Sequence record: PQ100635.1
Length of the DNA: 64,000 bases
Reading direction: 5' to 3' (one strand)
DNA from: Escherichia phage PNJ-9
Below are positions 1 to 64,000 of this stretch, piece after piece (positions within the stretch are counted from its first letter, which is position 1; each line of letters starts with the position of its first letter). The notes under the pieces are model-generated. The model ran no database searches and had not been told where the DNA came from. It was given only the letters and a program-made list of their open reading frames with translations. The translations under genes and the position numbers were made by a program.

Positions 1-14
1 ACTGAGAGTCTATA

Positions 15-239
15 ATGGCTAAATTGATTATAGAAGGGTCTGAAGATGTTTTAAAATGTTTTGCCGCCTGGTTTAGTTGCTCAGGCGAGCAATCATTCAT
101 TGAAGCATTTAGAATGGGTGATATTACTGGAAACTATCCGGCAACTGATATCACTGTACGTGGATATGGTATTAATGAGCCTATCCAATTGGTCGAATAT
201 GACCTTGCCACCGATGAGGAAATTCCTTATGTCGATTGA
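15..239 (+). CDS. hypothetical protein (74 aa)
   Basis: ORF with ATG start; stop overlaps next gene's start (ATGTCGATTGA). Confidence 0.45.
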   Translation: MAKLIIEGSEDVLKCFAAWFSCSGEQSFIEAFRMGDITGNYPATDITVRGYGINEPIQLVEYDLATDEEIPYVD

Positions 240-474
240 AGACATCAAAGGCTACAAGCCACATACCGATGATAAAATCAGTAAAGTGAACGCTATTAAA
301 GACGCAGAAGTTCGTTTAGGACTTATTCTGGACGCCCTGGCAGAAGAAGCATTATCAGCAAATACTCCTGAAGCTCTGACGGCTTTGTCCCAATTGAACT
401 GTGCTAAAGAACGCCTAAAGGAAGCTAGTATGTGGGCTTGTCGTGCGGTATTTCGACCAGAGGAAAAATACTAA
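229..474 (+). CDS. hypothetical protein (81 aa)
   Basis: Internal ATG of track ORF 61..474 preceded by GAGGAA RBS; upstream part overlaps previous gene. Confidence 0.45.
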
Positions 475-773
475 TGGCTCAAATCCTATCAGGCTTTGGA
501 ACTCATTATGAAGCATCTCGACGCATAACTGAAAGCAATCCTTTTGGCCTTGTTCCGAAGCACAAGAAAATTCAAAGCCTTGATGACTTTGAGAATCGCC
601 TATGGGCCCTCTTTAATGAGTACAAGGCATATCTGAAAGAAGACGCTGACGATTGTCTTGAAGAAGATGAGATTGCGTATTACGAACAACGCCTTGAACA
701 GCTCAAGAACTTCCACCAGGTTCGTGACGAAGTATCTAAAGCAGTTAAAAAGTTAATTCCTTTCAAAGAGTAG
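474..773 (+). CDS. hypothetical protein (99 aa)
   Basis: ATG in TAATG stop/start overlap with GAGGAA RBS; track ORF 432..773 same frame. Confidence 0.5.
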
Positions 774-801
774 TTTACTTCTCCTCTAGTTGTGTTACTA
801 T
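774..801 (+). promoter_or_regulatory. early sigma70-type promoter (TTTACT -35, 16-bp spacer, TACTAT -10) with dyad CTCCTCTAGTTG/CAACTAGAGGAG flanking the -10
   Basis: Hexamers and spacing read directly; same module repeated elsewhere in window. Confidence 0.55.
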
Positions 802-830
802 AGACCTGTCAACTAGAGGAGAAATCAAAA

Positions 831-1289
831 ATGACTATCAATTCTGACGTTTTTATCCGCCGTAATAAACTCCGTCGAATCTTTGAAACGGAGTTCCGCA
901 AAATAAATGCCGGTATAAAAGATGCTGCAAAGTCTCTTGGACTACCAGGCTTTCATATCAAGTATTCTCAACATCTCTTAGATCGTGCTATCCAGAGAGA
1001 AATAGATGAGAACTACGTTTTTGAATTATTTCGTAAAGTAAAAAATCATGTTAAAGAAGTTGCAGAATTTTTATCAATGCCGGCACGTCCAGATGTTGAT
1101 GAAGATTTTGTCGAAGGTGTCGAATATCGCCCAGGCCGTTTAGAAATAACTGATGGAAATCTTTGGTTAGGACTTACAGTTTGTCGCGAAAATCCAGCAT
1201 TCAAAATGAAGACTCTTCAATGCAGAATGGCTATTATTAACAATAAACGACTACCAGGAAAAGCTTCTAAAGCAGTGATTAAAATCTAG
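831..1289 (+). CDS. regB: RegB site-specific endoribonuclease
   Basis: 152 aa; N-terminus MTINSDVFIRRNKLRR and C-terminus RLPGKASKAVIK match T4 RegB from memory; GAGGAG RBS. Confidence 0.8.
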   Translation: MTINSDVFIRRNKLRRIFETEFRKINAGIKDAAKSLGLPGFHIKYSQHLLDRAIQREIDENYVFELFRKVKNHVKEVAEFLSMPARPDVDEDFVEGVEYRPGRLEITDGNLWLGLTVCRENPAFKMKTLQCRMAIINNKRLPGKASKAVIKI

Positions 1290-1297
1290 AGGTAAAC

Positions 1298-1840
1298 ATG
1301 AGAAAAGCACTACTCGCTGGTCTATTTGCTCTTTCATTATCAGCACATAGCTCCGAGCATACTTTTAGTAATGTCCAACTCGATAACTTGAATTATGCTT
1401 ATCAGTTTGGGGAACAGTTTTCTAAGGATGGAAAATTTAAAACGCATGAAAATATGCATAAGAAAGGACTTGGATACATAATGGCCGCAATACTATGGCA
1501 GGAATCATCTGCCGGTATTAATCTTAAAGATAAGAAAGGTCACCATGCGTATGGAATGTTCCAAAACTATCTACCAACAATGAGGGCAAGAATTAACCAG
1601 CTTGGTTATAATATGACTGATGCCCAAATTAAGAAAATGCTATCTAAGCGGTCTAATTCAACCAGATGGGCTTATATCGAATTTTCTTATTGGTTAAATA
1701 TACATAACGGGGATATAAGAAAAGCTATATCCTCATATAATGCGGGATGGAAGACAAGTGCTGGAAGTAAATATGCTTCTGAAGTCCTAGAAAAGGCTAA
1801 TTACCTTAAATCAAATAAACTACTGGAAATAAAAGAATGA
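1298..1840 (+). CDS. secreted lytic transglycosylase-like protein (SLT domain)
   Basis: N-terminal signal peptide; ES...GMFQ...SYNAG motifs typical of SLT domain; GAGGT RBS. Confidence 0.65.
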   Translation: MRKALLAGLFALSLSAHSSEHTFSNVQLDNLNYAYQFGEQFSKDGKFKTHENMHKKGLGYIMAAILWQESSAGINLKDKKGHHAYGMFQNYLPTMRARINQLGYNMTDAQIKKMLSKRSNSTRWAYIEFSYWLNIHNGDIRKAISSYNAGWKTSAGSKYASEVLEKANYLKSNKLLEIKE

Positions 1841-2184
1841 CCAAAGTGTTGGCTTTAATAGTTGGCTTGGTTTCATTTAACGCTCTTGCTAATACTACAT
1901 ATACTGATGTAACGGAGTATACAAATAGAACGGCGTCTGATTATTGTGGTAAAAGTCAAGAGTGTAAAGTAGATTTTTCACAAAAATTGTTATATGCGTA
2001 TAAAGACGGAGAAAAAGATGGGGCGTCTAGTAGGTTCAAGGCGTCTACCTTAATTAAAAGATACTATAAAAAATGGCAAATATTAGAATGCTCGGTGGCG
2101 GAACCTAAAGATAAGGCAGCATGCAATTCTATGGTGGACCGTCTAGTTGACTCTTATAATAGAGGACTTGCAGCAAGTGATTAA
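1837..2184 (+). CDS. secreted hypothetical protein (115 aa; possible Vs homolog by position and size)
   Basis: Signal peptide MTKVLALIVGLVSFNALA; ATGA overlap with upstream gene. Confidence 0.5.
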   Translation: MTKVLALIVGLVSFNALANTTYTDVTEYTNRTASDYCGKSQECKVDFSQKLLYAYKDGEKDGASSRFKASTLIKRYYKKWQILECSVAEPKDKAACNSMVDRLVDSYNRGLAASD

Positions 2185-2644
2185 AAACTATATCAAGGGC
2201 GATATTGTCGCCCTGTTTTCTAAAGGTAATAATATTGCTCATGGGTGTAATTGTTTTCATACAATGGGCGCTGGTGTGGCAGGACAATTAGCAAAGGCTT
2301 ATCCAAAAATTTTAGAAGCCGATAAACTTCAAACCGAATTCGGTGATGAGACTAAACTCGGGACTTATTCGGTTTATGAAAAATATTTTAAGACCCATAA
2401 AGCTTATTGCTTTAATCTTTATACACAGTTTGAGCCGGGACCTAATTTTGAGTACTCTGCTTTAATGAATTGTATAATAGAATTAAATGAATTCGGAAAG
2501 AATAAGATAACAAAGCCTGTAATTTATATGCCAAGAATTGGTGCAGGTATCGGTGGTGGAAACTGGGATGTCATCGAAGAGATTTTAGATACGTATTCCA
2601 CTAAACTAGAAATTGTGATTGTTGATTGGGAACCGTTATTATGA
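2147..2644 (+). CDS. macro-domain (ADP-ribose binding/processing) protein
   Basis: GDIV...HGCNCFHTMGAGVAGQL and PRIGAGIGGG resemble macro-domain motifs; start uncertain (TTG 2147 or GTG 2177 with GAGGA RBS). Confidence 0.55.
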   Translation: MTLIIEDLQQVIKNYIKGDIVALFSKGNNIAHGCNCFHTMGAGVAGQLAKAYPKILEADKLQTEFGDETKLGTYSVYEKYFKTHKAYCFNLYTQFEPGPNFEYSALMNCIIELNEFGKNKITKPVIYMPRIGAGIGGGNWDVIEEILDTYSTKLEIVIVDWEPLL

Positions 2645-2853
2645 ATATACATTATCCACATCCATATGACCCAAAGAATAAGGTAGTAATTATTCGTCAA
2701 TGGGAACGCATTTGTCGTACCAAATGTCCAATTAATAGTCCACATGATGTAGATAAAGACTACATCGGAACATTCGTTGAATATACCTTTATTGATAAGA
2801 AAGGTCGTAAACAGCATGTAGAAGAATACTGCTTAAAGGTGACATGGTTATGA
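2641..2853 (+). CDS. hypothetical protein (70 aa)
   Basis: ATG in ATGA overlap with upstream stop; in frame with track ORF 2626..2853. Confidence 0.45.
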   Translation: MNIHYPHPYDPKNKVVIIRQWERICRTKCPINSPHDVDKDYIGTFVEYTFIDKKGRKQHVEEYCLKVTWL

Positions 2854-3035
2854 GTTTAAGTAAAGAACAAAAAGACAAACTCTTTTCTCTTATCCACGAA
2901 GTTATGGATAAAAATAGTGAATTGGAAAAAGTTTGTAATGAATGCGGTCCTTTTAGTGCAAACGAGTACGAAGAACTTTCTAAAGAATTCGATAATAAAG
3001 AACAAGAACTTATTAATTATATAAATTCCTTATGA
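2850..3035 (+). CDS. small acidic protein, REQ-family paralog (61 aa)
   Basis: ATG after AAAGGTGA RBS; SKEQKDKLFSLIHEV N-terminus shared with 3032, 4460 and 5021 ORFs. Confidence 0.45.
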   Translation: MSLSKEQKDKLFSLIHEVMDKNSELEKVCNECGPFSANEYEELSKEFDNKEQELINYINSL

Positions 3036-3220
3036 TTACTCGCGAACAAAAGAACGAAATATTATTTTTAGTTGGTGAAATTATTAGTTTAGAAAAGGAT
3101 TTGTCTTTTGAAATATCTTCTGAATATGGAGATGCCGAAACATATTACGAATTAGTAAAATCTATCGATAAAGCTGAAAATGATTTAAAAACATATTTAG
3201 AAAATTTAACTAAGGATTAA
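3032..3220 (+). CDS. small acidic protein, REQ-family paralog (62 aa)
   Basis: ATGA overlap start; TREQKNEILFLVGEI N-terminus. Confidence 0.45.
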   Translation: MITREQKNEILFLVGEIISLEKDLSFEISSEYGDAETYYELVKSIDKAENDLKTYLENLTKD

Positions 3221-3221
3221 A

Positions 3222-3803
3222 ATGGCTAGTTTAATTTTTACATATGCCGCTATGAACGCTGGTAAGTCTGCTTCATTACTTACAGCCGCACATAACTATA
3301 AAGAACGTGGCATGGGTGTATTAGTTCTTAAACCGGCTATTGATACTCGCGATTCAAAAGGTGAAATAGTCTCTCGTATTGGTATTCGTCAGGACGCCAA
3401 TATAATTACAAAAGACATGGATATCTTTGAATTCTATAAATGGGCTGCAGCACAAAAGGATATTCATTGTGTATTTGTTGACGAAGCTCAATTCTTAACT
3501 ACTGAAAAGGTGTATCAACTTAGTCGTATTGTTGACGTATACAATGTGCCGGTAATGGCATATGGACTACGAACAGATTTTAAAGGTAATCTATTTGAAG
3601 GTTCTCAAGCATTAATGGCTATTGCCGATAAGCTTGTTGAACTTAAAGGTGTCTGTCATTGCGGTAAAAAGGCCACAATGGTAGCTAGAGTCACGGAAGA
3701 CGGACTTCCAATTACAGATGGCAGTCAAATTGAAATTGGTGATACTGATAGATATGTGTCATTATGCCGGAAGCATTGGAATGATTTGACAGGGTTGTTA
3801 TAA
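3222..3803 (+). CDS. tk: thymidine kinase
   Basis: 193 aa; P-loop AAMNAGKS, VDEAQF, zinc-ribbon CHCGKKA...C typical of TK; T4 tk is the same length. Confidence 0.9.
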   Translation: MASLIFTYAAMNAGKSASLLTAAHNYKERGMGVLVLKPAIDTRDSKGEIVSRIGIRQDANIITKDMDIFEFYKWAAAQKDIHCVFVDEAQFLTTEKVYQLSRIVDVYNVPVMAYGLRTDFKGNLFEGSQALMAIADKLVELKGVCHCGKKATMVARVTEDGLPITDGSQIEIGDTDRYVSLCRKHWNDLTGLL

Positions 3804-3806
3804 ATA
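3799..3806 (+). promoter_or_regulatory. T4-type late promoter candidate (TATAAATA)
   Basis: Exact TATAAATA overlapping tk stop, upstream of rI region. Confidence 0.4.
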
Positions 3807-3830
3807 CTAATATCTAACCAAGAGGTATAT

Positions 3831-4043
3831 ATGCAGCAATTAAACGAAAGACAACTTCGTAATCTTACTGTAACCCAACTGGATGAAATCCGAAGAGAAT
3901 TAGGACATTCTATTTCTCATTTAAACGAGGATATCCGTCAAACTGGTTCTAAAGCTGATTATACACGCAAGCGCAAGCTGGAAAAATACCTCACAGATGT
4001 TAAGGCCGTCCAAAGGCGAAAAATAAATACTGGCCAAAATTAA
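3831..4043 (+). CDS. hypothetical protein (70 aa; rI.-1 position)
   Basis: ORF with AGAGGT RBS between tk and rI. Confidence 0.5.
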
Positions 4044-4055
4044 CAGGAGGCCTAT

Positions 4056-4358
4056 ATGGCCTTAAGAGCGATAGCTGTCATGGCGATGCTGGGGTTTTTT
4101 GCAGCAACAACTCCTATCGTTGGTACTGCGTACACTGACCCATATTTTGATAACTTTATGGAATCAGGGATTAAAAACGTATATACTTTGTTTGAAATTC
4201 AAAATGTCGAGAATTCTGAAAAATTCTATAAGTATATGGTAAAGCATTACAAAAATAGCCCCTGTGATGATGCATTTGAATGTCATGAACAAGGCATAAA
4301 AACTGCCAGACAATTTGCCGAGTTCATGAAAATAAAATTAGAGCCTACATCTATCTAA
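4056..4358 (+). CDS. rI: lysis inhibition regulator RI
   Basis: 100 aa; signal-anchor N-terminus and DPYFDNFMESGIKNVY...KNSPCDDAFEC match T4 RI from memory. Confidence 0.8.
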   Translation: MALRAIAVMAMLGFFAATTPIVGTAYTDPYFDNFMESGIKNVYTLFEIQNVENSEKFYKYMVKHYKNSPCDDAFECHEQGIKTARQFAEFMKIKLEPTSI

Positions 4359-4363
4359 TTTAC

Positions 4364-4393
4364 TAGCCCCTTCCTTATGGTTGGGGCTTTTTG
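4364..4393 (+). terminator. rho-independent terminator
   Basis: AGCCCC...GGGGCT stem followed by TTTTT. Confidence 0.6.
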
Positions 4394-4404
4394 GCATCTA
4401 TCAG

Positions 4405-4432
4405 TTTACTTCTCCTCAGGTTGTGTTATAGT
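4405..4432 (+). promoter_or_regulatory. early promoter (GTTTAC, 17-bp spacer, TATAGT) with CTCCTC/GAGGAG dyad
   Basis: Read directly; member of repeated promoter module family. Confidence 0.55.
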
Positions 4433-4459
4433 AGTCCTTACTTACTAGAGGAGAACGTT

Positions 4460-4639
4460 ATGTCACGTAAAGAAAAAATTTCTAAGTTAATGTTTTTGAT
4501 TGAAGAGTACGCTAATGCGGTATCTGATTGGGAAAATGCTCATGGTTGCGAAGATGGAGACATCGACATTAACAGAGCTATGAAAAAGATGGCCGAAGCC
4601 CACTCCGAATTGCAAATGTATGTTAACGAGATTATGTGA
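4460..4639 (+). CDS. small protein, REQ-family-like (59 aa)
   Basis: ATG preceded by GAGGAG; upstream part of track ORF 4391..4639 overlaps promoter. Confidence 0.45.
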   Translation: MSRKEKISKLMFLIEEYANAVSDWENAHGCEDGDIDINRAMKKMAEAHSELQMYVNEIM

Positions 4640-4646
4640 GGATATT

Positions 4647-4856
4647 ATGCTTTACGATTATACTGGAAAATCTGAAGACGGTGTACTTGAACTTTTACCT
4701 GAAAGCGCTGAAGATGACGATATGACGACGGTGATGTTTTGTAAAAATGGTCCTGGGGATAAGGGATGGATTTATCTTCGTCAAGAAAATGACCTAATTG
4801 TTTTGGACCCTAAACAAGTTGAAGAACTTTATCAACATTTAAAACACAATCGGTAG
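4647..4856 (+). CDS. hypothetical protein (69 aa)
   Basis: ATG after GAGGA; in frame with track ORF 4620..4856. Confidence 0.45.
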   Translation: MLYDYTGKSEDGVLELLPESAEDDDMTTVMFCKNGPGDKGWIYLRQENDLIVLDPKQVEELYQHLKHNR

Positions 4857-4885
4857 TTTACATCTTGGTAGGACTATGTTATAGT
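4857..4885 (+). promoter_or_regulatory. early promoter (TTTACA -35, TATAGT -10) with TAGGACTA/TAGTCCTA dyad
   Basis: Read directly. Confidence 0.5.
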
Positions 4886-4913
4886 AGTCCTATCAAAACA
4901 AACGGAGAACAAA

Positions 4914-5024
4914 ATGAAACTTTTGCTTATCGCTTATGTTGTAGTACAATACAATTATCCGATGTTTACTTATAACATGGTAAACGGCATAGTGAATCTT
5001 ATTGAAACGAGTATGGTAAAATGA
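4914..5024 (+). CDS. small ORF (36 aa), below track threshold
   Basis: ATG after GGAGAA RBS downstream of early promoter; ATGA-coupled to next ORF. Confidence 0.3.
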   Translation: MKLLLIAYVVVQYNYPMFTYNMVNGIVNLIETSMVK

Positions 5025-5200
5025 CCCGTGAACAAGCTAATAAATTGATGGACCTTATCCATGACTTACGTGAAGCTGATTCAGATTTAAATGATGTAGC
5101 TTATCATGCAGTAAATGACTGTGGAGACTTTTATGAAAAACAAGTTGATTCTCGTCAGAATGATTTGGTGAATTTTGTTGAAACTTTAATTGGTGAATAA
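5021..5200 (+). CDS. small acidic protein, REQ-family paralog (59 aa), below track threshold
   Basis: MTREQANKLMDLIHDL N-terminus resembles 2850 and 3032 ORFs. Confidence 0.4.
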   Translation: MTREQANKLMDLIHDLREADSDLNDVAYHAVNDCGDFYEKQVDSRQNDLVNFVETLIGE

Positions 5201-5201
5201 T

Positions 5202-5732
5202 ATGAAAACTGTAATTGAAACAACCGAACTGTTCGGTGATTTGACTATCGAAAAACGTGGTAATGTATACGTTCTGACTCAGGAAGATGATGGTATTACT
5301 ATTTGTCCTATGGAACTAGACGAGATTTTGAAACTCAATCCGCCTGGTCATGCATCGGCAATTAATATTGGTGGAGACCTTCAGGCTCGTTTTTATCATG
5401 GGCTTTATAACGGTGCTAATATCGAAACTGAAGACAAATGCCTTTCTATCGATAACTGGAAAACATTCGTTGCTAAGGTGAAAGAATTCTTGGAATCCGA
5501 ACCACCTGAAAAGGCTAAACTTAAATGGGGTATCAGTCGTGGTGCTTACATTATTAATCCAATAGCTCCAAACTATACCACGACTTTGGCAGTCATGAAT
5601 TCTTATGAAGATGGTGATGTCGTAACTATTCGCCAAAATGATGATTTACGTTCACATGTTACTACATTTACCAAAGACGAAGCTGTAGCTCTTAAAGCTT
5701 ATCTTGATTCTATTATCCCGACTTTGAAATAA
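5202..5732 (+). CDS. hypothetical protein (176 aa)
   Basis: ATG immediately after upstream TAA; GGTGAATAAT leader as at 45692 and 50362. Confidence 0.5.
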   Translation: MKTVIETTELFGDLTIEKRGNVYVLTQEDDGITICPMELDEILKLNPPGHASAINIGGDLQARFYHGLYNGANIETEDKCLSIDNWKTFVAKVKEFLESEPPEKAKLKWGISRGAYIINPIAPNYTTTLAVMNSYEDGDVVTIRQNDDLRSHVTTFTKDEAVALKAYLDSIIPTLK

Positions 5733-5741
5733 GGAATTATT

Positions 5742-6215
5742 ATGATTATCAATGAAAACTCTTGGCACTTTAAAATTTATGCCGCGTTCAATAGTACATG
5801 GAATCGCCCTAAAACGTTGTGTGCTTATTTTTGGAAAACGTTAATCCCGGTATTGTCTGTTTCAATTATCGGATTTGCGATTTTAGCAGCAGTAACAATC
5901 ATTGGCCAGGAAATTTTAACTAGATTCTTTGTTTTTAGCAGTCTATGGACATTAGTTCCAGCCTCAATTGGCGTAGGCATTTTAATGGTAGCAGTCATGG
6001 CTTTTATTTCTGCCGGGTTGGTAATTGGTCCGTCTTGGTTGTTAGACAAATATAACGACAGAAAATATTATAAAGAAATTGAGTTCATTGCACAAAACCA
6101 AGAACGAATTAAAAATGGACTTGAACCTATTGAACGTAAGAAATCATTAATAGGTGAATACATTAAAGCTCGTAAAGAAAAAGTCTGTCCTACTCTTGAA
6201 TATAAGGCTAAATGA
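5742..6215 (+). CDS. predicted membrane protein (157 aa)
   Basis: Three hydrophobic segments; AAGGA RBS. Confidence 0.55.
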   Translation: MIINENSWHFKIYAAFNSTWNRPKTLCAYFWKTLIPVLSVSIIGFAILAAVTIIGQEILTRFFVFSSLWTLVPASIGVGILMVAVMAFISAGLVIGPSWLLDKYNDRKYYKEIEFIAQNQERIKNGLEPIERKKSLIGEYIKARKEKVCPTLEYKAK

Positions 6216-7201
6216 TGAAAACAATTATGAAAGGCTACTTTGGTAGCCACCTTTATGGAACGTCTACTCCTGAATCTGACGTCGATTTTAAAGAAATTTA
6301 TGTCCCTCATGCTCGTGATATCTTGACCGGTAACGTTAAAGAACACATGAGCAAGAACACGAATAACACATCTTCTAAGAACACAAAAGACGACGTGGAC
6401 CATGAGTTGTATAGTCTCAAATATTTCTTTAAACTAGCTGCGGACGGTGAAACAGTCGCATTAGATATGCTTCACACTCCACCAAGTTTAGTAGTTAAAT
6501 CTGATTTGCCTGATGTATGGAAGTATATTCAAGATAACAGGTCTCGTTTCTATACCACTAACATGAAATCTTATTTAGGGTATGTCCGTAAGCAAGCTTC
6601 TAAATATGGTGTCAAGGGTTCTCGACTAGCTGTTCTTCGTCAAGCCCTTAAACGTTCTAATGAATGGGGACAATACTTTGATAATGGTGCAGTAATTCGT
6701 TTATCACATATGAAGAATGTTCTGCCTGTAGGTGAATTTGCTTCGTGGGTTGAAACTGAAAACGAGAAAACAGGTAAGCAAACATTCTATAATCTGTTAG
6801 ACCGTAAATTCCAAGACACGTTAACCAATAAAGAGTTCAATGCCATCCTTGTTAAACTGGAAGAGAACTATGGCGAACGTGCTCGTAAGGCAGAAGCTAA
6901 CGAAGGTATTGACTGGAAAGCATTGAGTCATGCATGTCGTGGTGGACTTCAATTATTGGAAATTTACAAAACAGGCGACCTGGTTTACCCACTTCAGGAT
7001 GCTCCATTTATTCTCGATGTTAAGCTTGGTAAACATACGTTTAAAACTGTACAAGAATTCCTAGAAGATATCGTTGACCAAGTTGAACATGCGTCAGAAC
7101 AAGCTGCCAAGAACGGTATGCAACAAAAAGTAGATATGAGTTTCTGGGATGATTTCCTTGAGCAAGTCTATCTCGAAAATCATAATTCTTACTATAAATA
7201 A
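6212..7201 (+). CDS. nucleotidyltransferase-fold protein (329 aa)
   Basis: GSHLYGTSTPESDVDFKEIYV resembles pol-beta-type NTase motif; ATGA overlap start. Confidence 0.55.
   Translation: MMKTIMKGYFGSHLYGTSTPESDVDFKEIYVPHARDILTGNVKEHMSKNTNNTSSKNTKDDVDHELYSLKYFFKLAADGETVALDMLHTPPSLVVKSDLPDVWKYIQDNRSRFYTTNMKSYLGYVRKQASKYGVKGSRLAVLRQALKRSNEWGQYFDNGAVIRLSHMKNVLPVGEFASWVETENEKTGKQTFYNLLDRKFQDTLTNKEFNAILVKLEENYGERARKAEANEGIDWKALSHACRGGLQLLEIYKTGDLVYPLQDAPFILDVKLGKHTFKTVQEFLEDIVDQVEHASEQAAKNGMQQKVDMSFWDDFLEQVYLENHNSYYK
7193..7200 (+). promoter_or_regulatory. late promoter candidate (TATAAATA)
   Basis: Exact TATAAATA upstream of 7233 gene. Confidence 0.35.
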
Positions 7202-7232
7202 ATAGATAAATAACCATTCACTTGAGGTAAAT

Positions 7233-7502
7233 ATGAAAAAATTAGTAATTGGTTTATTCGCAGTAATGATTGCGTTCTCTGTTGGTGCAGCCAGCGGTAG
7301 TGCAGGAGCTGGTGGTAACCAAACTTCTGGGCCTTCTAATGGTTCGGTAAATGCATCACATTCTCAGGGTATTGAGAACATTAAATCAAGCTATATTAAT
7401 AGCACGGCCGGACAAGCAACTGAAGCATGGTCAAAGGGACGAGTAGTTACTCGCTCCGTATTCTGTGATATGCCTAATTATGTTGCTAAGTGCGATAAGT
7501 AA
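7233..7502 (+). CDS. secreted Gly/Ser-rich small protein (89 aa)
   Basis: Signal peptide; GAGGT RBS. Confidence 0.5.
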   Translation: MKKLVIGLFAVMIAFSVGAASGSAGAGGNQTSGPSNGSVNASHSQGIENIKSSYINSTAGQATEAWSKGRVVTRSVFCDMPNYVAKCDK

Positions 7503-7506
7503 ATGT

Positions 7507-7530
7507 GGGGACCTTCGGGTCCCTTTAGGG
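7507..7530 (+). terminator. hairpin terminator with TTCG tetraloop
   Basis: GGGGACC-TTCG-GGTCCC then T-rich tail. Confidence 0.5.
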
Positions 7531-7554
7531 GGTTAAAATATTTTTAAAAAGTAG

Positions 7555-7583
7555 TGTACATGCTTTTAGGATATGTTATTATA
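7555..7583 (+). promoter_or_regulatory. early promoter (TGTACA -35, TATTAT -10)
   Basis: Read directly; shares the TATAGACCTATCAA downstream motif of the module family. Confidence 0.45.
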
Positions 7584-7620
7584 GACCTATCAAAACGAAA
7601 TGAGTAAATTGGAGAATAAA

Positions 7621-8601
7621 ATGTTCAACGTTCAAATCAAAAAAGGTATCTATCGTAATAACGAAATCTCTGGTTCTTATGTTGCCACAAAGACCTGGTT
7701 CCCAGCAAAGCTTAATCCTGAATGTTCCCACTTAGGTGATGGTAAAATTTTCGTTATGATTGATGGTTCTGAACGCGGAGTATGGGTCTTCAAATCAGAC
7801 ATCGTAATGGAAGGAGTTGAGACGTCACCAGTTGCAGTTGTTGAAAGCACTGAAGATATGAAAACTCGTATCAACAAACGTTTTAAAGTAATGAACATGA
7901 TGACGAATGGCATTATCGATGGCAAAATTCGTTCACTCATTATTTCAGGTGCAGCTGGTATTGGTAAGACGTATTCTCTGGATAAAGCACTTAATAATGC
8001 TAATGATAACGGTTTCATCAAATACAAAAGCATTAATGGTAAAATCTCTGGTATTGGCCTTTACGAACAACTTTGGCTCAACCGTGATGCGGACAGCGTT
8101 CTCTTAATCGACGACGTTGACGTATTCTCAGATATGGACATCTTGAACCTTCTTAAAGCAGCATTAGATACTGGAGATAAACGCAAAGTTTGCTGGAGCA
8201 CTGCGTCATCTTATCTCGATGATAAGGGTATTGATAAAGAATTTGAGTTTGAAGGTACTATCGTTTTCATTACAAACGTTGATATCGATAAAGAGTTAGA
8301 ACGCGGTTCGAAACTTGCCCCACACCTTCAAGCTTTAGTATCTCGTTCAGTGTATCTCGACCTTGGAGTACACTCTAATGAAGAGATTATGGTTCGAGTT
8401 GAAGATGTAATATTATCTACTGACATGATGCAGAAACGTGGTCTGACAGATGCAGAAACGTATAAAGCCTTGTCCTGGATGAAGGCTAACGTATCTCGTC
8501 TTCGCAATGTATCATTACGTACGGCTCTTTACGTAGCAGATTTTATTTCAACTGATAAAGATGGTTGGGAAGAAATCTCGGAAGTTACTTTACTGAAATA
8601 A
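7621..8601 (+). CDS. AAA+/P-loop ATPase (326 aa)
   Basis: Walker A SGAAGIGKT and Walker B VLLIDDVD; ATG after GGAGA RBS. Confidence 0.6.
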   Translation: MFNVQIKKGIYRNNEISGSYVATKTWFPAKLNPECSHLGDGKIFVMIDGSERGVWVFKSDIVMEGVETSPVAVVESTEDMKTRINKRFKVMNMMTNGIIDGKIRSLIISGAAGIGKTYSLDKALNNANDNGFIKYKSINGKISGIGLYEQLWLNRDADSVLLIDDVDVFSDMDILNLLKAALDTGDKRKVCWSTASSYLDDKGIDKEFEFEGTIVFITNVDIDKELERGSKLAPHLQALVSRSVYLDLGVHSNEEIMVRVEDVILSTDMMQKRGLTDAETYKALSWMKANVSRLRNVSLRTALYVADFISTDKDGWEEISEVTLLK

Positions 8602-8739
8602 GCTTATAGGAAGTTCTGAGGTAACAAAAGCCATAAAGATGAATAATCATATGGCTTACCTCAAAGAAGGACACCAGGAACCTACTGAGGGCATAGAAAT
8701 ATTTAAAAATAATGATGTACAAATCAAAGAGGATATGTT

Positions 8740-9027
8740 ATGGATTTTATGCAAAAAATTAAAGCCGCAGTAGAACTCTATGCTCATCGTATGGTTAGTT
8801 CTACGATGCAATATAGCGAGGAGGTTCGCCAGGACTCTTCCTTGAAAGGAAAAACTAAAGCCTTAATTACCTTAGACCGTCTACAAAAGAATGCCCTAGA
8901 GTTGTTCCAGTACGACAAGGATGCATATAAGAAAGAACAGGAAGAGAAACTTAAATCCGAAAAATTACAGAAAATTCCGAAGTCGGTTTGGTTCAGTGGA
9001 AAAAATACCGAAAAAAGTTTCTTTTAG
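8740..9027 (+). CDS. hypothetical protein (95 aa)
   Basis: ORF with AAAGAGGA RBS. Confidence 0.5.
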   Translation: MDFMQKIKAAVELYAHRMVSSTMQYSEEVRQDSSLKGKTKALITLDRLQKNALELFQYDKDAYKKEQEEKLKSEKLQKIPKSVWFSGKNTEKSFF

Positions 9028-9029
9028 TT

Positions 9030-9059
9030 GTTTACAAGGTCTATGGTTGTGTTATTATA
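9030..9059 (+). promoter_or_regulatory. early promoter (GTTTAC, TATTAT) with GGTCTAT/ATAGACC dyad
   Basis: Read directly. Confidence 0.5.
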
Positions 9060-9085
9060 GACCTATCAACTACTGGAGGTAAAAC

Positions 9086-9613
9086 ATGAACGCTAAAGAT
9101 ATTTTCAACCTGGTAAATTATAACGACGGTAAATTTAAATCTGAAGCACAAAGCAAGTTCTTTAATGACGTTGCTTATGGTAACGAGATTACCGTGGACG
9201 GAGGTCAGATTTTCAAATCTCGCTGGAATTGGATTGCTATCATCGATTCAGTTGGAATTGTGGAAGTCTACAAAAACACTAACAAAAAACGTACATTATT
9301 CTGGTCTCGTGAAACTAACGAGCAGTACAAAAAGGATAAAGCATCTCGTTTATCTAAAGTAACCCAGGAAGATATCGAGTTTATCAAGAAAGATATCGAG
9401 ATGTACGAAAATTTAATCGCTGAAGACCAGGCAGTACTCGATAAGTTTGATGAAATTAAAGCTTCTCGTGAAATCCCTGACTTCATGAAAGAAACAGTAA
9501 ATGAACGATACGCTCTCACTTCAGAACGTATTGCAAACTATACAAAACAGAAAGCAGAACGTATTAGTACTCTTCGGAAATTTGAAGAACGTTTAAAGAC
9601 GGTTCACGCATAA
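9086..9613 (+). CDS. hypothetical protein (175 aa)
   Basis: ORF with GGAGGT RBS. Confidence 0.55.
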   Translation: MNAKDIFNLVNYNDGKFKSEAQSKFFNDVAYGNEITVDGGQIFKSRWNWIAIIDSVGIVEVYKNTNKKRTLFWSRETNEQYKKDKASRLSKVTQEDIEFIKKDIEMYENLIAEDQAVLDKFDEIKASREIPDFMKETVNERYALTSERIANYTKQKAERISTLRKFEERLKTVHA

Positions 9614-9640
9614 ACGCTTTACCCAAGGACGGGTTATAAT
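9614..9640 (+). promoter_or_regulatory. middle (MotA-type) promoter candidate: GCTTTA box, ~12 bp, TATAAT
   Basis: Spacing too short for a -35/-10 promoter but fits the T4 MotA-box arrangement. Confidence 0.4.
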
Positions 9641-9675
9641 GGTTTTGAGTTCCAATTCAATCTGAGGAAATAGTT

Positions 9676-10671
9676 ATGAGCATTACATCTGATGCGGTAA
9701 AACATGAAATTAACGGTTTATGTGCTTCACAGATTAAAGTGTGGTTTAAAGACCATAATGATCGCAGAGCACTTAATTATGAGCAAATTGCTATCCAAGT
9801 TCATCAATTACTGACTAGTAAATTTGATTTTCATATGCCGTCTGAAATCTATACTAATCTACCGCGAGCGCTTATTAAAGCGTGTAAAGGTTACGGAAAA
9901 TCAATGGCCGATGGAATCTTCAGCGCGCTGAATAAACTTAACGTTCTGTCGATGATTAACTCTAACAACATCCTGCGTAATCTAGGACGTACTGATTTGT
10001 TCGGTCGGGAACAGTGTAAAATGCCTTTGAAATGGATTGTTGCTCATCTTAACGAGAACCAAACACGTTTTATGGCCGTATCAGCACGCTTACAAATGGG
10101 CCTAGATCGTCAGATGAACTTTAAAACTCATCCACGTTATTCAGGTTCAACAGACTTTTATAAATGTGAGCTTCAAAAGGTTGCAGGTAAAACTGTCTTA
10201 GTAGTTCGTGTAACGTTTGAAGGACGACGACAAGGATATTTTGACCTAATCGGCTCTGGTCTTAAACATTGCGGATTTATTGACGAAGTTGATATCAAGC
10301 GAGACAGCATTGGATACCGTATTGGATATGTTTGTACTCTTAAAGAAGAGATTTCAGGACCAGTACCAGGACTAAAAGACGTTAGATATAAAGACGAGCT
10401 CGTTGAAGAAATAAAAGAAGTTGAATATGATATCAACCAAGAAGATGCTCTTAAAGACCTTATTGATGAACTGAACCAAGACGTTATTCCGGTTCAGAAA
10501 TTTGAATCAAAACATGCTGAGCAAATCAAATACTTTGAAGCTTTGATTAACGAACTTAATGTAACTATTCAACAGACTGACGATGAAATCTCGCGATTAG
10601 CAGGCTTAAACGGTAAAAATAAAACAGAACGAGCTAATCTTATTCAGGTAGTAAAACTTCTTAAGGAATGA
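9676..10671 (+). CDS. hypothetical protein (331 aa) with C-terminal coiled coil
   Basis: ORF with GAGGAA RBS. Confidence 0.55.
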   Translation: MSITSDAVKHEINGLCASQIKVWFKDHNDRRALNYEQIAIQVHQLLTSKFDFHMPSEIYTNLPRALIKACKGYGKSMADGIFSALNKLNVLSMINSNNILRNLGRTDLFGREQCKMPLKWIVAHLNENQTRFMAVSARLQMGLDRQMNFKTHPRYSGSTDFYKCELQKVAGKTVLVVRVTFEGRRQGYFDLIGSGLKHCGFIDEVDIKRDSIGYRIGYVCTLKEEISGPVPGLKDVRYKDELVEEIKEVEYDINQEDALKDLIDELNQDVIPVQKFESKHAEQIKYFEALINELNVTIQQTDDEISRLAGLNGKNKTERANLIQVVKLLKE

Positions 10672-10700
10672 TGTACAACCAAGGATGGTTGGAGTATAAT
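10672..10700 (+). promoter_or_regulatory. early promoter (TGTACA, 17 bp, TATAAT) with CAACCA/TGGTTG dyad in spacer
   Basis: Read directly; near-identical copies at 11691 and 54713. Confidence 0.55.
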
Positions 10701-10726
10701 AAATTTTTCAACATGAGGAATATAAA

Positions 10727-11686
10727 ATGGCTTCTATTACACGTAGAGAACTTATCAAAGAATTTACCTCGAACGCATATACCCCAGGACCTAATCCTAT
10801 CCGTATGCCTGTAAAGACTCCTGAAGAGATTGAGGAAATCTGTTCATATTATGGGATTAATTCTCGTAAGTTTACTCAATTTGAATGCGTTACTAACACA
10901 CCCGTTAAAGAGTTCATTAAAAATGGTGAGTTCAGCCGTTTATTGGCCAAACAGAAACTTCGTAATTTTTGTATCGGCGGCAACGGACAATATTTTGCTA
11001 AACAGTTCAGAAATAACCTTAACAATCTGATGGCCATTGCTTCTCGTATTCGTCCTCAAGCAATTAACATGAAACATTTGAAATATACTTACGATAAGTT
11101 AGAAATCATGGTTATCAGTGAGAACGAGTTCACTCTTACGTATAAACCTAAGAATGATAACGTTGCTCGTGTATTCCACCAAGCGTTGGAAGTTTTAGGT
11201 GATAATATCCACCAGATTAAAGCAATTTATTCTCGTGAGCTTAATATTATCAACCCTATCAAGAATAAGGGCCATATCGCTATCCAGGCTCGTGTATCTG
11301 TTGGTAAAAAGGTTCCTGCGCCATGGTGGCACAAAGACTCTGAATACTATCAAAATCTTAAAAAGGAAAATGCAACGTTCGAAGCATCGCTTACTGGGAC
11401 CCCAATTGAACAGGCCGAAGTCCTAAGTGCTTATTCTACTTCGGGTAAATCAATGTTTAAAGGTTTGCCAAATGTGTGCAAACTGTCTGCAGTAAAACTA
11501 AATGTTTCTAATGACCTTCTTCCGGCCGAAGATTACCATTACAATCAAATCAAGGCCACTATGGACCAACTGTCTGTTGAACTTGACAAAGCACAAGCTA
11601 AGCTTCGTGATGCTCAAAGTGTTGTAACGAATCTCCAGTTGCAGTATTCTAAACTTTTTAACGCAATGAATGCATTAAAATCATAA
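10727..11686 (+). CDS. hypothetical protein (319 aa) with C-terminal coiled coil
   Basis: ORF with GAGGAA RBS. Confidence 0.55.
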   Translation: MASITRRELIKEFTSNAYTPGPNPIRMPVKTPEEIEEICSYYGINSRKFTQFECVTNTPVKEFIKNGEFSRLLAKQKLRNFCIGGNGQYFAKQFRNNLNNLMAIASRIRPQAINMKHLKYTYDKLEIMVISENEFTLTYKPKNDNVARVFHQALEVLGDNIHQIKAIYSRELNIINPIKNKGHIAIQARVSVGKKVPAPWWHKDSEYYQNLKKENATFEASLTGTPIEQAEVLSAYSTSGKSMFKGLPNVCKLSAVKLNVSNDLLPAEDYHYNQIKATMDQLSVELDKAQAKLRDAQSVVTNLQLQYSKLFNAMNALKS

Positions 11687-11690
11687 ATCA

Positions 11691-11720
11691 GTTTACAACC
11701 AAGGATGGTTGGAGTATAAT
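11691..11720 (+). promoter_or_regulatory. early promoter (GTTTAC, 17 bp, TATAAT)
   Basis: Same module as 10672 and 54713. Confidence 0.55.
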
Positions 11721-11748
11721 GAATCTATCTTAACGAGAGGAAAATATT

Positions 11749-12699
11749 ATGACACGTTCACATTACATTGATTATTTTGCAGGTCTTATCGCTAATGTTC
11801 ATGCCCAACGTGCTTCTGGTTCATTAGGATTTGATGTTCCACACCGAGATGTAGTAAGTGGTATTCTTCGCGATTTTGGTACATATACCGGCCAAGAAAA
11901 TCATATCTGTAAAGATACTCAAAATGCGTATTCTCATTCATTAGGGACACTGCTTCAATGGTTCAAACGTTCTCGTTTATTATCTTCTACTGTAGCTCGC
12001 GATAACATTAAAAACTTTATGAAGCCGAGCTTTATTAAATCTGTGACATCTAAAACCGATTTGGTTGAATTCACTATTGTTAATGATGTTAAAAAGACTC
12101 ATTTGGCTGATTGGTTATCTACCATTCCTGAAACTAAATTTGCTGATAAATTTGCTTGTGAATTCAATAACCAAGTGAATATGCTTTTTAAACATTCTCG
12201 TAAATTATTCACAGGTGGCGATGATCGTACAAATACAGTTCATGTTAAAGATTGGGTTACTGCAGTATTCAAACCAACCGGTAATGGTAACGCATCATTA
12301 TCAATTGATATCCAGGTTCCTTATTACTACTCACGTAATCTCGGTACCATGAAAGCCGAAGAAATTAATAAGCACAACAAAACCATTCGTTCGCTGTCTT
12401 ATAAACTTCGCATGATGTTAAGAATCATGGACGTGGTAGAAATGTATGATGAAACCGAAGATAACGGTTCGATGTTATTCAGTTCTCGTATTCAAATTAA
12501 GCTGAAGAATCCTAACGAGTATAAGCCTAAGCCTATTAAAGAACCTAAAGCAGAAAAGGTTGATATCATGGCTGAAGAACGTGAGTACCTCAAATCTCGT
12601 CTGAAAGAAGTCGAAGCCCAGATTGCAGAACAAACTAAATCGTTAAAAGCTCTGAATGCGAAAGCGGACGGTTTACGAAATGCCATTGAGGTTTTATAA
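11749..12699 (+). CDS. hypothetical protein (316 aa) with C-terminal coiled coil
   Basis: ORF with GAGAGGAAA RBS. Confidence 0.55.
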   Translation: MTRSHYIDYFAGLIANVHAQRASGSLGFDVPHRDVVSGILRDFGTYTGQENHICKDTQNAYSHSLGTLLQWFKRSRLLSSTVARDNIKNFMKPSFIKSVTSKTDLVEFTIVNDVKKTHLADWLSTIPETKFADKFACEFNNQVNMLFKHSRKLFTGGDDRTNTVHVKDWVTAVFKPTGNGNASLSIDIQVPYYYSRNLGTMKAEEINKHNKTIRSLSYKLRMMLRIMDVVEMYDETEDNGSMLFSSRIQIKLKNPNEYKPKPIKEPKAEKVDIMAEEREYLKSRLKEVEAQIAEQTKSLKALNAKADGLRNAIEVL

Positions 12700-13004
12700 T
12701 GAAACTACGTCTTTTAGAGGATATTGATATGAGCACTAATCACGGCTTGGTTAAGTTTATTGACGATAGTTCAAAGATTGAATTTGTTCAGCGAGATAAA
12801 ATCCACGGTGAAGAAGAGTTCGTTCCTCCAGCATGGAACGAAATCATGAAAATGGTTGAACGACGTGAAAATGCTGCCAAATCGGCAGCAAAACATCCAT
12901 GTCCGGAATGTGGAACTATCCAAGTCCAACTGGTTAACTGGACCACTGATAACTTGAAATTGAAATGCCGTAAATGCTTCCACAAATTTGAGAGAACATT
13001 ATAA
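12699..13004 (+). CDS. zinc-ribbon protein (101 aa)
   Basis: CPECG...CRKC motif; TAATG overlap start. Confidence 0.5.
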   Translation: MKLRLLEDIDMSTNHGLVKFIDDSSKIEFVQRDKIHGEEEFVPPAWNEIMKMVERRENAAKSAAKHPCPECGTIQVQLVNWTTDNLKLKCRKCFHKFERTL

Positions 13005-13417
13005 TGAGATATAGCCTTCGTTGTTTTATCGCAGCTTTAGTTTTTGCTATTATTCCATTCATTTGGAACAGCCAGAATACTTACATGGAAACTAAAGTAA
13101 TTCCTGTGGAGGTAGTGGAATTAATCTCAGGCCAATCTACAGGAAAATATTCTAAATTGGAATTTATTGCAGTTTATAAAGATGAACAAGGTCGAGTTTT
13201 TGACAGGCATGTATCACCGTCGTTTTATACGCTTCTGAATAAAGGTGATACGATAGCTATAGAAATTCGTGAGATGGATATCAAACAAACTACTAAAGAT
13301 AACTTGATTTGGTTCTTTGGTACAGTGTTGTTGGTTTCTATCTGTATCACAGGTTTTATTACATGTATTGTATTTGGCATTGCATATTTAATCGATGAAA
13401 GGAAAAATAATGTTTAA
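13004..13417 (+). CDS. predicted membrane protein (137 aa)
   Basis: N- and C-terminal hydrophobic segments; overlap start. Confidence 0.5.
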   Translation: MRYSLRCFIAALVFAIIPFIWNSQNTYMETKVIPVEVVELISGQSTGKYSKLEFIAVYKDEQGRVFDRHVSPSFYTLLNKGDTIAIEIREMDIKQTTKDNLIWFFGTVLLVSICITGFITCIVFGIAYLIDERKNNV

Positions 13418-13673
13418 AGTGTACGGGTACGACTCTACTATTCATAAATGCATTTATTGCGATAATGCGAAACGATTGCTGACTGTTAAGAAACAGCCAT
13501 TCGAATTCATTAATGTTATGCCAGAAAAAGGTGTTTTTGATGATGAGAAAATTGCTGAGCTTCTGGTTAAGCTTGGACGTGAATCACAAGTCGGATTGAC
13601 TATGCCTCAAGTGTTTGCTCCTGATGGAACTTCGATCGGTGGCTTTGACCAACTACGAGAATATTTTAAATGA
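13410..13673 (+). CDS. nrdC: NrdC thioredoxin (glutaredoxin-like)
   Basis: 87 aa from ATG after GAAAGGAAAAATA RBS; MFKVYGYDS..CIYCDNAK matches T4 NrdC from memory. Confidence 0.85.
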   Translation: MFKVYGYDSTIHKCIYCDNAKRLLTVKKQPFEFINVMPEKGVFDDEKIAELLVKLGRESQVGLTMPQVFAPDGTSIGGFDQLREYFK

Positions 13674-14026
13674 CATATTCATTAAATCTTAAAGATTTCC
13701 AAGATGTATACGAAGTTTGTGCCAATGAACTTGGTCCTGATGCTCCAACTATTATTGAAGTTTTAAATGTGCTCCCTTCATCATTAGCTTACGAAGCCAA
13801 ATCATGGGGTTGGAACGACACTGTCGTTCGTGATGACCTTTACGTCCTGATGAACGATATGATGCTTAAAAAGGCAGAACCGGTTGCACCAATGGTTACC
13901 ATTACCGTTGAAGAATATAATCGCCTGCAAGCCATTGAAGAGCTTCTGTGGAACATTGAATGTGACCTGCCATCCGGACTAGAATCCTGGATTGATTATG
14001 AAGAGCTCAATAAACTCCGGGGTTAA
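13670..14026 (+). CDS. hypothetical protein (118 aa)
   Basis: ATGA overlap start. Confidence 0.5.
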   Translation: MTYSLNLKDFQDVYEVCANELGPDAPTIIEVLNVLPSSLAYEAKSWGWNDTVVRDDLYVLMNDMMLKKAEPVAPMVTITVEEYNRLQAIEELLWNIECDLPSGLESWIDYEELNKLRG

Positions 14027-14154
14027 ACCGTGGTATTCGGCTCGATGGGAGACAGTCGAGCCAGACGTCGAAACAGTTTACAATGACGAAGAAACGTGTT
14101 ATGATGAACCTTCAATAAATGAATTAATTGATATGGAAATGGGAAGAGATTATT

Positions 14155-14325
14155 ATGCAAGTTAAATTATTGTACCGTTTATTAAAAAATGGCAAGCATG
14201 ATTGGTATTTGCTTATTAAAACCGATCCGAATTTTTTCTCTGGACAACCATTTACAGTTCGTCCTACTAAACGTCAGCTTCGCAAAGCTAAACGTTCCCA
14301 TCGTAACTTTTATAGAGAATATTGA
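14155..14325 (+). CDS. small basic protein, RPTKRQ-motif family (56 aa)
   Basis: ATG after GGGAAGAG RBS; C-terminal TVRPTKRQLRKAKRSHRNFY shared with 14750 and 44383 ORFs. Confidence 0.45.
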   Translation: MQVKLLYRLLKNGKHDWYLLIKTDPNFFSGQPFTVRPTKRQLRKAKRSHRNFYREY

Positions 14326-14326
14326 T

Positions 14327-14740
14327 ATGAATATTTCTGAAACTCGCGGTAAATGGTTCAAGATTGTTAAAGAAGACGAAGAACTCCAAGATAAGTTTCC
14401 TGAATTAAAGAAAGATACGATCATCAAGGTAATTGGTACTACTACCGAAGATGGTTATGGCGACCATGGCATTATCGAAGTGATGTTGAACACAGGTGAG
14501 AAACTTTGCATCTATGACCGTGATACTTCTCTTTGGTGCTTCTGGGAATCCCATTCAATAGATGAACTCGAAGAAATTGACCAAGTAGTTTGTGATGGTG
14601 GACTTGGCGAATTCGAAGGTGAACGTATTTCTTATGCTTTAGCTAAATTAGCCGCCCAAGAAAATAATGACGGTTATGAAGGTAATCTGATGCAAGCCGC
14701 AGCGGAATACATTGAATATTTAGAAAGACGTTTAAGTTAA
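14327..14740 (+). CDS. hypothetical protein (137 aa; pin-region)
   Basis: Internal ATG immediately after upstream stop; in frame with track ORF 14189..14740. Confidence 0.45.
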   Translation: MNISETRGKWFKIVKEDEELQDKFPELKKDTIIKVIGTTTEDGYGDHGIIEVMLNTGEKLCIYDRDTSLWCFWESHSIDELEEIDQVVCDGGLGEFEGERISYALAKLAAQENNDGYEGNLMQAAAEYIEYLERRLS

Positions 14741-14749
14741 GGGCTTATT

Positions 14750-14929
14750 ATGAAAACTGCATTATTTTTTGGCGAAAGAACAAACGGTCAAAAATCTTGG
14801 AAATTTGTTATAATTGGTGCTCCAAACAATCCGAACATGAGGACTTCAATCATTTCGGTAACACGTCCTACTAAAAGAATGATTCGCCAATACAAACGTT
14901 TCCATCGTGACTTTTATAACATTTATTAA
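14750..14929 (+). CDS. small basic protein, RPTKRQ-motif family (59 aa), below track threshold
   Basis: C-terminal VTRPTKRMIRQYKRFHRDFY. Confidence 0.4.
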   Translation: MKTALFFGERTNGQKSWKFVIIGAPNNPNMRTSIISVTRPTKRMIRQYKRFHRDFYNIY

Positions 14930-14931
14930 AT

Positions 14932-14939
14932 TATAAATA
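14932..14939 (+). promoter_or_regulatory. late promoter (TATAAATA) upstream of gene 49
   Basis: Exact T4 late consensus directly 5' of the hairpin. Confidence 0.5.
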
Positions 14940-14962
14940 CCCTTATCTAATATGGTAAGGGT
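14939..14962 (+). promoter_or_regulatory. hairpin sequestering gene 49 Shine-Dalgarno
   Basis: ACCCTTA...TAAGGGT 7-bp stem; right arm contains the SD, 5 nt before the ATG. Confidence 0.5.
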
Positions 14963-14967
14963 TTATT

Positions 14968-15441
14968 ATGTTATTATCTGGCAAATTATACAAAGAAGAA
15001 AAACAAAAATTTTATGATGCACAGAATGGTAAGTGTCCTATTTGCCACCGTGAATTAGACCCTGATGTTCAAGGTAACCATCTTGACCACGACCACGAAT
15101 TAAACGGGCCAAAAGCAGGTAGAGTTCGTGGGTTACTCTGTAATCTGTGCAACGCAGCAGAAGGCCAAATGAAGCATAAGTTCAACCGTTCCGGTCTTAA
15201 AGGACGTGATGTCGACTACCTCGAATGGCTTGAAGCTCTTCTTGCTTATTTGAAACAAGATTATTCTGATAATAATATCCATCCTAATTTTGTTCCAGAC
15301 AAAACTAAAGAGTTCTCAAGACTAGGTAAAGAGGAAATGATGGCTGAGATGCTTCAAAGAGGATTTGAATATAATGAATCTGATACCAAAACACAATTAA
15401 TAGCTTCATTCAAAAAGCAGCTTAGAAAGAGTTTAAAATGA
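14968..15441 (+). CDS. 49: endonuclease VII (Holliday-junction resolvase)
   Basis: 157 aa; MLLSGKLYKEEKQKFYDAQNGKC and HLDHDHELNGPKAG match T4 gp49 from memory. Confidence 0.85.
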   Translation: MLLSGKLYKEEKQKFYDAQNGKCPICHRELDPDVQGNHLDHDHELNGPKAGRVRGLLCNLCNAAEGQMKHKFNRSGLKGRDVDYLEWLEALLAYLKQDYSDNNIHPNFVPDKTKEFSRLGKEEMMAEMLQRGFEYNESDTKTQLIASFKKQLRKSLK

Positions 15442-15980
15442 AAATTGAAAAAGAAATTGAAGGATTAATTCATAAAACTAATAAAGATCTTTTGAACGAG
15501 AATGCTAATAAAGATTCTCGTGTTTTTCCAACTCAACGGGACCTTATGGCTGGTATTGTGTCTAAGCACATTGCCAAAAATACGGTCCCGTCTTTTATTA
15601 TGAAAGCACATGAAAGCGGAATTATCCATTTCCATGATATTGATTATTCTCCTGCTCTTCCATTTACTAATTGCTGTTTAGTCGATTTAAAGGGGATGCT
15701 TGAGAATGGATTTAAATTAGGCAATGCTCAAATTGAAACGCCTAAATCGATTGGTGTTGCTACTGCAATTATGGCACAAATTACTGCGCAGGTTGCTTCC
15801 CATCAATACGGTGGAACTACATTTGCGAATGTAGATAAAGTCCTTTCTCCTTATGTTAAACGCACCTACGCAAAACATATTGAAGATGCAGAAAAATGGC
15901 AAATCTCTGATGCGTTGAATTATGCCCAATCTAAAACAGAAAAAGATGTCTATGACGCGTTCCAGGCGTATGAGTTAATT
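15438..15980 (+). CDS. nrdD: anaerobic ribonucleotide reductase NrdD, exon 1
   Basis: N-terminal NrdD-like sequence; reading frame hits TAA at the start of the intron; boundary +/- a few nt. Confidence 0.75.
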
Positions 15981-16989
15981 TAATTCAGGCTCATGTAAAA
16001 CCGGTCTAAACGGGGAACCTCTCTAGTAGACAATCCCGTGCTAAATGTTCTTTTGAACTAAATGCCTAACGACTAACCGTGATGAATGTAGCGGTGTAGA
16101 ATAGAAGCTAATGCTATTCGAAACGGCCGGCATCGAAAGATGAAGATATAGTCTAATCTGCATGGCGACATGCAGCAGTCATCTTGTATAAATAAGATTA
16201 TCTTATGAATACGAGGTGAAACAATGAAATGGATAAAAAGACGTTGTACTAAAATAAAAGATAAAGACGCATTTACATACTTAGTTAAGTTTTCTAATGG
16301 TGACATTTATATCGGTTATAAAAAATTTAGAACAATTAAAAACAAGCCCACAAACTGGAAAACTTACACAACGTCATCTAAGTATATAAATGAACGCTTA
16401 AAAACTGATACACCTACTAAATGGATAATTTTAAAAACATTTGATAGTTATAAAGATGCATTAAAACATGAAGAAGAGGTCATACGTAAATATTTTTATA
16501 GCAAAAAATGTTTAAATAAATCCATAGGCGGTAAAAAGTTTTATAAGCATCCGGATACTGAAGAACATATTCAAAAATTAAGAGATGCTCATAAGGGTAA
16601 AGTGTTATCCGAATCTCATAAAAACAATATAAAATCTTCTGTAGCTGAATATTATGCTAAAAACGGAAGATCTAAGGAACATGTGCAAAATAATATCAAT
16701 AGTCGAAAAAGTAAAAAACAAGTATCGATAAAGCTTAAAAATAAAACTTTTAGAAGTTTTAAAAAAGCAGCGGAATATTTAAATTGCACTGAAAGTGAAG
16801 TCGAAACTCATCCTCTTGTTTTGAGTATTAAGACTACTATTCATAAAGTTCCTGAATATGTGGTTGTTGACGGTATTAAGTATACGTCTTATATAGAAGC
16901 AGCTAAAGCGCTAAATTTTCATCCTAGCACTATAAAAGAACGTTGCATATCTATGGACTATCCAAATTTTGTTGTTTCATATAAACGGG
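15981..16989 (+). mobile_element. group I self-splicing intron in nrdD
   Basis: Begins TAATTCAGGCTC and contains TCTAAACGGGGAACCTCTCTAGTAGACAATCCCGTGCTAAAT, near-identical to the T4 td-type intron core from memory; ends on G; boundaries approximate. Confidence 0.75.
16187..16194 (+). promoter_or_regulatory. late promoter (TATAAATA) inside intron
   Basis: Exact consensus 30 nt upstream of the intron ORF. Confidence 0.5.
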
Positions 16990-16994
16990 CATGA
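16224..16994 (+). CDS. intron-encoded homing endonuclease (GIY-YIG-like)
   Basis: 256 aa; Y..NGDIYIGY N-terminal motif; located in intron 3' region like T4 I-TevII; GAGGTGA RBS. Confidence 0.65.
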   Translation: MKWIKRRCTKIKDKDAFTYLVKFSNGDIYIGYKKFRTIKNKPTNWKTYTTSSKYINERLKTDTPTKWIILKTFDSYKDALKHEEEVIRKYFYSKKCLNKSIGGKKFYKHPDTEEHIQKLRDAHKGKVLSESHKNNIKSSVAEYYAKNGRSKEHVQNNINSRKSKKQVSIKLKNKTFRSFKKAAEYLNCTESEVETHPLVLSIKTTIHKVPEYVVVDGIKYTSYIEAAKALNFHPSTIKERCISMDYPNFVVSYKRA

Positions 16995-18300
16995 ATTTGC
17001 GACTCATGCTGAATATAATGATGAAGTAAATACACTTTTCAGCTCTAATGGACAAACGCCTTTTGTAACAATTACATTTGGCACGGGAACTGACTGGACT
17101 GAACGAATGATTCAGAAAGCAATTCTGAAAAATCGTATTAAAGGTCTTGGCCGTGACGGGATAACTCCTATTTTCCCTAAACTTGTTATGTTCGTTGAAG
17201 AGGGTGTCAATCTTTATAAAGACGACCCGAACTACGATATTAAGCAGCTTGCTTTAGAATGCGCAAGCAAAAGAATGTATCCTGATATTATTTCAGTTAA
17301 GAACAATAAAGCTATTACTGGTTCTTCAGTTCCTGTTTCTCCGATGGGCTGTCGTAGTTTCTTGAGCGTATGGAAAGATTCGACTGGTAATGAAATTCTT
17401 GATGGACGTAATAATCTTGGTGTTGTAACACTGAATCTTCCTCGTATTGCATTAGATTCTTATATTGGAACACAATTCAATGAACAGAAATTTGTTGAGC
17501 TATTTAATGAACGAATGGATCTGTGTTTTGAAGCTTTGATGTGTAGAATTAGTTCTTTAAAGGGTGTTAAAGCAACTGTAGCTCCTATTCTTTACCAAGA
17601 AGGTGCATTCGGGGTTCGTCTTAAACCTGATGACGATATAATTGAGTTATTTAAAAATGGTAGAAGTTCAGTGTCCCTAGGATACATTGGTATTCACGAA
17701 TTGAATATTCTTGTCGGACGTGATATTGGACAGGAAATTTTAACTAAAATGAATGCTCGTCTTAAGCAGTGGACTGAAAGAACCGGTTTTGCTTTTAGTT
17801 TATATTCTACTCCTGCTGAAAACCTTTGTTATCGCTTCTGTAAACTTGATACAGAAAAATATGGAAGTGTAAAAGATGTCACCGATAAAGGCTGGTACAC
17901 TAACAGTTTCCACGTTTCAGTAGAAGAAAATATTACTCCATTTGAAAAGATTTCTCGTGAAGCCCCATATCATTTCATTGCAACAGGCGGTCACATTTCT
18001 TATGTTGAACTTCCAGATATGAAAAATAACTTAAAAGGTCTTGAGGCTGTCTGGGATTATGCTGCACAACATTTAGATTATTTTGGTGTTAATATGCCAG
18101 TAGATAAATGTTTTACATGTGGAAGTACTCATGAAATGACTCCTACTGAAAACGGATTTGTTTGTTCAGTTTGTGGAGAAAGTGATCCTAAAAAGATGAA
18201 CACCATAAGAAGAACATGTGGTTATTTGGGAAATCCGAACGAACGCGGATTTAATCTCGGTAAAAATAAAGAAATCATGCATAGGGTTAAACACCAATGA
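16990..18300 (+). CDS. nrdD: anaerobic ribonucleotide reductase NrdD, exon 2
   Basis: C-terminal glycyl-radical motif RRTCGYLGN and Zn-site CFTCGS...CSVCG; frame continuous with exon 1 after splicing. Confidence 0.8.
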   Translation, partial: HEFATHAEYNDEVNTLFSSNGQTPFVTITFGTGTDWTERMIQKAILKNRIKGLGRDGITPIFPKLVMFVEEGVNLYKDDPNYDIKQLALECASKRMYPDIISVKNNKAITGSSVPVSPMGCRSFLSVWKDSTGNEILDGRNNLGVVTLNLPRIALDSYIGTQFNEQKFVELFNERMDLCFEALMCRISSLKGVKATVAPILYQEGAFGVRLKPDDDIIELFKNGRSSVSLGYIGIHELNILVGRDIGQEILTKMNARLKQWTERTGFAFSLYSTPAENLCYRFCKLDTEKYGSVKDVTDKGWYTNSFHVSVEENITPFEKISREAPYHFIATGGHISYVELPDMKNNLKGLEAVWDYAAQHLDYFGVNMPVDKCFTCGSTHEMTPTENGFVCSVCGESDPKKMNTIRRTCGYLGNPNERGFNLGKNKEIMHRVKHQ

Positions 18301-18767
18301 ATTATGATAGATTTTATCCTTGCGATTTTGTGAATGGCCCTGGTTGCAGGGTCGTTCTTTTCGTTACAGGTTGTTTGCATAAATGCGAAGGGTGTTATAA
18401 TAAATCAACATGGAACGCTAGAAATGGTATTCCATTCACTGGTGAAACACTAGAACAATTGATTGAATGTTTGAATAATGATTATATAGAAGGATTAACT
18501 ATAACCGGAGGAGATCCTCTCTATCCTGATAACCGAGATGTTATTCATCGCATTGCTCAAACAGTAAAAAATCTTTATCCCAATAAAAGCATTTGGTTGT
18601 GGACAGGATATAAGTTTGAAGATATTAAACAACTAGAAATGCTTAAATATGTTGATGTTATTATTGATGGGAAGTATGAGAAAAATCTTCCGACTAAAAA
18701 GATGTGGCGAGGATCAGATAATCAGCGACTTTGGTCAAATACCGATGGGGTGTGGAAACATGATTAA
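18297..18767 (+). CDS. nrdG: anaerobic RNR activating enzyme NrdG (radical SAM)
   Basis: 156 aa; CLHKCEGCYN CxxxCxxC motif; ATGA overlap with nrdD. Confidence 0.85.
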   Translation: MNYDRFYPCDFVNGPGCRVVLFVTGCLHKCEGCYNKSTWNARNGIPFTGETLEQLIECLNNDYIEGLTITGGDPLYPDNRDVIHRIAQTVKNLYPNKSIWLWTGYKFEDIKQLEMLKYVDVIIDGKYEKNLPTKKMWRGSDNQRLWSNTDGVWKHD

Positions 18768-18877
18768 ATTGAATTACATTATGGATACTATAAATGATAT
18801 GATTTTTCGTTTTGGTCCAGAATTTTATTCGCAGTATAGTTTGGTGTTTATCAATGCTTAGTTAATTAAGGGTAAAT

Positions 18878-19093
18878 ATGTATAAATTTCGTAAAGGTTT
18901 AGCTGATTTTCTTACAACTGTAACGTTCTTTTTGTTTATGGCAGTTGGAGCTATTTTTCTTATTCCTTTTACTGTTGTATTTTTCTTGATTAGTTTAATT
19001 TCTCCGGAAAAGGGTTTATCCTCCAGCGAATTCAATGAACGTTTGGACAAAATTACTAATAAACTGAATTCTGTTCTTGATAAAAAGGCTTAA
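18878..19093 (+). CDS. small membrane protein (71 aa)
   Basis: Hydrophobic core; AAGGGT RBS. Confidence 0.5.
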   Translation: MYKFRKGLADFLTTVTFFLFMAVGAIFLIPFTVVFFLISLISPEKGLSSSEFNERLDKITNKLNSVLDKKA

Positions 19094-19095
19094 TT

Positions 19096-19413
19096 ATGAT
19101 TAGTTTTGAGCGGTATGTGGTAGAGAGTTGGAAAGGTTTTGATATGTTCGGTAATGACTATTATTTTTACGAATGTAATCTAAATCCTAGTTTTTGGGCT
19201 GGACGTGAACGAGATCTCGAAGAAATTAGTGTTCGCGCCGAATTGTTAGGTGAACTGCCTACGGTTTATTTTACCTTTGATGAATCTGGATTTGTTATCC
19301 AGGTTTATTTTCCTGAAGAAAACTCTGGTGAGGATTCTGTTAATCCTCCTTATTGGGCTTACCAAGGAATTATTTCTCGTGGAACAAAACTCGAACTTAA
19401 AGAACAAGATTGA
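19096..19413 (+). CDS. hypothetical protein (105 aa)
   Basis: ORF with AAGG RBS. Confidence 0.5.
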   Translation: MISFERYVVESWKGFDMFGNDYYFYECNLNPSFWAGRERDLEEISVRAELLGELPTVYFTFDESGFVIQVYFPEENSGEDSVNPPYWAYQGIISRGTKLELKEQD

Positions 19414-19702
19414 AATTTATGGCATCCCTGAAGAAGTAGGACGTTGTCCCGGATGTTATACTGTTACAAAACTTTTAAAGGAGCTCAATGCTCCTTATAC
19501 ATTTTATAAAGTCCTCACTAATAATGGTAAGATTGAATATGACCGTCCTTTAATCGTATCTCTTGCTAAACGTGCAGGATTCACTTCACTTAATATTCGT
19601 TATCCTGTCATATTTTTAAATGATAAGAAACAAAGGAATATTGCAGAGTTTAAAAAGTCCTTGATTTCATTAGGATACGACTCTGATATCATAGAAGATT
19701 GA
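19409..19702 (+). CDS. NrdH/glutaredoxin-like protein; start codon unresolved
   Basis: IEIYGIPEEVGRCPGCY thioredoxin-fold active site; no ATG/GTG near domain start; nearest candidates are ATT 19409 or ATG 19280 with a long overlap. Confidence 0.4.
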   Translation: MEIYGIPEEVGRCPGCYTVTKLLKELNAPYTFYKVLTNNGKIEYDRPLIVSLAKRAGFTSLNIRYPVIFLNDKKQRNIAEFKKSLISLGYDSDIIED

Positions 19703-19810
19703 CCAGGTGCCGCCTGGTCTTCTTTATCTCATTTCTAATATAATCCATTGGAATCTTCACTTCACTATCTCCTTGTGCCCCTCTCAAATCGAAAATATTT
19801 TCATAAAACA

Positions 19811-19840
19811 GTTTACATCCTCAATAGATGTGTTAAGATT
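19811..19840 (+). promoter_or_regulatory. early promoter (GTTTAC, TAAGAT-type -10)
   Basis: Read directly; same variant at 49221. Confidence 0.45.
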
Positions 19841-19867
19841 AAACCATCTACTATAGAGGAAAATAAA

Positions 19868-20050
19868 ATGACAATTGAAGATAAAGAAATTAAGGTCGAC
19901 CAGTACTATTCTGTCAATGGTAATGCAATACAGATAACCAGAGTTTCAAGCCTGGATGTTTGGTACCGTTCAATCAAATATCCAGAAATTGGTGAAATGC
20001 TTTGTGACCGTGGTATCTTCTGTTCAATTGCGAAGGAAATTAAGCCATGA
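19868..20050 (+). CDS. hypothetical protein (60 aa)
   Basis: ATG after AGAGGAAAA RBS. Confidence 0.5.
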   Translation: MTIEDKEIKVDQYYSVNGNAIQITRVSSLDVWYRSIKYPEIGEMLCDRGIFCSIAKEIKP

Positions 20051-20295
20051 TTAGTTTAGATTCAAAGAAAGTTGTTCTAACTCTTAATGTAAACAACGAA
20101 CGTCCAGTATTCGTTACCATTTCCGATTTGCATGTTGAAATTGCTAATGGCGTCCGTACTTATCAAACGTCTAAAACACATTGGGACTATATCCCAATGT
20201 TGACGCTTACTCAGCGTTTAGAATCAATCGGTCTTAAAGACCTTTCAGTAAGTGAAATGAATTTTATCAAACGCATTGTATCAATCAACCTCTGA
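20047..20295 (+). CDS. hypothetical protein (82 aa)
   Basis: ATGA overlap start. Confidence 0.5.
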   Translation: MISLDSKKVVLTLNVNNERPVFVTISDLHVEIANGVRTYQTSKTHWDYIPMLTLTQRLESIGLKDLSVSEMNFIKRIVSINL

Positions 20296-20302
20296 GGTAC
20301 TT

Positions 20303-20596
20303 ATGGGTAAAACGTATCGTCGTAAAGATTTGAAAGTTCGTGATTACGACTATTTTGGTAAACGTAAAGCTCCTGACGGTGTTAGCCACAAAGACATGGT
20401 TGAAAACATTTTCCGCTCAGATAAATGGAAACGTATGAAAGGCGTTGATTCTGAAGTCAAGAACGAAATGAATCGACAACTCCGCAAAGAAGTTCGTAAG
20501 TTGAAAAAAGATGTTTACAGTAAAGAAGATTATGATTATAATACTTCTCATACTGAAGCCAAACGTAAAGCTAATGAATGTTATCGTTACAGTTGA
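20303..20596 (+). CDS. highly basic hypothetical protein (97 aa)
   Basis: ATG after TGAGGT RBS. Confidence 0.5.
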   Translation: MGKTYRRKDLKVRDYDYFGKRKAPDGVSHKDMVENIFRSDKWKRMKGVDSEVKNEMNRQLRKEVRKLKKDVYSKEDYDYNTSHTEAKRKANECYRYS

Positions 20597-20603
20597 GGAA
20601 ATT

Positions 20604-20738
20604 ATGAATATCAAACGAATGCTTTTTAAGCAGGGATTATATACTTTAAATGCTAATCCAAAGGGTGATACAACTAAATGGTCTGTAAATGACTGGATTA
20701 AGTTCATCGATGAAAATGGGGCGTGGAACACAAAATGA
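20604..20738 (+). CDS. small hypothetical protein (44 aa)
   Basis: ATG after GAGGAA RBS; in frame with track ORF 20511..20738. Confidence 0.4.
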   Translation: MNIKRMLFKQGLYTLNANPKGDTTKWSVNDWIKFIDENGAWNTK

Positions 20739-20935
20739 ATCCTGAAAATATTGTGTCATGGCAACTTCGTGAAGAACGTGCCGAATTCTTTGCCAATATG
20801 AAACTCAACGGCGTTGAGGATGAAGACTTTTTACGTTGGTTCTGGATTTACAAATACAAAGAATGTCAACATGCTGTGCTATTGACTTGCGCAACTATGT
20901 ACGAAGGCTGGAAAGGCGCTAAAAAGTTCGGTTAA
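20735..20935 (+). CDS. hypothetical protein (66 aa)
   Basis: ATGA-coupled start. Confidence 0.45.
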   Translation: MNPENIVSWQLREERAEFFANMKLNGVEDEDFLRWFWIYKYKECQHAVLLTCATMYEGWKGAKKFG

Positions 20936-20944
20936 TAATATACA

Positions 20945-20980
20945 ACGATAGGAAGACGAATGTTATTATCTTCCTATCGT
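20945..20980 (+). repeat. perfect 12-bp inverted repeat (ACGATAGGAAGA / TCTTCCTATCGT) with 12-nt loop
   Basis: Read directly; intergenic; no strong T-tract. Confidence 0.6.
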
Positions 20981-21000
20981 CTTAAAATGAGGAAAATATC

Positions 21001-21240
21001 ATGGCCCAAGAATTAGATTTTATCAAATTCAAAAAACACCTCGACGTTAAAATTGGGGATTCAATTGTTAGGATTGAGTATGACATTTTAACAGATGCTA
21101 TTACTGTTAGTTGTGATGGAAATAGTTTCAGCTTCGATACAACCGAAAATAAATACCCAATCTATAAAGGCATCTTTGATATGGGTGTTGATATTACTCC
21201 ACGTGATACAAATTACTTACTTTTCATGCTTAAAAAATAG
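21001..21240 (+). CDS. hypothetical protein (79 aa)
   Basis: GAGGAA RBS. Confidence 0.5.
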   Translation: MAQELDFIKFKKHLDVKIGDSIVRIEYDILTDAITVSCDGNSFSFDTTENKYPIYKGIFDMGVDITPRDTNYLLFMLKK

Positions 21241-21306
21241 TATATAAACTCTTGAGAGCAGAGTATAATTCTCTCATTGGATAATAAAATAACCGAGGAA
21301 AATAAT

Positions 21307-21639
21307 ATGTCTACTAAAATCAAAAACGTAGTTAATTCTTTCGCTTTCGATAAAGTTGTTGCTCTTCTGGAATCCGGCAATATTGTTACTCCTCAAGTCC
21401 TTGACGCGTGGGAATTCCGTCTTTATGAAATTATGCAAAAACACGACCAGAAAATTGGACGTAATTCTATTCGTGAAATTCTAGTACAATATATTCTTTC
21501 TGAATTTGACGTTGCTGCATTTGGTGTTGAATCTAAAGCTTATCAGAAACATGAAATCTCTGAAAAGACTATCCGTCGTATGAAAAATCAACGTAAGAAA
21601 AAATTCGTTGACCTGAAAATTGTTAAGGCGGTAAAATGA
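21307..21639 (+). CDS. hypothetical protein (110 aa)
   Basis: ATG after GAGGAAAAT RBS; in frame with track ORF 21277..21639. Confidence 0.5.
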   Translation: MSTKIKNVVNSFAFDKVVALLESGNIVTPQVLDAWEFRLYEIMQKHDQKIGRNSIREILVQYILSEFDVAAFGVESKAYQKHEISEKTIRRMKNQRKKKFVDLKIVKAVK

Positions 21640-21863
21640 GCGTATTAACAGAAACTTTGATTAATGACCTGCGTCTAGCTGGTTATGAAGTTGGTACAAA
21701 TAGTCTAGGTCTTTCTCAGATTGAAGGGCTTGGATTTATCCTAGAATATGAATTCAAACAATGGTGGCTATATACTACGGCTGACGATGCGTTGAATATC
21801 GATTTCGTTGACCAATTTGATTCGTTGGATGATGCTCTTGAAGCAGCAAAGGAACTAGAATGA
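21636..21863 (+). CDS. hypothetical acidic protein (75 aa)
   Basis: ATGA overlap start. Confidence 0.5.
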   Translation: MSVLTETLINDLRLAGYEVGTNSLGLSQIEGLGFILEYEFKQWWLYTTADDALNIDFVDQFDSLDDALEAAKELE

Positions 21864-22129
21864 AATTAACTCGAATCAGTATAACTGAAGAAAAGCTGGG
21901 CGAATTTTATGTTGACGAATATATGAAAGTCACGTATTTTCCATTCGTTAAAGGTGTTGGTTTTTGGGAAACTCATGTATCTCAATTAAACGAAGGCGAC
22001 TATAACGAAACACATGAGAACTTTTTAGATTTTCTTTATAATGCCGGTCTTACTGAGCTTTATATCGATATCCATGAGTTCAAACGTTTAATGGAAAAAG
22101 TGTTTCAGGCTTATTGTTTGCTCCGATAG
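21860..22129 (+). CDS. hypothetical protein (89 aa)
   Basis: ATGA overlap start. Confidence 0.5.
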   Translation: MKLTRISITEEKLGEFYVDEYMKVTYFPFVKGVGFWETHVSQLNEGDYNETHENFLDFLYNAGLTELYIDIHEFKRLMEKVFQAYCLLR

Positions 22130-22137
22130 TATCTCGT

Positions 22138-22172
22138 GCTTTAAGATAGGTCTCTAAATATTATGATATAAT
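22138..22172 (+). promoter_or_regulatory. promoter region upstream of gene 55 (TGCTTTA box; TATAAT and TATAGACCTAT module)
   Basis: Motifs read directly; exact architecture unclear. Confidence 0.35.
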
Positions 22173-22201
22173 AGACCTATGAATTGAGCTAAGAGGTACT
22201 T

Positions 22202-22759
22202 ATGACTGAACAAAAACCTAAAAATAACTATGTGAATAATAAAGAGCTTCTCGCCGCTATAATCGAGTGGAAAAAGGAGCTCTTAAATAATAAAGACCCA
22301 AACAAAATTATTCGTCAGAATGATACCATCGGTTTAGCAATTATGCTTATCGCCGAAGGCCTGTCCAAACGTTTCAACTTTTCAGGATATACCCAGTCTT
22401 GGAAGCAGGAGATGATTGCAGATGGGATTGAAGCCTCTATTAAGGGACTTCATAATTTCGACGAAACTAAGTACAATAACCCACATGCATACATAACTCG
22501 AGCTTGTTTTAATGCTTTTGTCCAACGTATCAAAAAAGAGCGTAAGGAAGTTGCAAAGAAATATAGTTACTTCGTTCATAACGTCTACGACAGTCATGAC
22601 GATGATATGGTAGCGTTGGTAGATGAAACGTTTATTCAAGACATCTACGATAAAATGACGCATTATGAAGAATCCGCTTATAAAGCTCCTGGGGCTGAAA
22701 AGAAGGAAGTTGTTAGCGATTCGCCTAGTTTGGATTTTTTATATGAGGATGACAATTGA
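22202..22759 (+). CDS. 55: late-transcription sigma factor gp55
   Basis: 185 aa; NYVNNKELL...[50 protein letters not shown] matches T4 gp55 from memory. Confidence 0.9.
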
Positions 22760-22958
22760 CATCTCTAACTACTTAGAAGAACCTTTTGACGAAGCAATCC
22801 CTTATTTGGTAAAACTGTTGGGTCGTGAATTTAAAATTAATTTTGACATCGACCCTTTGAACCCACATGACGTGTCATTTTCGATAAATGGGACTCCGGT
22901 TGAGTATGAGTTCTGTATTGAAGAGGATGGACGTTTTTATTTTAATTTAATGAGATAA
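22743..22958 (+). CDS. hypothetical protein (71 aa)
   Basis: ATG overlapping gp55 3' end; start 22743 or 22749. Confidence 0.4.
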
Positions 22959-22959
22959 T

Positions 22960-23283
22960 ATGACTACCGAGATTATTGAAAATAAAGAAGCAGAAGATGC
23001 AGTAGCTAAAATGCTACAAGAAATCCAAAAGAAAAATGAAGCTGAAGCACGTAAAAAATCCGAAAAGATTCTTAAAAAGAATCGTTTTGAGCTAAACCGT
23101 CTTTATGCTCATGCTCAAGAAGCAGCAATTCAAAACAACTTCGAAGCTTACGAATATGCTATTAAGAAATCTCGGGATATTCTACGACAACCATATAATG
23201 ACAAGTTAATTAAAATCCAGTGGGTTACTACTCGTCAGGCTATTGAGGACATCATTAATGGCGCTAGTTCAAACAAAGTTTAA
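22960..23283 (+). CDS. hypothetical protein (107 aa)
   Basis: ORF; ATG directly after upstream stop. Confidence 0.5.
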   Translation: MTTEIIENKEAEDAVAKMLQEIQKKNEAEARKKSEKILKKNRFELNRLYAHAQEAAIQNNFEAYEYAIKKSRDILRQPYNDKLIKIQWVTTRQAIEDIINGASSNKV

Positions 23284-23464
23284 ACGTCTTAATCTGAACG
23301 CAGGATTCACCCTTAAATTGGGAGGTCCTCTTTGTGTTAAAATTTCCGAAAAGGAATATCACGACGGTTCTATTACAGAAATTTGTCCGCCTATTGTAAA
23401 GGCAGACCCAAAACAACTCGTGTGGGTCGATTCATTTCAAGTTAAGAAATGGTGGAAACGATGA
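23258..23464 (+). CDS. hypothetical protein (68 aa)
   Basis: ATG after GAGGA RBS; overlaps upstream 3' end. Confidence 0.45.
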   Translation: MALVQTKFKRLNLNAGFTLKLGGPLCVKISEKEYHDGSITEICPPIVKADPKQLVWVDSFQVKKWWKR

Positions 23465-23503
23465 GAGAAATCGATTTAGGCATTTTCTGAGAGGTGCTTA
23501 TGC

Positions 23504-23677
23504 ATGACGAACATCCCGACTTCTGAAAATTTCGATAAAATCCGTAAAGGCAAAGCAGAAAGAATGAGACGTTTTAAAGAGTCTTATGATAAAGCTAAAG
23601 CCGAAGGAACTATTACATACAAGCCCATTCGATTTAAAAGTTCAAATGAGCCTCTGTACGGTGTACTATGTGGATAG
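23504..23677 (+). CDS. small basic protein (57 aa), below track threshold
   Basis: ATG after GAGAGGTG RBS; followed directly by terminator. Confidence 0.4.
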   Translation: MTNIPTSENFDKIRKGKAERMRRFKESYDKAKAEGTITYKPIRFKSSNEPLYGVLCG

Positions 23678-23700
23678 GAACTCTTCGGAGTTCCTTTTTT
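23677..23700 (+). terminator. rho-independent terminator (TTCG tetraloop)
   Basis: GGAACTC-TTCG-GAGTTCC followed by TTTTTT. Confidence 0.65.
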
Positions 23701-23723
23701 GCTTTATAAACGGATGATAGAAT
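23700..23723 (+). promoter_or_regulatory. middle promoter (MotA box TGCTTTA, 11 bp, TAGAAT) upstream of gene 47
   Basis: Matches T4 MotA-dependent promoter architecture. Confidence 0.5.
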
Positions 23724-23746
23724 GAATTAACTAATGAGGAAATAAT

Positions 23747-24766
23747 ATGAAAATTTTAAATTTAGGTGATTGGCATTTAGGCGTTAAAGCTGATGATGAG
23801 TGGGTTCAATCAATCCAGTTGGATGGAATTAAGCAGGCGATAGAATATTCTAAGAAAAATGGAATTACTACATGGATTCAATACGGCGATATTTTTGATG
23901 TGCGAAAAGCAATCACGCATAAAACTATGGAGTTCGCACGTGAAATAGTTCAAATGCTTGATGATGCTGGTATTACCCTACATACTGTTGTAGGAAACCA
24001 TGATATGCACTTTAAAAATACTTTAACTCCAAACGCTTCTACTGAGCTTTTAGCTAAATATCCTAATGTTAAAGTATATGATAAGCCTACTACAGTAGAT
24101 TTTGACGGATGTTTGATTGATTTAATTCCTTGGATGTGCGAAGAAAATACTGGTGAAATTCTTGAACATATCAAAACTTCATCTGCTTCTTTTTGTGTTG
24201 GGCACTGGGAACTGAATGGTTTTTATTTCTATAAAGGAATGAAGTCTCATGGGCTTGAACCTGATTTTTTAAAGACCTATAAACAAGTCTGGTCCGGCCA
24301 CTTCCACACAATCTCTGAAGCTGCTAACGTCAAGTATATTGGGACACCATGGACCCTTACTGCAGGTGATGAAAACGACCCGCGCGGATTCTGGGTATTT
24401 GACACTGATGTTGAACGTATGGAATTTATTCCTAATGAAACAACATGGCATCGACGAATCACTTATCCGTTTAAAGGCAAAATCAATTATTCTGATTATA
24501 CTAATCTAGCCTTACGTGTTATAGTATCAGAAATTGATTCAGAGTTGACTAAGTTTGAATCTGAACTTGAAAAAGTAGTTCACTCTCTTCGTATGGTTTC
24601 TAAAGTTGATAACAGTGTTGAATCTGATGACGACCAGGAAATCGAGATTAAATCACTTCAAGATATCATTAAAGAATATATTGACGCGATTCCAGATATC
24701 TCAGACGAAGACAGAGAAGCGCTGGTCAAATATTCCAACGAACTTTATATTGAGGCAACACAATGA
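23747..24766 (+). CDS. 47: recombination endonuclease subunit gp47 (Mre11-like)
   Basis: 339 aa; calcineurin-like phosphoesterase motif LGDWHLG; synteny with gene 46. Confidence 0.9.
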   Translation: MKILNLGDWHLGVKADDEWVQSIQLDGIKQAIEYSKKNGITTWIQYGDIFDVRKAITHKTMEFAREIVQMLDDAGITLHTVVGNHDMHFKNTLTPNASTELLAKYPNVKVYDKPTTVDFDGCLIDLIPWMCEENTGEILEHIKTSSASFCVGHWELNGFYFYKGMKSHGLEPDFLKTYKQVWSGHFHTISEAANVKYIGTPWTLTAGDENDPRGFWVFDTDVERMEFIPNETTWHRRITYPFKGKINYSDYTNLALRVIVSEIDSELTKFESELEKVVHSLRMVSKVDNSVESDDDQEIEIKSLQDIIKEYIDAIPDISDEDREALVKYSNELYIEATQ

Positions 24767-25014
24767 CTTTAGATGAATTTAACAATGCTGGACTCAGGCT
24801 TGAAGTTGAAATGGACGTTAAAGATGATGATGGATTCGAGAACACTATCAAGTATTGGATTGAGCCATTACGCGTTGAAGGCAATGAAGTTAAAGCAGTT
24901 CATGTCTGCACTGACTGGGCTATTGAATTTAGCTTTAATATAATGGACAACGATACTCCTGGCTCTATTCTTAAAATGGCTGAAGCGTGTATTGAGGATG
25001 CATATAATGACTAA
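24763..25014 (+). CDS. hypothetical acidic protein (83 aa)
   Basis: ATGA overlap with gene 47. Confidence 0.5.
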   Translation: MTLDEFNNAGLRLEVEMDVKDDDGFENTIKYWIEPLRVEGNEVKAVHVCTDWAIEFSFNIMDNDTPGSILKMAEACIEDAYND

Positions 25015-25867
25015 GACTGATTATGAAACTCAAATTTATAAAATTCTTAAAACCTCCTTCCCTTCGTGGGAAGGACTTGATGAGTATTTAAACTTTATAA
25101 AAACTAATTCCACTAATAAAGTAAAAGGACTGACTCAGGTTCACCATATACTACCAAAATCTATTTTTCCAGATTTTAAAACATGTAAATGGAACTTGTG
25201 TCATTTAAGTCATTATAACCATTTTATTGCACATAGCATTTTGGCAAAAACTGGCAACCACAAGATGATTAACGCGCTTCAAAGAATGTATACCGGGCGA
25301 TTTAATTTAAATTGTACAACGCATGAACTAAATAATATAGCCGAGGCGTATTCTTTAGAATTCGAAAATGTTTGTAAAGTTAATTCTATAAAAATGACAT
25401 TATACTATTCCAATCAGGATAATAGAATTAAGATTAGTCAAGCTTTAAAAGCATGGTTTAAAAATCCGGAAAATTTAAAGAAACACAGAATTATGACAAG
25501 TTCAAAGGAATTTAAAGAAACCGTCTCTATTATGACCCAAAAGTGGTTTAGTGACCCTATTAATAAACAAAAACATTTGGATGCTTGTCGTAAAATATCT
25601 AAAACAGCCGAATATAGAGAATCATTATCGGCTGGAGTTTCACGCAGTTGGAAAAATCCTAAAGTTAGAGACACTCATTTGAAATCTAGAAGAAAAGGAT
25701 ATCATTGGGAAAATTTTGATATGCTTTACGTTGAATGGGTTAAAATGAACAAACCTAAATATGTGACTTTTTCTAAAAATTTAGTCAATTTAGGATATCC
25801 TATACAAAGTTCTTTACAGGCTTTAGTTTCTGAATTCATGAGGAAAAATTTAAGTGAAAACATTTAA
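25007..25867 (+). CDS. free-standing HNH homing endonuclease
   Basis: QVHHILPKS...NLCHLSHYNHFIAH HNH motif; inserted between genes 47 and 46; ATG after GAGGA. Confidence 0.65.
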   Translation: MTKTDYETQIYKILKTSFPSWEGLDEYLNFIKTNSTNKVKGLTQVHHILPKSIFPDFKTCKWNLCHLSHYNHFIAHSILAKTGNHKMINALQRMYTGRFNLNCTTHELNNIAEAYSLEFENVCKVNSIKMTLYYSNQDNRIKISQALKAWFKNPENLKKHRIMTSSKEFKETVSIMTQKWFSDPINKQKHLDACRKISKTAEYRESLSAGVSRSWKNPKVRDTHLKSRRKGYHWENFDMLYVEWVKMNKPKYVTFSKNLVNLGYPIQSSLQALVSEFMRKNLSENI

Positions 25868-27542
25868 ATTAAATCGTGTTCGTTATAAAAATATAATGTC
25901 TGTTGGGCAAAATTTTATCGATATCCAATTAGATAAAGTCCAAAAGACCTTAATCACAGGTAAAAATGGTGGTGGTAAATCTACGATGTTAGAAGCCATT
26001 ACTTTCGGACTTTTCGGTAAACCATTTCGTGATGTTAAGAAAGGGCAAATCGTTAACAGCACGAACAAGAAAGAGCTCTTAGTTGAGCTTTGGATGGAAT
26101 TCGATGGTAAAAAATACTTCATTAAACGTGGCCAAAAGCCCAATATTTTCGAAATCTCCGTTGACGGTGTTCGTCTTGATGAATCTGCCAGCAGTCGTGA
26201 CTTCCAAGAAGAATTTGAACGCAGCATCGGAATGTCATACGCGTCTTTTAAACAAATCGTTGTGCTTGGGACGGCAGGGTATACCCCTTTCATGGCTCTT
26301 AGCACCCCTGCTCGTAGAAAACTTGTCGAAGACCTTTTAGAAGTCGGCACACTCGCTGAAATGGATAAAATCAATAAGTCTCAAGTTCGAGAACTTAATT
26401 CCCAGGGACAAGTTCTCGATGCCAAGAAAGATGGCGTTATCCAACAAATTAAGATTTATAACGAGAATATCGAACGTCAAAAGAAATTATCTGGTGATAA
26501 TGTAGCGCGCCTACAGAATATGTATGACGACCTAGCCAAAGAAGCTCGTTCATTAAAAGCAGAAATCGAAGAAGCTAATGAGCGACTACTTAATATCGTT
26601 CTTGATGAAGACCCTACTGAGGCATTCAACAAGATAGGACAAGAAGCATTCTTGATTAAATCTAAAATTGACTCGTATAACAAAGTTATTAAGATGTATC
26701 ATGACGGTGGTACATGTCCTACTTGTGCGTCGCAATTGCACCAGGGTGATCCTATTGTCTCTAAGATTACCGATAAGCTTCACGAATGTAATCACTCATT
26801 CGAGCAACTTACATGTCACAGAGATAATCTGAGTGTCCTAGTGGACGAATATAGAGCTAATGTTAAGACTAAACAGGACCTTGCATCTGATATTCGTACC
26901 AAGAAACAAGCAATGATTGCCACTATTGATAAAGCTAAGAAAGTTAAAGCTGCAATAGAGCAAGCCTCAGCAGAATTTATCGACCATGCCGATGAGATAG
27001 CTTTGCTTCAAAAAGAACTTGATAAAATCATTAAAACAAAATCTGATATCGTTCTTGAAAAATACCATCGTGGTATTATCACAGATATGTTAAAAGATTC
27101 TGGTATTAAAGGTGCTATCATTAAAAAATATGTGCCTCTGTTCAACAAGCAGATTAACTATTATCTTAAAATCATGGAAGCTGATTACGTGTTTTCTATT
27201 GACGAAGAATTCAATGAATCTATAAAATCACGTGGTCGTGAAGATTTTAGTTATGCTTCATTTAGTCAAGGTGAAAAGGCACGTATCGATATCGCATTGT
27301 TGTTTACATGGCGAGATATTGCTGAAAAAGTCTCCGGTGTTAAAATCAACACTCTGATTCTTGATGAGGTTTTTGATGGTGCTGTCGATTCTGAGGCTGT
27401 TAAGGCTATAGATACCATTCTTGGAAGTTTACAAAATACTAATGTGTTCATTATCTCTCATCGAGACCATGACCCTCAGCGGTATGGACAACATCTTCAG
27501 ATGAGCAAAGTTGGACGATTTACGGTAATGACTGTTTCATAA
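25854..27542 (+). CDS. 46: recombination endonuclease subunit gp46 (Rad50/SbcC-like ATPase)
   Basis: 562 aa; Walker A GKNGGGKST; conserved N-terminus MKTFKLNRV requires GTG start overlapping HNH gene 3' end. Confidence 0.9.
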   Translation: MKTFKLNRVRYKNIMSVGQNFIDIQLDKVQKTLITGKNGGGKSTMLEAITFGLFGKPFRDVKKGQIVNSTNKKELLVELWMEFDGKKYFIKRGQKPNIFEISVDGVRLDESASSRDFQEEFERSIGMSYASFKQIVVLGTAGYTPFMALSTPARRKLVEDLLEVGTLAEMDKINKSQVRELNSQGQVLDAKKDGVIQQIKIYNENIERQKKLSGDNVARLQNMYDDLAKEARSLKAEIEEANERLLNIVLDEDPTEAFNKIGQEAFLIKSKIDSYNKVIKMYHDGGTCPTCASQLHQGDPIVSKITDKLHECNHSFEQLTCHRDNLSVLVDEYRANVKTKQDLASDIRTKKQAMIATIDKAKKVKAAIEQASAEFIDHADEIALLQKELDKIIKTKSDIVLEKYHRGIITDMLKDSGIKGAIIKKYVPLFNKQINYYLKIMEADYVFSIDEEFNESIKSRGREDFSYASFSQGEKARIDIALLFTWRDIAEKVSGVKINTLILDEVFDGAVDSEAVKAIDTILGSLQNTNVFIISHRDHDPQRYGQHLQMSKVGRFTVMTVS

Positions 27543-27543
27543 A

Positions 27544-27568
27544 CGCTTTAACATGATGTGGTTATAAT
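27544..27568 (+). promoter_or_regulatory. middle promoter candidate (GCTTTAA box, TATAAT) with 8-bp palindrome GATGTGGT/ACCACATC flanking -10
   Basis: Read directly. Confidence 0.45.
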
Positions 27569-27596
27569 GACCACATCAAATTAAATGGAGAACAAC

Positions 27597-27785
27597 ATGG
27601 AGTATTCAACCGGGCAACATCTTCTCGTTGTCCCTGAAATTAAAAAATATGTTTTGACCAATACGTTTTCAGGTGAAGAACATATTGTTACCGAACAAAT
27701 GCTCAAATCTGCTTTTAAAGATGAGTATAATAAAATAATGTCTAATCGCAATTCCGCATGGACAGTTACCGACTTCTACGAATAA
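27597..27785 (+). CDS. hypothetical protein (62 aa)
   Basis: ATG after GGAGA; alternative start 27585. Confidence 0.45.
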   Translation: MEYSTGQHLLVVPEIKKYVLTNTFSGEEHIVTEQMLKSAFKDEYNKIMSNRNSAWTVTDFYE

Positions 27786-27797
27786 GAGAGAAATAAT

Positions 27798-28214
27798 ATG
27801 TTTACTACTGCTAAAGGTTTCACTGCTGCTGATCTGAAAGTTACTTCTATCCGTACTGACGCTAACCCACATAACCATAATCGTGTTCGTAAAGCATGGG
27901 TCCTGCATTGTGATGACGCAAGTGCTAAAAAACTCCAATCTTTGCCACAAGAAACTCGTTTTATGATTTATGGTTTTATTGATAATGATGTATCTGATAT
28001 GTGGATTCATCTGATGCGTAAGCACTATAAAGATTCTATTGAAGCCGGCGGAAAAATCGTTCTTGATAAAGATGGTTCTGAACGTCTGGAAGATTTCTAT
28101 TGTGTTGATGCCGACGAACAACTAATTGCAGCTGGCGAAATTGTTGCTTCTAAAATTCCAGAATATATTGAATCACTGCCTGAAGCTATTAAAAAGCAAA
28201 TGGTTGCTGCATAA
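27798..28214 (+). CDS. rpbA: RNA polymerase-binding protein RpbA-like (138 aa)
   Basis: Position immediately upstream of gene 45 as in T4; assignment by synteny only. Confidence 0.5.
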   Translation: MFTTAKGFTAADLKVTSIRTDANPHNHNRVRKAWVLHCDDASAKKLQSLPQETRFMIYGFIDNDVSDMWIHLMRKHYKDSIEAGGKIVLDKDGSERLEDFYCVDADEQLIAAGEIVASKIPEYIESLPEAIKKQMVAA

Positions 28215-28254
28215 TAAATTTGTTAAACTTTGAATTGTCTTGAAAGGAAATAAA

Positions 28255-28941
28255 ATGAAACTGTCTAAAGATACTATCGCTATTCTGAAAAACTTTGCCT
28301 CTATTAACTCTGGCATTCTGCTGAGTCAAGGTAAATTTATTATGACTCGTGCAGTTAATGGTACCACTTATGCGGAAGCAAATATCTCTGATGAAATTGA
28401 TTTTGACGTAGCACTTTATGATTTGAATAGCTTCTTAAGCATTTTGAGTCTAGTGTCTGATGATGCTGAAATTTCAATGCACACCGATGGCAATATTAAA
28501 ATTGCAGATACACGTTCCACGGTTTATTGGCCTGCCGCTGACAAGAGCACCATTGTTTTTCCTAATAAGCCAATTCAATTCCCAGTGGCTTCTGTGATTA
28601 CTGAAATTAAAGCTGAAGACCTTCAACAATTGCTTCGAGTTTCACGTGGTCTTCAGATTGATACAATTGCTATTACAAATAAAGATGGTAAAATTGTTAT
28701 CAATGGCTATAATAAAGTTGAAGATTCCGGACTAACTCGTCCTAAGTATTCTTTGACTCTTACCGATTATGATGGTTCTAACAACTTTAACTTCGTAATC
28801 AATATGGCTAATATGAAAATTCAGCCGGGTAATTATAAAGTAATGTTGTGGGGAGCTGGTGATAAAGTTGCAGCCAAGTTTGAAAGCCCTCAAGTAAGTT
28901 ATGTTATTGCGATGGAAGCCGATTCTACTCACGACTTCTAA
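28255..28941 (+). CDS. 45: sliding clamp gp45
   Basis: 228 aa from ATG after GAAAGGAAA RBS; MKLSKDT...NFASINSGI matches T4 gp45 from memory. Confidence 0.9.
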   Translation: MKLSKDTIAILKNFASINSGILLSQGKFIMTRAVNGTTYAEANISDEIDFDVALYDLNSFLSILSLVSDDAEISMHTDGNIKIADTRSTVYWPAADKSTIVFPNKPIQFPVASVITEIKAEDLQQLLRVSRGLQIDTIAITNKDGKIVINGYNKVEDSGLTRPKYSLTLTDYDGSNNFNFVINMANMKIQPGNYKVMLWGAGDKVAAKFESPQVSYVIAMEADSTHDF

Positions 28942-29016
28942 GTCAAAGCTTTACGTTTATTGTGATACGATTATGGAGGAGAAATCCTCCAGTTTAATGA
29001 TAATGAGGAAAATTAC

Positions 29017-29979
29017 ATGATTACTATCAATCCCAAAGAACACATTCTAGAACAGAAATATCGTCCTTCTTCCATTGACGAATGTATTCTGCCTGCGTAT
29101 GACCATGAAACATTCAAGTCTTTAGTATCTAAAGGAAAACTTCCTCATATTATTTTGCACTCTCCTTCTCCTGGTACAGGTAAAACAACTGTAGCAAAAG
29201 CATTATGTAATGATATCAACGCTGAAATGATGTTCGTCAACGGTTCCGATTGTAAAATTGATTTTGTACGCGGTCCGTTAACCGCATTCGCTCGTTCAGT
29301 CTCAATGGAAGGCAAGCCTAAAGTTATTGTTATTGATGAATTTGACCGTAGTGGTCTCGCCGAATCACAACGTCACCTTCGTACGTTTATGGAAGAATTC
29401 TCTAGTAACTGTTCTATTATTATTACTGCTAACAACATCGATGGAATTATTGAACCATTACGTAGTCGTTGTCGAGTTATCGAATTCGGACGTCCAACCG
29501 AAGAAGATAAAATCTCGATGATGAAGAAAATGATTCATCGTATGGTTGAAATCTGTAAGAACGAAAATATCGAAATCGCTGATATGAAAGTTGTTGCAGC
29601 TCTGGTTAAAAAGAACTTCCCGGACTTTCGTCGTACAATTGGTCAATTAGACCAGTACTCGTCTAAAGGTGTTCTTGATGCGGGTATTTTGTCTATCGTA
29701 ACTAATGACCGTGGCACAGTCTCTGATGTTATTGAAGCAATGAAGAACAAAGATATCAAACAGCTTCGTGCATTAGCTCCAAAATATGCTGCTGATTATT
29801 CATGGTTCATCGATAAATTAGTTTCAGAATGTTATGACCAAGTTGCACCTGGTAAAAGTATTATTTCGCTTTATGAAATTGCAGGCGAAAACAATAAGTT
29901 TCATGGATTAGCAAGTAATATTGAATTACATGTTATGTATATGCTTCTTCAACTGACCTGCGAACTGACTTGGAAATAA
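29017..29979 (+). CDS. 44: clamp loader large subunit gp44 (AAA+)
   Basis: 320 aa; Walker [11 protein letters not shown], Walker B VIVIDEFD. Confidence 0.9.
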
Positions 29980-29980
29980 T

Positions 29981-30544
29981 ATGAACTTATTCGATGATGA
30001 CGTCCGGCTTAACGAGCACCAAATTGCATGGAAGTCTAATGACGCTGATGCGATTCAAAAATGTGCTGATATGTTTAAAGAAAAACCTGAGAATGAATTC
30101 TTTAAAATCATTAATGCTATTAATGAAAAGAAATCTATGTCAATTGCTCAGGTCGACTACTCAAAATTTATGGTTGAGAACTCATTATCCCAGTTCCCAG
30201 AATGTATGCCAGCTGTTTACATGATGAACTTAGTCGGTTCTGAATTAAGTGATGAAGCGCACTTCAACTATATGATGGCGGCAATTCCGCGTGGTCGTCG
30301 ATTCTCTAAATGGGCTAAACTAGTCGAAGACACTTCAGAGTTACTAGTTATCAAACTGTTGATGAAACATTACACAATCAACATGAATGATGCTACTGAG
30401 TATAAGCGGCTCCTTGAAAAAAATAACAAGTTGCCAATAGTCCTTAAAGAACTGAAGGCCATGGTCACTGATGAGTTTCTCAAAGAAGTTACAAAAAATG
30501 TGAAAGAACAAAAACAATTTAAAAAATTAGCATTGGAATGGTAA
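29981..30544 (+). CDS. 62: clamp loader small subunit gp62
   Basis: 187 aa; position between 44 and regA as in T4. Confidence 0.8.
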
Positions 30545-30546
30545 AA

Positions 30547-30915
30547 ATGATTGAAATTAAATTGAAGAACCCTGAAGATTTTCTGAAAGTCAAAGAGACT
30601 TTGACCCGTATGGGCATCGCTAATAACAAGGATAAAGTCCTTTACCAGTCTTGTCATATCCTCCAAAAGCAGGGTAAATATTACATCGTCCACTTTAAAG
30701 AAATGTTGCGTATGGACGGACGTCAGGTTGATATTGATGGTGAAGACTATCAGCGACGTGATTCGATTGCTCAGTTGCTTGAAGACTGGGGATTGATTGT
30801 TATTGAAGACTCTGCTCGTGAAGATCTGTTTGGCCTGACTAATAACTTCCGTGTTATCTCTTTTAAACAGAAAGATGACTGGACTTTGAAAGCAAAATAT
30901 ACAATTGGTAATTAA
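30547..30915 (+). CDS. regA: translational repressor RegA
   Basis: 122 aa; MIEIKLKNPEDFLKVKETLTRMGIANNKDKVLYQSCHILQK matches T4 RegA from memory. Confidence 0.85.
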   Translation: MIEIKLKNPEDFLKVKETLTRMGIANNKDKVLYQSCHILQKQGKYYIVHFKEMLRMDGRQVDIDGEDYQRRDSIAQLLEDWGLIVIEDSAREDLFGLTNNFRVISFKQKDDWTLKAKYTIGN

Positions 30916-30920
30916 AGCAA

Positions 30921-30949
30921 TGGGACTTCGGTCCCATTTGGAGTATAAT
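30921..30949 (+). promoter_or_regulatory. TTCG-tetraloop hairpin plus TATAAT upstream of gene 43 (terminator and/or gene-43 control region)
   Basis: TGGGAC-TTCG-GTCCCA then TTTGGAGTATAAT. Confidence 0.4.
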
Positions 30950-30996
30950 AAGTTCATCAACAAACAAAAGACAATAACTCGTCTAAAGGAAATTAA

Positions 30997-33708
30997 ATGA
31001 AAGAATTTTACTTAACGGTTGAACAGATTGGTGATTCAATTTTTGAACGTTACATCGATTCTAACGGCCGTGAACGTACTCGTGAAGTAGAATATAAACC
31101 ATCACTGTTTGCTCATTGTCCAGAAAGTCAGGCCACGAAATATTTTGATATCTATGGTAAGCCGTGCACTCGTAAGTTGTTCGCTAATATGCGTGATGCC
31201 TCCCAATGGATTAAACGCATGGAAGATATCGGACTTGAAGCACTTGGCATGGACGATTTCAAATTGGCGTATTTGTCTGACACTTATAACTATGAAATCA
31301 AATACGACCATACAAAAATTCGTGTGGCTAACTTCGACATCGAAGTAACATCTCCGGACGGGTTCCCTGAGCCGTCACAAGCAAAACATCCGATTGATGC
31401 TATCACCCATTATGACTCAATTGATGACAGGTTTTATGTATTTGACCTTTTGAATTCTCCATATGGTAATGTAGAAGAATGGTCTATTGAAATCGCTGCT
31501 AAGCTTCAAGAACAAGGCGGTGATGAAGTTCCATCCGAAATTATCGATAAAATCATTTATATGCCGTTCGATAACGAAAAAGAATTGTTGATGGAATATC
31601 TCAACTTCTGGCAGCAGAAAACTCCTGTCATTTTGACTGGATGGAACGTTGAGTCATTTGATATTCCATATGTGTATAACCGAATCAAGAATATTTTTGG
31701 CGAATCTACTGCGAAACGTTTATCACCACATCGCAAGACTCGTGTTAAAGTTATCGAAAACATGTATGGTTCTCGTGAAATCATTACATTGTTCGGTATC
31801 TCTGTTCTTGATTACATTGACCTTTACAAAAAATTCTCTTTTACCAATCAACCATCGTATTCTCTGGATTATATTTCAGAATTTGAATTGAACGTTGGTA
31901 AACTGAAATATGACGGCCCTATTTCTAAGCTTCGTGAAAGCAATCATCAACGATATATTTCTTATAACATCATCGACGTATATCGGGTATTGCAAATTGA
32001 TGCTAAACGTCAGTTCATCAACTTGAGTTTAGACATGGGTTATTATGCTAAGATACAGATTCAATCTGTGTTTAGCCCAATTAAAACATGGGATGCTATT
32101 ATTTTTAATAGCCTTAAAGAGCAGAACAAGGTGATTCCACAAGGTCGTTCTCATCCGGTTCAACCTTATCCCGGCGCTTTTGTTAAGGAACCTATTCCAA
32201 ATCGATACAAATATGTAATGAGTTTCGACCTTACATCTCTGTATCCAAGTATTATTCGCCAAGTGAATATTAGCCCAGAAACAATAGCAGGAACGTTTAA
32301 AGTAGCTCCATTGCATGATTATATTAACGCTGTTGCTGAACGTCCTTCTGATGTGTACAGTTGTTCTCCTAACGGCATGATGTATTATAAAGACCGTGAC
32401 GGTGTTGTTCCAACTGAAATCACTAAAGTCTTTAATCAACGTAAAGAACATAAAGGTTACATGCTTGCAGCTCAACGTAACGGTGAAATAATTAAAGAGG
32501 CATTGCATAATCCTAATCTTTCTGTTGATGAACCATTAGATGTTGATTATCGTTTCGACTTCAGTGATGAGATTAAAGAAAAGATTAAAAAGTTGTCTGC
32601 TAAATCTCTTAATGAAATGTTGTTTAGAGCTCAACGTACTGAAGTTGCAGGTATGACTGCCCAAATTAACCGTAAATTGCTTATCAACTCACTTTATGGT
32701 GCGCTTGGCAACGTTTGGTTCCGTTATTATGATTTGCGTAATGCTACTGCAATCACAACATTTGGTCAAATGGCTTTACAGTGGATTGAACGTAAAGTTA
32801 ATGAATATCTGAATGAAGTTTGTGGTACAGAAGGTGAAGCTTTCGTTCTTTATGGTGATACAGACTCTATTTACGTATCTGCTGATAAAATTATCGATAA
32901 GGTTGGTGAATCTAAATTCCGTGATACCAACCATTGGGTAGACTTCTTAGATAAGTTTGCACGTGAACGTATGGAACCAGCTATTGATAGGGGTTTCCGT
33001 GAAATGTGTGAATACATGAACAATAAACAACACTTAATGTTCATGGACCGAGAAGCTATCGCTGGGCCTCCACTCGGTTCTAAAGGTATTGGTGGATTCT
33101 GGACTGGTAAGAAACGTTATGCATTAAACGTGTGGGATATGGAAGGTACTCGTTACGCTGAGCCTAAACTCAAAATTATGGGTCTAGAGACTCAGAAATC
33201 TTCGACTCCTAAAGCAGTACAGAAAGCTCTTAAAGAATGTATTCGTCGTATGCTTCAAGAAGGTGAAGAATCATTACAAGAATATTTTAAAGAGTTTGAA
33301 AAAGAATTCCGTCAATTGAATTATATTAGCATCGCGTCGGTATCTTCTGCGAATAACATTGCTAAATATGATGTAGGTGGATTCCCTGGTCCCAAATGCC
33401 CGTTCCATATTCGTGGAATTCTGACGTATAACCGGGCTATCAAAGGTAATATCGATGCACCGCAAGTTGTAGAAGGTGAAAAAGTATATGTTCTGCCTTT
33501 ACGTGAAGGAAACCCATTCGGTGATAAATGTATCGCATGGCCTTCTGGTACTGAAATCACAGATTTAATTAAAGACGACGTACTTCATTGGATGGACTAC
33601 ACTGTTCTCCTTGAGAAGACATTTATTAAACCACTTGAAGGATTCACATCAGCAGCGAAACTCGATTACGAGAAGAAAGCATCTCTTTTCGATATGTTCG
33701 ATTTTTGA
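30997..33708 (+). CDS. 43: DNA polymerase gp43 (family B)
   Basis: 903 aa; exonuclease and polymerase motifs (FDIE, YGDTDS); sequence matches RB69 gp43 as I recall it. Confidence 0.95.
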   Translation: MKEFYLTVEQIGDSIFERYIDSNGRERTREVEYKPSLFAHCPESQATKYFDIYGKPCTRKLFANMRDASQWIKRMEDIGLEALGMDDFKLAYLSDTYNYEIKYDHTKIRVANFDIEVTSPDGFPEPSQAKHPIDAITHYDSIDDRFYVFDLLNSPYGNVEEWSIEIAAKLQEQGGDEVPSEIIDKIIYMPFDNEKELLMEYLNFWQQKTPVILTGWNVESFDIPYVYNRIKNIFGESTAKRLSPHRKTRVKVIENMYGSREIITLFGISVLDYIDLYKKFSFTNQPSYSLDYISEFELNVGKLKYDGPISKLRESNHQRYISYNIIDVYRVLQIDAKRQFINLSLDMGYYAKIQIQSVFSPIKTWDAIIFNSLKEQNKVIPQGRSHPVQPYPGAFVKEPIPNRYKYVMSFDLTSLYPSIIRQVNISPETIAGTFKVAPLHDYINAVAERPSDVYSCSPNGMMYYKDRDGVVPTEITKVFNQRKEHKGYMLAAQRNGEIIKEALHNPNLSVDEPLDVDYRFDFSDEIKEKIKKLSAKSLNEMLFRAQRTEVAGMTAQINRKLLINSLYGALGNVWFRYYDLRNATAITTFGQMALQWIERKVNEYLNEVCGTEGEAFVLYGDTDSIYVSADKIIDKVGESKFRDTNHWVDFLDKFARERMEPAIDRGFREMCEYMNNKQHLMFMDREAIAGPPLGSKGIGGFWTGKKRYALNVWDMEGTRYAEPKLKIMGLETQKSSTPKAVQKALKECIRRMLQEGEESLQEYFKEFEKEFRQLNYISIASVSSANNIAKYDVGGFPGPKCPFHIRGILTYNRAIKGNIDAPQVVEGEKVYVLPLREGNPFGDKCIAWPSGTEITDLIKDDVLHWMDYTVLLEKTFIKPLEGFTSAAKLDYEKKASLFDMFDF

Positions 33709-33714
33709 TATAAT
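33686..33714 (+). promoter_or_regulatory. extended -10 promoter candidate (TGATATAAT) overlapping gene 43 stop
   Basis: TG-n-TATAAT read directly; weak -35. Confidence 0.3.
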
Positions 33715-33748
33715 GTCATGGACGGTAAACTAATTAAACGAGAGAAAT

Positions 33749-34384
33749 ATGAAAACTACTCCTATTACTATCGCTATTGACGCAATCATAAAACAATCTT
33801 CTTCTTTGGCCGCTATGGCCAAAGTAATTAGTCAAAACCCTGCTCGTTATAATGCTATTCTAGAAACTCTTCGACGCCCGGGACTTAGTAATTATGAAAG
33901 CCGAGTAATTATTACAGGTGTTGGTAAGAATGCTAATATTGCAACTAAAGCTTCTGAGACATTTGCTTCACTCGGTATCCCGAGTATGTACTTGAACACT
34001 GGGCATTATTCTCACGGTGATGCAGGATTCATTGCGCCTAATGATGTGTTGATTCATATTAGTCGTTCTGGTAAAACTGAAGAAATGATAGGCGTGGCTA
34101 AGCATCTTAAAATGATTCGTCCGAACGTCAAACAGATTCTGTTGCATTGTAACCCAGACATTCCACAAGAATACGAAGCTCTTTTTGATTATACGTTCTG
34201 TACAGGCATCGCAGTAGAGGTTGATGAGAATTCTCTGGCTCCGACCATGTCCACTACATTGTTGTTAGCGCTTATCGATACGTTTGCTATCAACCTTTCG
34301 TCTGAACGTGGATTTACCTCTAATGACTTCCTTAAGTTCCACCCTGGCGGTGCACTAGGTGCCATGTTACGAGGCGAACAATGA
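33749..34384 (+). CDS. SIS-domain sugar-phosphate isomerase (arabinose-5-P isomerase / phosphoheptose isomerase-like)
   Basis: 211 aa; RVIITGVGKNANIATK...HISRSGKTEE typical SIS motifs; GAGAGAAAT RBS. Confidence 0.7.
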   Translation: MKTTPITIAIDAIIKQSSSLAAMAKVISQNPARYNAILETLRRPGLSNYESRVIITGVGKNANIATKASETFASLGIPSMYLNTGHYSHGDAGFIAPNDVLIHISRSGKTEEMIGVAKHLKMIRPNVKQILLHCNPDIPQEYEALFDYTFCTGIAVEVDENSLAPTMSTTLLLALIDTFAINLSSERGFTSNDFLKFHPGGALGAMLRGEQ

Positions 34385-34524
34385 AAGCAATAACAATAGG
34401 ACTTTTACTATTGATGCTTGTCATGACTATCTACTGGAGCTTAACGGCTCCAGTAATGATTCCGACTCTTATAATCGGATGGATTATGATTGGACTACAA
34501 GCAAAGTATGAATGCTTTAACTAG
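34381..34524 (+). CDS. small hydrophobic membrane protein (47 aa), below track threshold
   Basis: ATGA-coupled to SIS gene, GAGG RBS; two predicted TM helices. Confidence 0.4.
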   Translation: MKAITIGLLLLMLVMTIYWSLTAPVMIPTLIIGWIMIGLQAKYECFN

Positions 34525-34565
34525 AATAGTGTACAATACTCCTACTTACCAATGAGGACCACAAC

Positions 34566-36254
34566 ATGAAAAAAGCTGTTATTCTTGGTGCTGGACTGGC
34601 AACTCGTTTGTATCCAATAACGCATCATATTCCTAAGGTGCTTGTTAACTATAAACAAGACACTATTCTGAGCAATTTGTATACAATTTATTCTGACCTT
34701 GGCGCAGATGAAATTATTGTAGTAGTTCATTCAAAATTTGCTGAAACTGTTCGAGCTTATTGTGAGCAAGAAGGGTTCAATGTGACTATTCGTACAGTTG
34801 ATGAAGCGTATGGTTCTGCTTATGCTCTTGCTAAATTGCACAAAGATTTAGACGGCCATAATGTAATTGTTAACTGGTGTGATATTATTCCTGATTTTGG
34901 TTCGTGGTCTTGGAATGTTAACGCAATCTATGTTAAGGGTGACGAATGTCGATATAATTTCGACGGTGAAAATATCACTAATGTAGGTTCAACAGGTGGT
35001 AATGTTGTAGGAATTTATCAGTTCAAAGACTGGGAATTCTATATGGGTTCTACTGATGAGGAAATTCATGAATACTGCAAAGGACGTGATTTCGTAGAAT
35101 TCCTTTACGGCAGCGCATTCAATAAATCAGAGCTTATGAATATCATCGACCTTGGTGATATGCCTAAACTTGAAAAAGCTCATGAAGTTCGTGAACTTAA
35201 TCGTAGTTTTAATGCAGTTGAAATTGGCGAAGAAACGGTAACAAAGATTGCTTTAACAGAACAGGGCGTTGCACTTCAAAAAGATGAAGTCAATTGGTAT
35301 AAGAAAGTTAAATCAGATTCAGTTCCACGGATTGTAAGTTATCATCCTGGCGGCCACTTTATTATGGAACGTATTAAAGGTAAGCCAGCATTTGAATATA
35401 TTAAATCCAAATCAAGTCTTGCTCGTCCACAAATTGTTGATGCAATTTTAGATGCACTGAAATTCAGCACAGACACTTATTTTGTAAGTCCTGAAACTGT
35501 TCGTCGTGATTTCACTAAAGAATTCTATACTAAAGTTATTGATCGTTGTGAAAGTATTCAACCATTGATTGATTCATTTGGTAAAATCACACATGTGAAC
35601 TACACTAAGATTGGGCGTCTGAAGCCAATGTTGAAACAAGCTTTAGAACACCTTATTCGTTATCATAACCGTTCTCAGGGACAGTACTCTGTTATTCATG
35701 GTGACCCGAACTTCAGTAATACTATGATTACTGATAATGGTGAAGTCAAGTTTATCGACCCTCGTGGATATTTTGGTGAAACCAAGATTTATGGGCCAAA
35801 ATTGTATGATGAAGCTAAAGTGCTTTACGCTGTTTCAGGTTATGATGAATTCAACGCTAATCCGACTTGGGGACAGTTTACTATTGATGAAACAACTTGT
35901 AATGTGACTATTAACATCAATCCGTTAGTTTACAAATATGGAAAGATGAGTTCGTTTAATGAGTATCATCATTTGGCTGTAGCAATTATCTGGATTGCAT
36001 TAGGTGGTTATTTCAAGAATAATCCACTTAAAGCGGTAGCCGCATATTATAAAGGTATGGAACTTCTGACTAAGCAATTACGTAATATGGGCCGTGTACT
36101 TCAAGACGGCTCTATTAGTTATGATGTAGCAGAACCTGTAACGGCTACTCTGATTACAAAAAATCCTGGTAAATGGGTACTAACTGATAAAGAAACTGGT
36201 GTTTCTTATCGTCCAATCGGTGGCGATATCACTCATCAATGGGAACGAATCTAA
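34566..36254 (+). CDS. bifunctional sugar-1-phosphate nucleotidyltransferase / kinase-fold protein
   Basis: 562 aa; N-terminal ILGAGLATRLYPIT..PK motif; C-terminal HGDPNFSN...IDPRG aminoglycoside-phosphotransferase-like kinase motif. Confidence 0.7.
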   Translation: MKKAVILGAGLATRLYPITHHIPKVLVNYKQDTILSNLYTIYSDLGADEIIVVVHSKFAETVRAYCEQEGFNVTIRTVDEAYGSAYALAKLHKDLDGHNVIVNWCDIIPDFGSWSWNVNAIYVKGDECRYNFDGENITNVGSTGGNVVGIYQFKDWEFYMGSTDEEIHEYCKGRDFVEFLYGSAFNKSELMNIIDLGDMPKLEKAHEVRELNRSFNAVEIGEETVTKIALTEQGVALQKDEVNWYKKVKSDSVPRIVSYHPGGHFIMERIKGKPAFEYIKSKSSLARPQIVDAILDALKFSTDTYFVSPETVRRDFTKEFYTKVIDRCESIQPLIDSFGKITHVNYTKIGRLKPMLKQALEHLIRYHNRSQGQYSVIHGDPNFSNTMITDNGEVKFIDPRGYFGETKIYGPKLYDEAKVLYAVSGYDEFNANPTWGQFTIDETTCNVTININPLVYKYGKMSSFNEYHHLAVAIIWIALGGYFKNNPLKAVAAYYKGMELLTKQLRNMGRVLQDGSISYDVAEPVTATLITKNPGKWVLTDKETGVSYRPIGGDITHQWERI

Positions 36255-36640
36255 TGCACCGTGTAAAAAACATGCTTAATCTTTGTTTTGATGTCGATGA
36301 TTGCATCACGGAATGGAATAACAATCGTGATTACGTGAACTTCAAACCAGACGTCGAAATGGTGTCTGCCATTAATGCCCTATATGATGCAGGGCATACA
36401 ATAACGCTTTACACTGCTCGCGGTATGAAGTCAGTCGGTCCTGGTCGTATAGCAATTGACATTCTCCCAAGTCTGATTCAGAACTTGGCAAACATTGGAT
36501 TGAAGTACCATAATTTGCTAACACATAAACCAGTATATGATTGGATTATCGACGACAAAGCTATGCGTCCTGACGAATTCAAAGCTCTTATGAATAAAGG
36601 CGAATTCGAAACATTTAAATCATATAAACCGAATCTATAA
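36254..36640 (+). CDS. HAD-superfamily phosphatase-like protein
   Basis: 128 aa from ATG in TAATG overlap; FDVDDCIT motif I-like; track ORF begins 36239. Confidence 0.6.
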   Translation: MHRVKNMLNLCFDVDDCITEWNNNRDYVNFKPDVEMVSAINALYDAGHTITLYTARGMKSVGPGRIAIDILPSLIQNLANIGLKYHNLLTHKPVYDWIIDDKAMRPDEFKALMNKGEFETFKSYKPNL

Positions 36641-36694
36641 TAATTTAAGTAAGACCTGCAAAAACCATCGCAACAATTAACGCGAGATGCAAAA

Positions 36695-37855
36695 ATGAAT
36701 ACCTTTAAAATCGGAACGAATTTTGATTTAGCTCTTCTTGATAAAATCGTAGAGCTCAATAAAACTTATCCTAATAGCTTGATAAACGAAGTATACGGCT
36801 CTACCAGAGAAATGGCTTTTGTAGCAGCCAGACCTGATTTTAGGCTTCCTGACGTTGACAAAAAGATGTTAGAAGATTACGTTAAACGTTGTAACGAATT
36901 AGGTATTTGCTTTAACTATACACTCAACACGATAAATCCTGGTTCAAAAAGAGAACTAGTTGAGTGGAAGAAGAAAGCTATTCAGGATTATGTTCAGTAT
37001 CTTTGGTCAATAGGCGTATGGCGTATTACTATCGCTAACCCTGTTGTTATGGAAATTGTTCGTGAAGTCAATAAAGACATTGAGATTGAAGTTTCAACAA
37101 TTCTACATGTCGATGCTGTAACTCAAATCAAATACTTGCATGACCAATATAATATCAAAAAGGTCTGCTGTGGAATTCATAAGAACCGTTCAGTTTCTTT
37201 CCTGAAGCGTGCAGCAGAGTTTTGTAATAAGAACAATATAATATTTGAAGTTCTTGTAAATGAGTTCTGTTCTAATGCTGGTAAAGGGTATACAACACAT
37301 TGTAGCTATCGTGACTCTTGCTATATTTTCCATAGCACCGATGTTACAGTAGATGATGCTAAATCCTTAAACGGATATCCAATGCAGCACTGTATTAAAG
37401 CTCGTGATACAGACCCATTTAACTGGTTGAGAACTCGTTTTGTTCGTCCTCAAGATTTGAAACTTTATAATGATATTGGTATCACTCAATTCAAAGTTTC
37501 AGGACGTACAGGTAGCACAGACTACATTTTGAAAGTTCTTGAAGCTTATGCTTCCGAAAAATTTGAAGGTAATTTGTTGGAATTGTGGAAGCCTTTAGAG
37601 ACCATTTTCACTCTTGAAAATGAGACCGAGTTTTCACATACGGTAAATATTGAAACCTCTTTGTTAGATGGCTTTTTAGAAAAAAGGTGGTTCAGACATC
37701 CAGATTTCGATTGTGCTAATGAAATCTGCGGGACGACGTGTACATATTGTGAAAGATATTATAAACGTCAATTATCTAAAAACGGGTTAGCAGAAAACTC
37801 TATATCTATTATTGATATAACTAACTCTGATGACGCTTTGAGGTACCCGGAATGA
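36695..37855 (+). CDS. TIM-barrel-like protein with C-terminal Cys cluster (possible peptidase-U32-family Fe-S enzyme)
   Basis: 386 aa; CANEICGTTCTYC (C-x4-C-x3-C-x2-C); loose resemblance to U32 family; function unassigned. Confidence 0.55.
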   Translation: MNTFKIGTNFDLALLDKIVELNKTYPNSLINEVYGSTREMAFVAARPDFRLPDVDKKMLEDYVKRCNELGICFNYTLNTINPGSKRELVEWKKKAIQDYVQYLWSIGVWRITIANPVVMEIVREVNKDIEIEVSTILHVDAVTQIKYLHDQYNIKKVCCGIHKNRSVSFLKRAAEFCNKNNIIFEVLVNEFCSNAGKGYTTHCSYRDSCYIFHSTDVTVDDAKSLNGYPMQHCIKARDTDPFNWLRTRFVRPQDLKLYNDIGITQFKVSGRTGSTDYILKVLEAYASEKFEGNLLELWKPLETIFTLENETEFSHTVNIETSLLDGFLEKRWFRHPDFDCANEICGTTCTYCERYYKRQLSKNGLAENSISIIDITNSDDALRYPE

Positions 37856-37936
37856 TTTCTAGAAAAACTTTTAACCACCAACTTAACGAAGAGATTTTGA
37901 CTATGAAAATTAACAGCAACGAACAAATTCTTAAAA

Positions 37937-37956
37937 AGGCCCTGATGGGCCTTTTT
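37937..37956 (+). terminator. rho-independent terminator
   Basis: AGGCCC-TGAT-GGGCCT stem-loop followed by TTTTT. Confidence 0.65.
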
Positions 37957-38091
37957 AAAACTAAAGCGGCTAAAGTGATTAAAGAACCTGTTTAATTGGA
38001 ATACTACGCTGATGCATTTCTTCATAGTGTTCTTGGAAGTATCGATGCTGAAGCTTTACGTTATATCAACATTGTCAAGAAATTCAAATAA

Positions 38092-38114
38092 GCTTTACGA
38101 ATTGAGTATATAAT
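38092..38114 (+). promoter_or_regulatory. middle promoter candidate (GCTTTA box, 11 bp, TATAAT) upstream of gene 42
   Basis: Read directly. Confidence 0.45.
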
Positions 38115-38133
38115 AAATTGTATTGAGGTAAAC

Positions 38134-38850
38134 ATGGGAAAACATAACACAATGAAATATATCAAAGCCGCAGATTTTCAAACCGCATTTAAAGCAGTCA
38201 ATCGTGAAATTTTAGAAAACCCGGAATTCGTAACTGATTCTCGTATTGGACGTTGTAATGAAATTGGGTCTATGACAGTAGTTGTTGATACCCCTTCATC
38301 ATTCAAAATGACCGACCCACGTATTAACCGCATCTCTTATGAATATGCCGAAGACTTCTGGAAATTTATGATTTCTGGTGGTACTGATGCAGAAGAAGCA
38401 TTTAAGGCATATCCTAATGTCGCTAAATTTATTTCTAAACCAAAATCAGATGCTTTGCCTGCGAACTTCAACACTTTCTATGGTCCTCGCATTGCGGCCC
38501 AATTACCAACTCTTCTAAAAGAACTTAAAGAGAAACCTAACTCTCGAAGAGTTGTGTTCCAAATTCTAGAAAGTTCTGATCAGGCTTTGCTTGATTCGGA
38601 TGAAACGCTTGAATATCCATGTACTGACTCAGTGACTTATTATATTCGTGATGGTAAGCTTTATACCCACTGTCATATGCGTTCTCAGAACTGTGCTGTT
38701 GTTATGCAGTTGGATTTTTATCTCCAAGGAAAATTACTTCATTATATCGCTAACGAATGTGGTGTAGAAGTTGGTGATTATACTCATACCATGGTAAGTG
38801 CCCATGTGTTTGAACGTGATTTTGATTATGTTAAAGGATTCCTTGACTAA
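38134..38850 (+). CDS. 42: dCMP hydroxymethylase gp42 (thymidylate-synthase fold)
   Basis: 238 aa; CTDSVTYYIRDGKLYTHCHMRSQNCAVVMQLDF aligns with T4 gp42 active-site region from memory. Confidence 0.8.
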   Translation: MGKHNTMKYIKAADFQTAFKAVNREILENPEFVTDSRIGRCNEIGSMTVVVDTPSSFKMTDPRINRISYEYAEDFWKFMISGGTDAEEAFKAYPNVAKFISKPKSDALPANFNTFYGPRIAAQLPTLLKELKEKPNSRRVVFQILESSDQALLDSDETLEYPCTDSVTYYIRDGKLYTHCHMRSQNCAVVMQLDFYLQGKLLHYIANECGVEVGDYTHTMVSAHVFERDFDYVKGFLD

Positions 38851-39749
38851 TGGCTATTTTCCGCGTACCTATCTTGAGTATGCGGTCTTATGAAACTGGT
38901 CAGTATGCTATCCTTAAGGATGGCAACTTCCAACTTCATTTGCACCGTGCTAATCCAGGTGATGTAATTACATATCCACGTAATGCATCTGATATTAAAG
39001 AATGTGAACGTCTTTTCCCAGAATTTAAGTTTGTTCCATTATGGTATAAAGATAACGCATATAACACTCGTAAATATTTCTGGTCTGAAAATGAATTTGT
39101 GGTTGATTCATTAATTGCTTATTATGATTGTGATTTTCTAATCACAGATATCACTGGATATGACGGCGCTTTTGATGTGGAATTCAATTTCAATATCACT
39201 GCAGACCCTAATAAACCACGTTTTTATATTGACGAATTCTTAAAAACCGATATGTTGTCGGTTAATCGTTCACTTCAAACTACTGTGTTGAATAAACGTC
39301 AAAAGGAAGTGCTGGTTAACGCTGGTGCCGATGGTAATAAGATTATCGTAACCCAGAAAGTTATACGTCCTTCCATCATGCAGCGTCTTGTAGGTGATTT
39401 GGCTCCTATTCATCTAGATGGTATTTTTCATCCATTTCGAATTAGTGACCCGTGCTATCGTTTTGAACAAGTGGTTGAATGTGCAATTCAATTAGGTCAA
39501 CCGCTTTATATAACCGATCCAAATAATAGCTTCGACAGAAATAAGTATCCTGAAGAAGCGCTGATTCGAATTTTTAAACCAACTAAAACTGAGTACTATC
39601 AAATTCTTAAAGGACGTCCGAAGATTCAATATTTCGAAAATCCTGAAGAAGTATTTCATCCAGGTCTTGGCGAGTTCATCTACTTTAACGCTTTAATTTC
39701 TTCGCCGTATAATATACCTAAATATGAAGATGTTGTAATCGAGGAATAA
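38850..39749 (+). CDS. hypothetical protein (299 aa) in the position occupied by beta-glucosyltransferase in T4; candidate DNA sugar-transferase
   Basis: TAATG-coupled to gene 42; no recognisable motif; functional call by synteny only. Confidence 0.55.
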   Translation: MAIFRVPILSMRSYETGQYAILKDGNFQLHLHRANPGDVITYPRNASDIKECERLFPEFKFVPLWYKDNAYNTRKYFWSENEFVVDSLIAYYDCDFLITDITGYDGAFDVEFNFNITADPNKPRFYIDEFLKTDMLSVNRSLQTTVLNKRQKEVLVNAGADGNKIIVTQKVIRPSIMQRLVGDLAPIHLDGIFHPFRISDPCYRFEQVVECAIQLGQPLYITDPNNSFDRNKYPEEALIRIFKPTKTEYYQILKGRPKIQYFENPEEVFHPGLGEFIYFNALISSPYNIPKYEDVVIEE

Positions 39750-39750
39750 A

Positions 39751-40299
39751 ATGGCTAAAATTATTTTAGTAGATGGCCCGGATAATGCTGGTAAAACAAC
39801 TTTCATTAATGACATAATGGAAATTAGTGAAAGATATGTAAAGATTGATTTCCCTAAACGAACAGTTGATGGACGTTTCGATGTTAAGTCTCGAAATGAA
39901 GTTGGCTGTTTCGAAACGATGTTGAATTATTTAGACCCTACTAAGATTTATCTGTTAGACCGTGGATATATTAGTAACTGGGTTTATGGACGTATTCGAC
40001 AAGATGCGGACTCGGTTCTTGACGTTTATGAACAGGATTATGTTCGTCTTTGCCAAAACCATGATGTGTTCACAATTATTTTAACACGTAACGAAATGAC
40101 TGAAAGTTTTGAAGACGACCTTATTACTTTGTCTTCGTTCGGTTTTAATACAGTCATTTCATATTTTGAAGAGTTTGCAATTCATAACGAAATCCAAACG
40201 TATCAATTACTTAATCATGATGGTGCTAACAAAGTTATAGGATTTAATGCAAGCGAACGTAATAATTTGATTACAGAAATTATCAAATGGGCTCGTTAA
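39751..40299 (+). CDS. P-loop kinase (thymidylate/deoxynucleoside-kinase-like)
   Basis: 182 aa; Walker A VDGPDNAGKTT and LLDRGY motif. Confidence 0.6.
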   Translation: MAKIILVDGPDNAGKTTFINDIMEISERYVKIDFPKRTVDGRFDVKSRNEVGCFETMLNYLDPTKIYLLDRGYISNWVYGRIRQDADSVLDVYEQDYVRLCQNHDVFTIILTRNEMTESFEDDLITLSSFGFNTVISYFEEFAIHNEIQTYQLLNHDGANKVIGFNASERNNLITEIIKWAR

Positions 40300-40320
40300 G
40301 AGCCTGTTTAAAGTTTTAAA

Positions 40321-40345
40321 TGCTGTATAACCCTTAGTATATAAT
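40321..40345 (+). promoter_or_regulatory. middle promoter candidate (TGCTGTA box, 12 bp, TATAAT) upstream of uvsX
   Basis: Read directly. Confidence 0.4.
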
Positions 40346-40398
40346 CGTCTTATCTTTTAAACATGAGTAAAATATAATGATGCCTATGGAAAAATACA

Positions 40399-41571
40399 AT
40401 GTCTGATTTAAAATCTCGTCTGATTAAAGCTTCTACTTCTAAAATGACTGCAGACTTGACTAAGTCTAAGCTGTTTAATAATCGTGATGAAGTCCCTACT
40501 CGTATTCCGATGTTGAATATTGCATTAGGTGGTGCACTGAATGCCGGGTTGCAATCAGGCTTAACTATTTTTGCTGCTCCTTCTAAACACTTTAAAACGT
40601 TGTTTGGACTGACCATGGTTGCAGCATATATGAAGAAATATAAAGATGCAATCTGTTTGTTCTATGATTCAGAATTTGGTGCTTCAGAATCTTATTTTCG
40701 TTCAATGGGTGTTGATTTAGACCGTGTAGTTCATACACCAATTCAGTCAGTCGAACAACTTAAAGTTGATATGACTAATCAGCTTGACGCGATTGAACGC
40801 GGTGATAAAGTTATTATCTTTATCGATTCAATCGGTAATACTGCATCTAAGAAAGAAACTGAAGATGCATTGAACGAGAAAGTTGTAGGTGATATGTCTC
40901 GTGCTAAGGCACTTAAATCTCTTTTCCGTATTGTGACCCCGTATCTGACTATTAAAGATATTCCGTGTGTTGCAATTAACCATACCGCAATGGAAATTGG
41001 CGGATTGTATCCTAAAGAGATTATGGGCGGTGGTACAGGTATTCTTTATTCTGCTAACACTGTATTCTTTATCTCTAAACGTCAGGTTAAAGAAGGTACA
41101 GAATTGACCGGTTACGACTTCACGTTGAAAGCAGAAAAATCTCGTACAGTTAAAGAGAAATCTACTTTCCCGATCACGGTTAATTTCGATGGTGGTATCG
41201 ACCCATTCAGTGGCTTGTTAGAAATGGCAACTGAAATTGGTTTTGTAGTTAAGCCTAAAGCTGGTTGGTATGCTCGTGAATTCCTTGACGAAGAAACAGG
41301 TGAAATGATTCGTGAAGAAAAATCATGGCGTGCTAAAGCTACTGATTGTGTAGAATTCTGGGGACCGTTGTTTAAACACAAACCTTTCCGAGATGCAATT
41401 GAAACTAAATATAAACTAGGTGCTATCTCTTCTATTAAAGAAGTTGATGACGCTGTTAACGACCTTATTAATTGCAAAGCAACAACTAAAGTTCCGGTTA
41501 AAACTTCTGATGCTCCGTCTGCAGCAGATATAGAAAACGACCTTGACGAAATGGAAGATTTCGATGAATAA
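40399..41571 (+). CDS. uvsX: RecA-like recombinase UvsX
   Basis: 390 aa; RecA-fold ATPase; position between 42 and 40; T4 UvsX is 391 aa. Confidence 0.9.
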   Translation: MSDLKSRLIKASTSKMTADLTKSKLFNNRDEVPTRIPMLNIALGGALNAGLQSGLTIFAAPSKHFKTLFGLTMVAAYMKKYKDAICLFYDSEFGASESYFRSMGVDLDRVVHTPIQSVEQLKVDMTNQLDAIERGDKVIIFIDSIGNTASKKETEDALNEKVVGDMSRAKALKSLFRIVTPYLTIKDIPCVAINHTAMEIGGLYPKEIMGGGTGILYSANTVFFISKRQVKEGTELTGYDFTLKAEKSRTVKEKSTFPITVNFDGGIDPFSGLLEMATEIGFVVKPKAGWYAREFLDEETGEMIREEKSWRAKATDCVEFWGPLFKHKPFRDAIETKYKLGAISSIKEVDDAVNDLINCKATTKVPVKTSDAPSAADIENDLDEMEDFDE

Positions 41572-41905
41572 TCTCGATGATTTAAATCTAGAAATCGTTG
41601 ATGAATCCCCTTCTTCGGAAGGGGAAGACATTCGCAAAGAACGAGTGTTTAATGAATCTCTTAAAATTATCCGTTCAGCAATGGAAAATGTCATTCAAGA
41701 GATTCTGATTACGCTTGAAGATGGTTCTCATCATATAGTCTATATTACAAAACTAGACTGGGTTGATGGTAAAATCGTAATGGACTTTGCAGTTCTTGAC
41801 CAGGACAGAAAAGCAGAACTTGCACCGCATGTTGAAAAATGTGTTACAATGCAAGTACAACAAGCTTTTAATGAACGGACCAAGAAAAAATTTAAATTCT
41901 TTTAA
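41564..41905 (+). CDS. 40: head vertex assembly chaperone gp40
   Basis: 113 aa from ATG overlapping uvsX 3' end; position between uvsX and 41 as in T4. Confidence 0.65.
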   Translation: MNNLDDLNLEIVDESPSSEGEDIRKERVFNESLKIIRSAMENVIQEILITLEDGSHHIVYITKLDWVDGKIVMDFAVLDQDRKAELAPHVEKCVTMQVQQAFNERTKKKFKFF

Positions 41906-41914
41906 GGAGTTATC

Positions 41915-43357
41915 GTGGTAGAAATTATTTTGTCTCATCTAGTATATGACCAGGCTTATTTTTCTAAGGTCTGGCCTTATATGGATTCTGAGTATTTTGA
42001 GCGTGGACCGGCAAAAAACGTCTTTAAAATTATAAAGAGCCACGTTAACGAATATAATGCAATGCCGTCTATCAACGCATTAAAGGTGGCTTTAGATAAC
42101 AGTTCTTTAACTGAAGCCGAATATAAAGGAACTTCAGATCTAATTGAAAAATTGGCTGATACTCCTGAAGACCACGAATGGTTGGTTAAAGAAACTGAGA
42201 AATATGTCCAGCAAAAAGCGATGTATAATGCTACATCCAAAATCATTGAGATTCAGTCTAATGCTGAACTACCTCCAGAACAACGTAACAAGAAAATGCC
42301 TGACGTAGGAGCTATTCCTGATATTATGCGTCAAGCACTTTCAATTTCGTTTGATAGTTATGTTGGGCATGACTGGATGGAAGACTATGAAGCACGCTGG
42401 CTTTCTTATCTGAACAAAGCACGTAAGGTCCCGTTCAAATTAAACATTCTGAATAAAATCACTAAAGGTGGTGCTGAAACCGGTACACTGAATGTTTTAA
42501 TGGCTGGTGTTAACGTTGGTAAATCTTTAGGCCTTTGTTCACTTGCTGCAGATTATCTTCAAACAGGTCATAATGTTCTTTATATTTCCATGGAAATGGC
42601 TGAAGAAGTTTGTGCTAAGCGTATAGATGCAAACATGCTTGACGTATCACTTGATGATATCGATGATGGTAACGTATCTTATGCCGAATATAAAGCCAAG
42701 ATGGAAAAATGGCGTTCAAAATCCACATTAGGACGTTTAGTAGTTAAACAGTATCCTACTGGTGGAGCTAATGCTAATACATTCCGTGCATTGCTTAATG
42801 AATTGAAACTCAAGAAGAACTTTGTGCCATCTGTAATCATGGTTGATTACTTAGGTATTTGTGGGTCTTGTCGTATCAGAGTTTACACTGAAAATAGCTA
42901 CACATTAGTTAAAGCTATCGCAGAAGAACTTCGTGCATTAGCAGTAGAATCTGAAACAGTTCTATGGACTGCAGCTCAAGTAGGACGTGCAGCATGGGAT
43001 GCTTCGGATATGAACATGAGCGATATTGCAGAATCAGCAGGTTTACCAGCAACGGCAGATTTCATGTTGGCCGTAATTGAAACCGAAGAACTTGCACAAG
43101 CTGAACAACAACTTATCAAACAAATCAAATCACGATACGGTGATAAGAATAAGTGGAATAAATTCCTGATGGGTGTACGTAAAGGCAACCAGAAATGGGT
43201 TGAGATTGAGCAAGAAGGCATGAACACACCTAACACAGTAAATGAAAACGCAGGTGCTCAGATGCGTCAGGCAGAGGTGAATCGTACGGAACGCGTAGGT
43301 AAAGCCAAAACAACCCGTGCTGACCTAGATAGCTTAGCCAATGAGTTAAAATTTTAA
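41915..43357 (+). CDS. 41: replicative DNA helicase gp41 (DnaB-like)
   Basis: 480 aa; Walker A GVNVGKS; GTG start after AAGGAG RBS. Confidence 0.9.
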   Translation: MVEIILSHLVYDQAYFSKVWPYMDSEYFERGPAKNVFKIIKSHVNEYNAMPSINALKVALDNSSLTEAEYKGTSDLIEKLADTPEDHEWLVKETEKYVQQKAMYNATSKIIEIQSNAELPPEQRNKKMPDVGAIPDIMRQALSISFDSYVGHDWMEDYEARWLSYLNKARKVPFKLNILNKITKGGAETGTLNVLMAGVNVGKSLGLCSLAADYLQTGHNVLYISMEMAEEVCAKRIDANMLDVSLDDIDDGNVSYAEYKAKMEKWRSKSTLGRLVVKQYPTGGANANTFRALLNELKLKKNFVPSVIMVDYLGICGSCRIRVYTENSYTLVKAIAEELRALAVESETVLWTAAQVGRAAWDASDMNMSDIAESAGLPATADFMLAVIETEELAQAEQQLIKQIKSRYGDKNKWNKFLMGVRKGNQKWVEIEQEGMNTPNTVNENAGAQMRQAEVNRTERVGKAKTTRADLDSLANELKF

Positions 43358-43363
43358 TAAAAA

Positions 43364-43383
43364 GGAGACTTCGGTCTCCTTTC
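43364..43383 (+). terminator. hairpin terminator (TTCG tetraloop)
   Basis: GGAGAC-TTCG-GTCTCC followed by TTT. Confidence 0.5.
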
Positions 43384-43386
43384 GGG

Positions 43387-43416
43387 GTTTACATCTCCCT
43401 CTAGGCATGATATGAT
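43387..43416 (+). promoter_or_regulatory. early promoter (GTTTAC, 17 bp, TATGAT)
   Basis: Read directly. Confidence 0.5.
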
Positions 43417-43445
43417 GTACTTACACTAACCGAGAGGAAAACATT

Positions 43446-43820
43446 ATGAATATGTCTCAAGCAATTTTTACTGCAATCACCGAAAACACAACTGTTGAAG
43501 TAGTTTCTCCGCTGGCAACCTACGTTATTCTTGCTCCTAAAACTATTGTATCTCGTATGGAAAACATGGGCAAACGTATCGTACAAATTGTTGGAGCCGG
43601 AAATCAAAAACTTGATTATCTGCGAACCATCAAAGCTTATGAACATTTCCAACTCGAAAAAGGTTCTCCTATCCAGGTAGAACTCGTAAATGGTGATATC
43701 GTTCGAGCAATGTTCCATCATTTCTATGCATTGAATGACCCATCTAAAGCAGTTCGTTTAATTGCATACGACGCAAACCAAAACGAAATCAACGCAGATG
43801 TATCTAAATTACGTTTTTAA
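43446..43820 (+). CDS. hypothetical protein (124 aa)
   Basis: GAGAGGAAAA RBS. Confidence 0.5.
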   Translation: MNMSQAIFTAITENTTVEVVSPLATYVILAPKTIVSRMENMGKRIVQIVGAGNQKLDYLRTIKAYEHFQLEKGSPIQVELVNGDIVRAMFHHFYALNDPSKAVRLIAYDANQNEINADVSKLRF

Positions 43821-43849
43821 GTTTACTTCTCCAGTAGTTGTGTTATTAT
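43821..43849 (+). promoter_or_regulatory. early promoter (GTTTAC, TATTAT) with perfect 12-bp dyad CTCCAGTAGTTG/CAACTACTGGAG
   Basis: Read directly; right arm overlaps the SD of the next gene. Confidence 0.55.
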
Positions 43850-43875
43850 AGACTTATCAACTACTGGAGAACAAA

Positions 43876-44193
43876 ATGAAAACCATCGATTGTAAAGCAG
43901 AATTTAAGATTTTTTATCACGGTTCAAGTAGTTCAGCTAACATCGAAAACATGCTTTGTCCTCCTGAGGAAACAGGAGTTCTGTCTGAAACTGGACGTAA
44001 GAAAAACTTGGATCGTGTATTCTTTACTGAAGATATCGGTTTAGCAAAGATTTATGCAGGACGAGCAGCACGCTCTTATGGAGGTGAACCACGTCTCTAT
44101 CGAGTAATTTCTCCGGTAGACGTAGTTCAAATGAATAATACTAAAGGTGCTACAGTTTATCACGCTGAATGGGCATTTTGCGAGGAAATATGA
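43876..44193 (+). CDS. Arr-like (rifampin-ADP-ribosyltransferase family) small ADP-ribosyltransferase
   Basis: 105 aa; FYHGSSSSANI and RVFFTEDIGLAKIYAG...EPRLYRVISP align with Arr motifs from memory. Confidence 0.5.
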   Translation: MKTIDCKAEFKIFYHGSSSSANIENMLCPPEETGVLSETGRKKNLDRVFFTEDIGLAKIYAGRAARSYGGEPRLYRVISPVDVVQMNNTKGATVYHAEWAFCEEI

Positions 44194-44381
44194 GCAAATT
44201 AACTAAAGTTACTTTTATCGGTTGGTTTAAAAGCGGCGAGATGTTCACTAAAGATATCATGTTATCAGGTGACCGTGAAGAAATCGAGTGGGTTACGGTA
44301 CAACTTGCTGAAGTGAACAAAGCATTAGTTAAAGCATTTGTTAATGACGAGAAAGTTTTTGAAGCTGATTTCAGAGGATAA
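44190..44381 (+). CDS. hypothetical protein (63 aa)
   Basis: ATGA-coupled start after GAGGAA. Confidence 0.45.
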   Translation: MSKLTKVTFIGWFKSGEMFTKDIMLSGDREEIEWVTVQLAEVNKALVKAFVNDEKVFEADFRG

Positions 44382-44382
44382 T

Positions 44383-44595
44383 ATGTATTCAACTGTGTTT
44401 AAACCATCAACATACGAATTTGCATCAACTACACAATGGAAAGCTCTTATTCTGGAAGGATGGGAACTAATGATGGACTGTGAAGCATCTGAAAAGTTTC
44501 CACACGGCAAAGTGGACTTCGTTAAATTTGCTGTACGTCCGACTAAACGACAGATTCGTCAAGAAAAACGCAAATTTCGCAAAAGTTTAAAATAG
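44383..44595 (+). CDS. small basic protein, RPTKRQ-motif family (70 aa)
   Basis: C-terminal FAVRPTKRQIRQEKRKFRKSLK; ATG after AGAGGATAAT. Confidence 0.45.
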   Translation: MYSTVFKPSTYEFASTTQWKALILEGWELMMDCEASEKFPHGKVDFVKFAVRPTKRQIRQEKRKFRKSLK

Positions 44596-44597
44596 AT

Positions 44598-44627
44598 GTT
44601 TACAAGCATCGCATACTGTGTTACTAT
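44598..44627 (+). promoter_or_regulatory. early promoter (GTTTAC, 17 bp, TACTAT)
   Basis: Read directly. Confidence 0.5.
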
Positions 44628-44655
44628 CTTTCTATCAACTACAGAGGAAATTGAA

Positions 44656-45024
44656 ATGAAAAAATTAATCGCTTTAGCAATGGTATTTGGATTAACCGGA
44701 TGTGGTGCCCACGGCTTTATCCCTAATAACGTTGGCCAACTGATTTACAATCCGAATGTTAAACAGTATGACCAACCTAAAGTTGAAGTGGAAGACCCGG
44801 TTACTGTAGGTAATCGAATGATTCAAGCTGATGCCCATGCTCAACGTTATCGTGACTCTGATACTGTAGCATTATCAAAAGAACAACGCGTTAAAGAACA
44901 TTGTCTACAGGCTACTGAAATCGCATTCATTCGCTATGTTGAAACAACTGGTAAAGAGCCTACCCAGAAACAAATCGCGAATAACTACGTCCGGTGTATT
45001 GAACGTTTAAACAAATTTAATTAA
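44656..45024 (+). CDS. predicted lipoprotein (122 aa)
   Basis: Signal peptide with lipobox LTGC; AGAGGAAA RBS. Confidence 0.55.
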   Translation: MKKLIALAMVFGLTGCGAHGFIPNNVGQLIYNPNVKQYDQPKVEVEDPVTVGNRMIQADAHAQRYRDSDTVALSKEQRVKEHCLQATEIAFIRYVETTGKEPTQKQIANNYVRCIERLNKFN

Positions 45025-45084
45025 TTGGTTACACCAAAGTTAAAACAAGATATTATAAACATAACAAATCAAGAGGAAATTAAC

Positions 45085-45333
45085 ATGGAATTATTCGTAG
45101 CTAGTTCAGTAGCAGTTTTAATCGCAGGTATTGGTTCAATCGTCATTTATATGTTGCCTTGGGTAATCGCACTTATTCGTGGCACAAAAAGCACAACAGC
45201 AATCTTCTTTGTATCTTTACTCTTTAACTGGACGATGATTGGTTGGATTGGAACTTTAATTTGGTCTATCGTTGCCGAAAAGAAATCTGCTCAGCAGCCT
45301 CAACAAGTAATTATTATTCGCGAAAAAGAATAA
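45085..45333 (+). CDS. Imm-like superinfection immunity membrane protein (82 aa)
   Basis: Two TM helices; LPWVIALIRG...MIGWIGTLIWSIV resembles the superinfection-immunity family signature. Confidence 0.55.
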   Translation: MELFVASSVAVLIAGIGSIVIYMLPWVIALIRGTKSTTAIFFVSLLFNWTMIGWIGTLIWSIVAEKKSAQQPQQVIIIREKE

Positions 45334-45337
45334 AGTT

Positions 45338-45367
45338 GTTTACATTATAGATGGACTATGGTATAGT
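45338..45367 (+). promoter_or_regulatory. early promoter (GTTTAC, 17 bp, TATAGT) with GGACTAT/ATAGTCC dyad
   Basis: Read directly. Confidence 0.5.
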
Positions 45368-45396
45368 AGTCCTATCAAATCAACTAAGGAGTTAAA

Positions 45397-45690
45397 ATGA
45401 AAAAGTTATCATTGGCAGCAATCTTACTTGCGGTATCATGTGCACCAGCTCCAGTTACAGCAGGTTATGATAAAGACCTCTGTGAGTGGTCAATGACTGC
45501 AAATCAAGAAGATGTTGAACAACAAATCTTCTCTGATATCATGAACATCACTAAACGAGACCGTCCTAATATGGTTAATAAAGTTGTTGAACAACTTAAG
45601 TCTGGTGGTATTATGCAGTACAATTATGTTTTGTATTGTGACCCTAATTTCGATAACAAAGATATCGTAACCGAAATCACAGGTGAATAA
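45397..45690 (+). CDS. predicted lipoprotein (97 aa)
   Basis: Signal peptide with lipobox LAVSC; AAGGAG RBS. Confidence 0.55.
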   Translation: MKKLSLAAILLAVSCAPAPVTAGYDKDLCEWSMTANQEDVEQQIFSDIMNITKRDRPNMVNKVVEQLKSGGIMQYNYVLYCDPNFDNKDIVTEITGE

Positions 45691-45691
45691 T

Positions 45692-46342
45692 ATGATTTAT
45701 TACATGCACAAAAACGCACCATTTAAATATGGTAAATTTCCTAATGCACAATGTTATAATATAACGCCGAATGAAAATAATAACGGATACCATATTGGTG
45801 TAATTTTTGTAATTGTTAAAGATAACGAAATCGTTGCCTGGGCAGATTTTAAAGGTACAACATATGATGTTAATCCTGTGCCTTTCACATATTACAATAT
45901 AATGGATTTGGCATATGATTATAATTGGTTTACTCATGACACGTTGGCTCATATTGAAGGTGTAGGATTTGACATCTCTTATTCTAGCTATTCATTATGT
46001 CCTATGAGCCGAGCTCACGGTAAAGATGTATCATATCTTTCAATTCGGAAACGTGTAAACTTCAAACGTAGTACAGAGTATGTTGGTGGACTCTTTGTTA
46101 AAGATAATAAAATAACCCGTATTAGTTATCCTTTAAGTGTAGGTCAAAAAGATGTTGATGTTGATTTAGACTTAACTGAAAGTAACATTAATCGTATTGC
46201 TTCTGTATATTTTGATATCGATGAAAAAATTGTAGTGTGTGGATACGAATTACCACCTGAAGAAAAGGCTGAAACAATTGAAGTCGAATTAGAAATTTCT
46301 GTTGATGACCAAATATTTAATGCATTTATGAATCGAGGTTAA
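45692..46342 (+). CDS. hypothetical protein (216 aa)
   Basis: ATG after AGGTGAATAAT leader. Confidence 0.5.
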   Translation: MIYYMHKNAPFKYGKFPNAQCYNITPNENNNGYHIGVIFVIVKDNEIVAWADFKGTTYDVNPVPFTYYNIMDLAYDYNWFTHDTLAHIEGVGFDISYSSYSLCPMSRAHGKDVSYLSIRKRVNFKRSTEYVGGLFVKDNKITRISYPLSVGQKDVDVDLDLTESNINRIASVYFDIDEKIVVCGYELPPEEKAETIEVELEISVDDQIFNAFMNRG

Positions 46343-46343
46343 A

Positions 46344-46541
46344 ATGACTACTGCAATTTGCACTGGTTCTAAAATTAGTGTTTTTACAAGTTTTGAAGAT
46401 TATGAAGTTGTTTCAAAACACCAATGCCATATTAGCGTAAAAGCTAATGATGGTGTAATTTGGAATATTCCACAGTATGAAGGCACTACATATGAAGTCA
46501 CAGATGTAAATGGTGACAAAGCAATCTTTGTAATTGATTAA
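46344..46541 (+). CDS. hypothetical protein (65 aa)
   Basis: GAGGT RBS. Confidence 0.5.
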   Translation: MTTAICTGSKISVFTSFEDYEVVSKHQCHISVKANDGVIWNIPQYEGTTYEVTDVNGDKAIFVID

Positions 46542-46560
46542 ATATACTCAGGAGGTACCT

Positions 46561-47028
46561 ATGGGTATTATTAACACTGCAATAGATTCTGTTTACGCAT
46601 ATAAGTTTATTCGACTAATGCAAAAACCTTTTACCGAATGGAAAGCATACGAAGCCAAAATCATCGATGAACGTGGAAGTGTTCTTAAACGTCCTTCTAC
46701 TCCCGAAGAGAAAGCTGCGTATACACCTTTTCATGCTTCAGTTCGTTCAATGAAGCGAATGATGAGCACCGTTCCAGGTCTTAATGGAATGGCCTCAATG
46801 ATGTCTGCCTGGAGTGCTGTAGCTTCACGCTATAACATTACTGAAGAACAACAGAAAGAAATATTTAAAGAACTCCCTTTATTTGAGGATATGGTTGCTG
46901 GTGATTCAGGCGGTAGTCCTCAAGCTATTGCATCAGGAACAACTACAGGTGCAGTCGTAAATAAAGGTCCAGAACAAATTCCTTCCAAGAAAAGAAAGCG
47001 AATTAAAGTAAATATTAATAAGTTGTGA
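46561..47028 (+). CDS. hypothetical protein (155 aa)
   Basis: ATG after GGAGGT RBS. Confidence 0.5.
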   Translation: MGIINTAIDSVYAYKFIRLMQKPFTEWKAYEAKIIDERGSVLKRPSTPEEKAAYTPFHASVRSMKRMMSTVPGLNGMASMMSAWSAVASRYNITEEQQKEIFKELPLFEDMVAGDSGGSPQAIASGTTTGAVVNKGPEQIPSKKRKRIKVNINKL

Positions 47029-47067
47029 TATGATGGCCTTATTAATTTAAGGCCTCTGGAGAATACT

Positions 47068-48090
47068 ATGGCTGAATGGATAGATAATGAATTTGCTTAT
47101 CGTGCGTTTTCTCACCTACCTCGTTTTAGACAAATCAATAATTCAAGCACATTTAAATTAACATTTCGTTGTCCAGTTTGTGGCGACTCCCAGACAGATG
47201 CAATGAAAGCTCGCGGTTGGTATTATGGCGGTACTCCTGGTAATGTACATTGCTATAACTGCCAATACCACAATACAATTTCCGGATACTTAAAAGAGTA
47301 TGATGAAGAGCTTTACCGCGAATATCTAATGGAAGTTCGTAAAGAAAAAGCTAGAATGGAACCAAAGATTGAAAAGGTTCCTGAAGCTAAGCCGGAGCCA
47401 GAGAAAAAGACTATAAATTCTTTGCCGTCTTGTTCTCGTCTGGACAAGCTGCCTGAAGAGCATCCTATTGTGAAATATGTTAAGTCTCGATGCATTCCTA
47501 AAGAATCATGGAACAGATTATGGTTCACATTAGAATGGCCTAAATTGGTCAACAAGATTCAACCTGGTACGTATAAGAAAGAGATTCCCGAACCACGTTT
47601 AGTGATTCCTATTTTTAATAAAGACGGGAAGGCTGAGTCATTCCAAGGACGTGCACTTCGTAAAGATGCTCCTCAGAAATATATCACTATTAAAGCGTTT
47701 GAGTCTGCAACAAAAATTTATGGTGTTGAACGTGTTAAGGAAGGAGACGTCTGGGTAATGGAAGGCCCTATTGATAGTTTATTCATACCCAATGCAATCG
47801 CTATTACAGGCGGCTCAATAGATTTAGATGTGGTACCATTTAAAGAACGTCGGGTATGGGTAATGGATAATGAACCTAGGCATCCGGATACTATAGCTCG
47901 CATGAAGCGATTAGTTGATGCAGGCGAACGTGTCATGTTCTGGGACCGAGCTCCATGGAGATCAAAGGATGTGAATGATATGGTAATGAAAGAAAATGCA
48001 ACACCACAAGAAATTTTAGAATATATGAAACAGAATATTTCAAGTGGGTTGCATGCTAAAATGAGATTATCTCGTTATTCTAAGATTTAA
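47068..48090 (+). CDS. 61: DNA primase gp61
   Basis: 340 aa; N-terminal zinc ribbon CPVCGD...CYNC and TOPRIM-like core; T4 gp61 is 342 aa. Confidence 0.9.
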   Translation: MAEWIDNEFAYRAFSHLPRFRQINNSSTFKLTFRCPVCGDSQTDAMKARGWYYGGTPGNVHCYNCQYHNTISGYLKEYDEELYREYLMEVRKEKARMEPKIEKVPEAKPEPEKKTINSLPSCSRLDKLPEEHPIVKYVKSRCIPKESWNRLWFTLEWPKLVNKIQPGTYKKEIPEPRLVIPIFNKDGKAESFQGRALRKDAPQKYITIKAFESATKIYGVERVKEGDVWVMEGPIDSLFIPNAIAITGGSIDLDVVPFKERRVWVMDNEPRHPDTIARMKRLVDAGERVMFWDRAPWRSKDVNDMVMKENATPQEILEYMKQNISSGLHAKMRLSRYSKI

Positions 48091-48284
48091 ACAAGCCCTA
48101 TAATAGCAAAGGCCAAATCAACTACAGTATCTAATGGAACAGAAGGAACCATAACACCATGGGCAACTAACAATGGCGCAATACCGAAGTTCCATGAAAT
48201 AATGCCACCTACAACTATTGCAGCGATAGCAGTTTTCTTTTTATTGCCTTTAATAGCGTTGATTAACGATGGAAGTTTAAACAT
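48087..48284 (-). CDS. small membrane protein (65 aa) encoded antisense between genes 61 and 56
   Basis: Strong SD (TAACTAAGGAGATATT-ATG on minus strand); two hydrophobic segments; region has no + strand ORF. Confidence 0.5.
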   Translation of the reverse strand: MFKLPSLINAIKGNKKKTAIAAIVVGGIISWNFGIAPLLVAHGVMVPSVPLDTVVDLAFAIIGLV

Positions 48285-48316
48285 AATATCTCCTTAGTTA
48301 CCTTATTATTTATTAC

Positions 48317-48340
48317 GCTTTATAAAATTAATGTTAGAAT
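48317..48340 (+). promoter_or_regulatory. middle promoter candidate (GCTTTA box, 12 bp, TAGAAT) upstream of gene 56
   Basis: Read directly. Confidence 0.45.
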
Positions 48341-48374
48341 TAACTTCTCTTATACTGAATTGAAAGGAAAAATA

Positions 48375-48896
48375 ATGGCACACTTTAACGAATGTTCACA
48401 ACTTATTTCTGGTGTTGATAAAGCAGAAGAAGCTTATTTTAATGCTCTGATTCACGAAGATAAAGACCCTCTGCAGGTAATGCTTGATATGCAGAAATCT
48501 TTACAGGTTCGTCTGGCAAATGACAAGCCTGAACATAACAAACATCCTGATGAATTGGCTACTGCTGGTGATGTTGTTGATTGGCTGCGTAATCAGAAAG
48601 ATTATATTGATGATGAATTCCGTGAACTGCTGACTTCACTTGGTGGTATGAGCAATGGTGAAAAAGCCGCTAGCTCTGTATGGAAGCCGTGGAAGGCACA
48701 ACATGCTGAATATCGAAATCGTCGTATCGATGAACTGTCTCCTGAAGACCAGCTTGAAATTAAATTTGAAATGATTGATATTCTGCATTTCGTTCTAAAT
48801 ATGTTCCAAGGTCTAGGACTTTCTGCTGAAGAAATCTTCAAACTGTATTACCTGAAAAACCAACACAACTTTGAACGCCAGGATAATGGTTACTAA
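48375..48896 (+). CDS. 56: dCTPase/dUTPase gp56 (MazG-like)
   Basis: 173 aa from ATG after GAAAGGAAAAATA RBS; position as T4 gene 56. Confidence 0.8.
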   Translation: MAHFNECSQLISGVDKAEEAYFNALIHEDKDPLQVMLDMQKSLQVRLANDKPEHNKHPDELATAGDVVDWLRNQKDYIDDEFRELLTSLGGMSNGEKAASSVWKPWKAQHAEYRNRRIDELSPEDQLEIKFEMIDILHFVLNMFQGLGLSAEEIFKLYYLKNQHNFERQDNGY

Positions 48897-48941
48897 TTAA
48901 GTTATAAATACACCTGTAATTAAACAACAAAGGAGTTAATT

Positions 48942-49178
48942 ATGGGTGGTTATGTAAACATCAAAACCTTTACGCATCCTGCAGGTGAAGGCAAAGAAGT
49001 TAAAGGTATGGAAGTTTCTGTACCGTTTGAGATTTATTCAAACGAACATCGGATTGCAGATTCTCATTATCAGACTTTCCCGTCTGAAAAAGCTGCTTAT
49101 ACAACGGTAGTAACTGATGCCGCTGATTGGAAAACTAAGAACGCTGCAATGTTTACCCCTACACCAGTAAGTGGTTAA
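48942..49178 (+). CDS. soc: small outer capsid protein Soc
   Basis: 78 aa; GYVNIKTF...HYQTFPSEKAAY matches T4 Soc from memory. Confidence 0.8.
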   Translation: MGGYVNIKTFTHPAGEGKEVKGMEVSVPFEIYSNEHRIADSHYQTFPSEKAAYTTVVTDAADWKTKNAAMFTPTPVSG

Positions 49179-49186
49179 TAATTCAA

Positions 49187-49211
49187 GGAATCCTTCGGGA
49201 TTCCTTTTTTT
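49187..49211 (+). terminator. rho-independent terminator (TTCG tetraloop)
   Basis: GGAATCC-TTCG-GGATTCC followed by TTTTTTT. Confidence 0.7.
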
Positions 49212-49220
49212 GTTTCTACA

Positions 49221-49250
49221 GTTTACAACCACTAAAAACTGTGTTAAGAT
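49221..49250 (+). promoter_or_regulatory. early promoter (GTTTAC, 17 bp, TAAGAT)
   Basis: Read directly. Confidence 0.45.
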
Positions 49251-49278
49251 ATTCTTACTTACTCAAGAGGAGAACAAT

Positions 49279-49506
49279 ATGTTAAATCGTTGGATTAAAC
49301 CTAATAACACATTAGGTGCTTTGATTGCTCAAGAAGTTTCATTGAAATACGGCCTTGGATATTATGATGATGTAGTCGTACACTCGTTCATGATGGATGG
49401 TGAAGACGTCAAATTTAATGCCGAAATCCGTTGGGATGACGGTGGTGTTCGTTTTGTTCGAGGAACAATTAATGCTTACGATGCTGAAGAAGTTGTTTGC
49501 TGTTAA
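49279..49506 (+). CDS. hypothetical protein (75 aa)
   Basis: ATG after AGAGGAGAA RBS. Confidence 0.5.
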   Translation: MLNRWIKPNNTLGALIAQEVSLKYGLGYYDDVVVHSFMMDGEDVKFNAEIRWDDGGVRFVRGTINAYDAEEVVCC

Positions 49507-49720
49507 ACCAGGCGAAGGTATGATGCCTATTCCTGATACACACGAAAAAAGTTGGGAATATATCGGTGATGGAATGATGGAAGAAGTTGTTCGTCCAAAA
49601 ACAAAACAGGTTAATGCTTCAAGCTCTTCCGATTATAATCATTCATACGTATCGTCTTGGCCTGGTGATTCCGGGTCAAGTTATTCTGATTGTGGTTCAA
49701 GCTCAGGGAGCTGTGAATGA
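49472..49720 (+). CDS. Ser-rich hypothetical protein (82 aa); start uncertain
   Basis: ATG 49472 after AGGAA RBS; alternative ATG 49523. Confidence 0.4.
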   Translation: MLTMLKKLFAVKPGEGMMPIPDTHEKSWEYIGDGMMEEVVRPKTKQVNASSSSDYNHSYVSSWPGDSGSSYSDCGSSSGSCE

Positions 49721-49896
49721 ACAAAATAGTAAAATGGTTTAAAAGCTTGAATGATGGAGTCGAACCAGAAGATTGGCTGGATGTTCTTGAAGAGAATATG
49801 GCTAAAGAATTCCAGAAACACGAAGAGAAACTCATCGAAGATGAAGGCGAACGTATTGTAAAACTTTATATGGGTGAACCATCGAGGAAATTATAA
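49717..49896 (+). CDS. small acidic protein (59 aa), below track threshold
   Basis: ATGA-coupled on both ends. Confidence 0.4.
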   Translation: MNKIVKWFKSLNDGVEPEDWLDVLEENMAKEFQKHEEKLIEDEGERIVKLYMGEPSRKL

Positions 49897-50360
49897 TGGA
49901 TGCTATGTTATTTAAAATGTATTTGCTTGAAGCCAAATCGTTTAAACATATACCAGTAGAAGATAAGACTCCACTAGAAATAGCTATTCTCATTAACAAA
50001 AGTCTAAATAATCCGCAATATATCGTAGAAGAATTCTGTAAATTGCAGATTCCTAAAGGTTACAAAATTCGTGTAGAGCGAGTTGGAGCTATTACTCATT
50101 CTAAAAATTCTCCGTTTAGTCTTGAAGAAGGCATAAAGGACTTAGGTTATGAATCTACGGAAAATGCAGTTTATGTGAATCCTGAAAAGCGTTTAGACTT
50201 GTTTGAAAAGCGAGACCATAAGTATTTTGCCAAAAAATACTTTATTACATCATTAGCAGATTTAACCCATTTGCAACGAGCTATTTGGAAATTTTTTAAG
50301 ACAAAAGGTGTAGCGCTAGAAACATTCTCTGAACCTGCTAGTTTTTATCTCGGTGAATAA
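49896..50360 (+). CDS. hypothetical protein (154 aa)
   Basis: TAATG overlap start after GAGGAAA. Confidence 0.5.
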   Translation: MDAMLFKMYLLEAKSFKHIPVEDKTPLEIAILINKSLNNPQYIVEEFCKLQIPKGYKIRVERVGAITHSKNSPFSLEEGIKDLGYESTENAVYVNPEKRLDLFEKRDHKYFAKKYFITSLADLTHLQRAIWKFFKTKGVALETFSEPASFYLGE

Positions 50361-50361
50361 T

Positions 50362-50541
50362 ATGGACTTGATGAGTATGTTTGATGAGCCTGAAGTTGAG
50401 GCTCCTAAAGTGCATCGTAGTGAACTTGTTGATGAACTAGATAGTATTATACAACGACACGGCTTTAGTTTACCTGTTGAAGCCCTGAAAGACCTTGCCT
50501 CTTATTATGACGACCCTCCACCATGGAGTCCTTGGAAATGA
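50362..50541 (+). CDS. hypothetical protein (59 aa)
   Basis: ATG after GGTGAATAAT leader. Confidence 0.45.
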   Translation: MDLMSMFDEPEVEAPKVHRSELVDELDSIIQRHGFSLPVEALKDLASYYDDPPPWSPWK

Positions 50542-50702
50542 AAGAGAAATTTAAAGAGAAATTCTTACTAGAAATCAAGGAAAAAGACTTTGAGACATGG
50601 TATCGAATGGTGAAAGGGTTGACGTTGCTTTTTAAAGCATCCTTATTCATGTTAGAACAACCTGGCCCTGATGGTCCTTTAGTAGGAAAGCTTAAAAAGT
50701 AG
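50538..50702 (+). CDS. small hypothetical protein (54 aa), below track threshold
   Basis: ATGA-coupled start. Confidence 0.35.
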   Translation: MKEKFKEKFLLEIKEKDFETWYRMVKGLTLLFKASLFMLEQPGPDGPLVGKLKK

Positions 50703-50730
50703 TTTACATTCCCTCCTCTCGTGTTATGAT
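50702..50730 (+). promoter_or_regulatory. early promoter (GTTTAC, 16 bp, TATGAT)
   Basis: Read directly. Confidence 0.5.
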
Positions 50731-50831
50731 AGGCTTATCTTTAAATGGAGGTCTATCATGACATGTCAATCTGAACTTCAAGAACGCGAATACCTAACAA
50801 AATCATTCATTTAAAAATGTTGAATTTTTAG

Positions 50832-50860
50832 TGTACAAACTCTTCCGATGATGATACTAT
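50832..50860 (+). promoter_or_regulatory. early promoter (TGTACA, 17 bp, TACTAT)
   Basis: Read directly; tandem with promoter at 50702. Confidence 0.5.
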
Positions 50861-50888
50861 ACCTTTATCAACCACAGGAGAAACCTAA

Positions 50889-51497
50889 ATGTTTATGCCG
50901 TATAACGAGTGTGAAATTGAAGAAATGGTTCGTCGTGCTCAATGCCCAGACTATCAGGATGAACTTCAGTACAAAATCGATGAGCAATTCAGCGACATTG
51001 AACAAAGTGTACTATGGCAATGTATGGAAAACAAGCCAGACAGCATCCAACAAGATTTAAGTGCAATTGTTCGTAGAAATTGGACGTCTTCTGTTCCTGA
51101 GACAATGTATCGTGGAATCTCTAAGAAAACTATGGCCACACTCGATGATAAAGGCGTTGGTAGTATTATTAAATTTGATAGAGTAATGAGCTTTAGTCCG
51201 GTGTTTGGTGTAGCACGTAACTTCGCTTCGTATAATTTTTACGGAACATTTAATATGTTCTGCATCAAAGATGCACCATTTGCTTTCAACTTCCGTGAAC
51301 ATATGCTTAACATGATTCTGGCTGCGCCATCTTGTGAGTTCAATGGAGCTTTCCCTGAAGCGACAAGACGGTCTAATGCTAGACTTATATCTGACGAATG
51401 TGAATTTATGCTCCCTATAGGGACTACACTGCGTGTAGATTCTATTATTCAAGATGGACGTTATACAATCTGGAATCTGACTATTGTCAGTTACTGA
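50889..51497 (+). CDS. ModA/ModB-like ADP-ribosyltransferase (R-S-E type)
   Basis: 202 aa; YRG, SFS and DECEF motifs in R-S-E order; position between soc and srd/dda as T4 modA/modB. Confidence 0.55.
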   Translation: MFMPYNECEIEEMVRRAQCPDYQDELQYKIDEQFSDIEQSVLWQCMENKPDSIQQDLSAIVRRNWTSSVPETMYRGISKKTMATLDDKGVGSIIKFDRVMSFSPVFGVARNFASYNFYGTFNMFCIKDAPFAFNFREHMLNMILAAPSCEFNGAFPEATRRSNARLISDECEFMLPIGTTLRVDSIIQDGRYTIWNLTIVSY

Positions 51498-51571
51498 CTG
51501 AATTGGAATAACCGGATGGAACTCAGAACCATTATAACACATAAAAAATTAAAGCATTTTATGAAAAAGAG

Positions 51572-51600
51572 TGTACACTACCTGAGGGCATGATATTATA
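51572..51600 (+). promoter_or_regulatory. early promoter (TGTACA, TATTAT)
   Basis: Read directly. Confidence 0.4.
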
Positions 51601-51649
51601 GGACATATCAGCTAAATGACCTAACGTCCGTAAGACAGAGGAAAATATT

Positions 51650-52396
51650 ATGTTATCAAATAATAAAATTAACAAAATCAATCGTCGTCTTGACCACACC
51701 AGAGCTTCTGCGAAGAGACGCTCTAAGGATTTTAACTTAGACTTTAATTACCTTAAAAACATTCTTGATCAAAAGGTCTGCGCTTACTCAGGTGAATCTT
51801 TCAATAACTCTGTTGAAGGTGAGAAATTATCCTTAGAACGTTTTAATAACGATATCGGCTACATTAAAGGTAATGTTATCCCAGTTAAGAAAAAATATAA
51901 CACAGCTCGTTCTGATTTAACATTAGAAGAACTTATTGAGAAACGTGATGCCATTGCAAGACGTATCGCTAATCCTTCTGCTCGTAAAGTAGAGAAACTT
52001 AATCTCGACGAGAAGAAATGGGCCCAAATTAAAAAGGTTTATGATACTATTTTAAAAATCCGAGCAAAACGTGAAAATCGTGTTAAGCATATGGCGAACA
52101 TGATGAAAAATCAACCTTTATCTGACGAAGCTAAACTTAGAATTGTTGCTTTGAAAGCACGCATTAATGGCTCGCATCAAGCAGAAGGCCATGAACTTAC
52201 TAAACTCAACGTTCTTCTTAAAGGCTCTGACTGGAAAACTAAAACTAAATTAACTGACGCTGAATCGCTTTTCGATACATATGATAAAGTTATCAAAGGT
52301 CTGCAACGGTTTGAAAAGATTGGTTTCATTGGTAAATTAAAATTGAAACGTGGCTTACCACTTAGCGCATCATTATTCCAACTGATTAAAGGTTAA
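51650..52396 (+). CDS. srd: Srd-like protein (248 aa)
   Basis: Size and position upstream of dda match T4 srd; assignment by synteny. Confidence 0.5.
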   Translation: MLSNNKINKINRRLDHTRASAKRRSKDFNLDFNYLKNILDQKVCAYSGESFNNSVEGEKLSLERFNNDIGYIKGNVIPVKKKYNTARSDLTLEELIEKRDAIARRIANPSARKVEKLNLDEKKWAQIKKVYDTILKIRAKRENRVKHMANMMKNQPLSDEAKLRIVALKARINGSHQAEGHELTKLNVLLKGSDWKTKTKLTDAESLFDTYDKVIKGLQRFEKIGFIGKLKLKRGLPLSASLFQLIKG

Positions 52397-52398
52397 TT

Positions 52399-52710
52399 AT
52401 GGTTTATGTATATGCAATAGTTTATCGAGATATGGAAGGATTTACTGTCCCGGTTCCACTTGATGAGCATCGTCCTGCAGTATTTTTTAGAAAGGATATT
52501 GCAGATAAAGTTTTCGATACTTTGAAAACACAGTATAAAACAGATTTAAAAATGGGAGTTCTAAGAATGGTCGAAACTCCGCGTAAGTTCTGGTTTAATA
52601 AGCTTGAAATGAAACACGTTAAACTAGATGCGGAGACGCAAAAATTGTATCAACGAATCCTGGACACAGGCCGTATTGTTAGTATTCCAATTGCAGGGAC
52701 TTTACGATGA
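52399..52710 (+). CDS. hypothetical protein (103 aa; dda.1 position)
   Basis: ATGA overlap with dda. Confidence 0.5.
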   Translation: MVYVYAIVYRDMEGFTVPVPLDEHRPAVFFRKDIADKVFDTLKTQYKTDLKMGVLRMVETPRKFWFNKLEMKHVKLDAETQKLYQRILDTGRIVSIPIAGTLR

Positions 52711-54020
52711 CATTTGATGATTTGACTGAAGGCCAGAAAAACGCCTTCAACGTTGTTATGAACGCTATTAAAGAAAAGAAACATCACGTAACTATTAATG
52801 GGCCTGCCGGTACAGGTAAAACAACCCTTACTAGATTCATCGTTGAAGCCCTTATTTCTTCTGGAGAATCAGGTATTATTTTAGCAGCCCCTACACATGC
52901 TGCTAAAAAGGTTCTAAGCAAACTTGCCGGTCAAGAAGCATCGACTATTCATAGCATTCTTAAAATCAACCCAACTACATACGAAGAAAACGTATTGTTT
53001 GAACAGAAAAAGGTTCCCGACTTAGCCTTGTGTCGTGTACTGTTATTTGATGAAGCGTCAATGTGCGACCGTTCTCTGTTTAAAATAATGTTAGCTAGTA
53101 TCCCTAAATGGTGTACAGTAATTGGAATCGGCGACCGTTGCCAGATTCGTCCGGTAGACCCAGGCGAATCAACTGCGTATCTAAGTCCTTTCTTCACTCA
53201 CAAAGACTTCGTGCAATGCAACCTTACAGAAGTTAAACGTAGCAATGCACCAATTATTGATGTTGCGACTGATATTCGTAATGGCAAATGGATTTATGAT
53301 AAAGTAGTTGATGGACATGGTGTTCACGGATATACAGACCTTAAATCGTATATGATGAACTATTTTAACGTCGTTAAAACTCCTGAAGACCTTTTCGAAA
53401 ATCGAATGATGGCATTCACAAATAAGTCGGTGGACAAGTTAAATTCAATTATTCGCCGAAAACTTCTTGAAACAGAAAAACCATTTATTAAAGACGAAGT
53501 CATTGTTCTACAAGAGCCGTTTACTAAGACATATAAGCTAGATGGTAAAAATATGACCGAAATGCTTTTCAATAACGGTCAATTCGTTCGTATTCGAGAT
53601 GCTGTAGAAACGTCTACATTCGTTAAAGCACGTGGTGTTTCAGGCGAATATATGATACGATACTGGAATCTTACAGTAGAAACGTATGGGGATGATGAAG
53701 AATACATCCGCGAAGATATAAAGGTTATTTCTTCTGAAGAAGAGCTTTATAAATTCAATTTGTTTTTGGCTAAGACCGCAGAAACATACAAATTTTGGAA
53801 TAAAGGTGGTAAAGCTCCATGGAGCGAATTCTGGGATGCTAAACGTATGTTCACTAAGGTGAAGGCACTACCAGTATCAACCTTCCATAAGGCCCAGGGT
53901 ATGTCTGTTGACACGGCCTTTGTTTATACACCGTGTATCCATTACGCCGATTCAGAATTAGCTAAACAGTTATTGTATGTCGGCACAACTCGTGGTCGGT
54001 TTGACGTCCATTTTATTTGA
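52707..54020 (+). CDS. dda: Dda SF1 DNA helicase
   Basis: 437 aa; Walker A GPAGTGKTT; T4 Dda is 439 aa. Confidence 0.9.
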   Translation: MTFDDLTEGQKNAFNVVMNAIKEKKHHVTINGPAGTGKTTLTRFIVEALISSGESGIILAAPTHAAKKVLSKLAGQEASTIHSILKINPTTYEENVLFEQKKVPDLALCRVLLFDEASMCDRSLFKIMLASIPKWCTVIGIGDRCQIRPVDPGESTAYLSPFFTHKDFVQCNLTEVKRSNAPIIDVATDIRNGKWIYDKVVDGHGVHGYTDLKSYMMNYFNVVKTPEDLFENRMMAFTNKSVDKLNSIIRRKLLETEKPFIKDEVIVLQEPFTKTYKLDGKNMTEMLFNNGQFVRIRDAVETSTFVKARGVSGEYMIRYWNLTVETYGDDEEYIREDIKVISSEEELYKFNLFLAKTAETYKFWNKGGKAPWSEFWDAKRMFTKVKALPVSTFHKAQGMSVDTAFVYTPCIHYADSELAKQLLYVGTTRGRFDVHFI

Positions 54021-54029
54021 GAGAAAATT

Positions 54030-54707
54030 ATGAGCACTGATGTTATTATAGATTTTGAAACATTCGGCAATACATCAAAAGCGGCTGTTATTGACCTTGC
54101 GGTTATTGCATATAATTCCGACCCTGAAGTTGTTGAATCATTTGAAGAACTTGTTCAACGAGGTAAGCGAATTAAATTTAATTTGGCTTCTCAGAAAGGG
54201 AAGCGAGTTTTCGCTAAATCCACTATGAAATGGTGGAAAGAACAATCGGCTGAAGCACGTAAAAACTTGGCTCCATCTGAAGACGATGTCACTACGCTTG
54301 AAGGCATTAAAATCTTTTTAGACTATTGCCGAGCTAATAAAGTTGACCAATGGAAATCACAGATGTGGTGCCGTGGTATGAGCTTTGACTTCCCGATCTT
54401 GGTCGATTTGATTCGTGACCTCTATCGTGATGAAGGTGTTCTTGAACCAGATATTGATACTGATAAATTAGAACCGGTTAAATTCTGGGCTCAACGCGAT
54501 ATTCGTACTGCAATCGAAGCTTACTCGTTGACACGAGGATTAAGTATGTGTCCATTACCGATGGGTACGCTAAAAGGATTCGTTGCCCATGATAGTATTC
54601 ATGATTGTGCTAAAGATATTTTGATGTTAAAATATGCTCAGCGTTATGCGCTTGGCCTTGAAGATGTCCCTGAGAATCCTGATCCGTTAAGTGTAAAACA
54701 GCGATAA
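54030..54707 (+). CDS. dexA: exonuclease A (DnaQ-like 3'-5' exonuclease)
   Basis: 225 aa; N-terminal VIIDFETFG exo motif; position after dda as in T4. Confidence 0.8.
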   Translation: MSTDVIIDFETFGNTSKAAVIDLAVIAYNSDPEVVESFEELVQRGKRIKFNLASQKGKRVFAKSTMKWWKEQSAEARKNLAPSEDDVTTLEGIKIFLDYCRANKVDQWKSQMWCRGMSFDFPILVDLIRDLYRDEGVLEPDIDTDKLEPVKFWAQRDIRTAIEAYSLTRGLSMCPLPMGTLKGFVAHDSIHDCAKDILMLKYAQRYALGLEDVPENPDPLSVKQR

Positions 54708-54712
54708 AACCA

Positions 54713-54742
54713 GTTTACAACCAAGGATGGTTGGAGTATAAT
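54713..54742 (+). promoter_or_regulatory. early promoter (GTTTAC, 17 bp, TATAAT)
   Basis: Third copy of the CAACCAAGGATGGTTGGAGTATAAT module. Confidence 0.55.
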
Positions 54743-54772
54743 GAATTCAACTTAAACAAAGAGAGAAAAAAT

Positions 54773-55270
54773 ATGATTACTATTGGTGAAATCCTTCGTG
54801 TATCTCCTGCTTCTCGTTCTAAAGCTGCAGGTCGTCTGGTTGAAGTCGCAGGGCTTCGTACTAACGGCATGGGACGTGTTAAAGAAGTTAAAGTTCGAAT
54901 CATGCCCAGTTTTGGCGGACAAGAGGCCCAGTATGCTTACGTAAGTCCTAAATTCCTGGAAAAACATATACGAGTCCAATTTGCTTCAAGCGAAGAAGTT
55001 GCACCTGCACACTTTGCTTCAAGCGATATCGTTGAGCCTAATGTACAGTTCAAATGGGCCTTGTGTAAAGGCGTTGAATTTGTAACCGATAAAGAATTTG
55101 ATTACATCGACGAATACGGTTATCCAAGCAAAACTGATACTATGTGTGGCTTCATTAGTGACCAATGGGTTGAAGATGGTGAAAAGTTATACAATATCGT
55201 ATTCTTAGGTGACTTCCGAGTTGTTAAAGAATCTGAAATCACTCGCTATGTGTCTCCTCGTAAAGCTTAA
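54773..55270 (+). CDS. hypothetical protein (165 aa), tandem paralog A
   Basis: ATG after GAGAGAAAAAAT; ASRSKAAGRLVEV and GFISDQWVEDGEKLYNIVF shared with 55280 ORF. Confidence 0.5.
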   Translation: MITIGEILRVSPASRSKAAGRLVEVAGLRTNGMGRVKEVKVRIMPSFGGQEAQYAYVSPKFLEKHIRVQFASSEEVAPAHFASSDIVEPNVQFKWALCKGVEFVTDKEFDYIDEYGYPSKTDTMCGFISDQWVEDGEKLYNIVFLGDFRVVKESEITRYVSPRKA

Positions 55271-55279
55271 GGAATTATT

Positions 55280-55699
55280 ATGAATATTGTAAATCTCTCT
55301 ACAGGTGATTACGTATATGTATCTGTTGCTTCTCGCTCTAAAGTTGCAGGAAAGCTGGTTGAAGTTCTTTCTGTGAGTGATCCGGTTTTTGGACGTAACG
55401 AAGTTAAAGTTCGTGATGCTGATGGTAACATTGGTTATGTTAAAAGCCAATTCATTGAGCCAGAAGAACGTGTGTTCAAATGGAAACTGTGCAGGTCTGT
55501 TTTAGTTGTAAAAGACCGTGAATTCACTATTGCTGCGGCAACCGATGGAACGCCGTGGAAAACTAAGCAAATCGCCGGATTTATTAGCGACCGTTGGGTA
55601 GAAGATGGTGTTAAGCTTTATAACATCGTTTTCGCCGGACAGTTCATGGTAGTTCCTGAGTTCCAAATCAAAAAATATTGTCCAGCATCTTTTGCATAA
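55280..55699 (+). CDS. hypothetical protein (139 aa), tandem paralog B
   Basis: ASRSKVAGKLVEV and GFISDRWVEDGVKLYNIVF shared with 54773 ORF. Confidence 0.5.
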   Translation: MNIVNLSTGDYVYVSVASRSKVAGKLVEVLSVSDPVFGRNEVKVRDADGNIGYVKSQFIEPEERVFKWKLCRSVLVVKDREFTIAAATDGTPWKTKQIAGFISDRWVEDGVKLYNIVFAGQFMVVPEFQIKKYCPASFA

Positions 55700-55703
55700 A
55701 GTA

Positions 55704-55732
55704 GTTTACTTCTCCTCTAGATGTGTTACTAT
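55704..55732 (+). promoter_or_regulatory. early promoter (GTTTAC, 16 bp, TACTAT) with CTCCTCT/AGAGGAG dyad
   Basis: Near-identical to the module at 774. Confidence 0.55.
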
Positions 55733-55760
55733 AGACCTATCAAAACAAGAGGAGAATATT

Positions 55761-55988
55761 ATGAAACGTCAAATCATTAAAAACGTAACTACTGATTCAA
55801 ACATCGATGAGTTTGAAGATGTTCTGTTTAATCCTGATTTAGTTGTTGTACAGAAAAACTGGACCGAATTTTTATGCTACACCGAAGTGGTTTACGTTTA
55901 CGAAAAACTCGGTGATGAAATGCCTATCTATGGCATCTTCCGTGAAATCACTGAAAACGGTACAACTTATTGGAAGGAAACTTACTAA
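55761..55988 (+). CDS. hypothetical protein (75 aa)
   Basis: ATG after AGAGGAGAA RBS. Confidence 0.5.
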
Positions 55989-56398
55989 TGGCTAATAAAT
56001 TCCGCGTTAACTCATGGTACCAATTTATAGATAAACGTGCCCAAGAAGAGTTTATTAAAGACCACACTGATAATGGGATTTATGCACGACGTCTTGGCAT
56101 GGAACCATTTAAAGTATTAGATGTTGACCATCTTGGTCGTCCTACTAAAATTTTAACATCTACTGGCACGGTTGGATACGCAACAGGCGGTGATATCCTT
56201 GATGAAAACTTTATCTGGCTCTCCACGAATGAAGCAGAGTTCTTTGACGAAGTTGAAAATCCATATCAAGCGTCTGAAGAGCAAGATTCTGGTGAACTTG
56301 GTGAATTGTCTGAATTTCCTGTGATGACGATTACTATCGAAAATAATGACCAGGCATGGTCTTTGTATCAAATGTTGAAAGCACATTTTAAGGAATAA
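55988..56398 (+). CDS. hypothetical protein (136 aa)
   Basis: TAATG overlap start after GGAAGGAA. Confidence 0.5.
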
Positions 56399-56400
56399 TA

Positions 56401-56580
56401 ATGCCATTATACGACTATAAATGTCAATCTGAAGATTGTGCCCATGAATATGAAAAAATTAAAAGAATTTCTGAACGAGAAAACGATGTTTGCCCTGAAT
56501 GTCATCGTCTGTCTACTCGTCGGGTTTCTGCTCCTAAACATGTGAACGGTGGTTTTTACGACTTACTTAAGAAGGGTTAA
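56401..56580 (+). CDS. FmdB-like zinc-ribbon protein (59 aa), below track threshold
   Basis: MPLYDYKCQSEDCAHEYE...CPECH two CxxC pairs; AAGGAA RBS. Confidence 0.45.
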   Translation: MPLYDYKCQSEDCAHEYEKIKRISERENDVCPECHRLSTRRVSAPKHVNGGFYDLLKKG

Positions 56581-56582
56581 TT

Positions 56583-57008
56583 ATGGCTTTTAAAGGTTTT
56601 GAAGTTGGTAAGAAATATCGTATTATCAAAGGACAGGAAGATAATTTCTTGAGAATTCTTAATACGACTGGTAAACGTCTTAATACTAATCTGCATACTA
56701 CTTTATTGTCCAAAGATTTTATTGTGGAAGAGATGATTGGTTACGGCGTTTCGGTTATTGCCGTAGAAGCCGTAGGCGATTATGGCCGAACTATTCATAG
56801 TATGCAAGGTGATATTCTGCTTTATGGTGCAGAATTTAAATTCTTTGAAGAAGTTCCGGAACCAGATACAGCTATCGATTTCAAAAAAGGCTCTATAGAA
56901 TTTGTTGATGGTTCGGTGATCGTATCAGGCGATGTGGTCATTACAGTTAAAAGTGAACAAGGGCGTCTGGCTGCAATTGATGCACTTCAGAAAATTAAAT
57001 TTAAATAA
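56583..57008 (+). CDS. hypothetical protein (141 aa)
   Basis: AGAAGGGT RBS. Confidence 0.5.
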   Translation: MAFKGFEVGKKYRIIKGQEDNFLRILNTTGKRLNTNLHTTLLSKDFIVEEMIGYGVSVIAVEAVGDYGRTIHSMQGDILLYGAEFKFFEEVPEPDTAIDFKKGSIEFVDGSVIVSGDVVITVKSEQGRLAAIDALQKIKFK

Positions 57009-57025
57009 GGGCTTCGGCCCTTTTT
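57009..57025 (+). terminator. rho-independent terminator (TTCG tetraloop)
   Basis: GGGC-TTCG-GCCC followed by TTTTT. Confidence 0.6.
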
Positions 57026-57049
57026 GCTTTAGATTTCGGATGATAGAAT
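57025..57049 (+). promoter_or_regulatory. middle promoter (TGCTTTA box, 12 bp, TAGAAT) upstream of gene 39
   Basis: Same architecture as the gene 47 promoter at 23700. Confidence 0.5.
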
Positions 57050-57071
57050 ACCTTCATAACGAGGAGACAAC

Positions 57072-58889
57072 ATGATTAAAAATGAAATTAAGGTATTGTC
57101 AGATGTAGAACATATTAAGAAACGAAGTGGCATGTATATTGGTTCTTCGGCCAAAGAAGCCCACGAGCGTTTTTTGTTTGGTAAATATCAACAAGTTGAA
57201 TATGTTCCTGGTCTGGTTAAATTAATCGATGAGATTATTGACAACTCGGTTGATGAAGCTATTCGTACATCATTTAAGTTTGCAAATAAAATTGATGTGC
57301 AAATTAAAAATAATCAAGTTTCGGTGGAAGATAACGGACGTGGTATTCCTCAAGGTTTAGTTACCGACCAAACAGGTGAACAAATTCCTGGGCCTGTAGC
57401 AGCCTGGACTATTCCAAAGGCTGGTGGTAACTTTGGTGATGACTCTGAACGCAAGACTGGTGGTATGAACGGCGTCGGGAGTAGTTTAACTAATATCTTC
57501 TCTACGTTGTTTACAGGCATCACGTCAGATGGCGAAAATGAAATCACTGTTAACTGTTCAAACGGAATGGAAAACAAATCATGGTCTTCTAAGAAATCTA
57601 AAGGTAAAGGCACTAAAGTAATCTTCACTCCCGATTTCTCTTCATTTGAAGAGCATAATTTATCTCAAATTTATTTAGATATTACTTTAGACCGACTTCA
57701 AACATTGGCAGTCGTTTATCCTGATATCAAGTTCACATTTAATGGTAAAAAGGTTGATGGTAATTTTAAACGATTTGCTAAACAATTTGGTGAAGATAAC
57801 ATCATTCAAGAAAATGATAAAGTCTCTATAGCATTCACAACATCACCAGACGGCTTCCGTCATTTAACTTATGTGAATAACATTCATACTAAAAATGGTG
57901 GTCATCATGTTGAATGTGTAATGGATGATATCTGCGAACATCTTTTGCCCGGCATTAAAAAGAAATATAAGGGTATTGAAGTCACTAAAGCTCGTGTTAA
58001 AGAATGTCTCACAATGTTGATGTTTATTAGAGACATGAGCAACATGCGTTTTGATTCTCAGACTAAAGAACGTTTAACGTCAACGTATGGTGATATTCGT
58101 AATCATATCCAATTAGATGCTAAGAAAATTGCTCAGGCACTTCTTAAAAATGAAGCTTTGATTATGCCTATTGTTGAAGCAGCATTAGCTCGTAAATTGG
58201 CAGCAGAAAAGGCTGCAGAAACTAAAGCAGCTAAAAAGGCAACTAAAGCTAAGGTTCATAAGCATATTAAAGCTAACCAATGTGGTAAAGATGCGGATAC
58301 GACATTGTTTTTAACAGAAGGTGATTCGGCAATTGGTTATCTCATTGATGTTCGTGACCGTGAACTACACGGCGGATTCCCATTACGTGGTAAGGTGATG
58401 AATAGCTGGGGTATGTCATATGCTGATATGATGAAGAACAAAGAGCTCTTTGATATCTGTGCTATCACAGGTCTTATTCTTGGTGAAAAGGCAGAGAACA
58501 CGAACTATCGTAATATTGCGATTATGACCGATGCCGATCATGACGGTCTTGGAAGTATTTATCCGGCTTTGCTTGCTTTCTTTAGTAATTGGCCTGAATT
58601 GTTTGAACAAGGACGTATTCGCTTTGTTAAAACGCCTGTAATTATTGCACAAATTGGCAAAACTCAAAAATGGTTTTATACTGTAGCTGAGTACGAAGAA
58701 GCTAAAGATACACTGCCTAAGCATAGTATTCGATACATCAAAGGATTGGGCTCCCTTGAAAAGTCAGAATATCGTGAAATGATTCAGAACCCTGTGTACG
58801 ACGTAGTTAAACTTCCTGAAAATTGGAAAGAACTCTTTGAAATGTTGTTGGGTGATGATTCAGAACTTCGTAAAGAATGGATGTCCTAA
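57072..58889 (+). CDS. 39: DNA topoisomerase II large subunit gp39 (GyrB-like ATPase)
   Basis: 605 aa; GHKL ATPase motifs (EDNGRGIP) and TOPRIM; unsplit form (no separate gene 60). Confidence 0.9.
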   Translation: MIKNEIKVLSDVEHIKKRSGMYIGSSAKEAHERFLFGKYQQVEYVPGLVKLIDEIIDNSVDEAIRTSFKFANKIDVQIKNNQVSVEDNGRGIPQGLVTDQTGEQIPGPVAAWTIPKAGGNFGDDSERKTGGMNGVGSSLTNIFSTLFTGITSDGENEITVNCSNGMENKSWSSKKSKGKGTKVIFTPDFSSFEEHNLSQIYLDITLDRLQTLAVVYPDIKFTFNGKKVDGNFKRFAKQFGEDNIIQENDKVSIAFTTSPDGFRHLTYVNNIHTKNGGHHVECVMDDICEHLLPGIKKKYKGIEVTKARVKECLTMLMFIRDMSNMRFDSQTKERLTSTYGDIRNHIQLDAKKIAQALLKNEALIMPIVEAALARKLAAEKAAETKAAKKATKAKVHKHIKANQCGKDADTTLFLTEGDSAIGYLIDVRDRELHGGFPLRGKVMNSWGMSYADMMKNKELFDICAITGLILGEKAENTNYRNIAIMTDADHDGLGSIYPALLAFFSNWPELFEQGRIRFVKTPVIIAQIGKTQKWFYTVAEYEEAKDTLPKHSIRYIKGLGSLEKSEYREMIQNPVYDVVKLPENWKELFEMLLGDDSELRKEWMS

Positions 58890-58912
58890 GCTCCTTAGGG
58901 AGCTTCATTTTA
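58888..58912 (+). terminator. hairpin terminator candidate
   Basis: AAGCTCC-TTAG-GGAGCTT then T-rich tail; overlaps gene 39 stop. Confidence 0.4.
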
Positions 58913-58931
58913 ATTTTAATAAGGCTTAATT

Positions 58932-60032
58932 ATGAAAGTTATGTTTATCCCATCTCGTGCAGTCCCATTTAATCCTGACCGTGTACAAGGTGGTCTTGAA
59001 GCAGTACATTTAAATGTGTTGAAATATCTTGTGTCCATCGGCGCTGATATTGATTATATCGGCTTTGATAATGACACGTTTGGTGATTGGAAAGTTACAC
59101 ACCATCCTGTTGGTCATCTGACTAAATTCAGTCTAGGTATGAGTTATACTATGGCTCGTAAGATTGTTGAACTAGCCGGCATCCATGAATACGATTTTGT
59201 TGTTACTATGGAACCGACTAAACTAACCGTTCAGGCAATTAAAGACGCAGGTCTCTCTAAAGTTCATAAGAATTTTATGGCAACACCATTTGAACCGGTA
59301 TCTCGTGGCATTGTTCAAATTTGGGACCAGACTATTCAAATTCATAAGAATGGTGGTAAGAGTTATGCTCCTACTAAAGCCTTCCGTGAATTTGAACGCA
59401 AATATTGTTATATGACTTCAGGTCTGACTGACAAAATTGATTATGATTATTGGCGAGCAAATCCGTTGTTTGAAGCCGAAGATTATCCGGTTATTTGTTT
59501 GAATGAGAAACCTGAAGTTCTTCCGGCGACTGATCTGATTATTAGTGCACAACGTTATGACACTAAAATGCGTCGCACTGATGTTGCTCTTGAAGCAATT
59601 AAAGCACTAGGCGAAAATGGTGTAGGATACTGTCCAAGCAAATGGGCACCACCAGCTAAATATCCTGTTATTATTGATGCTCCACACAGTGAAATCATGG
59701 AACGTCTTAAAACAGCTAAAGCACTTATTAATACTTGTCCTGACACAGGTACAGTAGAGAATAGTTCTATTGAAGCCATCTCTAAAGGTGTCCCTGTAAT
59801 CCAGTTAGTTTTTAAGGATTATCCTCATGCGACATTTGAATACGACCCAGATACTGTGCGTGTAGAAATTGATTCCTCTACTCCTAAGAAAGAAGTAGTT
59901 GCGCTTTACACAAAAGCTGTATTAGAATTCACTGACACATACGAAGCTCGAGTTAAACGTGCTGAAGCAGTATGGAAGAAGTATAATCGAGATGCAGTTG
60001 TTGCGATGTGGGATAAAATCTTCACAGCGTAA
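58932..60032 (+). CDS. GT-B-fold glycosyltransferase-like protein (366 aa)
   Basis: N-terminal MKVMFIPSRA...GGLE and C-terminal ENSSIEAISKGVPVI resemble GT1/GT4-type motifs; sits between 39 and rIIA. Confidence 0.6.
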   Translation: MKVMFIPSRAVPFNPDRVQGGLEAVHLNVLKYLVSIGADIDYIGFDNDTFGDWKVTHHPVGHLTKFSLGMSYTMARKIVELAGIHEYDFVVTMEPTKLTVQAIKDAGLSKVHKNFMATPFEPVSRGIVQIWDQTIQIHKNGGKSYAPTKAFREFERKYCYMTSGLTDKIDYDYWRANPLFEAEDYPVICLNEKPEVLPATDLIISAQRYDTKMRRTDVALEAIKALGENGVGYCPSKWAPPAKYPVIIDAPHSEIMERLKTAKALINTCPDTGTVENSSIEAISKGVPVIQLVFKDYPHATFEYDPDTVRVEIDSSTPKKEVVALYTKAVLEFTDTYEARVKRAEAVWKKYNRDAVVAMWDKIFTA

Positions 60033-60124
60033 ATCCTGAATAGCCTGAGGCACTATTACACATAAGATGATAGATTATACGGTCTTTAGTAATAGTGCCC
60101 TAGGAATCTACTGAAGAGAATATT

Positions 60125-60325
60125 ATGAGAACATATAACGTGGACTTGGAACTTTTTGATAAAGCTGTGCTCCGGGAATTCCGGCTTATCCAAAGATTTT
60201 TTGATATCGAGTCAGCAGAGTCCTTTAAAGAACGCTTTAAAGAAATTCGATATAAAATACAAACCGATACAGCTACTAAAGAAGAACTTCTTGAAGTAGC
60301 AGAAATTTTTAAACGTAACTTGTGA
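60125..60325 (+). CDS. hypothetical protein (66 aa; rIIA.1 position)
   Basis: GAAGAGAAT RBS. Confidence 0.5.
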   Translation: MRTYNVDLELFDKAVLREFRLIQRFFDIESAESFKERFKEIRYKIQTDTATKEELLEVAEIFKRNL

Positions 60326-60337
60326 TGAGAGAAAAAT

Positions 60338-62551
60338 ATGATTATTGAAACGGCTAAAGAAACGATTATTGGTTCAGGCGGTAAGAGCACAGCATTTACT
60401 ATTCAAGGCAATAGCAAAGTTTATAAGATTTTGTCTAATGACCTTTATACAAACAAAGAATTGGCTTGTGTACGTGAATTAATCACAAACTGTATCGATG
60501 GACAAATTCTTAATGGTTGCACTGATAAGTTTATTGTTCAGGCTCCAGGTCGTTTAGACCCACGTTTTGTAGTTCGAGACTTTGGTCCTGGTATGAGTGA
60601 TTTCACCATTCGAGGTAATGACGAAGAGCCAGGAATCTATAACTCATATTTTGCTTCAACTAAAACATCGAGTAACGATTTCATCGGTGGATTCGGACTC
60701 GGCTCTAAAGCTCCACTAGCATATACCGATACGTTTAACCTTACGTCTTATCACAACGGTGAAGTTCGTGGTTATGTAATTTATCAAGATGACACAGGCC
60801 CACAGATTAAGCCGACCTTCGTAGATAAGATGGGTCCTGATGACCGTACGGGTGTAGAAGTAGTTGTGCCTGTTAACCCAGAAGATTTTGAAAAGTTCGC
60901 ATCTGAAATTGCATATGTTATGCGTCCTCTAGGTGATATTGCAGAAGTTCGTGGTGTTAAAGATATCAAATACTTCCCGGAATTCGATGATGTTTATTTA
61001 GCCAAGGAAGCTCCATGGGGTGAACGTGGTAATATCATGGCTGTTTATGGCGGTATTGTATATCCAATCGGAAGTGTTATTAAAGAACAAACATGGATGA
61101 TGACGCGATGCACTACAGCTTATATTAAATTCCCTATGGGTGAACTAGATGTCGCCCCGTCTCGTGAAGCATTGTCATTTGATAAACGTACCGTAGCAAA
61201 TATCCATAAACGCGTTGCAGAAATCGATGCTAAACTGTTCGCTGAAGATTCTAAGAAATGGATTGATTGTAAATACCCACGTCATGTGTTCCGTGAAATT
61301 GATTCTCTTGGCTATACCGCTCGTAAATACATGGAAAAGGCTGGGTCTAATATTGAATCACTAAAATACTCTAAAGAACAACTAACTTATTCCGAGTTGT
61401 ACAAACGTTTTAAAATGGGACCTGAATGGTGCAACCTTGGCGTTGTATATGATATAGTTTCAGACCCACGACTTCGTCGTATTCGTGAAAGCGGAAGCTC
61501 GTCTGCAACTATTTCAATTAATAGCCTGCTAGGTATTAGTCGTAAGCATATTGATATTGTTATTGACGATGTGAAAGGCCGCGTACCAATGATGCGTGCT
61601 CTGAACGATGCTTTGACTTCCACCGATGCATCAACACTCGTTGATAAGGTTCCTTCCGGATGGGGTAGTAGCGTATTATTCGTTAATCCGGAAGATGAAG
61701 TTGCAATGAAACTTCTAGAACGATTAAAGGTTATTTTCGCTGGTGATAGCCTTAAATTTTATAAGACCTCTGAAATTCTTGCATTAGTTAAACCGTGGAT
61801 TGAAGTTAAAGAACGTTCATCGCAGCCTCGTCCTAAATCCCCAAGTGCTCATCGGTTCTTTAAGAATGAAAACGATGTTTGGGTATCAGAAGATCTCTTT
61901 ATTCCGGCCGGTAAAGCCGATGAGATTCAAGGTTATGTTGTAATTCGTAATCGTTCTAACGCCGAATGTCTTGACGCAGATAAAGGTTGGTTGAACTATG
62001 ATTCTAGTTTCTTGACTCGTATTGCTGATTTGTCAGGTATTAAAGAGTTCACTGTAGTCCGTCCACAGATTGCTAAGAAAGTTCGTAAACTTGGTGAAGT
62101 AGAATGCTTGTTCGAAAAATCAATTAATGACTATATTACGCTAATTGACAAAGTGGATTATGATGAGTATGTATCACCAAGTCGTAGAGCACAGCCTTAT
62201 TTGAATCATATTACTCGTAATGAAGAGCTTAACTTCCTTAGTAAGTATTTTAGCTCTAAGAACAAAGAAATCAGTAAAGATTTTGCAAAACTTTCAACAG
62301 TAAATAATCGTTGGGGATGGAATCGATTCGCAGGTGCTGATAACAGAGACCTGAACAGGAAGTTAGAATTGTGTGCTAAAATTTTCGATAAGCTTAAAGA
62401 TAATGCTTACGATAATGATGATAAAATGGTTATTGAATTTGAAACCAATTATCATATTGTGTCAGAATACATGGGACGACGTGGTACTCTTTCTAAAGAA
62501 CAGGTCGCTCAAATCGTTAAATTCATGAAGGCCGTGGAAGCGGCCAAATAA
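60338..62551 (+). CDS. rIIA: rIIA membrane-associated protein (GHKL ATPase-like)
   Basis: 737 aa; ELITNCIDG ATPase motif; followed by rIIB. Confidence 0.85.
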   Translation: MIIETAKETIIGSGGKSTAFTIQGNSKVYKILSNDLYTNKELACVRELITNCIDGQILNGCTDKFIVQAPGRLDPRFVVRDFGPGMSDFTIRGNDEEPGIYNSYFASTKTSSNDFIGGFGLGSKAPLAYTDTFNLTSYHNGEVRGYVIYQDDTGPQIKPTFVDKMGPDDRTGVEVVVPVNPEDFEKFASEIAYVMRPLGDIAEVRGVKDIKYFPEFDDVYLAKEAPWGERGNIMAVYGGIVYPIGSVIKEQTWMMTRCTTAYIKFPMGELDVAPSREALSFDKRTVANIHKRVAEIDAKLFAEDSKKWIDCKYPRHVFREIDSLGYTARKYMEKAGSNIESLKYSKEQLTYSELYKRFKMGPEWCNLGVVYDIVSDPRLRRIRESGSSSATISINSLLGISRKHIDIVIDDVKGRVPMMRALNDALTSTDASTLVDKVPSGWGSSVLFVNPEDEVAMKLLERLKVIFAGDSLKFYKTSEILALVKPWIEVKERSSQPRPKSPSAHRFFKNENDVWVSEDLFIPAGKADEIQGYVVIRNRSNAECLDADKGWLNYDSSFLTRIADLSGIKEFTVVRPQIAKKVRKLGEVECLFEKSINDYITLIDKVDYDEYVSPSRRAQPYLNHITRNEELNFLSKYFSSKNKEISKDFAKLSTVNNRWGWNRFAGADNRDLNRKLELCAKIFDKLKDNAYDNDDKMVIEFETNYHIVSEYMGRRGTLSKEQVAQIVKFMKAVEAAK

Positions 62552-62560
62552 GGAAACATT

Positions 62561-63508
62561 ATGTACAATATCAAATGCTTGTCCCAAGAAGAACAGTTAG
62601 AAGCTTACGGCCTGGTTGAATCAGGCAAATGGACTCGTAAAGAAATTGCCGATTACTTCGACATTTCAACAGATACTCTTCGTAAGATTGTTAAGAATTT
62701 TAAAGCAGAAGGCGTTGTCCCTGAAGCAAACGATGCCTCTTATGTAATCGAAGAAGTTCCAGAAAATGATGAACCTATTATCGGCGGACATCGTCCTGAA
62801 ATCGTATGGAACGCGTCATCTAAATTTATTTCAATTATTGAAGGACGCGTAGCATACAATGCGACTCCATCAAGTCATGCAAATTTTGAAGAAATTAAAG
62901 CTAATCTGGTCGCAGGAAACCTTAGTAAAGCTGTCGAACTTATTAACATCAAGAAAGCTATTAGTAAGTTTGTTGACGGTAATGTTGTTATTGAAGGTGG
63001 TAGTTTATTTTATCAAGGTATAGAGATTCGTTCAGGGCTGGTTAACCGTATTATTGATTCCATGGAAAAAGGCGAAGACTTTAAATTCTATCTACCGTTC
63101 CTTGAAAACCTGTTAGAAAACCCAAGCGAAAAAGCTGTACAACGTTTATTCGACTTCTTGGTTGCAAATGATATTGAAATCACTGAAGATGGGCATTTCT
63201 ACGCGTGGAAAGTAGTTCGTAAAGATTATTTAGATTGCTATAGCGGTACATTTGATAACTCACCAGGTAAAGTTGTTTCAATGCCTCGTACTCGTGTTAA
63301 CGATGATGATACTCAAACCTGTTCTCGCGGTCTCCACGTTTGTGCTAAATCTTATATTCGCCACTTTGGTTCAAGCTCAGATAAAGTTGTTAAGGTTAAA
63401 GTTCATCCACGTGATGTTGTATCCATCCCGGTTGACTATGGTGATGCTAAGATGCGTACTTGTCGTTATGAAGTAATTTCAGACGTTACTGAATTATTTG
63501 CAGAATAA
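62561..63508 (+). CDS. rIIB: rIIB protein
   Basis: 315 aa; directly downstream of rIIA; T4 rIIB is 312 aa. Confidence 0.8.
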   Translation: MYNIKCLSQEEQLEAYGLVESGKWTRKEIADYFDISTDTLRKIVKNFKAEGVVPEANDASYVIEEVPENDEPIIGGHRPEIVWNASSKFISIIEGRVAYNATPSSHANFEEIKANLVAGNLSKAVELINIKKAISKFVDGNVVIEGGSLFYQGIEIRSGLVNRIIDSMEKGEDFKFYLPFLENLLENPSEKAVQRLFDFLVANDIEITEDGHFYAWKVVRKDYLDCYSGTFDNSPGKVVSMPRTRVNDDDTQTCSRGLHVCAKSYIRHFGSSSDKVVKVKVHPRDVVSIPVDYGDAKMRTCRYEVISDVTELFAE

Positions 63509-63513
63509 TAATT

Positions 63514-63537
63514 GGGGACTTCGGTCCCCTTTTTTTC
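63514..63537 (+). terminator. rho-independent terminator (TTCG tetraloop)
   Basis: GGGGAC-TTCG-GTCCCC followed by TTTTTTT. Confidence 0.7.
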
Positions 63538-63550
63538 TTTAGGGGTAATT

Positions 63551-63838
63551 ATGATTCATCCATTTGACGTATCAGAATCCAAAATTGCTAATCTTCGTGG
63601 TCATCATAAGTGTAAATCAGTTTATTGTGCTAAATTGGTAAAACACCCAGGTGATGCACACTATGGCTGGTTAGAATGCGACGAAGTTGTTAATGAAATT
63701 CCACCTGTAGATGCTGAATATCTTGAAGAAGGTGACCGCATTTATTTTGGCGAACTACACATCAGAGGTATCTATGGTAAAGACGAACTTGGGATTGTTG
63801 AGACTGAAGAGTCTTCCGACATTTATCCTGTCGAATGA
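63551..63838 (+). CDS. hypothetical Cys/His-containing protein (95 aa)
   Basis: ATG after TAGGGGT; in frame with track ORF 63512..63838. Confidence 0.45.
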   Translation: MIHPFDVSESKIANLRGHHKCKSVYCAKLVKHPGDAHYGWLECDEVVNEIPPVDAEYLEEGDRIYFGELHIRGIYGKDELGIVETEESSDIYPVE

Positions 63839-63854
63839 GTTTTTGACTAGTGAA

Positions 63855-64000
63855 ATGAAGGTGAAGATTGCTGACACTGCTCGGTACTCATTGAAACAAG
63901 ATCCAGGCCAAAACAAAGAAGATGTAGTTCGACGTTGTAAGGTTGCGGTCTTTGCAGAGTATGTAGTAGCAAATTGGCTAGATGGATATGTTAATAAAGG
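63855..64000 (+). CDS. 5' fragment of a gene running off the window end
   Basis: Open frame from ATG 63855 to window edge; weak RBS. Confidence 0.25.
   Translation, partial: MKVKIADTARYSLKQDPGQNKEDVVRRCKVAVFAEYVVANWLDGYVNK

Follow-up and report, generated by a model that had tools for sequence, protein, structure and literature searches.

Early-promoter cassettes of an RB69-like T4-type phage, some of which carry inverted repeats that could fold as RNA hairpins

The window analysed here is a stretch of 64,000 nucleotides from Escherichia phage PNJ-9 (PQ100635.1), a Mosigvirus and RB69-like T4-type phage. It contains 21 promoter modules, all on the + strand and none on the - strand, of which 19 were found by a position-weight scan and two (12671 and 51571) are weaker. 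Applied to ten shuffles, the position-weight scan gave 0-2 matches at the listing threshold and 0-1 at a stricter one, while the strict pattern GTTTAC-N15-18-TATNNT matches 13 times in the window against 0.94 expected. The original prediction of at least 18 repeated modules is therefore borne out by a count that is non-random against shuffles, and the nine modules that it placed individually are all real. The order within a module is an A/T-rich upstream stretch, a GTTTAC -35, a spacer of 17-18 nt, a TGn-extended TAnnnT -10, a Shine-Dalgarno sequence (SD) and an ATG. The TGn extension is present in 16 of the 21, and the 20 nt upstream of the -35 are 71% A+T, against 63% window-wide. Between the -10 and the SD, AGACCTATCAA is often found. 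The leader sequence had been predicted as a general feature after the -10, which does not hold: TAGACCTATCAA, allowing at most one mismatch, is present there in only seven modules (801, 4885, 7582, 9058, 43849, 45367 and 55732).

Every module is followed by a + strand ORF with an SD, many of these ORFs being 36-125 aa long and of unknown function, and the modules immediately precede orthologues of T4 early genes and point in the same direction as these. The stop codon of the previous gene abuts or overlaps the -35 (within 5 nt) in 13 of the 21 modules, and in these the cassette makes up the entire intergenic gap of 55-65 nt. The modules are located at 0.8-19.8 kb and 43.4-55.7 kb, and the same scan of the window gave none in the replication-gene block at 19.9-43.3 kb. 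Their consensus agrees with the features of the RB69 early-promoter logo (PMC1524935). They share with the early promoters of T4 and RB69 (review, PMC2988021; RB69 predictions, PMC1524935) the GTTTAC -35, the TGn-extended -10, the A-rich upstream region, C residues at -3 to -1 and a location before T4 early-gene orthologues. The T4 RefSeq record has no promoter annotation in it, and a literature search found no start-site maps for T4-type phages. Together with the orthology of the module at 773 to the T4 regB promoter, the gene context and the match to the RB69 consensus support the earlier reading of the modules as putative strong sigma-70 early promoters of an RB69-like T4-type phage.

Some of these promoters also carry a dyad. 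A perfect inverted repeat of at least 8 bp across the -10 is found in six of the 21 modules, where 0.15 would be expected (maximum 2 in 300 shuffle sets), and one of at least 6 bp in nine. The dyads are thus significant against shuffled sequence, as predicted, but they are not present in most modules as had been claimed, and the longest arm is 14 bp rather than 12 bp. Arms measure 14 bp at 773 and 43821, 9 bp at 55704, 8 bp at 4404, 4856 and 9030, and 6 bp at 19811, 43387 and 45338; those of the other 12 modules (3-5 bp) are at chance level. Since 12 of the 21 have no dyad, the hairpin is an extra that a module may or may not carry. Cognate arms pair better than non-cognate ones (permutation p = 1e-4), and folding z-scores are -3.5 to -5 for modules 773, 4856, 43821 and 50702.

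The dyads had been described as centred on the -10, but the symmetry axis shifts relative to it and at least two kinds can be told apart. In class I (regB, mobD.2a, 55.6-like, dmd-operon leader and cef) the spacer pairs with the SD region across a 17-nt loop. In class II (mobD.2, nrdC.8 and sp) the 3' half of the spacer pairs with positions -8 to +4 across a 6-nt loop. Three further modules (10671, 11691 and 54713) have a small hairpin entirely within the spacer, here called class III. Loops range from 6 to 22 nt across the dyads. The inventory thus comprises 6-9 modules with a dyad, three with a spacer hairpin, four with a terminator just upstream and about six without any stem-loop. The modules are as follows.

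773..833, + strand: early promoter cassette of regB, class I, with RegB encoded by the ORF that follows.
4404..4462, + strand: promoter cassette of mobD.2a, a weaker class I case; its arms at 4410-4421 and 4444-4455 contain 8 perfect bp (TTCTCCTC/GAGGAGAA), and upstream, between the stop codon at 4356-4358 and the -35, there is a canonical terminator.
4856..4916, + strand: mobD.2 promoter cassette, class II; arms 4865-4877 (TTGGTAGGACTAT) and 4884-4896 (GTAGTCCTATCAA), 11 Watson-Crick pairs plus 2 G.U; the 6-nt loop is inside the -10 and the SD is outside the stem; z -3.8 to -4.8.
7554..7623, + strand: nrdC.10 promoter cassette with a GTGTAC -35 and no significant dyad; canonical terminator upstream.
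9030..9088, + strand: promoter cassette of nrdC.8, class II; 8 perfect bp (AGGTCTAT/ATAGACCT) lie within its arms at 9037-9047 and 9054-9064.
10671..10729, + strand: nrdC.5 promoter cassette with an ATGTAC -35, class III; spacer hairpin AACCA-AGGA-TGGTT.
11691..11751, + strand: nrdC.3 promoter cassette, class III.
12671..12731, + strand: weaker promoter-like module without a dyad; it overlaps the end of the upstream ORF, whose stop codon is inside the -10.
14076..14157, + strand: promoter module upstream of pin, no dyad.
19811..19870, + strand: promoter cassette of a 60-aa ORF (taken as 55.6-like on account of its position and size), class I; the stem is interrupted and consists of CCTC/GAGG and TAGATG/CATCTA; z -2.1 to -2.4.
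43387..43448, + strand: promoter cassette that follows the terminator of gene 41 (GGAGAC-TTCG-GTCTCC-TTT) and is without a meaningful dyad (6-bp arm).
43821..43878, + strand: promoter cassette of a 105-aa ORF and the dmd operon, class I; arms 43827-43840 (TTCTCCAGTAGTTG) and 43858-43871 (CAACTACTGGAGAA), 14 perfect bp; z -4.6 to -5.0.
44598..44658, + strand: promoter cassette without a dyad.
45027..45087, + strand: promoter cassette with a GGTTAC -35, without a dyad.
45338..45399, + strand: promoter cassette of Spackle (sp), class II, whose short stem pairs GGACTAT (45353-45359) with GTAGTCC (45366-45372).
49221..49281, + strand: promoter cassette after a canonical terminator (GGAATCC-TTCG-GGATTCC-T7), no dyad.
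50702..50760, + strand: promoter cassette before an 18-codon modB-like gene remnant; it has another fold, in which the -10 region is paired with the SD and ATG region.
50831..50891, + strand: promoter cassette of an ADP-ribosyltransferase gene, GTGTAC -35, no dyad.
51571..51652, + strand: weaker promoter module upstream of srd, GTGTAC -35, no dyad.
54713..54775, + strand: promoter cassette of a motB-like gene, class III spacer hairpin.
55704..55763, + strand: cef promoter cassette, class I; TTCTCCTCT (55710-55718) pairs with AGAGGAGAA (55748-55756) over 9 perfect bp, which are part of a dyad that is longer but imperfect (55710-55728 / 55738-55756).

In the regB module the -35 is at 773-778, where it is overlapped by the TAG stop codon of the upstream gene, the -10 is at 796-801 and the ATG at 831. 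The 5' arm (779-792, TTCTCCTCTAGTTG) and the 3' arm (810-823, CAACTAGAGGAGAA) form a structure with a minimum free energy of -21.6 kcal/mol (z -4.5), and the SD (817-821) is contained in the 3' arm. Transcription is predicted to start at about 808, between the arms. The module aligns with its orthologue, the regB promoter of T4, which is a typical early promoter (PMC3014915) and whose stem has 12 Watson-Crick pairs plus 2 G.U. The SD-occluding regB hairpin is seen again in T4 and in four further lineages, where the arm sequences differ. Altogether, seven of eight lineages have a hairpin at the regB promoter (z -3.1 to -6.9), again with differing arm sequences, and the single lineage without one has a canonical terminator upstream. 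RNAalifold gave no common-register consensus structure for nine regB promoter sequences from the eight lineages because the stems occupy different registers, and given these different registers the lineages were folded one by one.

The arms covary across 256 modules of related phages, where the variants ATT/AAT, TGT/ACA, AGT/ACT, TCT/AGA and TCATG/CATGA are found; within the window, modules 773 and 43821 differ by one such compensatory triplet change (TCT/AGA to AGT/ACT). The covariation score of 88 unfiltered modules is 0.204, compared with 0.146 +/- 0.010 for shuffled ones, and none of 500 shuffles reached 0.204. When the variable base was tested independently of register, 43 of 43 modules had a spacer GG[N]CT whose complement, AG[N']CC, follows the -10. 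Covariation was not above shuffles for the class II helix in one fixed register of the 88-module alignment, a test in which the search pattern fixed the 3' arm and the register differs with spacer length. Mismatches inside the arms are G.T in 17 cases and A.C in 3, a bias that, like the covariation and the Fisher statistics below, is inflated by the shared ancestry of related, non-independent modules. The more stable fold is that of the + strand in 91 of 133 strong modules. Dyads are found at 10 of 24 T4 promoters, and T4 and the window agree on their presence at regB, mobD.2 (a 14-bp dyad in T4), nrdC.8 and dmd and on their absence at nrdC.10, pin (T4 position 47452) and mrh.2. A search of the window with Rfam at the gathering threshold returned no match. 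The repeats appear to have been selected as plus-strand RNA hairpins.

That the repeats flank the -10 and the start site would also be expected of an operator in the DNA, bound by a dimeric regulator to shut early promoters off, or of a cruciform that exposes the -10, and the shut-off of T4 early promoters is incompletely understood (PMC3014915). We rejected the operator reading because the arms vary in sequence and register: arm sequences differ between modules while complementarity is kept, and the axis varies with the loop. The arms tolerate G.T but not A.C, over half of the promoters have no dyad, and extrusion of a cruciform would ruin the spacing of the -35 and -10. Both forms of this explanation are very improbable.

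The dyads are associated with the absence of a terminator. Among modules of related phages, a dyad is present in 1 of 55 that have an upstream terminator, compared with 65 of 199 that do not (Fisher p = 2e-7). The dyads themselves were considered as intrinsic terminators and rejected; they have no U-tract, and none is among the terminator-like calls. Their 3' arms run into A-rich leaders, such as ATCAAAAATG at 824. The hairpins could nevertheless act on the upstream message, as attenuators or pause sites that do not need a U-tract, or as protective 3' ends after a cut by RegB or RNase E. The mutual exclusion of dyads and canonical terminators fits with this, as does the position of the class II hairpins, which stop just before an exposed GGAG SD, and a PeSL stem-loop of phage phi1 cut lacZ expression about as much as rrnB T1 did (PMC2839356). 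Against it, no T-run follows any dyad, and the class I stems lie exactly over the SD in several lineages, which a pure 3'-end role does not need. We regard an action on the upstream message as possible but rather unlikely.

It is conceivable that the dyads have no function and are by-products of the ancestry of duplicated cassettes, or of template-switch mutation at quasi-palindromes. Several modules are clearly related copies, and T4 is known to mutate by template switching at imperfect palindromes. A functionless origin is nevertheless hard to reconcile with independent arm sequences that keep pairing at regB in several lineages, with the strand-specific G.T bias and with the strong negative association with terminators, and we give it very little credence.

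The SD regions of five modules were compared in two predicted transcripts. In the read-through context, folded from -120 to +40, the probability that the SD is unpaired is about 0.00 at 773, 4404, 19811, 43821 and 55704, whereas in the own transcript of the promoter it is 0.25-0.78 (0.40 at 773, 0.62 at 19811, 0.75 at 43821 and 0.78 at 55704). The stems predicted to bury the SD are 8-14 bp long, while the leader of the promoter's own transcript folds at 0 to -2 kcal/mol. We infer from promoter geometry that transcription starts 7 nt past the end of the -10, either between the arms or at the 3' arm, with the -10 in the loop. Since the predicted start is inside the hairpin, only read-through RNA should fold it. 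A buried SD is predicted at 7 of 19 modules, a modest enrichment over the 19% of ordinary internal genes in the window. The class II hairpins leave the SD free, so occlusion of the SD is not the common function.

We argue that the hairpin of the cassette is a read-through insulator that blocks access to the SD; among the explanations considered it accounts best for the whole, and we hold it to be somewhat probable. The module would be a complete intergenic expression cassette, with a strong sigma-70 early promoter, a short conserved leader, an SD and a start codon. In about one third of the cassettes, the positions of the promoter that are free in sequence, namely the spacer between -35 and -10 and the stretch from the discriminator to the SD, have become an inverted repeat. 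As the cassette's own transcription would start about 7 nt past the -10, within the repeat, its own mRNA would be without the 5' arm and the ribosome-binding site would be open. Read-through RNA from an upstream promoter would carry both arms and could fold. In class I the 3' arm is the SD (GGAG), and the gene would not be translated from the read-through RNA, which would probably be shielded from cleavage by RegB and, being untranslated, be exposed to Rho. In class II the hairpin is just upstream of the SD and would more likely serve as a barrier or a 3'-end structure for the upstream message. In either class, the hairpin may do the insulating job that canonical terminators do at other cassettes.

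The closeness of the upstream stop codon allows another reading. Where it abuts the -35, this codon is only about 6 nt (6-10 nt) from the 5' arm, and a terminating ribosome might partly open the stem, giving coupling and not insulation. In a fully coupled arrangement, the ribosome that terminates at the abutting stop would melt the stem, and downstream translation would need upstream translation. The overlap or proximity of the stop in 13 of the 21 modules is what one would expect of such coupling, but the terminating ribosome reaches only the outer 2-6 bp of a 14-bp stem. Moreover, coupling gives no reason for the exclusivity with terminators and leaves the class II hairpins unexplained, so we judge it improbable.

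More broadly, and with somewhat less than even confidence, we propose that promoter-embedded hairpins are a general, selected insulator of the early regions of T-even-type phages, interchangeable with intrinsic terminators, that genes with the SD in an arm are translated only from RNA of their own promoter, and that the GGAG is hidden from RegB. Such own-promoter-only translation would cover regB (in at least five lineages), cef, the leader of the dmd operon, mobD.2a, and denV and nrdC.8 of T4, the last of which has a dyad at its promoter. It would be a layer of early-gene timing that is not described in the PeSL and T4 promoter literature examined, although older papers may note some of the hairpins, for example that of regB. 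The cited descriptions of early promoters treat them as linear consensus elements, and the words stem-loop, hairpin and palindrome are absent from the text of the 2006 RB69 paper (PMC1524935). If the insulator exists, dozens of very strong promoters of one orientation could be closely packed head to tail without the downstream genes accumulating all of the upstream expression. The toxic nuclease RegB could be held to a short pulse, since it would be translated only from its own early promoter, on a message whose GGAG lies open and would then be cleaved. Annotation of RB69-like phages gains exact gene starts and operon boundaries from the modules, which also offer phage engineering compact and portable promoters with putative insulators.

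A related device is known from the T4 genes e, soc, 49 and I-TevI, which have hairpins that sequester the ribosome-binding site and an internal promoter (PMC3014915, section 29). There, the SD or AUG is buried in a helix of the long transcripts, as is predicted here, and a promoter inside the helix makes a shorter, translated RNA without the 5' strand, for which the start in our modules is placed by geometry. The difference is that their internal promoter is late (or middle) and delays expression, whereas the promoters of the window are of the early type; the device in the window would restrict expression to the early period and to the gene's own promoter.

The kind of element itself has already been described, as the PeSL cassettes of T4-type phages (Arbiol et al. 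2010, PMC2839356; Comeau et al. 2014, PMC4122927). The likeness drawn in the original prediction is fair. Both are composite intergenic units of an A/T-rich region, early promoter, stem-loop, SD and start codon, both cluster in the variable (hyperplastic) early regions in front of ORFs that are small or of unknown function, and in some cassettes of the window a terminator immediately precedes the promoter, an arrangement also drawn for PST/T4. Arbiol et al. 2010 (PMC2839356) place the stem-loop most often between the -35 and -10 or across the -10, which is often its place in the window too. The published stems are described as terminators or attenuators and as G/C-rich in RB49 and phi1, while the long stems of the window are A/T-rich, have no U-tract and pair the spacer with the SD.

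Under the PeSL model the cassettes would mainly be recombination linkers, with conserved cores serving as homology for excision, insertion and gene exchange, and the stem-loop would be a feature of the DNA, such as a site on which a recombination protein acts. Identical stretches of 15-36 nt are indeed common to modules, the longest being the 36-nt core of 11691 and 54713, and chimeric modules in IMG/VR have the 5' arm of one type and the 3' arm of another. One replaced segment is bounded by two modules (54779 and 55690), another break edge is 16 nt from module 44598, the core replication block at 19.9 to 43.3 kb has no modules, and mini-circles of RB49 and phi1 have been published (PMC2839356). 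However, about 18 of the 22 break edges against five close relatives are more than 150 nt from any module. About four are within 25 nt, compared with about 1.2 expected by a rough estimate whose baseline is the module footprint and not intergenic DNA. One of these four, the break at 50.8 kb, was considered as a deletion between two modules and rejected; the deletion lies within a gene, at a microhomology or short direct repeat, ACAAA(A)TC. The predicted modular shuffling is weakly supported in the window, which is a further difference from the published cassettes. In addition, the difference at 54.8-55.7 kb involves tandem motB-like paralogues, selection for intact genes predicts intergenic breakpoints anyway, and the arm covariation and G.T bias favour RNA over a sequence-specific DNA site. 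The linker and DNA-level readings, taken jointly, are in our view unlikely, but a role as linker and the read-through insulator could both hold. If the linker idea is true, it bears on the movement of accessory genes among therapeutic T4-type phages.

Conserved intercistronic blocks of promoter and stem-loop have also been described at the internal-protein loci of T-even phages (Repoila et al. 1994, as cited in PMC2839356). According to that citation, the blocks combine early promoters of the T4 type with stem-loops that are A/T-rich and vary in size, and they flank small variable genes, as in the window, but they are described for the internal-protein loci only and read as recombination linkers. 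In our analysis of T4, dyads were found at the promoters of ipI, ipII and ipIII.

Early-promoter modules, each named here by the start coordinate of its -35 element, are numerous in the window. The pattern GTTTAC-N15-18-TATNNT has 13 matches where 0.94 are expected, and a scan with a two-block weight matrix built from the obvious copies converged on 19 sites, with every site on the + strand and the - strand empty, compared with 0-2 matches in ten shuffles. Counting two weaker sites, 12671 and 51571, brings the total to 21, which bears out the original prediction of at least 18 copies, and every copy that it named is among them. A TGn is found 5' of the -10 in 16 of the 21, and the 20 nt upstream of the modules have an A+T content of 71%, against 63% for the window. 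Around the -10 the modules have the consensus TGTGT-TATnAT-AnACCTATCAA, and the downstream block TAGACCTATCAA (at most one mismatch) is present in seven modules only. These modules are very probably T4-type early promoter cassettes. They belong to an already described kind of element, the promoter-early stem-loop (PeSL) cassette, whose published description they match, as had been proposed. PeSLs were defined in RB49/phi1 as an early promoter with a stem-loop, most often located between the -35 and -10 or over the -10 (Arbiol et al. 2010, PMC2839356), and the account was later widened to PST/T4 and nt-1/KVP40 (Comeau et al. 2014, PMC4122927).

A representative module and the three distinct kinds of dyad, i.e. 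inverted repeats in the modules, are as follows.

Module layout and dyad classes in the window
773-833, + strand: module in the order TAG stop overlapping GTTTAC, 17-nt spacer, TACTAT, AGACCTGTCAA, CTAGAGGAGAA, ATG
773, 4404, 43821, 55704 and, interrupted, 19811, + strand: class I, pairing of the beginning of the spacer (TTCTCC...) and the Shine-Dalgarno (SD) region (...GGAGAA); loop of 17-22 nt with the -10 inside it
4856, 9030, 45338, + strand: class II, pairing of the spacer's 3' half and the end of the -10 together with AGNCCTAT; loop of 6 nt
10671, 11691, 54713, + strand: class III, 5-bp hairpin within the spacer

To measure the dyads, the stretch from -35 to -10 was compared with that from -10 to ATG, and the longest perfect complement was taken. 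Perfect arms are 14 bp at 773 and 43821, longer than the 12 bp originally claimed, 9 bp at 55704, 8 bp at 4404, 4856 and 9030, and 6 bp at 19811, 43387 and 45338, while the remaining twelve modules have the 3-5 bp expected by chance (mean 4.6). Six modules have a dyad of at least 8 bp, where 0.15 are expected and no set among 300 shuffle sets had more than 2, and cognate arms pair better than non-cognate arms of the same modules (permutation p = 1e-4). Modules 773, 4856, 43821 and 50702 fold with z-scores of -3.5 to -5, and the average over all 21 is -0.98. Taken together, arm lengths, shuffles, permutation and folding show that the dyads are real, but that they are found in a minority of modules and not in most of them, as had been thought.

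That the pairing is under selection is suggested by related phages. A search of IMG/VR with the promoter core fixed and the spacer and SD region left free matched 105 stretches of T4-type genomes, which together with the window gave 256 distinct modules. At least five versions of the class I arms are found, with compensating changes on the two sides (ATT/AAT, TGT/ACA, AGT/ACT, TCT/AGA and TCATG/CATGA), and in class II the variable base of GG[N]CT in the spacer complements AG[N']CC 3' of the -10 in 43 of 43 modules. In an ungapped alignment of the 88 unfiltered modules with 17-nt spacers, 48.8% of class I helix cells are paired (44.3 +/- 0.8 in 500 shuffles) and the covariation score is 0.204 (0.146 +/- 0.010), values reached by none of the 500 shuffles nor by any slid-partner control; mismatches inside dyads of the 256-module set are 17 G.T and 3 A.C, although the kinship of the sampled modules means that these pairing, covariation and mismatch statistics overstate independence. 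The + strand fold is more stable than the - strand fold in 91 of 133 strongly folding modules which, with the bias towards G.T, argues for a structure of the + strand RNA rather than a symmetric DNA site. It is therefore likely that the inverted repeats, present in about a third of modules, are selected + strand RNA hairpins.

The ORF behind module 773 is RegB, an endoribonuclease whose targets are GGAG motifs in early SD sequences, its own SD included; RNA secondary structure shields its cleavage sites (PMC3014915). The T4 regB promoter has a like design with different arms, TTTTCCTCTTGACT and AGTTAAGAGGAGAA, forming a stem of 12 Watson-Crick pairs and 2 G.U (-23.1 kcal/mol, z -5.2). Sixteen IMG/VR loci (RegB protein identity 40-99%), T4 and the window sort into eight promoter types. 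In seven of these the SD pairs with the spacer (folding z -3.1 to -6.9), one having a class II stem nested within the class I stem; the remaining type lacks a dyad and has a canonical terminator just upstream. No common-register consensus structure was obtained across the regB promoters, since the position of the stems shifts from lineage to lineage. In T4 positions 1-76 kb, read on the minus strand of T4 1-50000 and 50001-76000, a dyad crosses the -10 in 10 of 24 GTTTAC promoters (regB, denV, ipI, ipII, ipIII, e.7, mobD.2, nrdC.8, dmd and motB.2). T4 and the window agree both in its presence (regB, mobD.2, nrdC.8 and the dmd operon) and in its absence (nrdC.10, pin and mrh.2), so the dyad is gene-specific and old. 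The promoter of T4 denV is of nearly the same type as class I modules of the window (ATCTCCTGTAG...TACTATAGACCTATCAACTACAGGAGA).

What could the hairpins do? For 13 of the 21 modules, the stop codon of the upstream gene overlaps the -35 or is at most 5 nt away from it, so that the whole intergenic gap of 55-65 nt is the module. Four modules (4404, 7554, 43387 and 49221) have a canonical hairpin-plus-T-run terminator between stop codon and -35, and their dyads are weak or absent. Among the 254 modules with enough upstream sequence, a dyad accompanies 1 of the 55 that have an upstream terminator and 65 of the 199 that lack one (Fisher p = 2e-7, the modules being related), suggesting that dyads appear where RNA polymerase is expected from upstream. 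If start sites are set 7 nt downstream of the -10, a geometry applied to RB69 and T4 promoters (PMC1524935), a promoter's own transcript lacks the 5' arm. For modules 773, 4404, 19811, 43821 and 55704, the predicted probability that the SD is unpaired is about 0.00 in read-through RNA, which arrives from an upstream promoter and holds both arms, and 0.25-0.78 in the own transcript; as 19% of 62 other window genes have a similarly buried SD, the enrichment is modest. The notable feature is this predicted SD switch between two transcript forms. The most likely role of the hairpin would be to insulate the downstream gene from read-through transcripts, and we give this reading, with class I acting by hiding the SD, roughly an even chance. 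The main alternative is a terminator-like or 3'-end role: the PeSL stem-loop has been regarded as a terminator or attenuator, and one cut lacZ about as much as rrnB T1 (PMC2839356), while a T-run after the dyad was found for none of the window dyads. Insulation by SD occlusion follows a logic shared with T4 e, soc, 49 and I-TevI (PMC3014915), except that the internal promoter is late in those genes and early in the window modules. The PeSL and T4 literature searched makes no mention of SD occlusion at early promoters or of the regB hairpin, though an earlier mention is possible. Among these results, the conserved regB hairpin and the mutual exclusion with terminators merit experimental follow-up.

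Gene 55 (ATG 22202) is preceded by a half-module (22137-22204) with TATAAT at 22167-22172 followed by AGACCTATGAA, no GTTTAC -35, a MotA-box-like TGCTTTA at 22137-22143 and a dyad flanking the -10, ATAGGTCT (22146-22153) and AGACCTAT (22173-22180). It may be a middle-promoter version of the promoter-with-dyad design.

PeSLs were also proposed as recombination linkers, with mini-circles shown (PMC2839356), and such a role is a possible addition here. Identical cores of 15-36 nt common to modules, and chimeric arm combinations in IMG/VR, are in keeping with the modular shuffling originally suggested. However, when the window was aligned to five relatives (mar005P1, ZQ3, JQD51, vB_EQ1 and AV114), only four of about 22 distinct break edges (44570, about 50800, 54779 and 55690) were no more than 25 nt from a module. 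At 50.8 kb, about 503 nt inside a gene were deleted between ACAAA(A)TC microhomologies (break about 50797-50801); this deletion cut a modB-like ADP-ribosyltransferase gene, kept at 582 nt in vB_EQ1 and AV114, to an 18-codon remnant (50758-50814) and brought two strong promoters to within 129 nt of each other. Tandem motB-like paralogues are involved in the difference at 54.8-55.7 kb, and among the others are the insertion of a homing endonuclease in nrdD and small internal replacements. A linker role is thus possible but not demonstrated in the window.

An identical 36-nt promoter core, CAGTTTACAACCAAGGATGGTTGGAGTATAATGAAT, occurs at 11689-11724 and 54711-54746, 43 kb apart and before unrelated genes (nrdC.3 and a motB-like gene), and a third site, 10674-10700, has 27 nt in common with it; judged from sequence, this suggests possible transfer or conversion of a promoter cassette. 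In the IMG/VR loci (L001-L105), some modules mix 5' and 3' arms of different types, e.g. ATCTCCATTAG with CTACTGGAGGT, the expected product of a crossover within the common TACTATAGACCTATCAA core. The nrdD insertion (1.04 kb, 15973-17014) is missing from three close relatives and its ORF 16224-16994 (256 aa) matches homing endonuclease phrog_314; no Rfam intron model reached the gathering threshold there. A segment of about 185 nt (14741-14925) with a 59-aa ORF (14750-14929) is absent from mar005P1 and ZQ3, and neither of its junctions coincides with a promoter module.

Escherichia phages of the genus Mosigvirus, which are RB69-like T4-type phages, share 96-98% identity with the window. Nearly all its genes lie on the + strand, running from vs.x, regB and tk to nrdC, nrdD and gene 55, through replication genes 47-43, uvsX and 41, to primase, the mod genes, dda, motB, cef, topoisomerase and rIIA/B. 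Flanked by primase and the dCTPase gene, in a region otherwise one-directional, is a lone 65-aa ORF on the - strand (48087-48284), annotated as a hypothetical protein in relatives.

What the first reader, a model, noticed from the sequence alone, without database searches (positions are those of the whole stretch)
2147..2644. Macro-domain protein upstream of tk
Macro-domain-like motifs suggest ADP-ribose binding or removal. Together with two ADP-ribosyltransferase candidates in the window this hints at a phage ADP-ribosylation writer/eraser set, possibly aimed at host ADP-ribosylating defences.
Basis: inference. Interest (0 to 1): 0.5.

Follow-up and report, generated by a model that had tools for sequence, protein, structure and literature searches.

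The report
Phage macrodomain AdfM (T4 Tk.4 ortholog)
This gene is the RB69-like phage's copy of T4 tk.4/adfM, a small ADP-ribose-removing (macrodomain) protein recently shown in T4 to protect the phage from the bacterial DarTG2 DNA-ADP-ribosylating defence, so the finding is real but already known.

Summary

The real gene is 2177-2644 (GTG start, 155 aa), not 2147-2644. The window is a Mosigvirus (RB69-like T-even phage, 99.6% identical to phage PNJ-6), where GenBank already calls this gene "macro domain protein". It is the syntenic ortholog of T4 Tk.4 (about 85% aa identity, dN/dS 0.075).

A 2025 preprint named T4 tk.4 adfM. It was the only transposon hit on a DarTG2 host, and a clean knockout sensitises T4 to DarTG2. 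So "aimed at host ADP-ribosylating defences" is supported through the ortholog. The [quoted passage not shown] is not: I found only one ModA-like gene, 48 kb away.

One point the preprint does not mention: the family has an invariant Gln where DarG and TARG1 have their catalytic Lys. That is the state in Streptomyces SCO6735, which cleaves thymidine-linked ADP-ribose from DNA without a Lys. It differs from PhiKZ "AdfM", which keeps the Lys. No biochemistry exists for the T-even protein. Interest is low.

The parts
2177..2644 (+). adfM / tk.4 ortholog coding sequence. GTG start, 155 codons plus TGA. Single macrodomain.
   Evidence: Pfam Macro at 28.5 bits against a cut-off of 22. About 85% aa identity to T4 Tk.4 and the same gene order vs-tk.4-tk.3-tk.2-tk.1-tk. 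PNJ-6 annotates a 468-nt 'macro domain protein' CDS here. dN/dS 0.075. AF2 pLDDT 95.8.
2147..2176 (+). In-frame TTG-started extension included in the finding. Not part of the gene; it is the 3' end of vs (1837-2184).
   Evidence: T4 has an in-frame TAG directly before its ATG at the position homologous to 2177. tblastn matches to orthologs begin at residue 11 of the 165-aa ORF.
2162..2166 (+). Shine-Dalgarno-like GAGGA, 10 nt before GTG 2177. The start codon overlaps the vs stop (GTGATTAA), which suggests translational coupling.
   Evidence: Read from the sequence. T4 has CGAGGA at the same position.
2196..2214 (+). Conserved 8-bp G+C-rich hairpin (AGGGCGAT-ATT-GTCGCCCT) followed by a T-rich run, inside codons 7-13 of the gene. 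Terminator- or attenuator-like, or an RNA-stability element.
   Evidence: Terminator-like scan hit. Predicted dG about -13 kcal/mol. A 26-nt block is identical in the window, T4 and fPS-2 (58% aa ortholog) despite dS=1.18. The fPS-2 record annotates a terminator at this spot. No Rfam match.
2240..2254 (+). H22-G-C-N25-C motif. N25 corresponds to DarG N22, SCO6735 N27 and PhiKZ AdfM N23. H22 corresponds to SCO6735 H24 and Poa1p H23.
   Evidence: Invariant in 58 phage/metagenome homologs and in 80 bacterial relatives. Aligned by hhalign to SCO6735 and DarG. Roles of these residues are taken from PMC9411070, PMC13309987 and PMC12846349.
2264..2275 (+). M30-G-A-G33 glycine loop (first loop of the ADP-ribose pocket). 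Ala32 sits where SCO6735 has Lys34 and DarG has Lys29.
   Evidence: Alignments A2 and A3 and hhalign. G33 is invariant.
2414..2428 (+). N80-L-Y-T-Q84 strand end. Q84 occupies the position of the catalytic Lys80 of DarG and Lys84 of TARG1, and of Gln85 of SCO6735.
   Evidence: hhalign pairs NlYTQ with NFPTK of Mtb DarG (98.0%, E=3e-13) and with NMIGQ of SCO6735 (98.2%, E=4.9e-14). Gln is invariant in 58+81 sequences. SCO6735 Q85A is inactive.
2531..2566 (+). P119-R-I-G-A-G-I-G-G-G-N-W130 phosphate-binding loop. No Asp equivalent to TARG1 D125.
   Evidence: P119, I121, G122, G124 and W130 are invariant. Aligned with PRIGCGLAGGTW of SCO6735 and PPLGVGNGGLDW of DarG.

Best explanation
The gene at 2177-2644 is the Mosigvirus ortholog of T4 tk.4, recently named adfM (anti-DarT factor, macrodomain). 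It encodes a 155-aa stand-alone macrodomain of the TARG1/DarG/SCO6735 (ALC1-like) class.

Proposed mechanism. When the host DarT2 toxin attaches ADP-ribose to N3 of thymidine in single-stranded phage DNA (TNTC motifs) and so blocks replication, this enzyme binds the ADP-ribose and hydrolyses the thymine-ribose bond, restoring normal DNA.

Proposed chemistry. It is probably the lysine-independent type described for SCO6735. An invariant Gln (Q84), held in place by the invariant Asn (N25), positions the distal ribose, and a water molecule does the chemistry. DarG and TARG1 use a catalytic Lys instead.

Shown here: macrodomain identity, fold class, orthology and synteny with T4 tk.4, purifying selection, and the Gln-for-Lys active-site state.

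Shown by others, for T4 only: tk.4 is needed for resistance to DarTG2.

Inferred: that this ortholog does the same, that it acts enzymatically on thymine-linked ADP-ribose, and the catalytic details.

For: Orthology: about 85% aa identity to T4 Tk.4 over the full length, and identical gene order regB-vs.1-vs-tk.4-tk.3-tk.2-tk.1-tk. dN/dS 0.075.

Function of the ortholog: T4 tk.4 was the only significant HIDEN-SEQ hit on a DarTG2 host, and a clean knockout sensitises T4 to DarTG2 (10.1101/2025.11.20.689424). Independently, T4 lacking adfA and adfN stays DarTG2-resistant, which had predicted a further factor (PMC11825919).

Chemistry:
- Q84 aligns with DarG K80 and with SCO6735 Q85, and N25 with DarG N22 and SCO6735 N27, in profile-profile alignments.
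- H22, N25 and Q84 are invariant in 58 phage/metagenome homologs and 80 bacterial relatives.
- SCO6735 cleaves thymidine-linked ADP-ribose from DNA and protects against DarT. Its Q85A mutant is dead and N27S nearly so (PMC9411070).
- Every enzyme found robustly active on T-ADPr in the panels read here belongs to this TARG1-like group; human MACROD2 and ARH3 showed only low activity (PMC12879935, PMC13036486).
Against: - No biochemical assay exists for any T-even Tk.4/AdfM protein. The preprint itself says enzymatic removal 'seems likely'.
- The genetic result is for T4, not for this phage, and comes from a preprint.
- The DarG catalytic Lys is absent.
- The two Lys residues that position DNA in SCO6735 (K34, K89) and its extended mobile loop are also absent. 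DNA binding would have to be achieved differently.
- The HxCNC motif and a Thr at the Ser30 position resemble yeast Poa1p, which acts on small molecules.
- The NCBIfam DarG equivalog score is 32.7 against a cut-off of 250.
Confidence: 0.72

Rival explanations
1. The protein protects against DarT2 mainly without catalysis. It would bind and inhibit the DarT2 toxin, or shield ADP-ribosylated DNA, rather than hydrolyse the modification.
For: Catalytically dead SCO6735 (Q85A), DarG (K80A) and TARG1 (K84A) all inhibit DarT in vitro by interaction, SCO6735 most strongly (PMC9411070). Other phage anti-DarT factors (AdfA, AdfB) act by binding the toxin. The window protein lacks the DarG catalytic Lys.
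Against: The residues that matter for catalysis in SCO6735 (Asn, Gln, and the glycine loops) are invariant across about 140 phage and bacterial homologs, including bacteria with no DarT nearby. That pattern fits an enzyme, not a toxin-specific binder. The protein also lacks the C-terminal DarT-binding domain of DarG: it is 155 aa against a 338-position NCBIfam model.
Confidence: 0.1
2. The protein is a Poa1p-like small-molecule or RNA-end ADP-ribose hydrolase (ADP-ribose-1''-phosphate phosphatase, O-acetyl-ADP-ribose deacetylase, or remover of ADP-ribose from RNA). It would serve nucleotide or NAD salvage, or destroy ADP-ribose-derived signals. The DarTG2 phenotype would then be a side activity.
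For: - The family is widely annotated 'phosphatase' or 'O-acetyl-ADP-ribose deacetylase'.
- It shares Poa1p His23 and Asn26, with Thr at the Ser30 position, as noted for a Pakpunavirus homolog (PMC12846349).
- SCO6735, TARG1 and DarG also remove uracil-linked ADP-ribose from RNA.
Against: The only phenotype on record for an ortholog is loss of DarTG2 resistance, and tk.4 was the single hit in that screen. The natural Poa1p substrates have not been found in bacteria. Poa1p has neither Gln nor Lys at the Q84 position (alignment).
Confidence: 0.12
3. The macrodomain is the eraser for the phage's own ADP-ribosyltransferases (ModA here, Alt elsewhere in the genome), tuning or reversing ADP-ribosylation or RNAylation of host proteins.
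For: A ModA-like ART is present in the window at 50889-51497 (PHROG 832, E=7e-39). Arginine-specific macrodomains do exist (MavL, cited in the reference list seen).
Against: - Only one ART is detectable.
- It is 48 kb away and not co-localised.
- The family's nearest characterised enzymes act on thymine/uracil-linked or Glu/Asp-linked ADP-ribose.
- About 250 bacterial species carry close relatives of this protein, mostly marine and environmental taxa rather than T-even phage hosts.
- 2,799 phage records from many genera (Klebsiella, Pseudomonas, Vibrio, Acinetobacter and others) carry a homolog. I did not check these for Mod/Alt genes.
Confidence: 0.04

Closest known systems
T4 Tk.4 = AdfM (anti-DarT factor Macrodomain), bioRxiv 10.1101/2025.11.20.689424
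   Same: Ortholog: about 85% aa identity over all 155 residues, the same start context overlapping vs, the same gene order, the same invariant H/N/Q and glycine loops, and the same embedded hairpin.
   Different: A different genus (Mosigvirus against Tequatrovirus), with 23 of 155 residues differing. These include G126 (T4 has K) in the phosphate loop. The anti-DarTG2 phenotype has not been tested for this allele.
Streptomyces coelicolor SCO6735 (PDB 5E3B) and Bacteroides BT1257 (2AFC/2FG1): stand-alone Gln-type ALC1-like macrodomains
   Same: - Stand-alone, single-domain proteins of about 150-180 aa.
- Gln at the DarG-K80 position, and conserved His and Asn in the first strand-loop.
- PRIGxGxxGGxW loop.
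- SCO6735 removes T-ADPr from DNA and protects from DarT.
   Different: Only 23-30% identity. The phage family lacks the loop after the Gln that is about 5-6 residues longer in these proteins and carries K89. It has Ala where SCO6735 has K34. It has its own signature, HGCNC...NxYTQ.
DarG (DarG2) antitoxin macrodomain (PDB 5M31/5M3E/5M3I/7OMU)
   Different: - Catalytic Lys80 is replaced by Gln.
- No C-terminal DarT-binding domain.
- No adjacent darT.
- The NCBIfam equivalog score is 32.7 against a cut-off of 250.
PhiKZ gp104 'AdfM' (Cell Rep 2026, PMC13309987)
   Same: A phage-encoded stand-alone macrodomain that counters DarTG2. Activity on TNTC T-ADPr ssDNA has been shown in vitro for the PhiKZ protein.
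   Different: PhiKZ AdfM is DarG-like, with N23 and K78 matching DarG N22 and K80. It shares only a 23-residue BLAST match with the window protein (E=6e-4 for the single comparison). The two 'AdfM' proteins belong to different macrodomain lineages.
Yeast Poa1p (PDB 6LFQ-6LFU) and human TARG1/OARD1 (4J5Q-S)
   Different: Poa1p acts on ADP-ribose-1''-phosphate and O-acetyl-ADP-ribose, and has no Gln or Lys at the Q84 position. TARG1 uses a Lys84/Asp125 dyad, and neither residue is present here.

Membership tests
Macro domain (Pfam PF01661) | Profile score above Pfam's gathering threshold | tested here: met
   28.5 bits against 22, E=1.6e-6, profile positions 2-117 of 118.
Macro domain (Pfam PF01661) | Three-layer alpha/beta/alpha macro fold | tested here: met
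T4 Tk.4 / AdfM orthologous group | Full-length high identity to T4 Tk.4 | tested here: met
   83.9% by tblastn and 85% in alignment over 155 aa with no gaps.
T4 Tk.4 / AdfM orthologous group | Conserved position between vs and tk.3-tk.2-tk.1-tk | tested here: met
   T4 annotation compared with window ORFs and their Pfam families RegB, DUF7202 and DUF7438 x2. PNJ-6 annotation agrees.
T4 Tk.4 / AdfM orthologous group | Required for phage growth on DarTG2-expressing hosts | not testable with these tools
   Shown only for T4. It needs a deletion mutant of this phage.
DarG (DarG2) antitoxin | NCBIfam equivalog NF048014 score above cut-off | tested here: not met
   32.7 bits against a cut-off of 250. 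PADLOC DarG scores 34.1 bits over the macro part only.
DarG (DarG2) antitoxin | Catalytic lysine (K80 in Taq/Mtb DarG) | tested here: not met
   Gln84 occupies this column in MAFFT and hhalign alignments, and is invariant in the family.
DarG (DarG2) antitoxin | C-terminal DarT-binding domain and an adjacent darT gene | tested here: not met
   The protein is 155 aa and a macrodomain only. Its neighbours are vs and tk.3. No DarT2-like ORF lies within 5 kb of 80 bacterial relatives, though this was tblastn with a single DarT2 query.
SCO6735-like Gln-type ALC1-class macrodomain | Gln at the K80/K84-equivalent position, held by a conserved Asn (N27), with His24 nearby | tested here: met
   hhalign pairs NlYTQ with NMIGQ and HGCN with HVCN (98.2%, E=4.9e-14). 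The residue numbering was checked against the 5E3B sequence and the paper.
SCO6735-like Gln-type ALC1-class macrodomain | Extended mobile loop with Lys89, and Lys34 for DNA positioning | tested here: not met
   The loop after the Gln is about 5-6 residues shorter and has no Lys. Ala32 aligns with K34.
SCO6735-like Gln-type ALC1-class macrodomain | Hydrolysis of thymidine-linked ADP-ribose on ssDNA | not testable with these tools
   Needs an in vitro assay with DarT2-modified oligonucleotide.
Poa1p-like ADP-ribose-1''-phosphate phosphatase | Key residues His23, Asn26, Ser30 and Gly33 of Poa1p (as listed in PMC12846349) | tested here: inconclusive
   H22 and N25 are present. Thr29 aligns with Ser30. 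Ala32 or Gly33 aligns with Gly33, depending on register. Activity on the small-molecule substrates cannot be tested here.

The most novel reading that the evidence does not exclude
The T-even AdfM/Tk.4 family is not a captured DarG antitoxin. It is a third, phage-adapted branch of the lysine-less (Gln-type) ALC1-like macrodomains: HGCNC...NxYTQ signature, short loop, and no DNA-positioning lysines.

Phages would then have recruited macrodomains against DarT2 at least twice independently: the Lys-type PhiKZ AdfM and the Gln-type T-even AdfM. The T-even enzyme would use water-mediated, lysine-independent chemistry and might have a wider substrate range, for example uracil-ADP-ribose on RNA. Its expression would be gated by the conserved hairpin in its first codons.
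Probability: 0.5. Interest if true: 0.35.

Novelty: already known. Interest (0 to 1): 0.18.

Why it matters
On its own the finding adds little. The gene is already annotated as a macrodomain in near-identical GenBank records, and its T4 ortholog has been assigned an anti-DarTG2 role.

What it does show is that RB69-like phages carry an intact, strongly constrained adfM alongside adfA. This fits the picture of layered anti-DarT counter-defences in T-even phages.

The Gln-for-Lys active site could guide the missing biochemistry. It predicts that Q84 and N25, not a lysine, are the residues to mutate. It also implies that the two proteins now both called AdfM (T4 and PhiKZ) are mechanistically and evolutionarily distinct.

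Tried and rejected
1. Looked for a DarG-like relative on plasmids by tblastn. I found only stand-alone 'macro domain-containing' or hypothetical proteins, no DarG.

2. Asked whether bacterial relatives sit next to a DarT toxin, which would support an 'orphan antitoxin' origin. No DarT2-like sequence lies within 5 kb of any of 80 genomic loci. This used a single P. aeruginosa DarT2 query and so has limited sensitivity.

3. Tested whether the window protein is the same kind of protein as PhiKZ AdfM. It is not: only a 23-residue match.

4. A small MAFFT alignment (A3) shifted the central strand by 1-3 columns for SCO6735, BT1257 and DarG. I did not rely on it for the Gln/Lys column, and used the larger alignment A2 and hhalign instead.

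5. The sigma-70 promoter scan around the gene gave no more hits than shuffled sequence (12 against 13.5 expected), so it is not informative.

6. An Rfam search of 1700-3300 found nothing.

7. Searched for a second ART or a second macrodomain in the window by tblastn and found none. I did not scan every ORF with Pfam.

8. My initial assumption that no macrodomain removes arginine-linked ADP-ribose is wrong, because MavL-type macrodomains do (reference seen). The writer/eraser model is therefore rejected on lack of evidence, not on chemistry.

Full report
**What is at the coordinates**

The + strand carries an ORF that ends at 2644. The mechanical ORF starts at TTG 2147 and gives 165 aa. The real start is GTG 2177, for four reasons:
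- It aligns with the ATG of the T4 ortholog, which is directly preceded by an in-frame TAG.
- A GAGGA lies 10 nt upstream.
- Every homolog begins MI..YIKGD.
- The 99.6%-identical phage PNJ-6 annotates a 468-nt CDS exactly here.

The start overlaps the stop of the upstream gene vs (GTGATTAA). The stop overlaps the start of the next gene (ATGA). The gene is therefore one link in a tightly packed early-gene string.

**Is it a macrodomain?**

Yes.
- Pfam Macro (PF01661) scores 28.5 bits against a gathering cut-off of 22, over nearly the whole profile.
- PHROG 335 matches at E=1.2e-66.
- The best sequence matches in PDB are BT1257 (6e-11), yeast Poa1p (1.6e-8), SCO6735 (6.7e-5), DarG (5.6e-4) and TARG1 (about 1e-3).
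- An AlphaFold2 model built on 58 homologs has mean pLDDT 95.8.
- This places the protein in the ALC1-like (TARG1/DarG/SCO6735/Poa1p) class.
- dN/dS against T4 is 0.075 with dS 1.18, so the gene is under strong purifying selection.

**What genome and what gene**

The window is a T-even phage of the genus Mosigvirus (RB69-like). It is 99.6% identical to Escherichia phage PNJ-6 over 3.2 kb.

The local gene order is:
- regB, 831-1289
- vs.1, 1298-1840
- vs, 1837-2184
- this gene, 2177-2644
- tk.3 (DUF7202), 2641-2853
- tk.2 and tk.1 (DUF7438 paralogs), to 3220
- tk, 3222-3803

This matches T4, where the corresponding gene is tk.4. Identity to T4 Tk.4 is about 85% over all 155 residues.

GenBank records name this gene 'macro domain protein', 'phosphatase' or 'hypothetical protein'. 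Homologs occur in 2,799 of 50,697 phage records from many host genera. At least 252 bacterial species genomes also carry one.

**What is known about the ortholog**

A November 2025 preprint (HIDEN-SEQ, 10.1101/2025.11.20.689424) screened a T4 transposon library on a DarTG2-expressing host. [quoted passage not shown] A clean knockout sensitised T4 to DarTG2, and the gene was named adfM, anti-DarT factor Macrodomain.

This fills a gap noted earlier. [quoted passage not shown]

The preprint infers enzymatic removal of ADP-ribose from DNA from similarity to Mtb DarG. It reports no biochemistry, and it does not mention catalytic residues, SCO6735 or TARG1.

A separate 2026 paper uses the same name, AdfM, for PhiKZ gp104. 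That protein is a DarG-like macrodomain with N23 and K78 that removes DarT2-made ADP-ribose from TNTC ssDNA in vitro (PMC13309987).

**What I can add**

I recovered the real PDB sequences of Mtb and Taq DarG and of SCO6735 from phmmer alignments. I checked the residue numbering against the papers.

In a 15-sequence MAFFT alignment and in profile-profile alignments, three things line up:
- The catalytic Lys of DarG (K80, NFPTK) and of TARG1 (K84) aligns with Gln84 of the window protein (NLYTQ).
- Gln85 of SCO6735 (NMIGQ) aligns with the same Gln84.
- Asn25 aligns with DarG N22 and SCO6735 N27, and His22 with SCO6735 H24.

H22, G23, C24, N25, C26, N80, Y82, Q84 and the PxIGxG...W loop are invariant in 58 phage or metagenome homologs, T4 Tk.4 among them, and in 80 bacterial relatives.

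SCO6735 is a stand-alone macrodomain that lacks the Lys. It still cleaves thymidine-linked ADP-ribose from DNA and protects cells from DarT. Its Q85A mutant is dead and N27S nearly dead. The proposed mechanism is water-mediated, with Gln positioning the distal ribose (PMC9411070). The Gln therefore does not argue against the anti-DarT2 role. It suggests which chemistry is used.

The phage family is nevertheless not a plain SCO6735 homolog:
- Identity is only 23%.
- The extended mobile loop with K89 is missing, and Ala replaces K34.
- It shares an HxCNC motif with Poa1p.
- It shares almost nothing beyond the first glycine loop with PhiKZ AdfM.
- It fails the defining features of DarG: equivalog score 32.7 against 250, no Lys, no C-terminal DarT-binding domain, and no darT neighbour.

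The macrodomain call is right. The guess that it is aimed at host ADP-ribosylating defences is supported through the T4 ortholog.

The 'writer/eraser set' is not supported:
- I could verify only one ART in the window, a ModA-like ORF at 50889-51497 (PHROG 832, E=7e-39; no Pfam hit).
- It has no paralog by tblastn.
- The PNJ-6 annotation lists only one ART across the span of the window.
- It lies 48 kb away, and nothing links the two genes.

Arginine-specific macrodomains exist (MavL; reference seen), so chemistry alone does not exclude this model. There is simply no evidence for it.

**Rivals that remain open**

- A non-catalytic, toxin-binding mode. Dead SCO6735, DarG and TARG1 all inhibit DarT by interaction.
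- A Poa1p-like small-molecule or RNA-directed activity.

Both are less likely than DNA de-ADP-ribosylation. The catalytic-site residues are invariant even in bacteria with no DarT nearby, and the only known phenotype is DarTG2-specific.

**Seen in passing**

- A G+C-rich hairpin (2196-2214) followed by a T-rich run sits in codons 7-13 of the gene. A 26-nt block around it is nucleotide-identical in the window, T4 and Yersinia phage fPS-2, whose protein is only 58% identical. Synonymous variation resumes at the first base after the stem. The fPS-2 record annotates a terminator there. Rfam has no match.
- The window also carries adfA (PF23813, E=3e-118) at 45692-46342. It has Arg where T4 AdfA has His. 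By position this appears to be the residue whose R164H change lets RB69 AdfA neutralise DarT1. I did not align it with RB69 AdfA itself.

**Verdict**

This is a real, correctly recognised macrodomain gene. It is already annotated in public records, and its function was already assigned in T4. Novelty is 'already known' and interest is low.

The modest new point is that T-even AdfM has a lysine-less, SCO6735-like active site. It is therefore a different lineage from PhiKZ AdfM and from DarG.

Noticed in passing
window 2196-2214 (block 2188-2214); T4 L001 3013-3038; fPS-2 L085 410-449: An 8-bp G+C-rich hairpin plus T-rich tail lies inside codons 7-13 of tk.4/adfM. A 26-nt block around it is nucleotide-identical in three T-even phages, although dS is about 1.2 and one ortholog is only 58% identical in protein. 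Synonymous variation resumes right after the stem. The fPS-2 GenBank record annotates it as a terminator. It could be an attenuator or an RNA-stability element between vs and tk.4; no Rfam family matches.
   Followed up: partly
window 45692-46342 (+): An AdfA homolog (anti-DarT factor A, Pfam PF23813, E=3e-118; 65% identical to T4 gp61.2). It has Arg in the motif INRIAS where T4 has His (INHIAS). By position this looks like the RB69 wild-type R164 allele, which was reported not to neutralise the tested DarT1. The phage may therefore be DarTG1-sensitive but DarTG2-resistant. Numbering relative to RB69 was not checked directly.
   Followed up: partly
window 50889-51497 (+): A ModA-like RNA polymerase ADP-ribosyltransferase (PHROG 832, E=7e-39) that gets no Pfam hit at E<=0.01. 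It is the only ART I could find in the window, not two.
   Followed up: partly
window 2844-3035 and 3032-3220 (+): tk.2 and tk.1 are tandem paralogs of the same family of unknown function (DUF7438; E=4e-19 and 7e-15). tk.3 (2641-2853) is DUF7202, which PNJ-6 labels 'putative ABC transporter ATP-binding protein'. That name is implausible for a 70-aa protein.
   Followed up: no
window 1298-1840 (+): The Vs.1 ortholog (180 aa, with a hydrophobic N-terminal stretch that looks like a signal peptide) has a sub-threshold match to the SLT lytic transglycosylase domain (19.4 bits against a cut-off of 21.3). One GenBank record calls it a lytic transglycosylase.
   Followed up: no
loci L003-L082 (bacterial genome contigs): Close relatives of the phage macrodomain (35-45% identity, with the same HGCNC and NxYTQ motifs) are common in Rhodobacterales (Ruegeria, Roseovarius, Shimia), Verrucomicrobiota, Hyphomicrobiaceae, Desulfobacterales and Bacteroidota. 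None has a DarT2-like gene within 5 kb by a one-query tblastn search. I did not determine whether they lie in prophages.
   Followed up: partly

Follow-up and report, generated by a model that had tools for sequence, protein, structure and literature searches.

Three short genes of Escherichia phage PNJ-9 very probably form a paralogous TifA/DUF7279 family, in which ORF3 is TifA itself and ORF1 and ORF2 are minimal versions that would likewise bind RNA but act together with another partner. The genes were identified in a 64,000-nucleotide stretch of sequence record PQ100635.1 (hereafter the window), which shows 98-100% DNA identity to Mosigvirus genomes and is assigned by that comparison to an RB69-like T-even coliphage (Mosigvirus). 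All features described below lie on the plus strand, and the coordinates of the three ORFs include their stop codons. Both the family and its basic C-terminal tail are already known, the former as Pfam DUF7279 and the latter as the experimentally defined RNA-binding helix of TifA.

Three Dispersed ORFs Share a Pfam Domain and a Basic Tail

ORF1 (14155..14325, 56 aa) and ORF2 (14750..14929, 59 aa) translate into short TifA-like (DUF7279) proteins, and ORF3 (44383..44595, 70 aa) corresponds to tifA (gp61.4) by translation and by its identity to RB69 gp61.4. All three exist and translate as a sequence-only reading of the window had described, and all three are annotated as coding sequences in related phages, ORF1 for instance in JS09. 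Each is preceded by a Shine-Dalgarno-like sequence, that of ORF1 being GGAAGAG. The C-terminal ends of ORF1 (...FTVRPTKRQLRKAKRSHRNFYREY), ORF2 (...SVTRPTKRMIRQYKRFHRDFYNIY) and ORF3 (...FAVRPTKRQIRQEKRKFRKSLK) have in common the invariant core R-P-T-K-R-x-x-R-x-x-K-R-x-x-R. The earlier description of the tails as near-identical is too strong, because ORF2 carries M in place of the motif Q and the FY ending is confined to the two short proteins, ORF3 ending instead in RKSLK.

The tail motif lies well beyond chance: the pattern RPT[KR][KR]..R..K[KR]..R has three matches in the six-frame translation of the window as opposed to none in 100 dinucleotide-matched simulated windows, and RPTK[KR] occurs on average 0.07 times per such simulated window. 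A DNA repeat or gene-conversion tract was considered as the source of the likeness and rejected, as the longest DNA words common to the ORFs measure only 12, 8 and 7 nt and the same amino acids at conserved positions are encoded by different synonymous codons (CGT/AGA/CGA, CCT/CCG, CGC/CGT), both of which point to similarity at the protein level.

All three proteins match Pfam PF23945 (DUF7279; a profile of 53 positions with a gathering cut-off of 24.5 bits) over essentially the whole domain, with 54.5 bits for ORF1 (E = 1.1e-14, profile positions 1-53), 53.8 bits for ORF2 (E = 1.8e-14, positions 4-53) and 72.1 bits for ORF3 (E = 3.5e-20, positions 2-52), which agrees with the proposal that small basic proteins form a dispersed family here. 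ORF1 and ORF2 align with each other over their full length (BLASTP/pairwise, E = 4e-11), and TifA is aligned to either of them by BLASTP in the tail only, while the profile matches span about 50 residues. Across 18 family members, the residues R, T, K, R, K and R of the tail are invariant, and the P and the second R of the KR pair nearly so. By sequence, ORF1, ORF2 and ORF3 are thus paralogous members of the TifA/DUF7279 family; a search of the window with an HMM built from the family yielded no fourth copy, the next-best match having E = 0.75.

Searches beyond the window delineate the family further. Comparison by sequence with solved structures gave chance matches only (E of 0.29 or worse), fold searches returned no informative relatives and zero NCBIfam models were matched. 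A word-indexed homologue search retrieved 17 proteins only, and the family is small, since just 28 clusters at 50% identity were found by an exhaustive profile search, in which a 1685-aa match made of six short stretches is probably spurious. A scan of IMG/VR found 11 loci, all of them T-even-like. Literature searches for DUF7279, PF23945, RB69ORF087c and RB69ORF089c found no publications, and those for TifA paralogues found only two Laub-lab papers and the papers citing them.

ORF3 Is Identical to the ToxN Inhibitor TifA of RB69

ORF3 is 100% identical to RB69 TifA (gp61.4), with H41 present, and by this identity is TifA itself. It lies directly downstream of dmd (44190..44381; Pfam PF17587, E = 6e-22, and RB69 annotation), which encodes the antitoxin against RnlA/LsoA; dmd ends at 44381 and tifA starts at 44383, the pair constituting the dmd-tifA early operon described previously (PMC9391042). 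An early-promoter-like site (TTTACT, 16-nt spacer, TATTAT, with TG; 43822..43849) is found upstream of an ORF040c-like gene, dmd and tifA, and another (TTTACA, 17-nt spacer, TACTAT, with TG; 44599..44627) directly 3' of the tifA stop codon, before imm.1. Both assignments are to be read as mere consensus matches, because promoter scans of the region gave site counts no higher than shuffled expectation.

Srikant et al. 2022 (PMC9391042) found that TifA inhibits ToxN, a type III toxin, and that the two proteins co-precipitate. The RB69 protein binds RNA directly, with a KD of 0.36-2.3 uM for 15-45-nt RNAs (PMC10853763, Guegler et al. 2023), and its in vitro affinity for ssDNA and dsDNA is similar to that for RNA; the nucleic acid that co-purifies with it is sensitive to RNase and insensitive to DNase (PMC10853763). 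Its tail, RPTKRQIRQEKRKFRKSLK (44536..44592), is the RNA-binding helix as defined by experiment (P53, T54, K55, R56, R59), in which the substitutions P53A/T54A or K55A/R56A/R59A abolish RNA co-purification/binding as well as ToxN neutralisation; RNA binding takes place via the PT-capped basic helix, and both the binding and the inhibition of ToxN require it (PMC10853763). The residues mutated in that work are the P-T-K-R and the second R of the RPTKRQIR motif flagged in the sequence-only reading, whose guess of a nucleic-acid-binding tail proves correct because the tail is TifA's published Pro-Thr-capped basic RNA-binding helix; the nucleic-acid binding shown there for RB69 TifA would extend to ORF1 and ORF2 through conservation. 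The accompanying suggestion of a targeting peptide found no support, and rather than a separate peptide the tail is predicted to be an amphipathic helix that closes a small folded domain at its C-terminus. In the AF2 model of TifA (pLDDT 78.6), strands at residues 2-6, 27-33 and 43-49 are followed by a helix at 55-69, and residues 7-26 form an insert modelled at low confidence.

Published data also bear on specificity. Residue 41, in the loop between strands 2 and 3, tunes ToxN inhibition, TifA homologues are specific for particular ToxNs, and TifA(RB69) alone neutralises ToxN strongly and restores plating on toxIN+ cells. Conservation within TifA is highest in the helix and lowest in the loop and strand 3 (PMC10853763). 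The family may include members without an anti-toxin role, as the six homologues tested besides those of T2, T4, T6 and RB69 neutralised no ToxN or TenpN (PMC10853763).

The Short Paralogues Flank pin

Some 30 kb away, ORF1 and ORF2 lie on either side of pin (14327..14740; Pfam PF10465, E = 3e-47), which encodes the PinA inhibitor of the host Lon protease and itself falls outside the TifA/DUF7279 family. The stop codon of ORF1 ends 1 nt ahead of the pin start codon, and ORF2 is the last gene ahead of a hairpin and gene 49. This terminator-like element (14939..14962), in which a T-rich run follows a 9-bp stem-loop, is recorded in OE5505, G53 and ATK48 as a putative terminator and likely marks the end of an early unit bearing ORF1-pin-ORF2. 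A 183-aa ORF (14189-14740) was considered as displacing ORF1 and dismissed, since T4 Pin aligns only from its residue 52 and the 5' extension of pin overlapping ORF1 is accordingly spurious. A 118-aa ORF upstream of ORF1 (13670-14026) was examined as a candidate anti-OLD gene 49.2 and showed zero similarity. In phiE142, pin, lying between the paralogous tails, is deleted, the tails acting as recombination substrates.

ORF1 is the orthologue of RB69ORF089c/JS09_097 and ORF2 that of RB69ORF087c/JS09_099. Close relatives differ in their short copies through gain and loss: T4 has neither, AV113 is without ORF2, and ORF1 is frameshifted in RB69. The two genes are under purifying selection, with pN/pS values, taken at pS up to 0.5, of 0.15-0.18 for ORF1 relative to AV113 and of 0.05-0.25 for ORF2. 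An ORF1-type protein was included in the published TifA alignment, and the ten homologues of TifA that Guegler et al. assayed include none of the short type (PMC10853763).

The tail of ORF1, RPTKRQLRKAKRSHRNFYREY (14260..14322), reads as a Pro-Thr helix cap followed by a basic helix, in which K39, R40 and R43 correspond to TifA K55, R56 and R59, and that of ORF2, RPTKRMIRQYKRFHRDFYNIY (14864..14926), as a Pro-Thr cap followed by a basic amphipathic helix. Every basic helix position and the PT cap are kept in both proteins, which carry a net charge of +10 to +11 in fewer than 60 aa. Among ORF2 orthologues from Mosigvirus, Tequatrovirus and Dhakavirus, 11 of the 15 helix positions are invariant as against two of eight in the loop and one of six in strand 3, making the tail, by alignment, the most conserved part of the protein. 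The AF2 model of ORF2 (pLDDT 87.7) places strands at 2-9, 15-22 and 31-36 and a helix at 42-58, in the same strand-strand-strand-helix order as the TifA model, and the full-length alignment of ORF1 to ORF2 suggests that ORF1 would adopt this fold as well.

Proposed Mechanism and Alternative Explanations

We propose that the functional core of the family is a Pro-Thr N-cap followed by an amphipathic alpha-helix, whose basic residues at i, i+1, i+4, i+7, i+8 and i+11 would form one solvent-exposed RNA-binding face and whose hydrophobic face would pack against a three-stranded beta-sheet. TifA, produced early from the dmd-tifA operon, binds both RNA and the ToxN endoribonuclease after ToxN leaves its toxI RNA antitoxin, and traps the toxin in an inactive ribonucleoprotein, in particular on 16S rRNA, allowing the phage to escape ToxIN abortive infection; each of these steps has been published for the protein identical to ORF3. 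ORF1 and ORF2 would represent the minimal fold, with the sheet, the PT cap and all basic helix positions in place and the insert between strands 1 and 2 missing. They may bind RNA as TifA does, with their differing loops engaging another partner, most likely another RNA-targeting host defence effector, and we infer a counter-defence role in which they bind RNA and are specific for a target other than ToxN. Their more precise assignment as RNA-dependent inhibitors of a non-ToxN RNA-targeting immune effector (TenpN, CptN or another defence RNase) is tentative. A counter-defence role of the short copies is supported by their position flanking the gene of a Lon inhibitor, by the OLD inhibitor gp49.2 encoded in the nrdC-49 segment of T4/T6, the segment that holds ORF1 and ORF2 (PMC13096335), and by a pattern of gain and loss typical of accessory counter-defence genes; the argument from proximity to pin and gp49.2 is a weak one, most early genes in this genome being small accessory genes.

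Three features, the family and RNA-binding helix common to the short proteins and TifA, the specificity of TifA homologues for particular ToxNs and the unusual ToxIN resistance of RB69-type phages (PMC9391042), could also be accounted for if ORF1 and ORF2 were additional ToxN inhibitors, redundant with TifA(RB69) or tuned to ToxN variants that it handles poorly. We consider this unlikely, as TifA(RB69) alone is enough for strong ToxN neutralisation, the short proteins lack the strand 1-2 insert and have a loop unrelated to that bearing TifA residue 41, and their genes belong to a separate unit 30 kb from the dmd-tifA operon. An improbable role, too, is that of general RNA-binding or chaperone regulators of phage or host RNA, as opposed to immune antagonists, acting for example on mRNA stability or on the translation of the neighbouring pin or gene 49: the strongly basic character of both proteins, their retained RNA-binding helix, the location of ORF2 directly upstream of the gene-49 hairpin and the failure of several tested TifA homologues to inhibit any toxin would all fit it, but the dispensability of the short copies in close relatives is better matched by host-specific accessory genes than by core regulators, and the pairing of a variable loop with a conserved helix suggests an evolving protein partner.

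The affinity of TifA for ssDNA and dsDNA in vitro means that the short forms may have some DNA-related role. As a wider account of the tail, however, a DNA-binding or localisation peptide (for capsid packaging or nucleoid targeting) in place of an RNA-binding one, which the earlier suggestion of targeting would also accommodate, is very unlikely: RNA is what TifA retains on purification, the models show the tail as a helix built into a folded domain, and the proteins, encoded by early genes, present neither a signal-peptide-like nor a capsid-targeting sequence feature. Finally, the probability that the motif is a low-complexity or DNA-level repeat artefact and the short ORFs are not translated is close to nil. 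The proteins are indeed very short, and the 183-aa ORF overlaps ORF1 in another frame; this longer ORF is nonetheless pin with a spurious extension, changes among orthologues are mostly synonymous at a pN/pS of about 0.1-0.2, the Pfam matches span the full domain, a DNA repeat is absent, the chance expectation of the motif is nil and a Shine-Dalgarno-like sequence precedes each ORF. The artefact without a translated product that had been envisaged beforehand is moreover contradicted by the published purification and assay of the ORF3 product (PMC10853763).

Significance

In hundreds of T-even genomes that serve phage therapy and research on defence, tifA and its relatives are still entered as 'hypothetical protein', and RB69-like phages carry up to three TifA paralogues each. 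New counter-defence activities could be sought cheaply in the two minimal paralogues, which are well-defined candidates and offer a natural dissection of TifA into an RNA-binding part and a target-specificity part. Were the assignment of ORF1 and ORF2 to a non-ToxN target true, the TifA-like family would be modular, pairing a constant RNA-binding helix with exchangeable loops; two or three specificities would be present in an RB69-like phage, and a second counter-defence island beside dmd-tifA would lie in the nrdC-49 segment. As recombination substrates, the paralogous tails also provide a route to loss of the intervening pin, as in phiE142.

Comparison with Known Systems

ORF3 and the TifA of RB69 are the same dmd-adjacent protein. 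ORF1 and ORF2 resemble TifA (RB69, T4, T2, T6) in the Pfam domain and in the RPTK(R/K)xxRxxKRxxR helix, including its RNA-binding residues, and ORF2 does so in its modelled strand order as well. Both are however 11-14 residues shorter and are missing an insert of about 15 residues between strands 1 and 2, where the connection measures about 5 residues as compared with about 20 in TifA. Their strand 2-3 loops (TDPNFFSG and GAPNNPNM) are unrelated to the TifA loop CEASEKFPHG, and they end in FY-x-x-Y whereas TifA ends in further basic residues. They fall into a different PHROG, with ORF1 and ORF2 matching phrog_3272 (E = 6e-27 and 2e-30) and TifA phrog_2375 (E = 1e-29), and they flank pin whereas TifA follows dmd. 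Under DUF7279 (PF23945), NCBI calls identical sequences 'DUF7279 family protein' and Pfam gives the function as unknown, although the member TifA is characterised; in nearly all phage records these genes are labelled 'hypothetical protein'.

Dmd (gp61.5) resembles TifA in being small, produced early by the phage and active against the RNase toxin of a toxin-antitoxin defence system (RnlA, LsoA), but it belongs to an unrelated family (PF17587) and neutralises the toxin by binding it directly, protein to protein, with no known RNA requirement. The TifA family also resembles arginine-rich RNA-binding helices and RNA-glue antagonists, in which a short basic helix gives RNA affinity and RNA mediates the inhibitory complex of a viral protein with a host effector; Guegler et al. 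drew the analogy to HIV-1 Vif-APOBEC3 (PMC10853763).

Three dispersed genes share a basic C-terminal tail

The three plus-strand reading frames at 14155-14325 (ORF1, 56 aa), 14750-14929 (ORF2, 59 aa) and 44383-44595 (ORF3, 70 aa), coordinates that take in the stop codons, translate as the sequence-only reading had described them. In a six-frame scan of the window RPTKR occurs at three sites only, one in each of these frames, and the wider pattern RPT[KR][KR]..R..K[KR]..R was found three times, against none in 100 dinucleotide-matched simulated windows. The core of the tail as first written, RPTKRQ(L/I)R..KR..R.FY, stands, while the full form proved slightly loose: ORF2 carries M instead of Q, and ORF3 ends in RKSLK, not FY. 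The longest DNA words common to the genes are 12, 8 and 7 nt, and in the alignment the conserved Arg and Pro are encoded by different synonymous codons across the three; their likeness is at the protein level. A Shine-Dalgarno-like sequence lies 5-8 nt 5' of each, and the respective counterparts in curated relatives are annotated coding sequences (RB69ORF089c/JS09_097, RB69ORF087c/JS09_099 and gp61.4). Changes among ORF1 and ORF2 orthologues are mostly synonymous (pS 0.37 and pN 0.06 for ORF1 against its AV113 orthologue; pS 0.15-0.51 and pN/pS 0.05-0.25 for the ORF2 comparisons). An artefactual reading of the motif or the ORFs is excluded.

Mosigvirus genomes (RB69/JS09-like T-even coliphages) match two 1.6-1.9-kb stretches around these genes at 98-100% identity. 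The window (G+C 34-39%) has the reverse orientation to the conventional T4 map, which puts essentially all genes on the plus strand. A 183-aa frame at 14189-14740, overlapping ORF1 in another frame, was rejected as a spurious 5' extension of pin because the alignment with T4 Pin begins only at its residue 52; the true pin start, 14327, is 1 nt past the ORF1 stop.

ORF3 is TifA and its tail binds RNA

[quoted passage not shown] TifA binds RNA via a basic C-terminal α-helix capped by a conserved Pro-Thr, with a KD of 2.3-0.36 µM for the RB69 protein and RNAs of 15-45 nt; with P53A/T54A or K55A/R56A/R59A, the protein no longer co-purifies with RNA, neutralises ToxN or co-immunoprecipitates with it, and TifA and ToxN are trapped together on abundant RNA, notably 16S rRNA (Guegler et al., NAR 2023, PMC10853763). 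Counted along ORF3, the mutated residues correspond to P-T-K-R and the second R in RPTKRQIR, so that the proposal of a nucleic-acid-binding tail was right and had already been demonstrated, with the RB69 TifA mutants, for this exact protein (PMC10853763). ORF3 is TifA, and its RNA-dependent trapping of ToxN has been shown.

Four years after its characterisation, virtually all the listed phage records still give tifA as a "hypothetical protein". RB69-type TifA (at least 95% identity) was found in only 68 records versus 145 for ORF1 (at least 80%), and is thus not carried by all Mosigviruses. Upstream of dmd, at 43446-44193, lie an RB69ORF041c-like ORF of 124 aa and an ORF040c-like one of 105 aa, both without a Pfam match. 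The product names given for this stretch in one RefSeq record include 'ADP-ribosyl transferase' and 'iduronate sulfatase'; neither name gained support from the analysis.

The short paralogues resemble a minimal TifA domain

ORF1, ORF2 and ORF3 all match Pfam DUF7279 (PF23945) over nearly the whole 53-position profile (E = 1e-14, 2e-14 and 4e-20), and an HMM made from 18 members of the family detected no further copy in the window. The PHROGs assignment is phrog_3272 for ORF1 and ORF2 and phrog_2375 for ORF3, with weaker cross-matches between the two groups. ORF1 and ORF2 align over their full length (36% identity, E = 4e-11), and BLASTP aligns them with TifA in the tail only, which is why a TifA tblastn search gives one place per genome. 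AlphaFold2 models place strands at 2-9, 15-22 and 31-36 and a helix at 42-58 in ORF2 (pLDDT 87.7), and strands at 2-6, 27-33 and 43-49 and a helix at 55-69 in TifA (pLDDT 78.6), the latter with a low-confidence insert (7-26) and a loop (34-42) that includes H41. An invariant Trp (TifA W27, W17 in both short proteins) recurs in alignments of 16-18 sequences. Together, profile matches and models show that the homology spans the whole small domain, of which ORF1 and ORF2 represent the minimal core.

Some identical sequences are already named 'DUF7279 family protein' in NCBI, and a short form from phage phiE142 (A0A0U4JDN8) stands in the Fig. 5C alignment of Guegler et al. (PMC10853763), so the homology was already recognised in print. 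Observation and interpretation in the sequence-only reading were both correct, and the family and tail function are already described. The searchable literature holds no match for the ORF1 or ORF2 gene names or the DUF, does not address three paralogues within a single genome and contains no short-form assay, the ten homologues assayed all being 70-95 aa; what the two minimal paralogues do remains testable.

The short copies are accessory genes

At E <= 1e-3 across 50,697 phage records, tblastn matched 222 records for the ORF1 type, 358 for the ORF2 type and 639 for the TifA type, all in T-even-like phages, and the whole family forms only 28 clusters at 50% identity (1.84 billion representatives searched). 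In Tequatrovirus OE5505 and Dhakavirus JS98 the only short copy is the one downstream of pin, Mosigvirus AV113 has ORF1 only, and in T4 the pin-gene 49 interval holds no gene and map positions 40-50 kb no family member. The short copies are accessory genes.

In the RB69 reference, an A7 run at ORF1 codons 10-11 (about 1200-1206 of the RB69 stretch L020) replaces the A6 of the window (14184-14189) and AV113; the resulting frameshift leaves RB69ORF089c annotated as a 38-aa stump. This may reflect a pseudogene, an error in sequencing or slippage at the homopolymer. The phiE142 'TifA homolog' (UniProt A0A0U4JDN8; 2440-2760 of its stretch L015) is an ORF1/ORF2 hybrid when compared with window 14155-14325 and 14830-15010: ORF1-like up to the shared ...CATCGT(A/G)ACTTTTATA stretch, it continues into the 3' end of ORF2, followed by the hairpin and gene 49, so that pin and most of ORF2 were lost through recombination between the paralogous tails.

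Possible functions of ORF1 and ORF2

The two short genes flank pin, whose product inhibits Lon protease. In T4/T6 the same nrdC-49 segment encodes gp49.2, for which recent work has shown inhibition of the OLD defence nuclease (PMC13096335); its slot in the window is taken by a 118-aa ORF (13670-14026, RB69ORF091c-like) that matches no Pfam family and is not similar to T4 gp49.2, a candidate for another variable counter-defence gene. A 9-bp stem-loop with a T-rich run (14939-14962) separates ORF2 from the start of gene 49 (14968); its counterpart carries a terminator annotation in related phages. In T4, gene 49 is preceded by a regulatory hairpin through which its translation from early transcripts is controlled.

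In all three proteins, basic residues at i, i+1, i+4, i+7, i+8 and i+11 form one helix face, as the sequences themselves show. ORF1 and ORF2 probably bind RNA through the same helix as TifA, a reading preferred over DNA-binding or targeting roles. RNA binding would also suit general RNA regulators; the pin and gp49.2 context fits counter-defence, by guilt by association only, and such a role is a tentative but reasonable proposal. As members of the TifA family the short proteins might be extra ToxN inhibitors, and a target other than ToxN is the more doubtful part of our proposal, in which the TifA-type helix would hold RNA while different loops engage another partner.

Compared with TifA, ORF1 and ORF2 are shorter by about 15 residues in the segment joining strands 1 and 2, and their strand 2-3 loops (TDPNFFSG and GAPNNPNM) are unrelated to the TifA loop CEASEKFPHG, in which residue 41 tunes ToxN inhibition. 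Comparison of the ORF2 orthologues of Mosigvirus, Tequatrovirus and Dhakavirus shows no variation at 11 of 15 positions in the helix, as against 2 of 8 in the loop and 1 of 6 in strand 3, the same pattern of constant helix and variable loop as that published for TifA (Guegler et al., PMC10853763).
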